Part shown: positions 1-24,765 of the stretch, piece by piece | How the letters are laid out: each line of letters opens with the position of its first letter | Numbering within the stretch: the stretch's first letter is position 1 | DNA from: Promethearchaeota archaeon | Lineage (GTDB): Archaea > Asgardarchaeota > Odinarchaeia > Odinarchaeales > JBHLKK01 | Reading direction: 5' to 3' | Assembly: GCA_048939465.1 (NCBI GenBank) | Contig: JBHLPL010000017.1 | Span: 1 to 24,765, forward strand | Length of the DNA: 24,765 nt | Made by a program: the position numbers and the translations under genes | Notes under the pieces: generated by a model | Databases searched by the model: none | What the model was told of the DNA's origin: nothing | The model's input: the letters and a program-made list of their open reading frames with translations, nothing else

Positions 1-178
1 CCGTTTTGTAGATTATAGTAGGTGCGTTCGGCTCAAAAGCCATCTTCTTATCCTTCAAGGATCCTTTACCGGTAAGGTAGAATCCTTCCAGGAGCCAGCC
101 ACTGCCTCCCTTTCTCCATTGCCATTTTTCACCTTTCCGTACAAGTGTGACTAGGCCTTCTTCCCCCGTGATCTCCAT
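1..178 (-). CDS. Hypothetical protein, N-terminal fragment running off the left edge (MEITGEEGLVTLVRKGEKWQWRKGGSGWLLEGFYLTGKG...)
   Basis: Manual translation: open frame from ATG at 178 to the window edge with no stop, GGAG upstream, protein-like composition. Not in the ORF track because it is truncated. Confidence 0.55.
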   Translation of the reverse strand, partial: MEITGEEGLVTLVRKGEKWQWRKGGSGWLLEGFYLTGKGSLKDKKMAFEPNAPTIIYKT

Positions 179-357
179 TTCTTCTTTCTCCGAAGGAATT
201 TCATGATGAAATCAGAGGACTTTTTGGAGTCATTATTATTCCTGTTCTCTAATATAATTCCTTTGGAGGCTCAGCTTAGAATACCGATTAGGGAATCGAA
301 TGAAGAGGTATTCACCGCAAAACGCTGAAAGACAGGAGTGTTTATGCCGAAAGAATC

Positions 358-1116
358 CTATTCTTCACTCTTGAAAGATGATAGAAACATAGCCTCCTGG
401 GCCAAAAGTCCCAGCAAAATGAGCGCTTCTCTACCCTGTTCACTCAAAGCGTAGTTGCTACCGATCTTAAGAATAAGTCCTTCTTTCATTAGGGCATTGA
501 TGTGATGGTATAACGAGCCTCCCTTCTTGCGAATGATTCTTCGGATTTCTTTGACAGATCTATCTCTTTCTCCCAAATGCACCAGCATCTTCAGTCTCTC
601 GATACTAGACATTGTCTGAATGAAATTCGACAGTTTACTGAATGTGTCATCAGCATAGCCTCTGGCATTCCCATGAGTCAGCGTACTATCATTGTAATCG
701 TAGGATTGGCTATGAGCAATTAATGGCTGATTACGTTTGTATTCTGTAGCTACCAGAAATATGAGACCCGATTTTGTGGTCCTTGATGCACTTATAGCCT
801 CAACCATCATCTTCTCTAAGGCGCGGGTCTTTGCAATATCCGGATCCACTCGGAATACAGATACATCAGGTTGTTGAGTCTGCAAAAGCATGTCACCAAT
901 TTTATCGAGCTGAAGTTTTATACCTTTAACATCAAGAGAAACACCCTCGAGTTCAGCAATCTTGTTTCTCAGTTTGGATATCTCATGCTTCACAGCCTCC
1001 ATAGAAACCACTTCTGTAATGTTAGTACAATCGCCTGTATTGTTCATCCAAATATCTGTACTTTCAGTCCTAAAAAGTTTGCGTTTTGAGCTTGGTTTAC
1101 AGTTTTCTGTATTCAT
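358..1116 (-). CDS. ArsR-like winged helix-turn-helix transcriptional regulator with N-terminal coiled coil and middle domain
   Basis: C-terminal IERLKMLVHLGERDRSVKEIRRIIRKKGGSLYHHINALMKEGLILK fits an ArsR-type wHTH; heptad-like EISKLRNKIAELEG segment. The ORF is open to 1209; ATG 1116 chosen as the more plausible start (uncertain). Confidence 0.75.
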   Translation of the reverse strand: MNTENCKPSSKRKLFRTESTDIWMNNTGDCTNITEVVSMEAVKHEISKLRNKIAELEGVSLDVKGIKLQLDKIGDMLLQTQQPDVSVFRVDPDIAKTRALEKMMVEAISASRTTKSGLIFLVATEYKRNQPLIAHSQSYDYNDSTLTHGNARGYADDTFSKLSNFIQTMSSIERLKMLVHLGERDRSVKEIRRIIRKKGGSLYHHINALMKEGLILKIGSNYALSEQGREALILLGLLAQEAMFLSSFKSEE

Positions 1117-1424
1117 TGTAGAGAAAAGGCCGACAAAAATAATATCTGGACAATTGGCAATACGAATTAGAAAGACCGCCCTGACCACAATAGTGAGTGC
1201 CCTTCGCACAGCAGAATTTAGTGTTGTTAATTTGGCGAATTTGCAGGAAAAACATGGCTGACCTAAAACACTTATATTTGATCATTACCTTATTAGAGTG
1301 CCGGAAATTTTTTGAGAAGCTAAAGGGTAGAGACTCTGAGGTTACGAATGATCTGAATCCTAATAGGACGCACGTGCTCGCGAAGATTCCTGAAATGCAT
1401 AGAGTTCCATGAAGGTGAAAGCAT

Positions 1425-1937
1425 TTGAGGAAACAGAACAGATTATCTGTCGCTCTAAATGAGATCAAAGAGCGATATAACGATCTAATTGACATACATC
1501 GAACGAGACTTGAAGAACTCCTCACCGTGCTGGAAAAACTAAGGACTTCTGAGCCTGAGAAACAAGCAGAGATAGTCAATTCATTGGTGGAGAAGATATT
1601 TTCTTTCAGTGAATTTCTAGACCAGTTGGAGATTTGGGCGTATGACGTCGGAAGTCTGGAAATTGCAGGAAATACCATTGACAAATCGGTATCTTCATTT
1701 TCCTCACAAGTGAAGGAAGAGGTTGAAATTCTTGAAGAAGTGAAGGCTTCCAGTCGAGACTTGGTAAAGACTAAAGGATTGGACACGAAATTGACCAGAA
1801 GTGTAAGAAATGCATTCATCAAGAGTACCTCAAGACTAAAAGAAGTCTCCTCCAAGGTCAAAGAATACGGAGAACAGCTGTTTGATCTAATCTCGAAAAG
1901 GAAAGGACTGATAGACTCGTCAATAGATCGACTCTAG
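1425..1937 (+). CDS. Hypothetical all-helical/coiled-coil protein (170 aa)
   Basis: TTG start preceded by AGGTGA SD; amphipathic E/K/L-rich sequence; followed by a T-rich terminator-like tract. Confidence 0.7.
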   Translation: MRKQNRLSVALNEIKERYNDLIDIHRTRLEELLTVLEKLRTSEPEKQAEIVNSLVEKIFSFSEFLDQLEIWAYDVGSLEIAGNTIDKSVSSFSSQVKEEVEILEEVKASSRDLVKTKGLDTKLTRSVRNAFIKSTSRLKEVSSKVKEYGEQLFDLISKRKGLIDSSIDRL

Positions 1938-1942
1938 AATCC

Positions 1943-1956
1943 TCTTTTCTTTTTTT
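1943..1956 (+). terminator. Oligo-T tract, probable archaeal intrinsic terminator
   Basis: TCTTTTCTTTTTTT immediately after the stop of 1425..1937. Confidence 0.55.
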
Positions 1957-1998
1957 GACCGCAAAAGAAGACTAGAGGCTCCCGGAAATGAATTCTTA

Positions 1999-2047
1999 GT
2001 GAACTGCTCCACCCTTTCGGATGGAATCTTCTTGGGGAGAAGAAGAT
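1999..2047 (-). repeat. Hairpin repeat copy A (IS200/IS605 right-end-like)
   Basis: Minus strand AUCUUCUUCUCCCCAAGAAGAUUCCAUCC-GAAA-GGGUGGAGCAGUUCAC; 7-bp stem with GAAA loop; 42/49 identical to copy E (17237-17285). Confidence 0.8.
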
Positions 2048-2083
2048 AAATATCGGTGGAATACTCATCTATACGGTGGTTGT

Positions 2084-2114
2084 GTAAACTACTCCTCCCT
2101 TACAGAAGGAGCTT
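2084..2114 (-). repeat. Hairpin repeat copy B
   Basis: Minus strand AAGCUCCUUCU-GUAA-GGGAGGAGUAGUUUAC; 8-bp stem with GNRA loop; 21/28 identical to copy A, with a compensatory A-U to U-A change. Confidence 0.75.
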
Positions 2115-2124
2115 ATGGCTATGC

Positions 2125-2156
2125 TTGACCTCAATTCCCTTTCAGGCTTTGGATTC
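2125..2156 (-). repeat. Possible degenerate repeat copy C
   Basis: Minus strand GAAUCCAAAGCCU-GAAA-GGGAAUUGAGGUCAA; only the CCU-GAAA-GGG core and an imperfect stem are kept. Confidence 0.3.
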
Positions 2157-2336
2157 ATCACATGTCAAATCAGGAGGTGGTTTACAGCGCCTCGGCTCGG
2201 TAGTCCACATATAACGTCGGGCTATATACTTCGTCCTTTCAATTCTCCGCGCAGGTCATTAACTGTTTCCACATCAGAGAGAGGTGTGCCTTCAGACTTA
2301 TTTACATGTCCGGCCCAGAAGTGTTTAAGGACCTCT

Positions 2337-2387
2337 CAATTTCTCTCCGCCCTTTCGTGCGGAGTCTCCTTGAGGTGGTTTAGATGA
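2337..2387 (-). repeat. Hairpin repeat copy D, overlapping the SD and start codon of the NDP-sugar gene
   Basis: Minus strand CUCCGCAC-GAAA-GGGCGGAG hairpin; 2361-2387 is 24/27 identical to 14147-14173 (copy F). Confidence 0.7.
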
Positions 2388-3550
2388 AGGCGATCATTCC
2401 TGCGGGTGGATACGGGACCAGGCTAAGACCCCTAACCTATTCAAAGCCTAAAGTCTTACTACCGTTGGCTGGAAAACCAATGCTGTGGTATGTAATAGAG
2501 TATTTGCTAAACTACGGTATTAGGGAGCAGATCATTTCAGCCAATGCTGAATTTAGGGAAATCGAGGAGTACTTTGGCGATGGTTCAGAATTTAAGGCAA
2601 AGCTCAGCTATATATGGGAAAAACAAAGGCTTGGAGGAGTAGGCTGTATCAAGAACGCTTCAAAAGGACTACATGATGCGTTTCTGGTCATGCTCCCGGA
2701 TAACCTAACCGATGTTAACATATCAAACATGATTAAGTTCCATAGAGAAAAACGGTCGGACGCGACCGTTACTCTTGTCCATTCTAAAACACCTTGGTTG
2801 TACGGAGTACCGGAAATAGGAGAAGATGGTAGAATAAGGAATTTCATCGAAAAACCAGACGAAGTTGACCCTACTCATATAGCAACAGGAATCTACATAT
2901 TCGAACCTCATGTCATGGACGATATTGACGATAACAGATTTATGGACCACACAGGTGAAATATTTCCGATAATGCTTCAAGCAAGAAGAAACGTATTTGG
3001 TTTCAGAACAAACGCTTTCTGGGTAGACATTGGAAATCCCACGAAATATCTAATGGCAAACAAATGGGTATTAAGCAAACTCAAGAGCAAAGTCTTCCCG
3101 GCTGCCAATGCTCGGGACGCAATCATAAGAGGAAGGGTTGACATAGGTGCTAACACGGTTATTGAGTCAGGAGCGAGAATTAATGGACCTGCTTATATCG
3201 GTGACAGTTGCCATATCAAGAGAGACTCAATAATTGGTCCGAATACATCGATAAGCTCCAATGTTAGAATCGGGGAACACGTTCAGATTAGAGGCAGTCT
3301 GGTTTATGAATGGTCAGATATTGGAAATAAGACGAAAATGCGGGATTCGATCGTTGCAGAAAAAGTGTCAATCGGACGGGACGCAAGGATAAGCGATAGC
3401 ATTGTTGGCTCTGAATGCGTCATTGGACGTTCTTCAACGATTCGGTCAAATTCAAGGATCTGGCCCAAAATCCGCGTTGAGCCAAAATCAACGATAAAAG
3501 GAATTCTGAGACACACGTATCTGCCCATCAAATCTGATTTGCATCAATAA
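2384..3550 (+). CDS. NDP-sugar synthase / sugar-phosphate nucleotidyltransferase (mannose-1-phosphate guanylyltransferase-like, GCD1 family) with left-handed beta-helix tail
   Basis: MKAIIPAGGYGTRLRPLT..KPK signature, FIEKP, FWVDIG, C-terminal hexapeptide repeats; GAGGTG SD. Confidence 0.92.
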   Translation: MKAIIPAGGYGTRLRPLTYSKPKVLLPLAGKPMLWYVIEYLLNYGIREQIISANAEFREIEEYFGDGSEFKAKLSYIWEKQRLGGVGCIKNASKGLHDAFLVMLPDNLTDVNISNMIKFHREKRSDATVTLVHSKTPWLYGVPEIGEDGRIRNFIEKPDEVDPTHIATGIYIFEPHVMDDIDDNRFMDHTGEIFPIMLQARRNVFGFRTNAFWVDIGNPTKYLMANKWVLSKLKSKVFPAANARDAIIRGRVDIGANTVIESGARINGPAYIGDSCHIKRDSIIGPNTSISSNVRIGEHVQIRGSLVYEWSDIGNKTKMRDSIVAEKVSIGRDARISDSIVGSECVIGRSSTIRSNSRIWPKIRVEPKSTIKGILRHTYLPIKSDLHQ

Positions 3551-3553
3551 CAT

Positions 3554-4123
3554 TCAGGGCAGTAGAATAATCCGTGTCAAAAATACCAATAGTAACGTTC
3601 CGATTGCGTCGCCCAAAGTTGTAATAATGGGAGGGGTGAAGTTATCTGGATCCAGCTTTTTTCGAATAACGATGTTTGCAACAAACAAACCGACACAGCA
3701 CATTAGAATGGTCGTAAAAATCCCAGAAACGAGTATTATGGTAAACAGGGCAAATAGGCTTACGTCAATTCCAAAGAAAGCAGCGTTTATTCCGAAAGTA
3801 ATCAAGGATAGCAATACGAACCCCGTCAAGGCCACCAGAGACAGCCCAATAAGATCTGAGAACAGAATGCCGTATGGGCGGTATTTTCGGTCTAGTTCAC
3901 CGAGGAGTATGCGTGATGTTAATCTGGCAGCGAAGACGCTGGCAAATCCCCCTACCATATTGATGAAGGCGGGGATCATTATGAAGAAGAAGGGAAACTG
4001 TGTGACGTATATATCAAGAGCTGTTCCAAGATTGCGTCCCGTAAAGAGTGAGAATCCTAGTATGCTCAGTAGTATGGGTAGACTCTCCCTTACAATCCTC
4101 GACATCTTATACATCTGAGCCAT
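3554..4123 (-). CDS. MgtE integral-membrane-domain protein (half transporter, downstream partner)
   Basis: IPAFINMVGG..SVFAARLTS and LDPDNFTPPIITTLGD motifs of the MgtE membrane domain; 5 hydrophobic segments. Confidence 0.85.
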   Translation of the reverse strand: MAQMYKMSRIVRESLPILLSILGFSLFTGRNLGTALDIYVTQFPFFFIMIPAFINMVGGFASVFAARLTSRILLGELDRKYRPYGILFSDLIGLSLVALTGFVLLSLITFGINAAFFGIDVSLFALFTIILVSGIFTTILMCCVGLFVANIVIRKKLDPDNFTPPIITTLGDAIGTLLLVFLTRIILLP

Positions 4124-4135
4124 ACCTAAATCCTC

Positions 4136-4723
4136 CTATATTGGCAAGAATGTTCCTACGAACATTACTAAACGAACCACGATTAGTAAATAGAATACCG
4201 TTAAAACATCCCCTAACGTTGCAAGGATGGGGATGGTTATGTTATCTGGATCTAACCCTCGATATGCAGAATACAGTGCAACGAAAACTGTTATTGCAAT
4301 CTGAGTTACTCCAGATAGAAATGCAGTCAAAAGGGCTATTAGTATGAACCCAAGAATACCCAAGCCTGACAGCCCAAGGAGTGAACAAACAAAAAATGCG
4401 AGACAAGCCAAAACGAATGCTACAATCAATCCAAGAAAGAGAGATGACTTAACATTTTCTTTCAGCTCATCGTTGAACCCTAAGTTCCAGCCAATCACAC
4501 CCAAGTGTATGGCTGATCCTAAACGTTGTCCCAGAGAGGCAGAAATGTTCCCTCTAGCTTCCATCAGTCCAGGCAAGAGCAAAATCAGACCAGGTAAAAT
4601 CGCATAAAAATCAGAAAGCCCTGTGAGGAGAGCGCCTGCCCCGACCTCTGCCAGCGCAGTGAGGATTACAAAGGGTGCTACTTCTCGATATATCTTCTTT
4701 ATTACAGAATAGTCTACACCCAT
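4136..4723 (-). CDS. MgtE integral-membrane-domain protein (half transporter, upstream partner)
   Basis: LPGLMEARGNISASLGQRLGSAIHLG and GLDPDNITIPILATLGD motifs; tandem with a paralog 13 nt away, as in split archaeal MgtE-type systems. Confidence 0.87.
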   Translation of the reverse strand: MGVDYSVIKKIYREVAPFVILTALAEVGAGALLTGLSDFYAILPGLILLLPGLMEARGNISASLGQRLGSAIHLGVIGWNLGFNDELKENVKSSLFLGLIVAFVLACLAFFVCSLLGLSGLGILGFILIALLTAFLSGVTQIAITVFVALYSAYRGLDPDNITIPILATLGDVLTVFYLLIVVRLVMFVGTFLPI

Positions 4724-4825
4724 TGAACCACACCCTATCCGAGTTTGTGTCCAGATACGACATAATAGGTCGGGGACCTCCCTTTCGGAAGCTCAGCTTC
4801 CAGCTACTTCTTTGGGCAGCACTCT
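4724..4825 (-). promoter_or_regulatory. Structured 5' leader (riboswitch-like candidate) of the MgtE pair
   Basis: Four hairpins in ~70 nt: 4787-4801, 4778-4791 (GAAA loop, mutually exclusive with the first), 4758-4772 and 4736-4757 next to the SD. Confidence 0.4.
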
Positions 4826-4847
4826 AGTGATTCTAATAAACGAACCA

Positions 4848-4863
4848 TTATTTAATATTTTCG
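4848..4863 (-). promoter_or_regulatory. BRE plus TATA box for the MgtE pair
   Basis: Minus strand CGAAAA-TA-TTAAATAA; predicts a TSS near 4825, giving a ~100-nt 5' leader. Confidence 0.55.
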
Positions 4864-4933
4864 TATACCCGAAACTTTCTTATTGGCATCTCCCAATATT
4901 GAAAGCGGATACTTAGTAAGCTCTTAGATATTC

Positions 4934-5719
4934 TCAATGGCTTTTAAGAGTTTCTCTGACTACTTTTCGTGCAAAGGTAATATACGCAGTGTGTCCAATT
5001 ATCAGAGTTGCGGGGCGGGTCATATTCTCCCTTACCAATATGGGACGGACTAGGCATTCAACAGTTGTTATTAGGCCGAATTCGTTCCTCATAGCATACA
5101 CAGTCTTCTGCGTCTGTTCGATTGTTGGAGAGTAACTTACGAGAACTCCTCCCGCCTTCAAAGCTTCATAAGCGTGGGGGATCGCGATCCAAGGTGTAGC
5201 CAGATCCAGAATTACCGCGTCGATATCTCGCTCGTCGATTCCTTGGGTTACGTCTTTATTTTTGAGTTCTATGTAGTCGACCAAACCAGCTTTCTTTATA
5301 TTCTTCTCAGCGATCTTAATGTGATTCTCCTTTATCTCATAGCTGTAGACCCTTCCTGAAGGTCTGACAATATTGGCAAGCATGATTGCAAGCGCCCCGC
5401 TGCCCGTTCCTGCTTCAAGTACTTGACTCCCTGCCCCAATTCCGGCGTATGTAATTATTATGGCTGCATCTTTCGGATAGATAATTTGTGTTTTTCGATT
5501 AACCTTGAGAGCGAAGTCTTTCATGAGCGGATAAAAGACCATAAACTCGGTGCCCGTATTGCTCTTGACACAACGTCCATACCCACTTCCAATTATATCA
5601 TTGAAATCCACTATCCCCTTGTGTGTGTGAAGTTTCTTGTCTTTTTCAGCTTTTACTAACCATTGTCTCTTAGTGTCTAGAGCTATCAGTACGGGATCGC
5701 CCTCTCTTATCACCGTCAT
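4934..5719 (-). CDS. trmI: tRNA (adenine-N1)-methyltransferase (m1A57/58), TrmI/Trm61
   Basis: RKTQIIYPKDAA, VLEAGTGSGAL SAM motif, YSYE, DAVILDLATPW, SYSPTIEQ, GHTAY. Confidence 0.95.
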   Translation of the reverse strand: MTVIREGDPVLIALDTKRQWLVKAEKDKKLHTHKGIVDFNDIIGSGYGRCVKSNTGTEFMVFYPLMKDFALKVNRKTQIIYPKDAAIIITYAGIGAGSQVLEAGTGSGALAIMLANIVRPSGRVYSYEIKENHIKIAEKNIKKAGLVDYIELKNKDVTQGIDERDIDAVILDLATPWIAIPHAYEALKAGGVLVSYSPTIEQTQKTVYAMRNEFGLITTVECLVRPILVRENMTRPATLIIGHTAYITFARKVVRETLKSH

Positions 5720-5780
5720 CTTATCACCACGTTGTCTTTCTCAAGTGGATTGTAGTCCCAAAATAACAGAGACTGCCATA

Positions 5781-5790
5781 GTTTATAAAC
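5781..5790. promoter_or_regulatory. Palindromic TATA box likely shared by divergent trmI and the radical SAM gene
   Basis: GTTTATAAAC is a perfect palindrome, roughly central in the divergent intergenic region. Confidence 0.5.
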
Positions 5791-5853
5791 TTCCATGCAT
5801 CCTAGAAAAGACGAATCAGTTTTTCTCAAGTGAGTGTTCCAAGAGTGAAAAAT

Positions 5854-6882
5854 ATGAAAGATGATGCTTTTGTCAAACAGGCTAGGCTTTATGAAGCCCT
5901 AGCTAACAATGCGGTTAGATGTATGACTTGTGAACATAGATGCAGGATATCTGATGGAGATCTCGGATTCTGTAAAACTCGAAAGAATATAGGTGGCGTC
6001 TTATACACTTTGGTCTACGGAAACATAAGCTCCCTAAGCTGTAACCCCATTGAAAAAAAACCACTATTCCACTTTTGGCCAGGAACTCTAGCATTGACTG
6101 TGGGAACGTGGAGCTGTAATTTTACTTGTCCTTGGTGTCAAAATGCCGCGATCAGCAAGAAATCCCCTCATGAAAGCGTGGGTAAGTTCTTGAGCCCAAA
6201 GGGCCTGGTCGAAATTATGATAAGAAGACATTGTAGAGGAACAAGTTATAGTCTTAATGAACCTACACTTCTTTTGGAACACGCGATTGAGACATTTCCT
6301 ATTGCTCAAAAAGCAGGGTATTACAACACCTATGTTACTAACGGCTATATGACATTGAAAGCGCTGGATCTTCTGATTGATGCAGGTCTCAACGCCATGA
6401 ATATCGACATTAAGGGATGCAAAAACAGTGTAAAGCGATATTGTGGCGCAGATGTTGAGTTCGTTTGGAGAAATGCAGCACACGCTATGAGTAGGGGTGT
6501 TCATACAGAGATAACTACCCTAATCATCCCTGGAGTTAATGACAGAGAGAAATGCCTCAGATCTATTGCTGGAAGAATTGGAAGCCAGTTGACAATAGAT
6601 ACCCCGTGGCATGTAACGCGGTATTTTCCGGCGTACAATTTCACGAAACAGCCGCCCTCAGTCCAAACATTGGAAAGGGCAAGAGAAATCGGTTATGAAG
6701 AGGGGTTGAAGTATGTTTACGTCGGAAATGTACCTAATCACCCAGCGGAAAATACCTACTGTCCCAGCTGCAAAAAAACCCTCATTGAGAGACATGCACT
6801 AGGTGTACTTAGATATAGAATCAAGGAGAAGGGCTATTGTCCAGAATGCGGCGAGAGGATTAATATCATAGGAAGCTATTGA
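5854..6882 (+). CDS. amrS: AmmeMemoRadiSam system radical SAM enzyme (PFL-activase-like)
   Basis: N-terminal C-x2-C..C, IEKKPLFHFWPG, CNFTCPWCQN (CxxxCxxC), NEPT, TNGY, NIDIKG, PWHVTRYFP, C-terminal CPSC/CPEC. ORF open from GTG 5830; ATG 5854 preferred. Confidence 0.9.
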   Translation: MKDDAFVKQARLYEALANNAVRCMTCEHRCRISDGDLGFCKTRKNIGGVLYTLVYGNISSLSCNPIEKKPLFHFWPGTLALTVGTWSCNFTCPWCQNAAISKKSPHESVGKFLSPKGLVEIMIRRHCRGTSYSLNEPTLLLEHAIETFPIAQKAGYYNTYVTNGYMTLKALDLLIDAGLNAMNIDIKGCKNSVKRYCGADVEFVWRNAAHAMSRGVHTEITTLIIPGVNDREKCLRSIAGRIGSQLTIDTPWHVTRYFPAYNFTKQPPSVQTLERAREIGYEEGLKYVYVGNVPNHPAENTYCPSCKKTLIERHALGVLRYRIKEKGYCPECGERINIIGSY

Positions 6883-6957
6883 CACTAGATATCAGAGCAG
6901 GAAGAATTGGTGAAGGGAATAGCAAACTAGTTGCTTGAGTTCATTGAGGGCTCAAAA

Positions 6958-7638
6958 ATGGAAGTCTTTTGGGATAGGCAAGTGAAGCTTCAGTTTCCTG
7001 AATTGAAAATAGCTTTTGGAACAGTCGAGAATATAGTAGTAAAGCCCAGTGGAAATATGCTCGATCACATTGAGAAAAAGATTCTCGAAGAAGCAAGAGC
7101 CAAATACACGCTTCAGAACCTGAAGGACGAGCCAATCATACGTATGTATCGAGACTTCTACTGGCTCTTAGATATTGACCCGACAAAAACAAGACCGGCT
7201 GGCGAGGCATTGATACGTCGGGTACTGAGAGGAAATAGAGTTCCGAGAATATTGAATGTTGTCGATGCATACAATCTGGTGTCCATCGAGACACGTCTAG
7301 CTTTCAGTGCTTATGACCTTGATAAGCTGAATCCTCCACTGACAGTCCGCTTTTCAAGAATCAATGAGACGTTTGTGGGCATGGGGAAGGAAATTCCTCA
7401 AAAGTTGACAGGTAAAGAGATTATTCTTACTGATCAAAGACAAATAAGGAGTCTTTATCCTCATAGGGATGCCAAGAATTCAAGGATTACTAGGCTGACA
7501 AGAAGTATTTTGCTTGTTGTTTACGGGGTGCCTGGCATTGAAGGAAAGGTCTTGGAGGAAGGACTGACAAAATCATGTGAGTTAATTACGGCAATCGCAG
7601 GAGGAACGGCAGGAGAGATCCAAGTAAGCTACCCCTAG
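6958..7638 (+). CDS. Stand-alone B3/B4 domain protein (PheRS-beta editing-like, tRNA-binding)
   Basis: YRDFYWLLDIDPTKTRPAGEALIRRV, NVVDAYNLVS, AYDLDKL, YPHRD. ORF open from TTG 6931. Confidence 0.88.
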   Translation: MEVFWDRQVKLQFPELKIAFGTVENIVVKPSGNMLDHIEKKILEEARAKYTLQNLKDEPIIRMYRDFYWLLDIDPTKTRPAGEALIRRVLRGNRVPRILNVVDAYNLVSIETRLAFSAYDLDKLNPPLTVRFSRINETFVGMGKEIPQKLTGKEIILTDQRQIRSLYPHRDAKNSRITRLTRSILLVVYGVPGIEGKVLEEGLTKSCELITAIAGGTAGEIQVSYP

Positions 7639-7857
7639 CTTTCGTAAGGGACTTCCTCCCCCGGATTCTGAATCGATATTAACTCTCCTTTTGGAGTGAT
7701 AAAGACTGGGGAGATTCTGGGCCGATTCACTTCCCGCCTTGAGCCGCCACAGACTTCTGGATAACCCTCCCGTGAAGCATAAGTCAGAGGGGCTGTTACC
7801 CACGCAGACCTCTCCCTTTGATAGCCTCCCTGCTTTCGAGGTAACAGATCCTGGCCC
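7624..7857 (-). ncRNA. Candidate structured ncRNA (~234 nt) ending in repeat copy G; TnpB omegaRNA / IS200-IS605 right-end-like
   Basis: Several helices: GGGCC 7857-7853 with GGCCC 7723-7719; CUGUUACC 7847-7840 with GGUAACAG 7800-7793; CCCUCU 7791-7786 with GGAGGG 7770-7765; CUCCCC 7713-7708 with GGGGAG 7661-7656. Terminal CCCUUAC-GAAA-GCUAGGGG-UAGCUUAC matches the repeat family. TATA box TTAAATAT at 7880-7873. Confidence 0.5.
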
Positions 7858-7862
7858 TAAAT

Positions 7863-7882
7863 ACTTAAGAGGATATTTAAGT
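7863..7882 (-). promoter_or_regulatory. TATA box inside an inverted repeat, upstream of the candidate ncRNA
   Basis: Minus strand TTAAATAT at 7880-7873; ACTTAA (7863-7868) / TTAAGT (7877-7882) inverted repeat overlaps it. Confidence 0.45.
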
Positions 7883-8049
7883 GTAAAGCAATTCATCGCC
7901 ATGATTTCGAATGGCGTCTTCTTGCGATGAGCAGACAAAATCGTCTGGATGGGATTTTCTGAGAGCGTTATGGATGTGCTCTTAATTCTTCTTTATAGGC
8001 AACATATATTTAGCTTAGAAACCATTAATAGATTTGAGAGGAATTAATA

Positions 8050-9315
8050 ATGACCGCACCCGTAAGGATAGCCTTTGATGAAACTCATAACGAAGGGGGC
8101 AGACTTCAAACCACCTATTCAAAATTGAGAGAAAAACTTGAAGAGGAAGGGTTCAACTGCTTCAGCATAATCGACTTCCCCGTCGTTCTGAAGAAGCTCC
8201 AAGAGTTCAATATTCTCGTCATTGCAGGACCTGATCTTTCGAAGTTTCGTCAGACAGAAATTCAGGACATAATTAAGTTTGTTGATACGGGTGGTGGGCT
8301 GCTAGTTATGTCTGACGCCGGCGGCGACCGAGGACATATGACAAATCTAAATGGCATAACTACATCTTTTGGAATAAGATTCAATAACAATCAAGTGACT
8401 GATTCGAGGAATAATCTGGGAATAGATACAGTCCCTATAATAACTGATTTTAAAAACCACGAGATTGTAAAAGAAATAGATAAGGTCTGTTATCGAGCTG
8501 GCTGCAGCTTGGCTGTATCAGGCAATGCCCGCCCAATCGCACTCTCCAACCGTATAGCTAATCCGCAATCAGTCCCCATAATTGCAGTAACCGAATATGG
8601 ATTGGGAGCAGTAGTTGCGGTCGGAACATACGAGATGTTTCGTAACGAAGGATTGGGCGGAATTGATACACCACAGAACTCTCAGCTTGCATTGAATATA
8701 TTCCGCTGGTTCGCCAAGATGCCCAAAGTCATTCCCGTCGTTAGTGCGGAGGTCATCTCAGAGAAGCTCAAAATGGAAGAAGACTCACCAGCAGTATTAG
8801 AGGCTGATTCAGAAGCCCCTGCTCCTTCGATGAGAGATCTTATTCCGAGTGTCGTGGAACAGGTCAAAGCTCACTCATCTTCAATCAAAGAATTAGAGAA
8901 CCTACCTGCCGAAATTAAGAAGATCGGAAGTACTCAAGGAAAACTGAAAGCTTCTCTTAGAGATTATGAGGATCAGCTGAAATCCTTTGGAAATCTTAGG
9001 ACTCAGGTAGATGCAATTAATGAGAGAATTGGAAAAGCCGCTCCTATTGATGAAGTTAAGAAAGTAAAAGAAGCTTTGAACAGAATCAGAGGTGAAGTAG
9101 ACAATTCAGTGAAGATATCCGAAGAGAAATCCGAAAAAATGCTGGCCTTGAGCATTAAGATTGATGCTCTAAGCGAGAGAATTCAAGCTCTTGAAGGTAA
9201 CCTAGGGCAGATAGGCGAAAAGCTATCAGAATTGGAATCGGAGATTGCCAAACCAAAACGTCGAGGAAAAAGAAAGAAACGAAAGAAGTCTCAGAATTCT
9301 TCTTCTGAAGCTTGA
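8050..9315 (+). CDS. GIFT/DUF4350 (GldG/IFT52-like, class I GATase-like fold) domain protein with C-terminal coiled coil and basic tail
   Basis: IAFDETHNE, FNILVIAGP, IIKFVDTGGGLLVMSD, GAVVAVG..EMF are typical of this domain; residues ~270-400 are heptad-rich; tail KPKRRGKRKKRKK. Confidence 0.7.
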   Translation: MTAPVRIAFDETHNEGGRLQTTYSKLREKLEEEGFNCFSIIDFPVVLKKLQEFNILVIAGPDLSKFRQTEIQDIIKFVDTGGGLLVMSDAGGDRGHMTNLNGITTSFGIRFNNNQVTDSRNNLGIDTVPIITDFKNHEIVKEIDKVCYRAGCSLAVSGNARPIALSNRIANPQSVPIIAVTEYGLGAVVAVGTYEMFRNEGLGGIDTPQNSQLALNIFRWFAKMPKVIPVVSAEVISEKLKMEEDSPAVLEADSEAPAPSMRDLIPSVVEQVKAHSSSIKELENLPAEIKKIGSTQGKLKASLRDYEDQLKSFGNLRTQVDAINERIGKAAPIDEVKKVKEALNRIRGEVDNSVKISEEKSEKMLALSIKIDALSERIQALEGNLGQIGEKLSELESEIAKPKRRGKRKKRKKSQNSSSEA

Positions 9316-10295
9316 GCAAAACAATACACGAAAGTTAGAAAGAATAGTACGGCCGAGACTATAATCGCTATGGTCATAGCCACCAGGTTGAATCGGTAAA
9401 AGATTTCTATAACAAGGAATGTCGCACCGACCAAGATTCCCAAAGCAGTTATGCCTTTTCCGACTTCTCCCCATTTCAACCTCAGCAGAATGACAATACC
9501 CATAATCCCGAGAGAGGCGGGGTTAATATAGTCAAACAGAAATTGCATATTCCCTAGCTGAGGTAACCAAAGAAATGCAAACGTACAAAACAGAACTAGA
9601 TCGAGCACTCTGACCTTCCAGCCGGTGATCTCAAGAGCTTCGGAAACCGACTGACGCCTTAGCAGGTTACCTAGAAACCAGATAAACGAGCCAATCGTGA
9701 TAGAGTTCACAATCCAGATTGAAAACGCATATAACAGGCCGATTGAATCACTCCAGACAATCGTAATCCAGTTCCAAACAGGCAGATAAGCCGGGTAAAA
9801 TAGGGCTAGTAGGAGAATCGGGACGGCAGAGACAAAAATGAGGATGATTATCGTGTACCCTGCGAGAACTCTTCTGCTTCGATTCCAGGCAAAATCCGAA
9901 GCCAGCACGACTCTCCAAGCAGCCACCGCGCTCATGAACACACCCAGAGGTGGTGAAGCAAAAGGCAGCAGAAAGAACAGAGCAACAAATGAAGTGTTTA
10001 TTCCATAAAATATTATCCATCTTAGGGGTACAATTGTTGTCTTCTCTCTCCACACCTCAAAGGTGTTTGCAAGACGATTTCGATATATAAAGATAAAAAG
10101 CAGCCATGGCGAAGTGAAAACAATCGGCATAATCACATATTCAAGAAACACGCTCAGGAGCTCACTCCCCAGAAACTGCGGCGGGACAATTCGCGGACTA
10201 AAGAGCATCAAAATCACGAAATAGATTGGGAGGAACACAGCAGTAATAAATACGAGAAACCTAGAGATTTCAATACCTCTCCAGTAACTTGCCAC
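9291..10295 (-). CDS. Hypothetical polytopic membrane protein (~9-10 TM)
   Basis: 334-aa ORF made almost entirely of hydrophobic segments; GTG start; 3' end overlaps the convergent gene by 25 nt. Confidence 0.8.
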   Translation of the reverse strand: MASYWRGIEISRFLVFITAVFLPIYFVILMLFSPRIVPPQFLGSELLSVFLEYVIMPIVFTSPWLLFIFIYRNRLANTFEVWREKTTIVPLRWIIFYGINTSFVALFFLLPFASPPLGVFMSAVAAWRVVLASDFAWNRSRRVLAGYTIIILIFVSAVPILLLALFYPAYLPVWNWITIVWSDSIGLLYAFSIWIVNSITIGSFIWFLGNLLRRQSVSEALEITGWKVRVLDLVLFCTFAFLWLPQLGNMQFLFDYINPASLGIMGIVILLRLKWGEVGKGITALGILVGATFLVIEIFYRFNLVAMTIAIIVSAVLFFLTFVYCFAQASEEEF

Positions 10296-10438
10296 TGTTG
10301 AGCCACTCCGTTATCTAGGTTTAAGCGATGAACAATAAGATAAAGATTTTGTAAGAATGGTTAGAACATATGTTCTAATGAACTGGGCAAAAGGAAATAT
10401 ATGGACAGTGTATCTATTATAGACGATTGGGGATTCTT

Positions 10439-11245
10439 ATGTCTGAATTTCTACAAAGACTATGGGGAACTTCAGAAGAGAACAGGAGTCGCATAGTCCT
10501 GGCCCTCGACCTATCAACAGATTTAGCTACGGTAAATGAATTAGATCGAGACAAATCTCGTGAAGAGTTAGTCGAGGCCGCCTTGAGAGTGATTGAAGAA
10601 ACCCACGAACACGTTGCGGCAATAAAGATTAACAGACAACTTGTTCTGCCACTTGGATTGTTCGATCGTCTGCAAAGGATCATAAAAGCTGCAAAGTCCT
10701 TCAAACTCCCGCTTATAGTTGACTGCAAGATAAATGACGTGGGACACACAAATCTTTGGATTGCTCAACATTATTTTGCTGCTGGATTTGATGCCGTAAT
10801 CGCAAACCCATTTGTAGGCTGGGAAGGAGGGCTTGAAAGCGTTTTTGAACTCGCCCGTGGAAAAGGGAAGGGTGTGATACTCCTCGTCTACATGTCACAT
10901 CCCGCCTCTGGAGAAGGATACGGACAAACCGTATATGACCCAAACTCTGGTCTGAAGACATTTCAATATTTGATTTTTGCAGAGAAAGCTGCTAAATGGG
11001 AAGCAGATGGAGTAGTTTGTGGAGCAACCTTTCCAGAAAAAATCCGAGATGTTCGCAATGCTTTAGGTGATGAAATTCCAATCTTCTCCCCAGGCATTGG
11101 ACCTCAAGGAGGCTCAATGAAGGAGGCATTCGATGCGGGAACGAGCTTCGCAATCATAGGGCGTTCGATATATCAGGCGGAGGAGCCAAGACAGACCGTG
11201 CTATCTTTCAAGGAATCTATTAACCAGTTCCTGAAAGACCGGTAA
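10439..11245 (+). CDS. pyrF: Orotidine-5'-phosphate decarboxylase
   Basis: IVLALD, AAIKIN, catalytic DCKINDVGHTN (DxKxxD), VVCGATFP, SPGIGPQGG, IIGRSIY. ORF open from TTG 10427. Confidence 0.95.
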   Translation: MSEFLQRLWGTSEENRSRIVLALDLSTDLATVNELDRDKSREELVEAALRVIEETHEHVAAIKINRQLVLPLGLFDRLQRIIKAAKSFKLPLIVDCKINDVGHTNLWIAQHYFAAGFDAVIANPFVGWEGGLESVFELARGKGKGVILLVYMSHPASGEGYGQTVYDPNSGLKTFQYLIFAEKAAKWEADGVVCGATFPEKIRDVRNALGDEIPIFSPGIGPQGGSMKEAFDAGTSFAIIGRSIYQAEEPRQTVLSFKESINQFLKDR

Positions 11246-11268
11246 TGATCCCCGATTGTGATAACTGG

Positions 11269-12213
11269 TCACGTGGTTTCTTCTCTCTCTTGCATCTCCG
11301 TTGTCTTCCAATTTGACCACGATCTGCTAATTCCTTTGTAGTATATGTTCAGGATTACCGCTCCTGCAATGATCATAGTCGTTCCGATTACTCGAAGGTA
11401 GGAAACTGGAAAGACTATCTGTCCGTTAATTGGCAGAAGTATCATTTCTCCGAAAATGAATACGGCAGCGACCATAGGAATACATATGGAAAGACTTGTT
11501 ATCAACGGAATTGCAACTGCAGATCTTCCTTGAGACAAAGTGACTTGCTTCAAGATGAAACTTGTAGCAGTTAATGTTGCCAATCCCCAGAAGATTGGAT
11601 TTACAACTAATAACAAAGGATTCAAGAGTGACAGTGATTCGCTGCCGCTCTCGATGGTCATCCATTTTGTGAATATTTCTGCCAGACTATAGAGCAACCC
11701 TGCCGTTAGAGCAGAAATCAGAGCTTTCTTATTGCTAACACGACCCAAGAGTTGAATTCCAATAGCGACTGTTAGTAACGCACCCATTACAACAACCAAC
11801 ATTGAGAAGTCATAAACGTAAGTACCTGTTCTTTGAGGACTGTAACTTAGGAGAAAAACCCCAGTAATCATAGCAATTATTCCTAGCCATTCGGGTCTAT
11901 GGATTCGCTCCTTTAGCTTGGTCACTCCTATGAATATCACTACCATAGTATTCGCATTCATCAACGGGCGAACTACCACTAGATCACCGATGGCTACGGC
12001 CTGAACATAAATCAACCACGCAAGCATTCCTGTAAGAAGGCCAAGAACCCAAACCTTGTTGGAAAGTAGTTGCTTGAGGACTTTGAAGATTTCTCTTATG
12101 AATTGGCCAAAAGTTAGTGGAGAAACCCTTGCCAGAGCCTTCTTCTGCATTGAGGTGGCAGTCCCAGACAAAGAGGCAGCTATTAATGCGAGTATGACGT
12201 ATTCTCCACTCAT
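11269..12213 (-). CDS. EamA/DMT-family (NIPA-like) membrane transporter
   Basis: Two-repeat DMT architecture, QKKAL, GDLVVVRPL, LKERI..EWLGI, IFGE. Confidence 0.85.
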   Translation of the reverse strand: MSGEYVILALIAASLSGTATSMQKKALARVSPLTFGQFIREIFKVLKQLLSNKVWVLGLLTGMLAWLIYVQAVAIGDLVVVRPLMNANTMVVIFIGVTKLKERIHRPEWLGIIAMITGVFLLSYSPQRTGTYVYDFSMLVVVMGALLTVAIGIQLLGRVSNKKALISALTAGLLYSLAEIFTKWMTIESGSESLSLLNPLLLVVNPIFWGLATLTATSFILKQVTLSQGRSAVAIPLITSLSICIPMVAAVFIFGEMILLPINGQIVFPVSYLRVIGTTMIIAGAVILNIYYKGISRSWSNWKTTEMQEREETT

Positions 12214-12296
12214 ACGATTAGCCCTCAGGATTTTTGTTTAAAATTAGATGAGGATGATTTTAAAGATTGGGGCTTTCTTGGAAGGTATGTAGGCTA

Positions 12297-12494
12297 TTAG
12301 AGGCGTGATATTTCATTGAGAGGTACTTTGTGCCATGTTTCCTTTCGAATGAAGTGCCTTATTGCTTCGCGGATTGCCTCGCTTCTACTCGGATAGAGGC
12401 CCACTTCGACTAACGCATCTAGACCTTTAATGTAGGTTTCGGGCATTTTCACTGTGACGAGTTTTAACCATTCATCGACATTTTCTTCTTTCAA
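12297..12494 (-). CDS. Ribbon-helix-helix (CopG/Arc/MetJ) transcriptional regulator
   Basis: LVTVKMPETYIKGLDALVEVGLYPSRSEAIREAIR is the archaeal RHH signature; GGAGG SD before the TTG start. Confidence 0.9.
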   Translation of the reverse strand: MKEENVDEWLKLVTVKMPETYIKGLDALVEVGLYPSRSEAIREAIRHFIRKETWHKVPLNEISRL

Positions 12495-12622
12495 TGGTTA
12501 ATTTCCCTCCAATCGTTATGCCATTATTCGGGACTGAGAATAAAAACTTTTCGTCGGAAGAATTTCCAAAAAAAAGCCCACAAATTGATTAACTTGATTT
12601 TAAGGATCAGCCAGGTACTTTC

Positions 12623-13372
12623 CTAGGAATGCGGTTCTTCCTCTAATGATGCCCATAGGTACTCGAAGTAACCTGCCGATATACGAGCAAGACCCAAATG
12701 GTCAGACCAAATGCCAACTATTGGATTAACCAAGACTATCACTACTTCTTTGTAGTCAATTATGACGCCACCACCAAAAAGCTGTTCAGTTGTTTTGACC
12801 TCAGCCAGTCGACTGATCTTCTTGAAAAGGCTTTTGGGGAGGGATGTTACCAGAACCTTTATTGATACACCTTTATCGTTTAGGACATGGAGAACCGGGT
12901 ATATCATGTCCAAGACTTCGGGCGTAATTGTTGGCAAGGATGCCAAAACAGTTTTTTCAGCTTTGCCAAGCATTGCTTTAATCTTAGCAATGACTTTGTC
13001 TTCCCCGCGCAGAATCCAAACATCAGGCCTTTCAGCTTCTGTACTCTTATTGTAGAAAGGCTGCAGCTCCCTCAGTATTTCTGCTTCAATTCTCTCGAGC
13101 TCTTCCTGTTTTCTCAGCTTTACGTGTCTTAAGGTTTCTTCAGGAGAGGCGGATTTAAATCTCTTTGGACGCCCCCTTTCAATGAGAATCCATCCAGATT
13201 CCTCCAGACTGGTTAAGACATCATAAATCCTGCTCTCAGGAACTCCGCTTAGCCAACTGGCTTCTTTTGCCGATAGAGCTCCCTTCTCAATCAACGTCAG
13301 ATAAACTCGAGCTTCATTCGGCTTCAAACCCAGGGCTTTGAGCATTCTATCAACACGGTCACTGATTGACAT
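12623..13372 (-). CDS. TrmB-family transcriptional regulator
   Basis: LGLKPNEARVYLTL, SGVPESRIYDVLTSLEESGWI, GRPKRF wHTH, followed by a PLD-like effector domain. Confidence 0.92.
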   Translation of the reverse strand: MSISDRVDRMLKALGLKPNEARVYLTLIEKGALSAKEASWLSGVPESRIYDVLTSLEESGWILIERGRPKRFKSASPEETLRHVKLRKQEELERIEAEILRELQPFYNKSTEAERPDVWILRGEDKVIAKIKAMLGKAEKTVLASLPTITPEVLDMIYPVLHVLNDKGVSIKVLVTSLPKSLFKKISRLAEVKTTEQLFGGGVIIDYKEVVIVLVNPIVGIWSDHLGLARISAGYFEYLWASLEEEPHS

Positions 13373-13494
13373 CTTCTACTTATCTCCTTTTTCCATTAAG
13401 CTATCCTCAATCTTAAAGGTTACACCCGGTTTCAACATTTTCAGAAGTTTTTTATGTAACATGCTACATGAAAATATCTGGTGGAAACCACCTT

Positions 13495-14127
13495 ATGAGT
13501 GCCTCGGATGTACCCAAGGATCAGGAAGAAGAGAGGGAAAGACCCACACTTCTGAACAGGATTAGAACATATGTGAGAATTACCGGTATAAATGAAATCG
13601 CGAGACGGTATTTTGTAATGAATGCCTTCGATGGGGCCTTGACAATCCTTGGGATTATTATGGGTGCCTATGCAATAGGAGCCATCGATCCGAAAGTTAT
13701 TATAGGCGCAGGTCTCGGCGGAAGCTTAGCAATGGCAATCTCAGGAGTCAGCGGAGCTTATATGACCGAGAGCGCAGAGAGACTTAGAGAGTTAGAGAGA
13801 TTAGAGAAAGCGATGCTGAAAACACTGGACAATACTGTTCAGTCAAGAGCGATTAGATTCGCATCCATATATGTAGCCGTAGTGGATGGAGCAGCCCCAT
13901 TAGCTGTTTCAACGATTGCAATAGTTCCTTTCATTCTATCCCAAATAGGCCTTTTCGAAGTTGGGATTGCAGTTATTCTATCTGTAGGCGTTAATCTTCT
14001 TATACTCTTCTTGCTTGGTGGATTTCTAGGGAGAATCTCAAAAAGAAACGTAATCATCTCTGGTCTAAAGATGGCGGCCGCAGGGATCGGGACAGCACTT
14101 GTTGCATTGTTGCTGAATCTTCTGTAG
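13495..14127 (+). CDS. VIT1/CCC1-family metal (Fe/Mn) transporter-like protein
   Basis: RRYFVMNAFDGALTILG, AMAISGVSGAYMTESAE, LFLLGGFLGRIS. ORF open from 13468. Confidence 0.88.
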   Translation: MSASDVPKDQEEERERPTLLNRIRTYVRITGINEIARRYFVMNAFDGALTILGIIMGAYAIGAIDPKVIIGAGLGGSLAMAISGVSGAYMTESAERLRELERLEKAMLKTLDNTVQSRAIRFASIYVAVVDGAAPLAVSTIAIVPFILSQIGLFEVGIAVILSVGVNLLILFLLGGFLGRISKRNVIISGLKMAAAGIGTALVALLLNLL

Positions 14128-14173
14128 ACTACCCACTCTATCTGAAGGAGTCTCCTTGAGGTAGCTCAGATGA
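14124..14173 (-). repeat. Hairpin repeat copy F (stem decayed), filling the gap between convergent VIT1 and methyltransferase genes
   Basis: gtagactac-ccactctatctgaaggagtctccttgaggtagctcagatga; left half aligns to copy E, right 27 nt are 24/27 identical to copy D. Confidence 0.7.
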
Positions 14174-16234
14174 CTATGGACTTCCGTATCCGCAGCTCTT
14201 CAGAACCTCATAGAGAGTGCCTATTACTCGTTCAGGTTGTTCGACTTTCATCGCTTTGATCAGCGAAAGGTCCAATTCGTATCTATACTTTTCTCCCAAT
14301 TGATTCCACAGCGGAGGAATACGTTTATTCAGTATTTTATTGATACCATTAGATGTATCGTAGAAGCGTACAGTCTTGGGTCTTACATTGATAACAGGTA
14401 GTTCCAGATAATCACTTTCTAAGAGTCTTGTCCATCTGTCAGAGATTCTCCTGCCGAGCAAAACCAGCGCAGATATGAAAATCGTGCTGTTGAACCAGCC
14501 TACGAGGGGTTTAATGATTCGAGAATCTTCATCCTTGATTATGAAGAAGTTCTTAGATGCTGCCACCCGCTCCTCCGTGTAGTTGGCAAAAACGCTTCTT
14601 TTCGCAAAAGACAGGTCGACCTTATCTGGTACGAAAATCCGCCCATACGGCTTTTTGGAAATCATCTGTCGGTATACATGACTATACCAGTACTTGCCAT
14701 AAGCTCTCACGGATGGATCGGCCGTCCCAGATTCCTTACCCCATCTAATGTAGGCTTCCAAGTCTTTTGGGAGATGATTAGCTTCGTTTGGTGGAATTGA
14801 AATCATATAACTGCTTAAATTGGCCTCGATTGTATCACTGTAGAGACTAGGCTTGCGAAGGGTTCTTACAAAGAAGGCTTTATCCATAGTCAATCCATTC
14901 TCTTCGTCTCTGTTTTCTATTTCAATTGAATATTGATCATCTCTCAAGATTCGCCAGTATCTGTTTGGAATGAAGAAGAAATCGGGGCCATACATTTCAA
15001 CGCCCCGAACAATATTCTCTCTCCCAATCACATCATCCCAATATCCCATGGTACCGTTCTTTAGACCCTGTTGGAATATAGAAACCACAAGGTCCCTCAA
15101 TTCACTTCTCTCCAAAAGAGAAAGCCAATTGAAATCAAGGAATCTTGGGAGTTGATGGATACTAACAGGATTGAAATCCTCATTGGATGTCCCCTGAAGA
15201 GGAGTCTTTGTGCTTTCTCCAGCTTCAGTGCCTATTCTACCAAACAGTGTTGGTCCATTTTGAGAAGTACCCTTGATACAGGATAATATAACCTCCTTAA
15301 ACCCGCTATCTTCAGAGAATGAGGACCTGGAAGCACAACTTACAATCTGCAATACAGAATACTTCTCTTTCAGGAAGTTCCTGTACCCCTTTCCATATAT
15401 CGTGTAGAAGGTGGAAGCCGGAAGAACAGATACAAGTAATCCATTATCATTTAGAAAATAATCCACCAGGAACATGGACAATACTTGAAGACTTACTTCG
15501 CCCTTTGAGATGAAGTCACTATATCCCAAATCGCTTAGTTTATCAATTAAATAGCATCTGTATTCTTTTTCTAAGTACTTCCATCGCGTGAATGGAGGGT
15601 TTGTTGTCACAACGTCACTTCTAGGAAATTCCATACTCTTTCTCAAAGAGGAGCTAGCGGGGATTTCCCTAAAAGCATCACCAAGCTTAACCATGACTAG
15701 CTCTCTCTTTCCCTCCACTGCCTTCAACAAAGATGCGTAACCGACTAGAGCAGGCAGAGGCAAAAGTTCAATACCCCATATCTTGCTTATCCTATCAGCT
15801 CCTATTCTTCGAGCAGTGTTCGTCAGTGTTCGAGCCGACCCAAGGAAAGGGTCTGCGAGTACAATCTTCCTTTTTCTGTGAGTGTTCAGATAATTGCAGA
15901 TTATCGATGTCATATAGTCGATGGCATCTTTCAGCGAGTAATAGGCAGCGTATCTTTTCCTTATTCCATGTGGGATCTGTTTTTGAACGATTGTTTGGCA
16001 CTTTTCAATAGACATGTCTTCTTCCGGTATTTCGGAAATGATGTATCGGAGTTCATCAGAATTCAATTCCTTGAAATTATCCAGTACGGGGGCATCCCAA
16101 GTCTGCTGTAAGTCCGCTTCTGCATTCATATCGTAGTGCAATATAGTCCTTAGCGATGCAATCAGGATTCGAAAATTGATTGGAGTGAGAGGGACTATTC
16201 CGAGCTTTTTCATTATTTTCGCTTTTAATTTCAT
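14174..16234 (-). CDS. N6-adenine DNA methyltransferase (gamma class, Eco57I/TaqI-like, with C-terminal target-recognition region)
   Basis: RKRYAAYYS, motif I ADPFLGSA, motif IV TNPPF, long C-terminal TRD-like region; no N-terminal PD-(D/E)xK domain evident. AAGGAG SD before ATG 16234 (ORF open from 16297). Confidence 0.85.
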   Translation of the reverse strand: MKLKAKIMKKLGIVPLTPINFRILIASLRTILHYDMNAEADLQQTWDAPVLDNFKELNSDELRYIISEIPEEDMSIEKCQTIVQKQIPHGIRKRYAAYYSLKDAIDYMTSIICNYLNTHRKRKIVLADPFLGSARTLTNTARRIGADRISKIWGIELLPLPALVGYASLLKAVEGKRELVMVKLGDAFREIPASSSLRKSMEFPRSDVVTTNPPFTRWKYLEKEYRCYLIDKLSDLGYSDFISKGEVSLQVLSMFLVDYFLNDNGLLVSVLPASTFYTIYGKGYRNFLKEKYSVLQIVSCASRSSFSEDSGFKEVILSCIKGTSQNGPTLFGRIGTEAGESTKTPLQGTSNEDFNPVSIHQLPRFLDFNWLSLLERSELRDLVVSIFQQGLKNGTMGYWDDVIGRENIVRGVEMYGPDFFFIPNRYWRILRDDQYSIEIENRDEENGLTMDKAFFVRTLRKPSLYSDTIEANLSSYMISIPPNEANHLPKDLEAYIRWGKESGTADPSVRAYGKYWYSHVYRQMISKKPYGRIFVPDKVDLSFAKRSVFANYTEERVAASKNFFIIKDEDSRIIKPLVGWFNSTIFISALVLLGRRISDRWTRLLESDYLELPVINVRPKTVRFYDTSNGINKILNKRIPPLWNQLGEKYRYELDLSLIKAMKVEQPERVIGTLYEVLKSCGYGSP

Positions 16235-16583
16235 ATTCTTTCTCCTTCGATTATCGAGGGGACTTACAGGCCTTGTTAATCTGTAAATATGTGACAATTT
16301 GCTTTATTTAGCTTCTCTCGCGACTTCTCGAGGGTAGGATCAATCATCTCCGAAGTACTCATATCCTAATTCCGATTCCCTTATTATGTAGTCTCTACTA
16401 CGGAATAGATGTCCCGCTTTGGTCTGTGATATTGACTAGGACCGAGACACAAAAATAGGCAAATTCATCACAGATGATACCTTCTCTCGATGTTTTCTTG
16501 CCAAAATCCCCGCAAGAGTGTCATTCTGACACCACGAATAAAATATAATTTGGTGTTACTGCCCAATAATACACGGGAGAAAA

Positions 16584-17003
16584 ATGAGACTAGATGATGG
16601 TGAAAAAGAAGCAATCAAGAAGGACGGTCTACGGTGGGGCGTTCTGAAGTGTCTCCATATAACCCTATGCCGGGCTGGATACGGCATGCCTAACTCCGTA
16701 AACAATAACCTAGAGGTCATCAGATCGATTATCGAAACAGGATGCCATGGTATCAAGGGTTTAGAAGAACTATTGAACCGAGTTGAGGACATATTAACCG
16801 ATAAGATGATTTACTTGTTTAGATCATTTCAGTGGTACTGCATGTTGCTTAAAGCAAAGAATGGAGAACTGACAAGAAATGAGACCATGATAATACCTTA
16901 TATGAGAAGTTTGATCCGAAAACATGAGTTTCTAGACTTGTGTATACCCACCGGCCTAGAAACAACCCGAGCAATCGAGGCCTCACTTGCTGTCAAGCAT
17001 TAG
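16584..17003 (+). CDS. Hypothetical protein, DUF2096-like
   Basis: RWGVLKCLHITLCRAGYGMPNSVNNNLEVIRSII resembles the W-x-VL..L..G..P..V...L pattern of archaeal DUF2096 as recalled; not verified. Confidence 0.55.
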   Translation: MRLDDGEKEAIKKDGLRWGVLKCLHITLCRAGYGMPNSVNNNLEVIRSIIETGCHGIKGLEELLNRVEDILTDKMIYLFRSFQWYCMLLKAKNGELTRNETMIIPYMRSLIRKHEFLDLCIPTGLETTRAIEASLAVKH

Positions 17004-17236
17004 AGTTTGCAAGATTACCATCAAGAAACCAGGATGCAGATCTGAAGTTTTGCCTGCTCCACGGTGATGAGGTTTCTGCAAAACGCCTCATTTCCTTCAA
17101 TTTTCATACAGTAAGTCTCTGTCGTGATGGTACGAATCTGGCAAAGAATGAGGGCAGATTTTTTGGACCGATATGAAGCGAACAGTAAGAGTTAACCGTA
17201 CTTTCACTTCTATTAACCATGATTATGTAGGATTGC

Positions 17237-17285
17237 GTGAACTACTCCACTCTTTCGGACGGAGTCCTCTTACGGAGAAGAAGAT
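17237..17285 (-). repeat. Hairpin repeat copy E
   Basis: Minus strand AUCUUCUUCUCCGUAAGAGGACUCCGUCC-GAAA-GAGUGGAGUAGUUCAC; 42/49 identical to copy A 15 kb away; two hairpins kept through G-U wobbles. Confidence 0.8.
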
Positions 17286-17316
17286 GCTCAAGTACTGCAA
17301 AAGCCATATCTTATGC

Positions 17317-17817
17317 TCAATCTCTTTCAGACATATCTTTGTACATCTTTTTCTTATTCTTCGAAGTACGGTTCAATGTATTCTTATTAGAATCAAGAGA
17401 CATGCTTGGGTCGCCAAGATGCAGTGTATAGCTCCGCTCTTCATCAGCTCTCTGTATCACCCACCCCTTGTAGGGAAATTTGGCAGCAACAATAGCGATC
17501 CTATCGCCGAACGGTTGAAACATCTCAAGAAATAGATGCAATTTCCTCATCTGATTCCGCGGGAAGCGGGCGTATCCCTTCCGGCTAACTTTGACCTCAA
17601 AGGCGAGTATAGTATCATCCCTGGTTGCCATTACATCGGGAAGCGGCTCGCCGCTTGGAGCACTGACAGGAATTCTTATCGCTTTCCAACCTTTTGCTCT
17701 AAGTAGTGCAACAAGTTCGCGTTCAGCGTCATACCCTTTCTTCTTTCTTCCCTTAAACCCGTCCTTAAATGATGTACTTCTGGGTTGTTTGTTGTCAGAC
17801 GTAGGCTGATCCTCCAC
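17317..17817 (-). CDS. hjc: Archaeal Holliday junction resolvase (PD-(D/E)xK)
   Basis: KGYDAERELVALLRAKGWKAIR, LPDVMA, AFEVK, QMRKL..F; E / PD / ExK active site intact. Confidence 0.88.
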   Translation of the reverse strand: MEDQPTSDNKQPRSTSFKDGFKGRKKKGYDAERELVALLRAKGWKAIRIPVSAPSGEPLPDVMATRDDTILAFEVKVSRKGYARFPRNQMRKLHLFLEMFQPFGDRIAIVAAKFPYKGWVIQRADEERSYTLHLGDPSMSLDSNKNTLNRTSKNKKKMYKDMSERD

Positions 17818-17885
17818 GTATATGAAAACACGCAGTACATATTCAACAGATATGATCCTTAAAAGGATACCACCAGAGATTCATA

Positions 17886-18785
17886 CTACATCAGGATCAG
17901 GACAAGGAGAGAGGCTAGCTTAAGAAGGCAGCCTACTATGAAAACTGTAGCCCAGCCGGTTTCACTCCAGCGTCTGACTTTGGCCCCATCGAGAATACTG
18001 ACAGGCATAAGATTGAACCAGGCCAGATCAATGCTAAAGGTTGAACCAAGTACACAAACGAGGAAAACACTGGGATTCATTGATAGAAAAGCGATAAGAA
18101 GCAGCGAAAATCCCATTATCGTGTTTGCAGTAGGACCAGCTAAAGCGATTTTTCCATATTCCTCCTCGGTGATTTCGTTGCCTTCATCCAAAAAAATAAC
18201 TACGGCTCCAGGAGCAAGAATTCTGAAAGGAAGTATTGTCGAAAACAAGGTTAAATATGAACTATATCTTACAAGTCTGAACTCAGCATTGTATCCGAAT
18301 TTTCGTGCTACGAATTTGTGAGAGAACTCGTGAAGAAAGAATCCTGATGTTATAAGAATGGTTAGGGCAAGAAGGAAAGGTGTGCCCGCAGGAGGAATTT
18401 GTCCTGTTGGCTGATGTATGTCAGCTGGCAGAAACCAGCTAAGAAGGAGCGGAAATAACGTTAATTCAACAAATACAACCATAAGAATGCCGCCCAGCAA
18501 GTGTGCAATCTCGATTCTTGAAAGAGGAAAACCCATCCTGGCCCTACTATCGACCAGTCTTCCTTTTAGGGCGGGGCGAAGCAGAGGATTAGCGCTTGAC
18601 TCCGAATCAGTTTCTTCCCGGGGATTTTCGCTTAGTCTTCCAGATCTGAAAAGCTCAGGTACCTTGCGTGAAAAACGGCTCCTTTCGTTGCAAAAATCAG
18701 GTCTGAACAAGATTCTTGCCCTTTTCCCGCAGTAATTACAGTCTACTGGGGCGCCGCTTACGTTAAGTAGATACATAATATCCAC
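17886..18785 (-). CDS. Site-2 protease (M50 intramembrane metalloprotease) with degenerate N-terminal Zn finger
   Basis: LHEFSHKFVA (HExxH), GKIALAGP, FNLMPVSILDG (NxxPxxxxDG); N-terminal CNYC. Start uncertain. Confidence 0.9.
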   Translation of the reverse strand: MDIMYLLNVSGAPVDCNYCGKRARILFRPDFCNERSRFSRKVPELFRSGRLSENPREETDSESSANPLLRPALKGRLVDSRARMGFPLSRIEIAHLLGGILMVVFVELTLFPLLLSWFLPADIHQPTGQIPPAGTPFLLALTILITSGFFLHEFSHKFVARKFGYNAEFRLVRYSSYLTLFSTILPFRILAPGAVVIFLDEGNEITEEEYGKIALAGPTANTIMGFSLLLIAFLSMNPSVFLVCVLGSTFSIDLAWFNLMPVSILDGAKVRRWSETGWATVFIVGCLLKLASLLVLILM

Positions 18786-18981
18786 GAAACTTAGTAAACA
18801 TCAATGTGTTTAAAAACTTAATGCCAGATATAGAACAGAAGAAACCCCTGATGCAGTATTTAGAACAGAAAATCAATAAGAATAGTCTCCTGGGAGCTTG
18901 CAGGAGGCCCTCAAAAAAACAAGTATTTATGTTGAGAATCACAAATAGTTAATCAGTCTTCCATTTGTGAGATGAATCAGA

Positions 18982-19590
18982 ATGAATGAGACTTTCACAC
19001 CAAAAACCAGAATCACTAGTATCCCCGGAAGCTCCTTCAAGATTCAGCTGGGGAGAATGGGTGGCTGGGTTATTAGAATCTTGAGAGGTCTGAATATCGT
19101 ATCAACAGTTCCCATAGATGAGGATAGCCTGGTGCCCAACAATATAGTGACAATCATCCAAGTCAATCTTTCGAATAGGTTTATGCCAATCTCACCCTAT
19201 CAAATCTCTCGTGCGGTGTCACAACTCATGAACGACGTGGAAACCGGCTGGAGGCCGGAAGACGAGCGTCTTGTGCAAAGAGAAATTGAAGGAGAAGTCG
19301 AAACAACTGTTTCTGAAGAAACCTCAATGGATTCCGAGACAATAGAAACGTCAGAAGCTGAAATCAGTAAAAGAATCAGAGATGAAACGAAGACCGAAAG
19401 TCAGCTGGAAGGAGAAAGAGAAGCTATTTCACCAAGAATGAGAATGCCCACGGTACTAACACTTCTTGGGCTGCCAAAAAAGGAGAAAGAAGCTGAAGAG
19501 ACCAAGGAAGAAGCTGAAAAAGAAGCTGAAGAGACCAAGGAAGAAGCTGAAAAAGAAGCTGAAGAGACCAAGGAAGAAGAAAGAACCTAG
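18982..19590 (+). CDS. Hypothetical protein: small N-terminal globular domain plus long acidic low-complexity tail with tandem repeats
   Basis: 202-aa ORF; E/T/S-rich after residue ~90; KEAEETKEEAE repeats at the C-terminus. Confidence 0.75.
   Translation: MNETFTPKTRITSIPGSSFKIQLGRMGGWVIRILRGLNIVSTVPIDEDSLVPNNIVTIIQVNLSNRFMPISPYQISRAVSQLMNDVETGWRPEDERLVQREIEGEVETTVSEETSMDSETIETSEAEISKRIRDETKTESQLEGEREAISPRMRMPTVLTLLGLPKKEKEAEETKEEAEKEAEETKEEAEKEAEETKEEERT
19486..19579 (+). repeat. Coding tandem repeat, 33 nt x 2.85
   Basis: AAAGAAGCTGAAGAGACCAAGGAAGAAGCTGAA exact at 19486-19518 and 19519-19551, plus 28 nt at 19552-19579. Confidence 0.95.
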
Positions 19591-19620
19591 CAACAACAAT
19601 TCTCTGTAATTGAGAACAGA

Positions 19621-20829
19621 TTACATCTTGGCTTTGATAAAGCTCTCAATCTTCGTAAAGGCAGATTCCAATGTCTCGGGAGGCGGAAGAAAGACAATTC
19701 TGAAATGACCCCTACCGTACGTCTCGCAAAAGCCGGATCCAAATACAACGACCACTCCGGTTTCATTTAATAGATTAAGCACGAAGTCCTTATCATCTTT
19801 CCATGTTTTTCCAAGGACCTCAATCTTTGGAAATGCATAGAACGCCCCCTTGGGCTTAGCACAGCTAAGACCTTCGATTTCATTAAGTCTTTTGTATGTG
19901 AGATCTCTTCTCTTTCTTAGCCTGCCAACAAGTTCCTTAACGTGATCCTGTGGGCCCCTTAAGGCCGCTATTCCAGCATATTGCGCCGGTGAACTTGCAC
20001 ACAATCGGATACGTCCCTCCTTCTCTATATTCTCTCGAAGCTCACTGATTTTCTCTTCAGGATCGTGGAAGTACATGTAGCCTAAACGCCATCCAGGAAC
20101 CAGGTATACCTTTGAGAATCCATTGAATCCGATAACTGGAAGATCCCCTGCCATAGATGCCGTACTTACTGTGCGATCTTCATATACGATTCTGTCATAG
20201 ATTTCATCGCTTAAGAGGAGCAAATCATTCTCACCGGCGATGTTTATCAATTGCTTTATCAGTTTCTCAGAATATAAGGAGCCACACGGGTTGTTTGGGT
20301 TTATCACTACAAGTGCCCGAGTCCTATCTGTAATTTTCGATCTGAGGTCATCAACATCTGGCTGCCAACCATCTTCCTCGACACACCTATACGTAACCGG
20401 TTTTATTCCAAAGAATCTCGCATAACTGATATAGGGCGGATAGCTAGGTCCGGGAATCAATACTTCATCTCCCTGCGCAGCTATTGCTGCCATGACAAAA
20501 GCTAATGCCTCAGATATACCCGCAGTAACAATTATATCCTCCGGAGTCAGGCTACGTACATTGTTATAGTTCTTCTCTTTATCAACAATGGCTGCCCTGA
20601 GTTCTTCCACACCCTTAGAGTGCGCATATCCGTTATACCCATCTCTCACAGCTTGAATGAAAGCTTCCTTCATGTGTTCAGGAGTATCAAAATCGAATCT
20701 TACTGGATCTCCAATATTCAAATAGAGCATATTCATTCCTTGCTTCTCTAGCCTTTCAGCGGAAACGACAATATCTCTAATAGCGTATTTTATTTCCTTT
20801 ACTCGCTTATTGACAAAAACCATTCTCAT
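19621..20829 (-). CDS. PLP-dependent class I/II aminotransferase (alanine aminotransferase-like)
   Basis: LNIGDP, INPNNPCG, LSDEIYD, GFSKVYLVPGWRLG (PLP lysine), PKGAFY, HFRIVFLP. Confidence 0.92.
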   Translation of the reverse strand: MRMVFVNKRVKEIKYAIRDIVVSAERLEKQGMNMLYLNIGDPVRFDFDTPEHMKEAFIQAVRDGYNGYAHSKGVEELRAAIVDKEKNYNNVRSLTPEDIIVTAGISEALAFVMAAIAAQGDEVLIPGPSYPPYISYARFFGIKPVTYRCVEEDGWQPDVDDLRSKITDRTRALVVINPNNPCGSLYSEKLIKQLINIAGENDLLLLSDEIYDRIVYEDRTVSTASMAGDLPVIGFNGFSKVYLVPGWRLGYMYFHDPEEKISELRENIEKEGRIRLCASSPAQYAGIAALRGPQDHVKELVGRLRKRRDLTYKRLNEIEGLSCAKPKGAFYAFPKIEVLGKTWKDDKDFVLNLLNETGVVVVFGSGFCETYGRGHFRIVFLPPPETLESAFTKIESFIKAKM

Positions 20830-20904
20830 CCACCAAAATCTACTGAGGTTCTTTGCGATTGAGTCTTAAAAATTCATGGAATATTAAATTATCGGTTCAA
20901 AACT

Positions 20905-20953
20905 AAAAAAATGAGGACGGTCAGGATCAGCAGTCTATCAGTGCATGCTGATC
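20905..20953 (-). terminator. Hairpin plus oligo-U downstream of the histone gene
   Basis: GAUCAGCA/UGCUGAUC 8-bp stem (20953-20925), then a U7 run at 20911-20905. Confidence 0.5.
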
Positions 20954-20977
20954 AGAAGAGCATCAAGCTATCCAGCG

Positions 20978-21211
20978 TCACCCTCGTTTCCATTGACGAT
21001 AGGCAAGGTCAATGTCTCTGCCGGTTACCGTTTTTCGTTTTGCATGTCTAGCTAATTCCTCGGCACGTCGAGCAATTTCAAGTCCAAACTCCTCAAGGAT
21101 AACGCCTAAAGCTTTTGCAGCTCTCTCTGATACCCTCTCCACATTTGCCTTTCGAATCAATCGATCCAGGGGTGCAAGAGGAATAATCCGTTCAGCTCGT
21201 TTTCGCGGCAT
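20978..21211 (-). CDS. Archaeal histone (HMf/NF-Y-like fold) with short basic N-terminal extension
   Basis: IPLAPLDRLIRK..ERVS..AAKAL..ILEE..LARHAKRKTVTGRDIDLA; GGTGA SD; TTTAAATAA TATA at ~21263-21255. Confidence 0.95.
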   Translation of the reverse strand: MPRKRAERIIPLAPLDRLIRKANVERVSERAAKALGVILEEFGLEIARRAEELARHAKRKTVTGRDIDLAYRQWKRG

Positions 21212-21511
21212 AGCAAATCACCTGCATTATGGGGAGTCTCTTAGAATGTTCTTATTATTTAAAGCTTTTTCTACCTCAAAATTCATAGAATTCGAGAAAT
21301 AGACGTTTAAACATGAAATAACGCAAACTGGTACCCACAAATGCCCCAAAATAAGGACACAGAGAGGTTATAAGAATGCCGCGTTTTGGCCAATGATCAT
21401 TGTTAGACTTTCACTCAATAAGACATAAAAGTTTAATATCAAGAGAGCACATCATTAGTTCATTGATTGACAGACCATTAAATCGATTTAGAACCTATTG
21501 GATGGATAAGC

Positions 21512-23083
21512 ATGAGAATAGTCTTGACAGCCCCAGCAACCGAGATGAGTGACCACAATAGGAGGATATTCCTGGGGTTTGGAACATGCTTCCCGCCAGA
21601 AATAATCCCTCCATGGTTCTTAAGGCTCTTCTTTTATCCCAAAATAGCGATTAAAAAGAATGGGGCTGTGAAGTATGCACCCTATGGTCTCAGAAAGATT
21701 GAAGCAATGCTAATCAACGATGGGTTCAAGGACAGCGATCTCATCGTGGCACCTCCGGATAGATTGGAGAGGTTCGTTGGATCCGAAACCAAAGTTATAG
21801 GAATATCGACGATGGATCCCTTGGGATACGGCCCTGTTAGCATAACTTTTAGTGCCATTCTAGGAGGAAAGGCAACCACGAAAATTGAGTTCTATAAACT
21901 GATGATGACTGTACGGGATCTGAAAAGGAAATACAAGCATCTGAAAGTAATCGTGGGCGGATCAGGTGCTTGGCAACTTGAGCTACATAGAAATCTGTCG
22001 AAGCGTCTCGGAATTGACACTATAGTAACCGGAGAAGGAGATGCTGAGGTCTATTCTTTCTTTCAAAAAGCAGTAAGAGGCGATCCCCTGCCGAGAAGAC
22101 TTGATATGAGAAGCCCGCCACCCGAAAGAATAACTCCAATAAGAAACGCATCCATAGACGGGCTCGTCGAAGTATCTCGAGGTTGCGGAAGGCATTGTCA
22201 ATTCTGCTCAGCAGCCGCCAGAAAGAGGCAAGATATTCCATTGAAGACCATAGCCGAGGAGATAGAAGTAAATATTCGAGAAAAATCTGGGGACCCAATC
22301 CTCCATGCTGAAGATGTTCTAATGTGGGGCTCAGAAGACAATATCCAGCCAAATCGGAAAGCTTTAGAGAAGCTATTCAAGACAGCTCTTGCAGTTCCTG
22401 GAGTCAGAAGCGTCGGTGTGAGTCATATATCACTGGCTGCCTCTACTGCGGATCCCAAACTAATTCCCGAATTATCCGAAATCATGAAACTGGGCACAGG
22501 ACAGCTACGATTCTTTGCGGCTCAAACAGGCATTGAAACGGGAAGTCCAGAACTCATCAAGAGGCTTATGAGAGCCAAGCCGCTTCCATTCAAGCCAGAA
22601 GAATGGCCGGAGGTCGTGAAGCAAGCATTTGGCATACTTAACGACAATCATTGGGTTCCAGCCGCAACCATAGTCATCGGATTGCCTAAAGAAACTCCAG
22701 ATGATGTTCAGAGAACTTTAGAACTGCTAGACGACCTTAAGAATAACCTGTCTCTTATGGTCCCGCTTTTCTTCGTACCAATGAAGGGTGCAATACTGGA
22801 AAGAGCAAAAGCCTTTATCGCCAGAGAACTGGAATATGCACACTGGGAGCTATTTGTCAAATGCCTGGATCACGACATAGAGCATGTACTGAGTCTGGAG
22901 AAAGAATATCTAAGAGGACTAAGCCTCATCAACCTTGCGGTGGGATTAGGATTCAAGGTTTTTGCCAGATGGATACGGTTGAGAGCGCAGAAGCTTGACT
23001 TCCATCGAGCCTATAAAAAGCTTAAGGTCAACATAGAAACGGCAACCGCGCTGAAATCAATTGCCGCCAGCCCGTCCAAATAA
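21512..23083 (+). CDS. B12-binding radical SAM protein, GDGT ring synthase (Grs) / GMGT synthase (Gms)-like family
   Basis: IVLTA..EMS.H...FLGF, APYGLRKIEA, IVGGSGAWQ, LVEVSRGCGRHCQFC (CxxxCxxC), GIETGSPEL, PFKPEEWPEVV, VPLFFVPM match the Grs/Gms family as recalled; exact subfamily needs a phylogeny. Confidence 0.7.
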   Translation: MRIVLTAPATEMSDHNRRIFLGFGTCFPPEIIPPWFLRLFFYPKIAIKKNGAVKYAPYGLRKIEAMLINDGFKDSDLIVAPPDRLERFVGSETKVIGISTMDPLGYGPVSITFSAILGGKATTKIEFYKLMMTVRDLKRKYKHLKVIVGGSGAWQLELHRNLSKRLGIDTIVTGEGDAEVYSFFQKAVRGDPLPRRLDMRSPPPERITPIRNASIDGLVEVSRGCGRHCQFCSAAARKRQDIPLKTIAEEIEVNIREKSGDPILHAEDVLMWGSEDNIQPNRKALEKLFKTALAVPGVRSVGVSHISLAASTADPKLIPELSEIMKLGTGQLRFFAAQTGIETGSPELIKRLMRAKPLPFKPEEWPEVVKQAFGILNDNHWVPAATIVIGLPKETPDDVQRTLELLDDLKNNLSLMVPLFFVPMKGAILERAKAFIARELEYAHWELFVKCLDHDIEHVLSLEKEYLRGLSLINLAVGLGFKVFARWIRLRAQKLDFHRAYKKLKVNIETATALKSIAASPSK

Positions 23084-23254
23084 TACTCAAACCTTGGAAT
23101 GGTTCATTCATCATTCTTAGATCGAAGTGCTTAAATCTAAGTTATGAATAATATAACTTCAGGAACTGTCATGGCAGCAAATCTCAGATTTGATTGAACA
23201 GAATTGAGAAGTGGCCAACAATAATTGAGAAAACCTTAAGCTTGCTATAGCAAG

Positions 23255-24229
23255 ATGATGAGTTTGTTAGGTCTGGATGTGTTGCCCGTGCTTCTATCAA
23301 TATGGCATATAGTCGCATCGATAATGTTTGGCGTAATTGGCGACATCTTAATCATAATGTCAATCTCTTTGTATCGTCAAGGTTTCGCACAGGATGTTCC
23401 GTCAACCATTTCTGCGGCCTCTGTTTTGCTTGTTCTATGCTTCATGTTCGTCCTAAGCCCGCCGCTGCCTGAGGCGTTAACAGGGACTTTGCTGGCTTGG
23501 TGTGCTGCAGTAATTATCTATTACGTAATATGTTTCCGAAGATCATCCGAAAAGCATGAAAAAACGACTAATCCCACCCCCGCGGTGACCCCGCTCACTC
23601 AACATCTGCTGAGAAAGAGTTTTCACGCTCTAGTATTAGTCATACCTCTTGTTTATATCTACCTCGGTGACTACATATTCAAATTGCTGCAATTGACAGG
23701 ATTACCAGAAGAAATCATAGGGGAAATTGGCCTTGACCCGGGAAGATTCTTCTCAATATTAGTAATGAGCTGCGCATTTGTGTTCATTTCTATTTCTGAG
23801 ACAATTAGGGTCTTTGCAAAAAAGCATTATCCTTTCGCAGAAATCAGCCACAGAACCTTAAAACCCGAAGAAGGAAGAACTATAGCTCACCATTTCCACT
23901 TCTCCCTTGGGGTTTTTCTTATTCTAACATTGCTTCAAGGACAAATTGCCTTGGCAACCATAATGATGGCTTCTTTTGGTGACGCTGCTGCTTCATTAGC
24001 AGGCTTGACAATAGGCAAACACAGGATTCAAGATAAATCTGTTGAGGGTTTCGTTGCAGGTTCCACTGTTTCTTTCCTAATAGGGCTCCCATTTGTAAGC
24101 ATATTACTCTGTATGATCGGGTCCTTTGTTGAATTGATTATTGACATTGCTTCATTGCCAATATCAGACAATCTCCTCAATCCCGTTCTAATAGGGACCA
24201 CTATGACGGTGACTGCCTTGCTTCTTTGA
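23255..24229 (+). CDS. CTP-dependent polyprenol/dolichol/phytol kinase-like membrane protein (SEC59/DGK1/VTE5 family)
   Basis: RKSFHAL, SFGDAAASLAG..IGKH, KSVEGFVAG, DNLLNP; extra N-terminal TM segments. Confidence 0.85.
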   Translation: MMSLLGLDVLPVLLSIWHIVASIMFGVIGDILIIMSISLYRQGFAQDVPSTISAASVLLVLCFMFVLSPPLPEALTGTLLAWCAAVIIYYVICFRRSSEKHEKTTNPTPAVTPLTQHLLRKSFHALVLVIPLVYIYLGDYIFKLLQLTGLPEEIIGEIGLDPGRFFSILVMSCAFVFISISETIRVFAKKHYPFAEISHRTLKPEEGRTIAHHFHFSLGVFLILTLLQGQIALATIMMASFGDAAASLAGLTIGKHRIQDKSVEGFVAGSTVSFLIGLPFVSILLCMIGSFVELIIDIASLPISDNLLNPVLIGTTMTVTALLL

Positions 24230-24552
24230 CCGCATGATTTGGCCATGAACTTAACTCAAAAAACAGCTTTGCTGGTCATGAAATAAGGTTTTTTATATCA
24301 AGGAAAACCTTTAAGTCGTTTTTATACTACAATCCATAGCATTCTTTCAGCATAAAATATAAGGGAGCTCTATCTATTCTCTTTTGAATAAATAACGTAC
24401 GTTTTTGATCTGTCGTAATTTCCTTACATATGACCGAGGAAAATCCTAAAATGTAAAGATATTTGTCGGCAGAAGAGTCAATAGGGCAAGTAATTTATGT
24501 CTTTACTGATGCATTTAGCATAAATTTATTGATGGAACATCCTGTCATTTAC

Positions 24553-24765
24553 TTACTCTGGGTTGTCTTTAATCACTCTTCCTGCTTCATTCCCCGATAA
24601 CATCTGCTCTAGTTTAATAAGCTTTATCAAATAGACACGATATTCTTCTTCTAGTTCTTCCCTCATGCCTTCCCATTCTTGACGGATTAAAGAAACCTCT
24701 TTCCTGAAATCCTCTCTAATCGTTAGATCTAGCATTGTTTTTAGATAAAACTGGTGCTTCAGTTT
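24553..24765 (-). CDS. C-terminal part of a hypothetical helical protein entering from the right edge
   Basis: The frame of the 60-aa ORF stays open to the window end (KLKHQFYLKT-MLDL...), so the true start probably lies outside. Confidence 0.55.
   Translation of the reverse strand, partial: KLKHQFYLKTMLDLTIREDFRKEVSLIRQEWEGMREELEEEYRVYLIKLIKLEQMLSGNEAGRVIKDNPE

Follow-up and report, generated by a model that had tools for sequence, protein, structure and literature searches.

What are the short hairpin repeats that recur on one strand of this archaeal DNA? The window, by which we mean the whole 24,765-nt stretch analysed, carries six hairpin copies (A, B, D, E, F and G), which a preliminary description read as separate, non-autonomous right ends of IS200/IS605 transposons and as a potentially undescribed repeat class. 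All six copies are present, far above chance, with the similarities reported for them (A and E, 86% identity over 49 nt; D and F, 89% over 27 nt) and with loops reading GAAA or GUAA, or GAUA in F. Our analysis very strongly favours their identification as PATEs (palindrome-associated transposable elements), ORF-less deletion derivatives of IS200/IS605-family (IS605/IS1341-type, TnpB-bearing) insertion sequences in an Asgard archaeal genome. They are the ends of five small IS200/IS605 relatives that carry no genes; the parents, which encode nuclease and transposase, are found at other places in the genome. These repeats do not reveal a new class of element: a 2011 study already described archaeal PATEs, terminal-only forms of roughly 50 bp among them (PMC3119063), making the find real and largely ordinary. 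What is possibly new is that many left ends coincide precisely with the start codon of a gene, to which they contribute a ribosome-binding site.

The delimited elements, all on the minus strand, and one target site are as follows.

1999..2045, minus strand: A, a 47-nt terminal-only mini-PATE of subfamily 1, with a 19-nt left linker, a single hairpin (2007-2026), tail CAGTTCAC and target TTTAT (2046-2050); absent from the orthologous site in two same-genus genomes, G001 and G002.

2084..2383, minus strand: D-B, a complete 300-nt PATE of subfamily 2, with a left-end hairpin at 2345-2364 (the former D), a TATA-like box at 2321-2328, pseudoknot loop GTAAAC at 2180-2185, a right-end hairpin at 2092-2111 and tail TAGTTTAC at 2084-2091 (the former B); supported by a 16-copy alignment, by homology to the TnpB element of contigs C70 and C55 and by an empty site in G001 and G002.

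2384..2388, minus strand: TTCAT, the pentamer targeted by D-B (its TAM); the plus-strand form, ATGAA, contains the start codon of an NTP-transferase gene (2384-3550).

7624..7934, minus strand: G, a complete 311-nt PATE of subfamily 4, with a left-end hairpin at 7897-7916 (CGCC..GGCG, a compensatory variant), a TATA-like box at 7873-7880, target TTTGT at 7935-7939, loop GTGAAT at 7725-7730, a right-end hairpin at 7632-7651 and tail TAGCTTAC at 7624-7631; absent from contig C134 of G002.

14124..14169, minus strand: F, a 46-nt terminal-only mini-PATE with a subfamily-2 left linker, a hairpin with a GAUA loop, tail TAGTCTAC and target GTCAT (14170-14174); absent in G001 and G002.

17237..17283, minus strand: E, a 47-nt terminal-only mini-PATE of subfamily 1 with tail TAGTTCAC.

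Thus one 300-nt element accounts for both D (its left end) and B (its right end), G has a left-end hairpin that was overlooked, and the outermost 2–4 nt originally assigned to A, E, F and D lie outside the element, in the adjacent target pentamer. Each element carries both a left and a right end, or the two fused over one hairpin, so the idea of right-end-only modules falls, while shared ends and empty sites uphold the broader reading of a non-autonomous IS200/IS605 derivative, of the PATE type. At 46–311 nt the elements are too short to code or are non-coding.

The hairpins at left and right ends, imperfect and subterminal, conform to one consensus, CTCCnnCC-GNRA-GGnnGGAG, and lie on the same strand, without the two ends being inverted repeats of each other. 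A strict IUPAC hairpin-plus-tail pattern matched 39 times in the 1.96 Mb genome and not once in a reversed control. This right end is also present in other Asgard families (G018, G007, G028, G058, G034 and G095). Hairpins with a right-end tail numbered 42, and those with a left-end tail 21, each compared with 0–2 in shuffled sequences. Across 40 hairpins collected by whole-element homology, 88% of cells in the stem were paired. The proposed covariation is borne out in one stem pair (UA 14, GC 10, AU 4, GU 2), as is the strand specificity of the stem: at two positions U-G wobbles predominate (23 and 11 cells), and these become C-A mismatches on the opposite strand.

Comparison with orthologous loci, a check put forward with the original description, revealed that A, D-B, G and F are missing from the corresponding sites of the two same-genus genomes; the comparison covers these four elements, as the site orthologous to E was not alignable. 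Comparing filled with empty sites puts the insertion point immediately 3′ of TTCAT or TTTAT-like pentamers and shows that the target is not duplicated, a combination that is a signature of IS200/IS605 transposition. Target logos gave TTTAT for subfamily 1 (12/29) and TTCAT for subfamily 2 (13/25), and right ends terminate in a target-like 5-mer, TTCAC or TTTAC. The 16 full copies of the D-B type, 70–83% identical, have sharp borders (TTCAT, then an element running from CT to GTAGTTTAC). A candidate base-pair covariation between target and left linker (A/G at −4 with T/C in the target) looked promising between subfamilies and was rejected, contradicted by individual copies. Contigs of four mangrove or sediment DNA runs contained filled sites and loose ends at element borders and no element-free joints, and thus gave no sign of ongoing excision; such loose ends, at 17238 and 17285, mark the borders of E, which lies 33 nt downstream of the hjc stop codon.

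The suggestion that TnpA and TnpB act in trans from elsewhere is supported by genes on other contigs of the genome, in elements with the same ends. Three parents, each Pfam-confirmed (Y1_Tnp, OrfB_IS605 and Cas12f1-like_TNB domains among them) and each with the same hairpin and tail, were found.

Contig C2, 25973-27281: element encoding a TnpB of 383 aa.

Contigs C70 and C55, overlapping by 77 nt: element encoding TnpB.

Contig C105: IS605 element encoding a TnpA of 135 aa and a TnpB of 427 aa.

The tnpA gene on C105 was the single one found in the genome, and its element has a different left end (a longer linker and possibly a TTGAC target); its product may mobilize the subfamilies described here. 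For every tnpB gene there are more than 10 ORF-less elements. Two features of the window do not extend to the whole genome. The density, first put at about one repeat per 4 kb, is 5 elements in 24.8 kb in the window, whereas the genome holds about 67 in 1.96 Mb. Likewise, all five window elements lie on the minus strand, but polarity is not uniform genome-wide, and the replication-linked bias proposed for it was not seen there, with neighbouring elements on the same strand in 17 cases and on opposite strands in 13 (draft assembly of 152 contigs).

A rival identification is as REP/BIME-type elements that depend on a RAYT (REP-associated tyrosine transposase): the hairpins are short, mostly intergenic and followed by a conserved tetranucleotide-type tail, and the genome encodes a Y1 enzyme. 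We consider this very improbable: the sole Y1 gene lies inside a tnpA-tnpB IS605 element without flanking REPs, the copies show direct homology to both ends, left and right, of TnpB elements, and in place of inverted REP doublets there are single copies or directly oriented left/right pairs. The location of the copies at gene borders, with Shine–Dalgarno (SD)-like and stop-codon sequences on the opposite strand, might instead point to host cis-regulatory hairpins (SD-sequestering leaders or terminators) conserved by function and not by mobility. That explanation has even less to recommend it and can nearly be dismissed, because the hairpins are absent from orthologous loci of congeners in which the genes are intact, have identical borders at unrelated loci, and fold on the strand that is antisense to the majority of adjacent genes. 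Group II intron ends, C/D-box RNAs and SD-sequestering leaders were dropped as candidates given the borders, the empty sites and the TnpB parents.

Identification as PATEs leaves the question of what the longer copies do. Of the right-end region of C55, about 160 nt survive in copies of the D-B type; subfamily-1 copies have retained about 95 nt of the corresponding region of C2. The putative omegaRNA scaffold lies directly upstream of the right-end boundary, overlapping the 3′ end of tnpB in the parent. The pseudoknot predicted within it was paired at 89% of positions, compared with 33–45% when the pairing was slid, and its loop and the tail change together between subfamilies: tail GTTTAC accompanies loop GTAAAC in 12 of 13 cases, GTTCAC accompanies GGAAC or GTGAAC, and GTCTAC accompanies GTAGGC. 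All six pseudoknot positions are paired in D-B (6/6), and the match is partly decayed in G. Interior covariation was weak in an RNAalifold analysis of 16 D-B-type copies (6/53 pairs; covariation term −0.29), so no full secondary structure is claimed, and neither the window nor the parent elements and other copies matched an Rfam model at the gathering threshold or at E≤1. From these sequence features, D-B and G appear to retain a TATA-like box (weak in D-B, TTAAACAC) together with part of the omegaRNA, and RNA output from them is predicted; a look through sequencing runs for this DNA listed no RNA run.

These observations raise the possibility that the repeats are not mere debris but stand-alone guide-RNA genes, dispersed omegaRNA cassettes that program a trans-acting TnpB for element retention or another RNA-guided task. 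Retention of the TATA-like box, scaffold and pseudoknot in D-B and G, the excess of ORF-less elements over tnpB genes and the precedent of PATE-encoded omegaRNAs used in trans (PMC10055086) all speak for such a role. However, three of the five window elements (A, E and F) are without promoter, scaffold and pseudoknot loop, and the 16-nt right flanks found only chance-level, 2-mismatch matches elsewhere in the genome, none with a TAM, which leaves each element's own donor joint as the only target. We therefore regard dedicated guide-RNA genes as a serious minority reading, with roughly one chance in three in its favour.

Under the favoured identification as PATEs, the family's established mechanism suggests that a Y1 TnpA acting in trans would cut and rejoin the hairpin-bearing strand as single-stranded DNA. 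The 300–311-nt forms would represent a left-end promoter fused to the last 95–230 nt of a parent (the omegaRNA scaffold), a fusion from which a guide RNA could be made, with the right flank serving as its guide; TnpB encoded in trans, together with this RNA, might then re-cut the emptied site and so restore the element. The 46–47-nt forms may have arisen by recombination between the two near-identical hairpins, and would keep only what TnpA requires.

The insertions also alter the genes that they adjoin. The subfamily-2 target TTCAT is the complement of ATGAA, a start codon followed by AA, and the complement of the first 12 nt of this subfamily reads GAGGTGGTTTAG, with a Shine–Dalgarno sequence 6–7 nt from the junction; subfamily 1 has a different SD-like sequence (GGAG) at an equal distance. 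The 16S rRNA 3′ end, with the anti-SD, is absent from the assembly. Nine or ten of 25 subfamily-2 left junctions adjoin the true start codon of a Pfam-confirmed housekeeping gene, compared with 2.2% of all ATGAA sites; roughly 17% of start codons in the genome read ATGAA. Examples include genes for the NTP-transferase in the window, a PFL-like protein, a class-III aminotransferase, isocitrate/isopropylmalate dehydrogenase and the alpha and gamma subunits of POR. If left ends do act as ribosome-binding sites, an element landing precisely between the SD of a gene and the ATG would do no harm, and start codons would become safe landing sites in a gene-dense genome. We tentatively suggest that left ends may have evolved as portable ribosome-binding sites, although we think it likelier that they did not. 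If functional, landing on start codons and donating an SD would be a neat case of a transposon reducing its own cost.

Right ends, in turn, supply stop codons: at the end of the VIT1 gene, insertion of F turned CTT TGA into CTG TAG, and G replaced the last codons and stop of the B3_4 gene (6931-7638). For annotation, the start of the NTP-transferase gene and the ends of B3_4 and VIT1 are now transposon-encoded, and intergenic hairpins and small ORFs of this kind in the lineage (2115-2387 and 7582-7938 in the window, neither with a Pfam match) are transposon debris and not genes or regulators. Of interest for TnpB biology is the natural collection, in an Asgard archaeon, of predicted nuclease-less promoter-plus-omegaRNA cassettes beside very few tnpB genes, and the four subfamilies with covarying pseudoknots should be useful in defining a minimal scaffold.

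The closest counterparts are the PATEs of Haloquadratum walsbyi, which include 52-bp terminal-only forms of HqIRS46 and ISHwa23 (Dyall-Smith et al. 2011, PMC3119063). Both sets are archaeal, lack inverted terminal repeats and target duplications, have near-terminal palindromes related to IS605-type transposons, are too short for protein and yield elements of roughly 50 bp by core deletion between two similar hairpins; the present ones differ in their Asgard lineage, their sequences and the length of their minis (46–47 nt rather than 52 bp). In Haloquadratum, PATEs are also attacked by SMR-type elements (PMC3119063). Geobacillus stearothermophilus carries ISGst2, ISGst5 and PATE-like elements whose omegaRNAs are used in trans (Meers et al. 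2023, PMC10055086). Subfamily 1 shares TAM TTTAT and TEM TTCAC with ISGst2, and subfamily 2 has the TAM TTCAT also found among Geobacillus elements; as in the ISGst elements, positions 3 and 5 distinguish TAM from TEM, common ends are found on many copies that lack tnpA, and ORF-less PATEs retain omegaRNA. Those elements are bacterial with activity shown by experiment, whereas ours are known from sequence, and the TTCAT element here carries TnpB, not IscB. As in the ISDra2 TnpB omegaRNA (Nakagawa et al. 2023, PMC10097598), the scaffold runs up to the right-end boundary, the flank would act as guide, and the last 3–6 nt pair with a segment about 100 nt upstream; unlike that RNA, the structure here is predicted, has no sequence similarity to it and matches no Rfam model, and the RNA would come from a nuclease-less cassette. 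Finally, Helicobacter pylori IS608 (PMC10055086, PMC3119063) has the same arrangement of subterminal hairpins on one strand, a left cleavage site farther from its hairpin than the right one (19 and 8 nt here) and insertion 3′ of a short target without duplication, although its target is the tetramer TTAC and ours is a pentamer.

The six hairpin copies named in the preliminary description (A, B, D, E, F and G) were recovered at the positions it gave them, each on the minus strand with an 8-bp stem and a GNRA-type loop, and five of the six carry a (Y)AGTTYAC tail. A repeat search of the window returned A/B/E as well as A/E (86% identity over 49 nt) and D/F (89% over 27 nt). The window spans all of contig C23 in a 1.96-Mb genome (G000; 152 contigs, 43% GC) with archaeal gene content. 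Iterated nhmmer seeded with the six copies yielded 66 matches genome-wide. Under a strict structural definition, the genome has 42 hairpins followed by the right-end tail and 21 whose tail is of a second, left-end type (Markov shuffles, 0-2). When a single mismatch is allowed, CTCC-N12-GGAG-YAGTTYAC as an IUPAC pattern matched 39 times versus 0 for its reversed control. The hairpin-repeat observation is confirmed. In an alignment of 40 hairpins, selected by whole-element homology and not by pairing, standard pairs filled 88% of cells, compared with 83.2 ± 1.1 in shuffles (0/500 as high) and 52-65% in slid registers. One stem pair varied (UA 14, GC 10, AU 4, GU 2) and U-G predominated at two stem positions, which bears out both the covarying pair and the strand specificity described earlier; independent covariation events are few, because much of the variation falls between left and right ends or between subfamilies.

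Two types of end account for the genome-wide matches. Right ends consist of the hairpin followed by TAGTTCAC or TAGTTTAC and then unrelated flank; left ends consist of a 5-nt flank (TTTAT/TTCAT), a 19-nt linker, the same hairpin and then A(G/C/T)GAATTG(A/C)G leading into the element. Same-strand left and right ends are paired 200-300 nt apart on many contigs. The window contains five elements, all on the minus strand:

Element A, 1999-2045, minus strand: 19-nt left linker, one hairpin, right tail
Element D-B, 2084-2383, minus strand: a single element with D as left end and B as right end
Element G, 7624-7934, minus strand: left-end hairpin (7897-7916) and right end
Element F, 14124-14169, minus strand: 19-nt left linker, one hairpin, right tail
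Element E, 17237-17283, minus strand: 19-nt left linker, one hairpin, right tail

The reading of these copies as right ends only was not borne out: D-B and G have both ends, and A, E and F (46-47 nt each in total) combine left linker and right tail on one hairpin. The left end of G, previously overlooked, has a stem with CGCC/GGCG in place of CTCC/GGAG. BLAST and a 16-copy alignment showed sharp borders for D-B (TTCAT/CTAAACC...GTAGTTTAC/), with 70-83% identity among copies of this type within the borders and unrelated flanks beyond. Two ORFs, 2115-2387 (plus strand, 90 aa) and 7582-7938 (minus strand, 118 aa), lie in these elements without Pfam matches; they are probably not real genes and risk being annotated in error as hypothetical proteins. 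Elsewhere in the window, three tandem 33-nt repeats (19483-19581, 91-100% identical) within ORF 18982-19590 encode an E/K/A-rich repeated peptide, and the similarity of two adjacent paralogous MgtE-domain genes on the minus strand (3554-4123 and 4136-4723; 189 and 195 aa) accounts for a 44-nt repeat, D4, located at 3609 and 4209.

Comparison of orthologous loci, recovered by DNA searches in two same-genus genomes (G001 and G002), revealed empty sites for A, D-B, F and G. The genes flanking A and D-B are 53-59 nt apart in the congeners versus ~400 nt in the window. On the minus strand, the D-B site reads CCTTCAT^TCTTAACCACC when empty and CCTTCAT[CTAAACC...GTAGTTTAC]ACAACCACC when filled, and the A site reads ATATATAT^TAAAAATTC and GATATTTAT[CTTC...GTTCAC]TAAGAATTC, respectively. 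Neither congener has F, and G002 also lacks G. In all resolved comparisons (A, D-B, F and G; the E site is not alignable), the breakpoints match the borders seen across the family, and insertion is 3' of a TTCAT or TTTAT-like pentamer with zero duplication. The pentamers differ between subfamilies, with TTTAT at 12/29 junctions of subfamily 1 (the A, E type) and TTCAT at 13/25 junctions of subfamily 2 (the D-B type). Among mangrove and sediment metagenome contigs, those that cross the G, F and E sites contain the element, with no empty-site joints; loose contig ends at 2084, 2387, 2050, 17238 and 17285 correspond to element borders.

As described previously, the window lacks tnpA and tnpB, and both genes are present elsewhere in G000, where elements with matching ends were found on four contigs:

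C2, 25973-27281: TnpB-only element with an A/E-type left linker and hairpin; its right end, a subfamily-1 hairpin and CAGTTCAC, lies 37 nt after the tnpB stop
C70 and C55: TnpB element split over both contigs, left end D-type, right end B-type
C105, 1044-2845: tnpA-tnpB IS605; tnpA 135 aa (full Y1_Tnp match), tnpB 427 aa, then the same hairpin and TAGTTCAC

The ends of C70 (1-77) and C55 (5967-6043) overlap by 77 identical bases and join into one TnpB element; the assembly break falls inside a repeat. Short elements have ~65-90 nt of left end and 95-160 nt of right end in common with these parents and are therefore internal-deletion derivatives. Directly upstream of the C105 element, the only tnpA-tnpB IS605 in G000, is a 47-nt mini-element (996-1043); the left end of this IS605 itself differs in its longer linker and may follow a TTGAC target ~20 nt further in, so that its left border is approximate. 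The IS200/IS605 interpretation was right in essence, in that the ends are common to tnpA/tnpB elements and insertion is target-specific without duplication.

Once hairpins were merged into elements, the genome contained ~67, and density in the window is ~six times the genome average. The proposed single polarity holds within the window (5/5 minus) and is not seen genome-wide, where adjacent elements of one contig lie on the same strand in 17 cases and on opposite strands in 13; as the two-sided chance of the window's 5/5 is ~0.06, it provides no evidence of genome-wide bias. The right-end pattern (CTCC..GGAG-TAGTTCAC) matched 24 and 12 times in the two congeners. In genomes that represent other families of this phylum (G018, G007, G028, G058, G034, G095 and G043) it occurs 7-34 times per genome (counts, highest first: 34, 13, 10, 9, 8, 8 and 7; controls, ≤2), and the stems there include many compensatory variants. 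The IS lineage is an old one, spread through the phylum.

The subfamily-2 target, TTCAT, is the complement of ATGAA. Nine of 25 subfamily-2 left junctions (10 with a GTG start) adjoin the ATG of an ORF that is directed away from the element and has at least 140 codons. For ATGAA sites as a whole, the background rates are 2.2% for being the first start of an ORF of this kind (binomial p = 1.5e-9) and 13% for lying ahead of a long ORF of any sort (binomial p = 0.003). Left junctions at the true start codons of housekeeping genes occur at window 2384-2388, the start of an NTP-transferase gene, and on C27, C59, C66, C139 (twice), C70, C24, C138, C61 and C41. We checked eight junction ORFs, seven from subfamily-2 junctions and one from a subfamily-1 junction on C24. 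Pfam confirmed seven (PFL-like, class-III aminotransferase, isocitrate/isopropylmalate dehydrogenase, POR alpha, POR gamma, THUMP protein and DUF371), with domains starting at profile positions 1-9 within the first 10-39 residues, or further in for the THUMP protein. Much of this enrichment can be put down to purifying selection against insertions within genes; landing at start codons may be new. The first 12 nt of the element, complemented, hold a sequence resembling a Shine-Dalgarno (SD) motif, which is GAGGTGG in subfamily 2 and GGAG in subfamily 1 and lies 6-7 nt upstream of the ATG; in the window GAGGTGG stands in place of the congeners' native GGTGG. The left linker may thus work as an SD; the 16S rRNA 3' end was not found anywhere in the G000 assembly, so the anti-SD is not readable there. 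Right ends also meet genes: the complement of the F right end (14124-14127) changes the VIT1 end from CTT TGA in congeners to CTG TAG, and that of G (7624-7638) replaces the last four codons and stop of a B3_4 gene with four element-encoded codons and TAG.

The longer elements carry features of a putative omegaRNA, the TnpB guide RNA. A TTTAAATA-like box lies ~16-25 nt after the left hairpin in all three longer subfamilies and upstream of tnpB in the parents; it is weak in the window D-B copy (TTAAACAC). The element's final six nt are complementary to a hairpin loop ~100 nt upstream, and both change together: GTTTAC with GTAAAC in 12/13 copies, GTTCAC with GGAAC or GTGAAC, and GTCTAC with GTAGGC in one subfamily-5 copy. 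The six predicted pseudoknot pairs are 89% formed in the D-B family versus 33-45% when slid; the window D-B copy forms 6/6, and G, of subfamily 4, has one mismatch and two wobbles. A genome search with 16-nt right flanks found no second match beside a target motif, leaving each element's own emptied site as the only plausible target of the putative guides.

The predicted tail-loop pairing has the same geometry as the ISDra2 omegaRNA pseudoknot, in which -5..-3 pairs with -103..-105 (PMC10097598). ISGst2 combines a TTTAT target with a TTCAC end, the same pair as here, and ISGst5, like subfamily 2, targets TTCAT; also as published for ISGst, positions 3 and 5 are where target and end motif differ (PMC10055086). 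Palindrome-associated transposable elements (PATEs) often encode omegaRNAs, necessarily used by TnpB in trans, according to Meers et al. (PMC10055086). The suggestion of an undescribed repeat class did not survive comparison with Dyall-Smith et al. (2011), who defined PATEs in the archaeon Haloquadratum as non-coding elements that lack inverted terminal repeats, cause no target duplication and have near-terminal palindromes related to IS605-type transposons, and who described 52-bp terminal-only elements, possibly still mobile, that arise when the core between both palindromes is deleted (PMC3119063). The window elements are further PATEs, not a new class: the full Haloquadratum form fits D-B and G, and the terminal-only form fits A, E and F.

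What the first reader, a model, noticed from the sequence alone, without database searches (positions are those of the whole stretch)
1999..2387. Array-like cluster of right-end repeats with unique intervening sequences
Seen: the 445-nt gap between two plus-strand genes holds copies D, (C), B and A in tandem on the minus strand. The 36 nt between B's terminus and A's 5' hairpin (2048-2083) are unique and spacer-sized. The segment ending in B begins with GGGCC at 2306, 223 nt upstream and preceded by CTTAA, which mirrors the GGGCC start and 234-nt length of the 7857-7624 RNA, although the interiors do not align convincingly. Established: type V CRISPR repeats are thought to derive from duplicated TnpB right ends, and omegaRNA arrays are known for OMEGA systems. 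Inference: either stacked scars of repeated insertion at a hotspot, or a primitive multi-guide array intermediate between a single omegaRNA and a CRISPR array.
Basis: partly seen in the sequence, partly recalled or inferred. Interest (0 to 1): 0.72.

Follow-up and report, generated by a model that had tools for sequence, protein, structure and literature searches.

The report
Two gene-less TnpB transposon remnants, no array
The "array" is two separate insertions of small, protein-free derivatives of a TnpB-carrying insertion sequence (one of 300 bases, one of 47) that landed side by side in front of a sugar-nucleotide transferase gene of an Asgard archaeon; this kind of element is already described, so the case is clear but ordinary.

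Summary
The hairpin repeats are real but are not four tandem units. Copies "D" and "B" are the left and right ends of one 300-nt gene-less IS200/IS605 derivative (a PATE; 2383->2084, minus strand). It has about 20 copies in this 1.96-Mb genome. It shares its ends and 3' region with a full-length 1.25-kb tnpB element. Copy "A" (2045->1999) is a different, 47-nt "terminal-only" PATE: left-end segment, one hairpin, right-end terminus. About 20 such minis exist. "C" is not a copy.

Two genomes of the same genus have the two flanking genes about 55 nt apart with neither element. With both elements removed, the window aligns collinearly with them, so the 38-nt "spacer" is ancestral intergenic DNA and not an acquired guide. 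Near-identical strains in four metagenome runs keep the same arrangement. The 90-aa ORF is not conserved.

The 300-nt element inserted 3' of TTCAT, the complement of the gene's ATGAA start. It keeps a TATA-like box and the guide-RNA (omegaRNA) region, so it probably makes an omegaRNA used in trans by TnpB. That step is inferred; no RNA data exist.

PATEs, 52-bp terminal-only PATEs and stand-alone omegaRNAs are published, and this scan noted similar elements in other archaeal genomes. Low interest.

The parts
2084..2383 (-). E2: complete 300-nt gene-less IS200/IS605 derivative (PATE), made of left end, a short internal tnpB piece, and the tnpB 3' end with the right end
   Evidence: Aligns end to end with 17 other genomic copies at 79% mean column identity. 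Absent at the orthologous site in G001 and G002.
2384..2388 (-). TTCAT target/TAM motif directly 5' of the E2 left end. Its complement, ATGAA, is the start codon plus two bases of the NTP-transferase gene.
   Evidence: TTCAT or a close variant flanks the left end of most copies. It is present in the empty sites.
2311..2383 (-). E2 left end, with subterminal hairpin (about 2364-2345) and a TATA-like TTAAACA (2328-2322)
   Evidence: Profile positions 1-73 match the left end of the full-length tnpB element. The hairpin folds as ssDNA with z = -4.2 and is paired in 88% of cells. In the full-length element the equivalent TATA-like box starts 29 nt before the tnpB ATG.
2252..2299 (-). Highly conserved internal block, derived from an internal tnpB coding piece (RWKRFMTW region)
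   Evidence: Profile 85-132 matches joined-element positions 5133-5167 inside tnpB. These are the most conserved columns of A1.
2084..2226 (-). omegaRNA-scaffold-like region: remnant of the tnpB 3' coding end plus the right end, with hairpin and terminus GTAGTTTAC ending at 2084
   Evidence: Profile 158-300 matches the last 150 nt of the full-length element, E = 1e-21. The right-end hairpin is paired in 89% of cells.
2064..2083 (-). Predicted guide segment of an E2 omegaRNA (flank immediately 3' of the right end); part of the ancestral intergenic DNA
   Evidence: The flank differs in every copy. It has no second genomic match. It is homologous to the empty-site sequence of relatives. Its guide function is inferred.
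2046..2083 (.).
   Evidence: With E1 and E2 removed, the window aligns collinearly with G001 and G002.
1999..2045 (-). E1: 47-nt terminal-only PATE, made of a left-end 5' segment, one hairpin and the right-end terminus GCAGTTCAC
   Evidence: About 20 such minis lie at unrelated loci. Its halves match the left end (C2:25967-26009) and right end (C2:27253-27283) of a tnpB element. It folds into two hairpins, z = -2.5. It is absent in G001 and G002 and in a divergent relative in run X9.
2384..3550 (+). Sugar-phosphate nucleotidyltransferase gene (388 aa), intact, immediately downstream of the E2 left end
   Evidence: Pfam NTP_transferase 4.9e-48 plus hexapeptide repeats. The N-terminus is conserved in relatives.
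1425..1937 (+). Upstream gene (170 aa, no Pfam family), conserved in congeners
   Evidence: 79% DNA identity to G001 and G002. No Pfam hit.

Best explanation
The gap holds two independent insertions of non-autonomous derivatives of IS200/IS605-family (TnpB) insertion sequences. Both lie on the minus strand, in an intergenic region that was originally about 110 nt long.

E2 (2383->2084, 300 nt) is a PATE. It keeps the left end with its hairpin and a TATA-like box, a 45-nt internal tnpB piece, and the last 150 nt of the parent element (tnpB 3' end plus right end), which is the omegaRNA-coding part. It inserted 3' of TTCAT, exactly between the ribosome-binding site and the ATG of the nucleotidyltransferase gene, without target duplication.

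E1 (2045->1999, 47 nt) is a terminal-only PATE of a sister subfamily. It has one hairpin flanked by the left-end 5' segment and the right-end terminus, and it inserted 3' of TTTAT.

Shown: element boundaries, family membership, parent element, empty sites, absence of coding.

Inferred:
- Both were mobilised in trans as single strands by the genome's Y1 transposase TnpA.
- E2 is transcribed from its left-end TATA box into an omegaRNA of about 220 nt. Its 3' guide is the flank 2083->2064. TnpB made elsewhere would use it to cut the empty TTCAT-flanked site and so favour retention of the element.
- E1 has no scaffold and is inert, or at most a hairpin or terminator.

The adjacency of the two is coincidental.
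For: Family membership:
- About 20 full copies of E2 and about 20 minis lie at unrelated loci with unique flanks.
- About 16 copies of a 220-nt E1-type PATE exist.

Parent element:
- Contigs C70 and C55 overlap by 77 nt and join into a 1,247-nt element with an intact 381-aa TnpB.
- This protein is related to solved TnpB/Cas12f structures.
- Its left end, an internal piece and its last 150 nt match E2 profile positions 1-73, 85-132 and 158-300.
- A 378-nt intermediate at C5:939-1316 still holds Zn-ribbon coding remnants.
- One Y1 tnpA is present in the genome.

Empty sites:
- Congeners G001 and G002 have the same two genes 53-59 nt apart.
- With E1 and E2 removed, the window aligns collinearly with them, with TTCAT retained and no duplication.
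- A divergent relative's contig in run X9 aligns only from 2384 onward, and another skips 1978-2045.

Non-coding: the 90-aa ORF is open in only 7 of 18 copies, shifts frame between copies, and shows no third-position excess.

Literature:
- PATEs, and 52-bp terminal-only PATEs formed by repeat-mediated core deletion (PMC3119063).
- PATEs that encode omegaRNAs needing TnpB in trans (PMC10055086).
- Stand-alone omegaRNAs that work in trans (PMC10691335).
Against: - No RNA data exist for this organism, so transcription, ends and processing of an E2 omegaRNA are unproven.
- Single-sequence folding of 2300->2084 is no better than shuffles (z = 0.13). The alignment consensus structure is weak (-22 kcal/mol) although 15 of 39 pairs show a double change.
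- E2 differs from the only full-length relative by two internal deletions and about 20-25% divergence in the scaffold, so compatibility with that TnpB is not shown.
- Whether the 47-nt minis transpose as such or arise repeatedly by deletion in place is open.
- The genome is a 91%-complete MAG, so counts of tnpA and tnpB are lower bounds.
Confidence: 0.9

Rival explanations
1. Primitive multi-guide array: tandem right-end repeats separated by spacer-like guides, transcribed on the minus strand and processed into several omegaRNA/crRNA-like units. This would be an intermediate between a single omegaRNA and a type V CRISPR array.
For: - E2's right end and E1 both end in a hairpin plus (G/T)AGTT(T/C)AC terminus, and they lie 85 nt apart in the same orientation.
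- De novo array origin by duplication of omegaRNA segments is a published hypothesis (PMC10691335).
Against: - There are only two such termini, belonging to elements of different size and subfamily.
- The intervening 38 nt is ancestral intergenic DNA, present in relatives that lack both elements.
- Strains from four runs show the same arrangement with no turnover.
- The flanks have no second genomic target. The single 18-nt viral matches lack an adjacent TAM and are at the number I estimate for chance.
- E1 has no scaffold.
- With at least 56 elements and about 2,000 gaps, a shared gap is expected about once per genome (estimate).
Confidence: 0.02
2. Domesticated cis-regulatory cassette. The E2 left end, read on the plus strand, now supplies the translation start region of the nucleotidyltransferase gene. 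It carries GAGGTGG 6 nt before the ATG, an in-frame TAG just upstream, and perhaps an outward TATA-like box about 56 nt upstream. On this reading the element persists because the host gene depends on it.
For: - The insertion sits exactly between the native GGTGG motif and the ATG. The left-end complement restores a similar motif at similar spacing, and the gene stays intact in all strains.
- 13 of 28 E2-type left ends in this genome abut the start of an ORF of at least 100 aa. The baseline is 4.1% of all TTCAT sites and 16.7% of non-genic TTCAT sites.
Against: - This is a consequence of where the element landed, not evidence of selection for it.
- Only 2 of 9 copies examined in the congeners abut long ORFs, close to the baseline.
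- The control is crude (ORF-based, no gene calls).
- There are no expression data.
- The conserved left-end terminal bases are needed for transposition anyway.
Confidence: 0.15
3. The plus-strand 90-aa ORF (2115-2387) is a real small protein gene carried by the repeat.
For: An ORF of 84-102 aa is open in 7 of 18 copies.
Against: - It is broken or much shorter in 11 of 18 copies.
- The C-terminal halves are in different frames in different copies.
- Column entropy by codon position is 0.74, 0.63 and 0.74, so there is no third-position excess.
- It has no Pfam family.
- It overlaps the start codon of the next gene.
Confidence: 0.02

Closest known systems
PATEs (palindrome-associated transposable elements) of Haloquadratum walsbyi and other archaea (Dyall-Smith et al. 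2011, PMC3119063)
   Same: - Protein-free.
- No target duplication.
- Subterminal palindromes related to those of IS605-type (IS1341/tnpB) transposons.
- Insertion next to a 4-6-nt target.
- Many dispersed copies that differ between strains.
- Origin by deletion of the core of a tnpB element, some keeping C-terminal coding remnants.
   Different: - The host is an Asgard archaeon.
- The sequences are unrelated to the haloarchaeal families.
- The target is TTCAT.
- The first 12 nt of the E2 left end and the complement of its last 12 nt agree at about 8-9 positions, a weak inverted-repeat-like feature that classical PATEs lack.
52-bp terminal-only PATEs (HqIRS46 core deletions, ISHwa23-derived; PMC3119063)
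   Same: E1 (47 nt) and about 20 similar minis consist of the fused termini around a single palindrome. This is what repeat-mediated deletion between the two near-identical palindromes would give. They occur at several strain-specific sites, which suggests they may still be mobilised.
   Different: A mini-like sequence also sits directly upstream of the only tnpA (C105:997-1043). The minis might therefore equal the left end of the autonomous element rather than a fusion. This was not resolved here.
PATE-like and stand-alone omegaRNA loci of OMEGA/TnpB systems (Meers et al. 2023, PMC10055086; Altae-Tran et al. 2023, PMC10691335, citing the 2021 OMEGA paper)
   Same: - A gene-less element that keeps the right-end omegaRNA region.
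- A different flank (guide) at each copy.
- A compatible TnpB encoded elsewhere in the same genome.
   Different: Expression and use in trans are shown in those papers for bacterial systems. Here they are only inferred.
REP sequences and RAYT transposases of bacteria
   Same: Very short single-hairpin repeats evolutionarily tied to IS200/IS605 Y1 transposases, scattered in intergenic DNA.
   Different: - No RAYT-type domesticated single-copy transposase was identified.
- The minis keep both transposon termini and are clearly derived from a resident tnpB element.

Membership tests
IS200/IS605-derived PATE (E2, 2084-2383) | Too short to encode a transposase, and no conserved ORF | tested here: met
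   The element is 300 nt. The ORF is open in 7 of 18 copies, its frame is not conserved, and there is no codon-position signal. No Pfam hit.
IS200/IS605-derived PATE (E2, 2084-2383) | Subterminal palindromes (hairpins) at both ends | tested here: met
   The left-end hairpin folds with z = -4.2. The right-end hairpin is present, though weak with DNA parameters. Cells are paired at 88% and 89% across 18 copies.
IS200/IS605-derived PATE (E2, 2084-2383) | No terminal inverted repeats | tested here: inconclusive
   By eye, the first 12 nt of the left end and the reverse complement of the last 12 nt of the right end agree at about 8-9 of 12 positions. This is not a classical TIR, but it is not zero. 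The E1-type ends show no such match.
IS200/IS605-derived PATE (E2, 2084-2383) | No target-site duplication; insertion 3' of a short conserved target | tested here: met
   The empty sites read TTCAT followed directly by the homologue of the right-end flank. TTCAT-like motifs lie 5' of most copies.
IS200/IS605-derived PATE (E2, 2084-2383) | Ends shared with a full-length tnpB-carrying element | tested here: met
   The joined C70/C55 element (1,247 nt, TnpB 381 aa) matches E2 at the left end, an internal piece and the last 150 nt.
IS200/IS605-derived PATE (E2, 2084-2383) | Evidence of mobility (presence/absence at orthologous sites) | tested here: met
   Absent at this locus in two congeners that carry copies elsewhere.
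IS200/IS605-derived PATE (E2, 2084-2383) | Y1 transposase (TnpA) available in trans and acting on these ends | not testable with these tools
   One Y1_Tnp gene is present (C105:1180-1545, E = 7.5e-37). Its activity on E2 or E1 ends cannot be tested here.
Terminal-only PATE (E1, 1999-2045) | Fused left-end 5' segment, single palindrome and right-end terminus, about 50 nt, in several copies at unrelated sites | tested here: met
   The element is 47 nt, with about 20 minis in the genome. Its halves match the left and right ends of the C2 tnpB element. It is absent in congeners.
TnpB omegaRNA gene | Scaffold homologous to the tnpB 3' end plus right end, with a copy-specific flank as guide | tested here: met
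   Profile positions 158-300 match the 3' 150 nt of the full-length element, E = 1e-21. Every copy has a different flank.
TnpB omegaRNA gene | Conserved RNA secondary structure supported by covariation | tested here: inconclusive
   The RNAalifold consensus is weak (-22 kcal/mol), with 15 of 39 pairs showing a double change. The single-sequence z-score is 0.13. No Rfam family matches.
TnpB omegaRNA gene | Transcribed, bound by TnpB, and directing TAM-dependent cleavage | not testable with these tools
   No RNA run holds this DNA. Biochemistry would be needed.
CRISPR-like or omegaRNA array | Several direct repeats of one unit at regular spacing | tested here: not met
   There are two elements of 300 and 47 nt from different subfamilies. 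Only the hairpin-terminus module of about 28 nt is shared, and no further units exist.
CRISPR-like or omegaRNA array | Spacers acquired from elsewhere, or variable among strains | tested here: not met
   The 38-nt interval is ancestral intergenic DNA. The arrangement is the same in strains from four runs. No TAM-flanked match was found in the genome or in viral contigs.

The most novel reading that the evidence does not exclude
The E2 family may be adapted to land exactly in front of start codons. Its target/TAM, TTCAT, is the complement of ATGAA. The plus-strand reading of its left end supplies GAGGTGG at Shine-Dalgarno spacing, an in-frame TAG, and perhaps an outward TATA-like box. On this reading the element would act as a portable 5'-UTR cassette that can sit between ribosome-binding site and ATG without killing the gene. 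Each such copy would also carry an omegaRNA guide that matches a gene's translation start region.
Probability: 0.15. Interest if true: 0.5.

Novelty: new member of a known kind. Interest (0 to 1): 0.2.

Why it matters
The case shows that an apparent repeat-spacer-repeat layout next to TnpB-type ends can arise trivially when small non-autonomous IS200/IS605 derivatives pile up in one intergenic gap. It should therefore not be read as an incipient CRISPR array.

It also documents a rich set of TnpB-derived gene-less elements in an Asgard archaeon. There are at least 56 complete copies in three size classes, with defined ends, target motifs (TTCAT, TTTAT) and a candidate parent TnpB. This could serve anyone looking for compact archaeal TnpB/omegaRNA pairs with known TAMs.

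The start-codon-adjacent insertions are a small lead on how such elements are tolerated in compact genomes.

Tried and rejected
- Rfam at gathering thresholds over the whole window gave no family. ARAGORN found no tRNA.
- Folding the putative omegaRNA alone (2300->2084) gave z = 0.13, which is uninformative.
- RNAalifold on 18 copies gave a weak consensus that prefers a long-range helix over the local right-end hairpin. I did not build a covariance model on it.
- I searched the genome for second targets of the 20 copy-specific flanks and of E1's flank, allowing up to 3 mismatches in 18 nt. Only self-matches or TAM-less 3-mismatch hits came back.
- Exact 18-mers of the two flanks in viral contigs gave one hit each, with no adjacent TTCAT and no extension of the match. 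I take this to be about the number expected by chance for a collection of this size, which is my estimate.
- Sequencing runs: no RNA holder is listed, so expression could not be examined.
- MAFFT of the raw window against the empty sites misplaced the gaps. I replaced it with a pairwise alignment after removing the two elements.
- I considered the 90-aa ORF as a protein and rejected it.
- I considered that GGTGGTT on both sides of E2 could be a target duplication. I rejected this because the left-end copy of that motif is part of the element in all copies, and the other copies have unrelated right flanks.
- I looked at the Asgard aCas1-TnpB 'hypervariable region plus GTTCACTCA' layout. The geometry here is different.

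Full report
WHAT IS THERE. The window is contig C23 of a 1.96-Mb, 152-contig, 43% GC genome. A 22-nt core of the repeat also occurs in MAGs labelled Candidatus Hodarchaeota archaeon DZ1B.307 and Candidatus Borrarchaeum yapensis, so this is an Asgard archaeon.

The 446-nt gap lies between a 170-aa gene (1425-1937) and a nucleotidyltransferase gene (2384-3550; Pfam NTP_transferase 4.9e-48). Searches of the gap against the whole genome split it into two unrelated-length repeats:
- a unit of about 300 nt covering 2084-2383, with about 20 full copies at 80-88% identity;
- a unit of about 50 nt at 1999-2050, with about 25 matches.

ANATOMY OF E2. An alignment of 18-20 copies with flanks gives sharp boundaries. 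On the minus strand the element starts CTAAACCACCTC at 2383 and ends GGAGTAGTTTAC at 2084. It is 291-306 nt long in 18 copies. The 5' flank is TTCAT or a close variant in most copies, and the 3' flank is different in every copy.

Both ends hold a hairpin of the type CTCCNNCC-GAAA-GGNNGGAG.

PARENT ELEMENT.
- The genome has TnpB genes on C2, C105 (next to the only Y1 tnpA) and C70/C55, plus remnants.
- C55 ends and C70 starts with the same 77 nt. Joined, they give a 1,247-nt element with an intact 381-aa TnpB. By eye this protein carries the GVDLG, IED and SDLNGA motifs and two CxxC pairs.
- It is related to solved TnpB/Cas12f structures.
- An HMM of the E2 alignment matches this element in three places. 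Profile 1-73 is its left end. Profile 85-132 is a piece inside tnpB. Profile 158-300 is its last 150 nt, E = 1e-21.
- A 378-nt copy on C5 still holds Zn-ribbon coding remnants.

E2 is therefore an internal-deletion derivative that keeps the left end and the region where TnpB elements encode their omegaRNA. The left end carries a TATA-like TTAAATA. In the full-length element it starts 29 nt before the tnpB ATG. In the window the equivalent TTAAACA is at 2328-2322, so a transcript would start near 2300. This start position is an inference.

ANATOMY OF E1. On the minus strand, 2045->1999 reads left-end 5' segment, one hairpin, then the terminus GCAGTTCAC. The same 46-52-nt layout occurs about 20 times in two subfamilies, and two further copies lie in this window (14124-14169 and 17237-17283). 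Its 5' part matches left ends, and its 3' part matches right ends, of longer elements. These include the tnpB element on C2 and a 220-nt PATE family with about 16 copies. The 5' flank is TTTAT in most copies of this subfamily.

INSERTIONS, NOT AN ARRAY. Two same-genus genomes have the same two genes 53-59 nt apart, with neither element present, while carrying E2 copies elsewhere. After removing 1999-2045 and 2084-2383, the window aligns collinearly with both. The 38 nt between the elements corresponds to their intergenic DNA. TTCAT/ATGAA is retained, and nothing is duplicated.

Contigs from four metagenome runs show the occupied arrangement in near-identical strains. In run X9, a more divergent relative's contig skips 1978-2045, with empty-site-like letters in between. 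Another X9 contig aligns only from 2384 onward.

With at least 56 complete elements and roughly 2,000 intergenic gaps, one shared gap per genome is expected by chance. This is my estimate. Other clusters exist, for example three E2 copies within 3.1 kb on C139.

OTHER TESTS.
- The 90-aa plus-strand ORF is open in 7 of 18 copies, changes frame between copies, and has no third-position excess.
- The flanks have no second TAM-adjacent match in the genome.
- The single 18-nt viral matches look like chance.
- No RNA run is available.
- RNA structure support is weak.

MECHANISM. The steps of mobilisation, transcription and guide use follow established knowledge of IS200/IS605 'peel and paste' transposition and TnpB homing (PMC10055086; PMC10691335). 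They are set out under Best explanation and marked there as inferred.

KNOWN OR NEW. Dyall-Smith et al. 2011 defined PATEs and described 52-bp terminal-only versions made by repeat-mediated deletion between the two palindromes. Meers et al. 2023 noted PATEs that encode omegaRNAs needing TnpB in trans. Stand-alone omegaRNAs working in trans are summarised in PMC10691335. Earlier notes of this scan describe the same kind of element in other archaeal genomes. This is a new member of a known kind.

SIDE OBSERVATION. Because TTCAT is the complement of ATGAA, E2 sits exactly before the start codon. The left-end complement reads GAGGTGGTTTAG before the ATG, close to the native GGTGGTTAAGA of the empty sites.

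In this genome 13 of 28 E2-type left ends abut the start of an ORF of at least 100 aa. The baseline is 4.1% of all TTCAT sites and 16.7% of non-genic TTCAT sites. In the congeners only 2 of 9 do so. This may reflect tolerance rather than adaptation.

Noticed in passing
window 2371-2386 and E2 copies genome-wide (e.g. C66:3549, C139:4065, C59:1911, C27:4168, C116:22377): The E2 target TTCAT is the complement of ATGAA. 13 of 28 E2-type left ends abut the start codon of an ORF of at least 100 aa, against 4.1% of all and 16.7% of non-genic TTCAT sites. The left-end complement supplies GAGGTGG 6 nt before the ATG and an in-frame TAG. In two congeners only 2 of 9 copies do so.
   Followed up: partly
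window 7624-7934 (minus strand): A third family member: a 311-nt gene-less element with an E1-type left end (target TTTGT, TATA-like TTAAATA) and right-end terminus GTAGCTTAC at 7624. Its last 15 nt overlap the 3' end of the B3_4-domain ORF (6931-7638). Its interior is unrelated to E2.
   Followed up: partly
window 14124-14169 and 17237-17283 (minus strand): Two more terminal-only minis: an E2-type one just past the stop of the 707-aa Eco57I-like methylase gene, and an E1-type one inside a 120-aa ORF with no Pfam family.
   Followed up: partly
G000 C70:1-77 and C55:5967-6043: The two contigs overlap by 77 identical bases inside a tnpB gene and can be joined. The assembly broke in the repeat.
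   Followed up: yes
G000 C66:3252-3549 and G001 C22 (L041:96-394); G002 C115 (L042) and G001 C10 (L047): Some E2 insertions are orthologous between species of the genus, with the same flanking gene start (MNKKLQH...) and similar flank. E2 copies can therefore persist since before speciation, whereas the window's copy is younger.
   Followed up: partly
G000 C105:997-1043: A mini-like sequence (left-end segment, hairpin, GTAGTTTAC) sits about 137 nt upstream of the genome's only tnpA. The left end of the autonomous element may itself look like a complete mini.
   Followed up: no
E2 ends (window 2372-2383 and 2084-2095): The first 12 nt of the left end and the complement of the last 12 nt of the right end agree at about 8-9 positions. 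One position differs in step between E2 (T/A) and the full-length element (C/G).
   Followed up: no
window 19483-19581: Three tandem 33-nt repeats (91-100% identical) encoding a Glu/Lys-rich stretch at the end of the ORF 18982-19590.
   Followed up: no

Follow-up and report, generated by a model that had tools for sequence, protein, structure and literature searches.

Positions 7624-7934 on the minus strand are, in our judgment very probably, occupied by a 311-nt tnpB-deleted, non-autonomous miniature (PATE/MITE-like) of an IS1341-type IS200/IS605 element. The window to which these coordinates refer is the whole 24,765-nt stretch of contig JBHLPL010000017.1, from the genome assembly of a Promethearchaeota archaeon. 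Within it, a B3/4-domain gene (6931-7638, plus strand; Pfam B3_4, E = 2.1e-24) and an IFT52/GIFT-like gene (8050-9315, plus strand) bound a gap of 410 nt, and this gap holds, on the minus strand, a segment (7624-7857) that an earlier note had described as an orphan, omegaRNA-like structured RNA with its own TATA box. The segment is indeed GC-richer than its surroundings, as that note had it (52-55% in 7600-7850 versus 36-47% in the flanks). A search of the segment against Rfam, a check that the note had proposed, came back blank, with neither a TnpB-associated nor any other family matching; nothing reached a gathering score and the E-value search returned noise only (E above 5), and a scan of the segment for tRNA and tmRNA found none. 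RNase P RNA or SRP RNA had been suggested by motif resemblance, and both were dropped because of the blank Rfam search and the multi-copy nature of the family.

The identity of the RNA follows from its relatives. A DNA search of the genome to which the window belongs (G000; 1.96 Mb in 152 contigs, 91% complete) returned paralogous copies at 65-71% identity, and two other genomes of the genus, G001 and G002, carry further copies. Conservation among these copies begins upstream of the TATA box and comes to a sharp end at GTTCAC (window 7624). In an alignment of 11 copies, those at G002:C94 and G001:C76 carry coding sequence where the others have the promoter module, and this sequence reads as the zinc-ribbon and RuvC-III motif of TnpB; the ORFs at the two loci match Pfam Cas12f1-like_TNB (E = 2.9e-19 and 2e-17). 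As the tnpB ORF of G001:C76 has its stop 11 nt before the right end, the conserved RNA of ~180 nt lies within the tnpB 3' end and reaches the end of the transposon. A position that overlaps the 3' end of tnpB and finishes at the transposon end is what defines a TnpB omegaRNA. Homologous RNA is found at the tnpB 3' ends of G001:C76, G002:C94, G002:C180, G007 and G018, some of these genes being intact, and the omegaRNA reading of the earlier note is upheld on this point: we take the segment to be a TnpB omegaRNA scaffold on the strength of its homology to tnpB 3' ends in sister species.

The NCBI entry for the protein encoded at G001:C76, which we refer to as the cognate TnpB, assigns it to the RNA-guided endonuclease InsQ/TnpB family and gives a Candidatus Hodarchaeota MAG as its source. 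Of the candidates scored, 408 are related to it at E ≤ 1e-10, most of the named ones being from Asgard or other archaeal lineages, and it matches the structures of ISDra2 TnpB with E = 3.6e-6. As a separate observation, this protein (L012:1507-2760, minus strand) has Gly at the position of the RuvC-II catalytic Glu of ISDra2 TnpB (VFGDL versus AVEDL), the comparison being one pairwise alignment, to a related AI-designed nuclease; the substitution appears to resemble the published rearranged RIIr-5 clade and is offered as a lead only. The tnpB at G002:C94 (L006:355-1668) is split into ORFs of 131 and 300 aa and is probably broken, and the omegaRNA at this locus is the top-scoring copy of the family (210 bits) despite the split gene.

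That the element arrived by insertion is indicated by the orthologous locus on contig C134 of G002, which matches the window up to 7627 and then again from 7989, with only 40 nt between. Read by hand, this locus has TTTAC followed at once by the sequence that lies past the right end in the window, where the order on the minus strand is TTTGT (7939-7935), the element (7934 to 7624) and then the flank. As judged from these sequences, the window element is a mobile insertion, and the orthologous site in the sister species is empty. The ends can be placed only to within 4 nt, since GTAA is also present at the empty site, and as paired profile hits the left and right ends lie 302 nt apart. The pentamer just 5' of the left end is TAM-like; it is TTTGT here, TTTAT in most copies and TTTAC at the empty site. 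At the other end the segment does run into the last codons of the B3/4 gene, as had been claimed, the final 15 nt to 7624 encoding V-S-Y-P-stop. The C-terminus of the window gene is QVSYP-stop versus GVKPL-stop in the G002 orthologue, and we read the last four codons and the stop of the gene as derived from the inserted right end.

The left part of the element retains the control region of a transposon gene. A subterminal hairpin (7897-7916, minus strand; 6-bp stem, 8-nt loop) is kept in the hits of a left-end profile as well as in full-length tnpB elements, and the TATA-type box claimed by the earlier note, TTAAATAT, stands at 7880-7873 on the minus strand, ~23 nt upstream of 7857. In the copies of G000 the conserved upstream part consists of the hairpin, a GATGAATTGC motif and the TATA box, and a box of this type recurs at identical offset in 36 of the genome's 48 left-end modules, that of the tnpB element on C2 among them. 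Both full-length copies (G001:C76 and G002:C94) have the same hairpin, a GATGAATT(A/G)C motif and a TTTAA(A/G)T box, and then the tnpB start region; since hairpin, motif and box all stand directly upstream of tnpB in these copies, we conclude that the box is putatively the native tnpB promoter of the transposon itself and not one newly acquired. Approximately 12 codons of the tnpB start region (7813-7853, minus strand), which align with the tnpB starts of the same two copies, are retained in the window, and directly after this remnant (near 7813) lies the internal deletion junction, with the last codons of the RuvC-III motif fused straight to the omegaRNA core (7803-7624). The junction is essentially identical across all minis of the class to which the window element belongs, as seen in the alignment of copies, and a short GCCA repeat, read directly from the alignments, borders the deleted part in the full-length copies. 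Apart from the start codons, the protein-coding content of the element amounts to a frameshifted C-terminal remnant. We regard the window element as an internal-deletion derivative of a tnpB transposon.

To describe the RNA, a covariance model (R1) was built from the core of the family, which in the window spans 7624-7803 on the minus strand. The model opens with a 5' hairpin (H1), followed by a long-range helix (H2) that encloses a branch of H2b and H3; the G007 and G018 variants have lost this branch. A second long-range helix (H4) encloses a GAAA hairpin (H5), and the scaffold is completed by the GAAA-capped right-end hairpin (7631-7652, minus strand; helix 9 of the model), which shows compensatory changes and is common to the tnpB elements on C2, C55 and C105. 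The folding-energy test set by the earlier note proved not to be decisive; as a single sequence the 234-mer fails it, folding no better than its dinucleotide shuffles (z = +0.72), neither strand of the segment does better than shuffles, and the structure is visible only at the level of the family. There, in an alignment of 30 copies to the model, paired cells make up 89% of the total versus 41-54% with slid partners, and double-sided changes are found at 24 of 40 pairs versus 10.1 in shuffles (0 of 500 shuffles reach 24), figures which lean towards structure because the alignment was fitted to the model. In this manner the long-range helices and GAAA-type hairpins proposed from the window copy are present and are supported across the family by covariation.

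The same comparison did not support the pseudoknot that had been proposed between GACUU (7785-7781) and AAGUC at either 7654-7650 or 7756-7752. Three copies have G-C in place of C-G at pair 21-27 of H1; the change leaves H1 intact but is incompatible with the pairing of 7785-7781 with 7654-7650, and we reject this pairing because the compensatory changes favour the local hairpin; as a partner 7756-7752 was also rejected, this site falling in the variable stem of H3. A different pseudoknot with the 3' terminus is plausible. The loop of H2 contains GUGAAC, which stays there even in the variants that have no inner branch, and in most copies it is complementary to the 3' GUUCAC; both segments are near-invariant, no covariation is seen between them, and such a pairing lies beyond the reach of covariation for this very reason. 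In the window copy the loop segment is GUGAAU (7725-7730, minus strand), a candidate partner, by complementarity, of the terminus at 7624-7629. A further long-range helix, which pairs CUGUUACC in the tnpB 5' remnant with GGUAACAG, is perfect in the window copy, and by eye only ~6 of its 8 pairs hold in three other minis of G000.

The element is far from alone. R1 scores the window copy at 164.9 bits (E = 3.6e-37) and has 29 matches in G000, 9 in G001 and 13 in G002; across the phylum, 14 of the 151 sampled genomes have matches, several of them at tnpB 3' ends in other genera. The left-end profile finds 48 modules in G000, that of the C2 tnpB element among them; a TTTAT(C)-like motif stands before almost every one, and the sequence further upstream is unrelated between copies. 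At the opposite end a right-end profile finds 31 right ends (E ≤ 0.01), each followed by a different, unrelated flank, and paired ends in the genome fall into size classes of ~210, 245, 283-303, 333-343, 386 and 429 nt. On these profile matches the genome has at least 30 miniature mobile derivatives of IS200/IS605, the window element among them. Larger elements are also present: a 1.3-kb element on C2 has an intact 384-aa TnpB, and C105 carries a Y1 tnpA (PF01797 match at C105:1180-1545, E = 7.5e-37), the sole tnpA found in the genome, together with a 433-aa tnpB. The two intact TnpBs are 28-38% identical to the cognate TnpB, and the RNAs of the genome's own intact tnpB elements match R1 only in the right-end hairpin and terminus, the GTTCAC-type terminus being shared with the C2 and C105 elements and the C55 copy ending in GTTTAC. 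A tblastn search of the 91%-complete assembly with the cognate TnpB returned remnants only.

Remnants and compound arrangements of the family were also encountered in passing. A 429-nt remnant of the same subfamily (G000:C151:216-644) has ~90 N-terminal tnpB codons and a weak omegaRNA match, and a 5'-truncated one (G000:C69:36781-37011) has kept TnpB residues 346-417. At G000:C10:12063-12506 a further left-end module comes 24 nt after a 333-nt mini, in a tandem or nested arrangement, and for this further module the locus gave no right-end match. The window itself contains a second mini of ~300 nt, belonging to another subfamily (2084-2383, minus strand), with a TTCAT motif and a right end that closes with AGTTTAC. 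The left end, which has a hairpin and a CTTAAACA box, adjoins the ATG (2384) of an NTP-transferase gene, such that the promoter of this gene must lie in or beyond the element; the 90-aa ORF (2115-2387) that overlaps the mini is probably spurious. Three micro-elements of ~47 nt, all on the minus strand (1999-2045, 14124-14169 and 17237-17283), consist of a TAM-like motif, the left-end leader and one hairpin fused to a terminus AGTTCAC or AGTCTAC. A loose pattern search of the genome gave ~13 such units among other matches, and they probably correspond to what the earlier note had labelled repeat copies.

Two further loci bear on how miniature and full-length forms are related. The mini at G000:C127 (L010/L028) and the element at G001:C76 (L012/L030) occupy the same orthologous insertion site, as do the mini at G000:C77 (L004/L039) and the element at G002:C94 (L006/L026). 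At both sites G001 or G002 holds a full-length or broken tnpB and the flanks are homologous on both sides; core identity is 86% and 72%, similar to or below that of the flanks (75-88%). The presence of mini and full-length forms at the same orthologous sites is unexplained by simple one-off transposition. Deletion in situ was considered and is a misfit, as the junction region of the C127 mini is like that of other minis and unlike its full-length orthologue. A mini-like junction at C127 makes conversion between forms likelier than repeated deletion, and the comparison suggests that conversion between miniature and full-length forms at a fixed site is the more likely process.

It is reasonable to propose the following course of events at the window locus. 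The mini went into the end of the B3/4 gene, 3' of a TTTAT-like motif, and retains the left end with its hairpin, the archaeal promoter of the element itself, ~12 tnpB codons, the ~180-nt omegaRNA scaffold and the right-end hairpin and terminus; the single TnpA of the genome is a candidate for mobilising such minis in trans. From the retained promoter, a scaffold transcript of ~234 nt might be made that reads on into the flank, the first 16-20 bases of which would, after processing, act as the guide. Were a compatible TnpB to bind this RNA in trans, the RNA could guide it to cut the allele that lacks the element (TAM plus flank), in the manner of homing. The present copy shows its age. It keeps 39 of 49 consensus pairs versus 47-48 in the tnpB-linked copies of the same genus, its H5 loop is AAAA in place of GAAA, its right terminus is CTTAC versus TTCAC in the family (GCTTAC versus GTTCAC), and its identity to any other copy does not exceed 74%. 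The nearest relative of the window copy, and of most minis of G000, is the consensus-like tnpB-linked copy at G002:C94, a star-like pattern of relationship that is typical of independent decay of transposon copies. Because this copy is old and decaying and the search of the assembly yielded no cognate TnpB, we think it most likely that it is an ageing selfish relic, one which may still be transcribed.

These observations also bear on other explanations of the locus. The stand-alone omegaRNA of the earlier note stands insofar as the element has no tnpB of its own, has its own promoter and ends at the right end; it does not stand as an isolated orphan, given the 30 or more minis in the genome. 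The further suggestion that the locus has been domesticated, as a stand-alone guide-RNA gene whose product would act in trans to program TnpB or a nuclease-dead protein like TldR, in the service of regulation or defence, we consider improbable. Promoter and scaffold are retained, both here and in many minis, two intact TnpBs are present in the genome, and activity in trans with compatible effectors has been reported for stand-alone omegaRNAs (PMC10691335); however, the promoter is simply that of the transposon, the locus is empty in the sister species, the assembly yielded no cognate TnpB, and the erosion and star-like divergence of the copy speak against this reading as well. The would-be guide (7604-7623, minus strand) is, as had been stated, the flank directly 3' of the scaffold from 7623 downward and antisense to the 3' end of the B3/4 gene. 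Across the genome its 20 nt match their own flank only, the search for targets elsewhere giving chance-level partial matches, and in this empty sister site, self-matching guide and eroded copy we see no sign of domestication.

The same orientation raises the matter of antisense regulation, in which read-through past the right end would yield an RNA antisense to the B3/4 3' end that modulates the gene, whether as a by-product or as an exaptation. The geometry permits this, with the promoter facing into the B3/4 gene and the first T-run lying ~55 nt beyond the right end, but the arrangement is not conserved, the site being empty in G002, and other minis adjoin unrelated flanks; we hold this reading to be more doubtful still. 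As for a protein, an ORF on the minus strand (7582-7938) is open for 118 codons and its translation has VTSKAGRLSKG and then VGNS, and were it a real gene the RNA structure would be incidental. Against this, the ORF has no Pfam match and no significant similarity to TnpB (E = 0.99), it starts upstream of the TATA box and crosses the transposon end into antisense B3/4 sequence, the residual similarity to the TnpB C-terminus sits in a different frame, and other minis have frameshifts in the same stretch; the probability that it is a gene is accordingly negligible. The reading that we prefer remains that of a decaying, tnpB-deleted mini.

Both this kind of element and the idea of guides acting in trans are already in the literature. 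Stand-alone omegaRNAs were first reported in the 2021 OMEGA study, and mobilised ones with neither effector nor transposase are found in genomes that have effector loci and act in trans, their biological role being stated as unknown (Altae-Tran et al. 2023, PMC10691335). The window element is like those loci in having a mobilised scaffold, a flank-encoded guide and no effector or transposase gene, with effector loci in the same genome. It is unlike them in being Asgard archaeal (Hodarchaeota-like) and in its TATA-box promoter inherited from tnpB, and also in that no cognate effector was found in the assembly, activity in trans being only hypothetical here. PATE-like, gene-less IS200/IS605 elements often encode omegaRNAs that need TnpB in trans, and a homing model has been described (Meers et al. 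2023, PMC10055086); the term PATE originates from Haloquadratum (PMC3119063). Like PATEs, the window element is gene-less and shares its ends and subterminal hairpins with tnpA/tnpB elements, is multi-copy, adjoins a conserved TAM and depends on TnpA and TnpB in trans. As a difference from PATEs, the copies in this genome are old and divergent (65-90% identity) and not near-identical, and they form graded reductions of ~1.3 kb, 429, ~340, ~300, ~245, ~210 and ~47 nt.

With the omegaRNA of ISDra2 (8EXA, 8H1J, 8BF8) the family shares a scaffold that overlaps the tnpB 3' end and finishes at the right end, a guide directly 3' of it and, plausibly, a pseudoknot with the 3' terminus; the likeness is one of gene layout, the cognate protein being distant from that of ISDra2 and having Gly at the RuvC-II Glu position. 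The guide RNAs of TldR are comparable in that an omegaRNA-type scaffold is used away from transposition, but they are immobile and target conserved host promoters, whereas the window element is mobile, with an empty site in the sister species and a guide that is its own flank.

On the reading given here, the unannotated, GC-rich segment of an Asgard archaeal genome that had been taken for an orphan RNA is a transposon relic that carries a guide-RNA scaffold, and such minis could easily be mistaken during annotation for novel non-coding RNAs or small genes. One outcome of the analysis is that an archaeal omegaRNA family absent from Rfam now has a covariance model and a census. It is conceivable, but in our view unlikely, that the dozens of promoter-equipped minis serve the few remaining TnpBs as a distributed guide library in trans, or act on their neighbours through read-through antisense or RNA-guided regulation; if this were true, mini and full-length forms at one site would interconvert by RNA-guided cutting and recombination. 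In any case, the genome is a possible natural test case for the use by TnpB, in trans, of guides that belong to gene-less minis.
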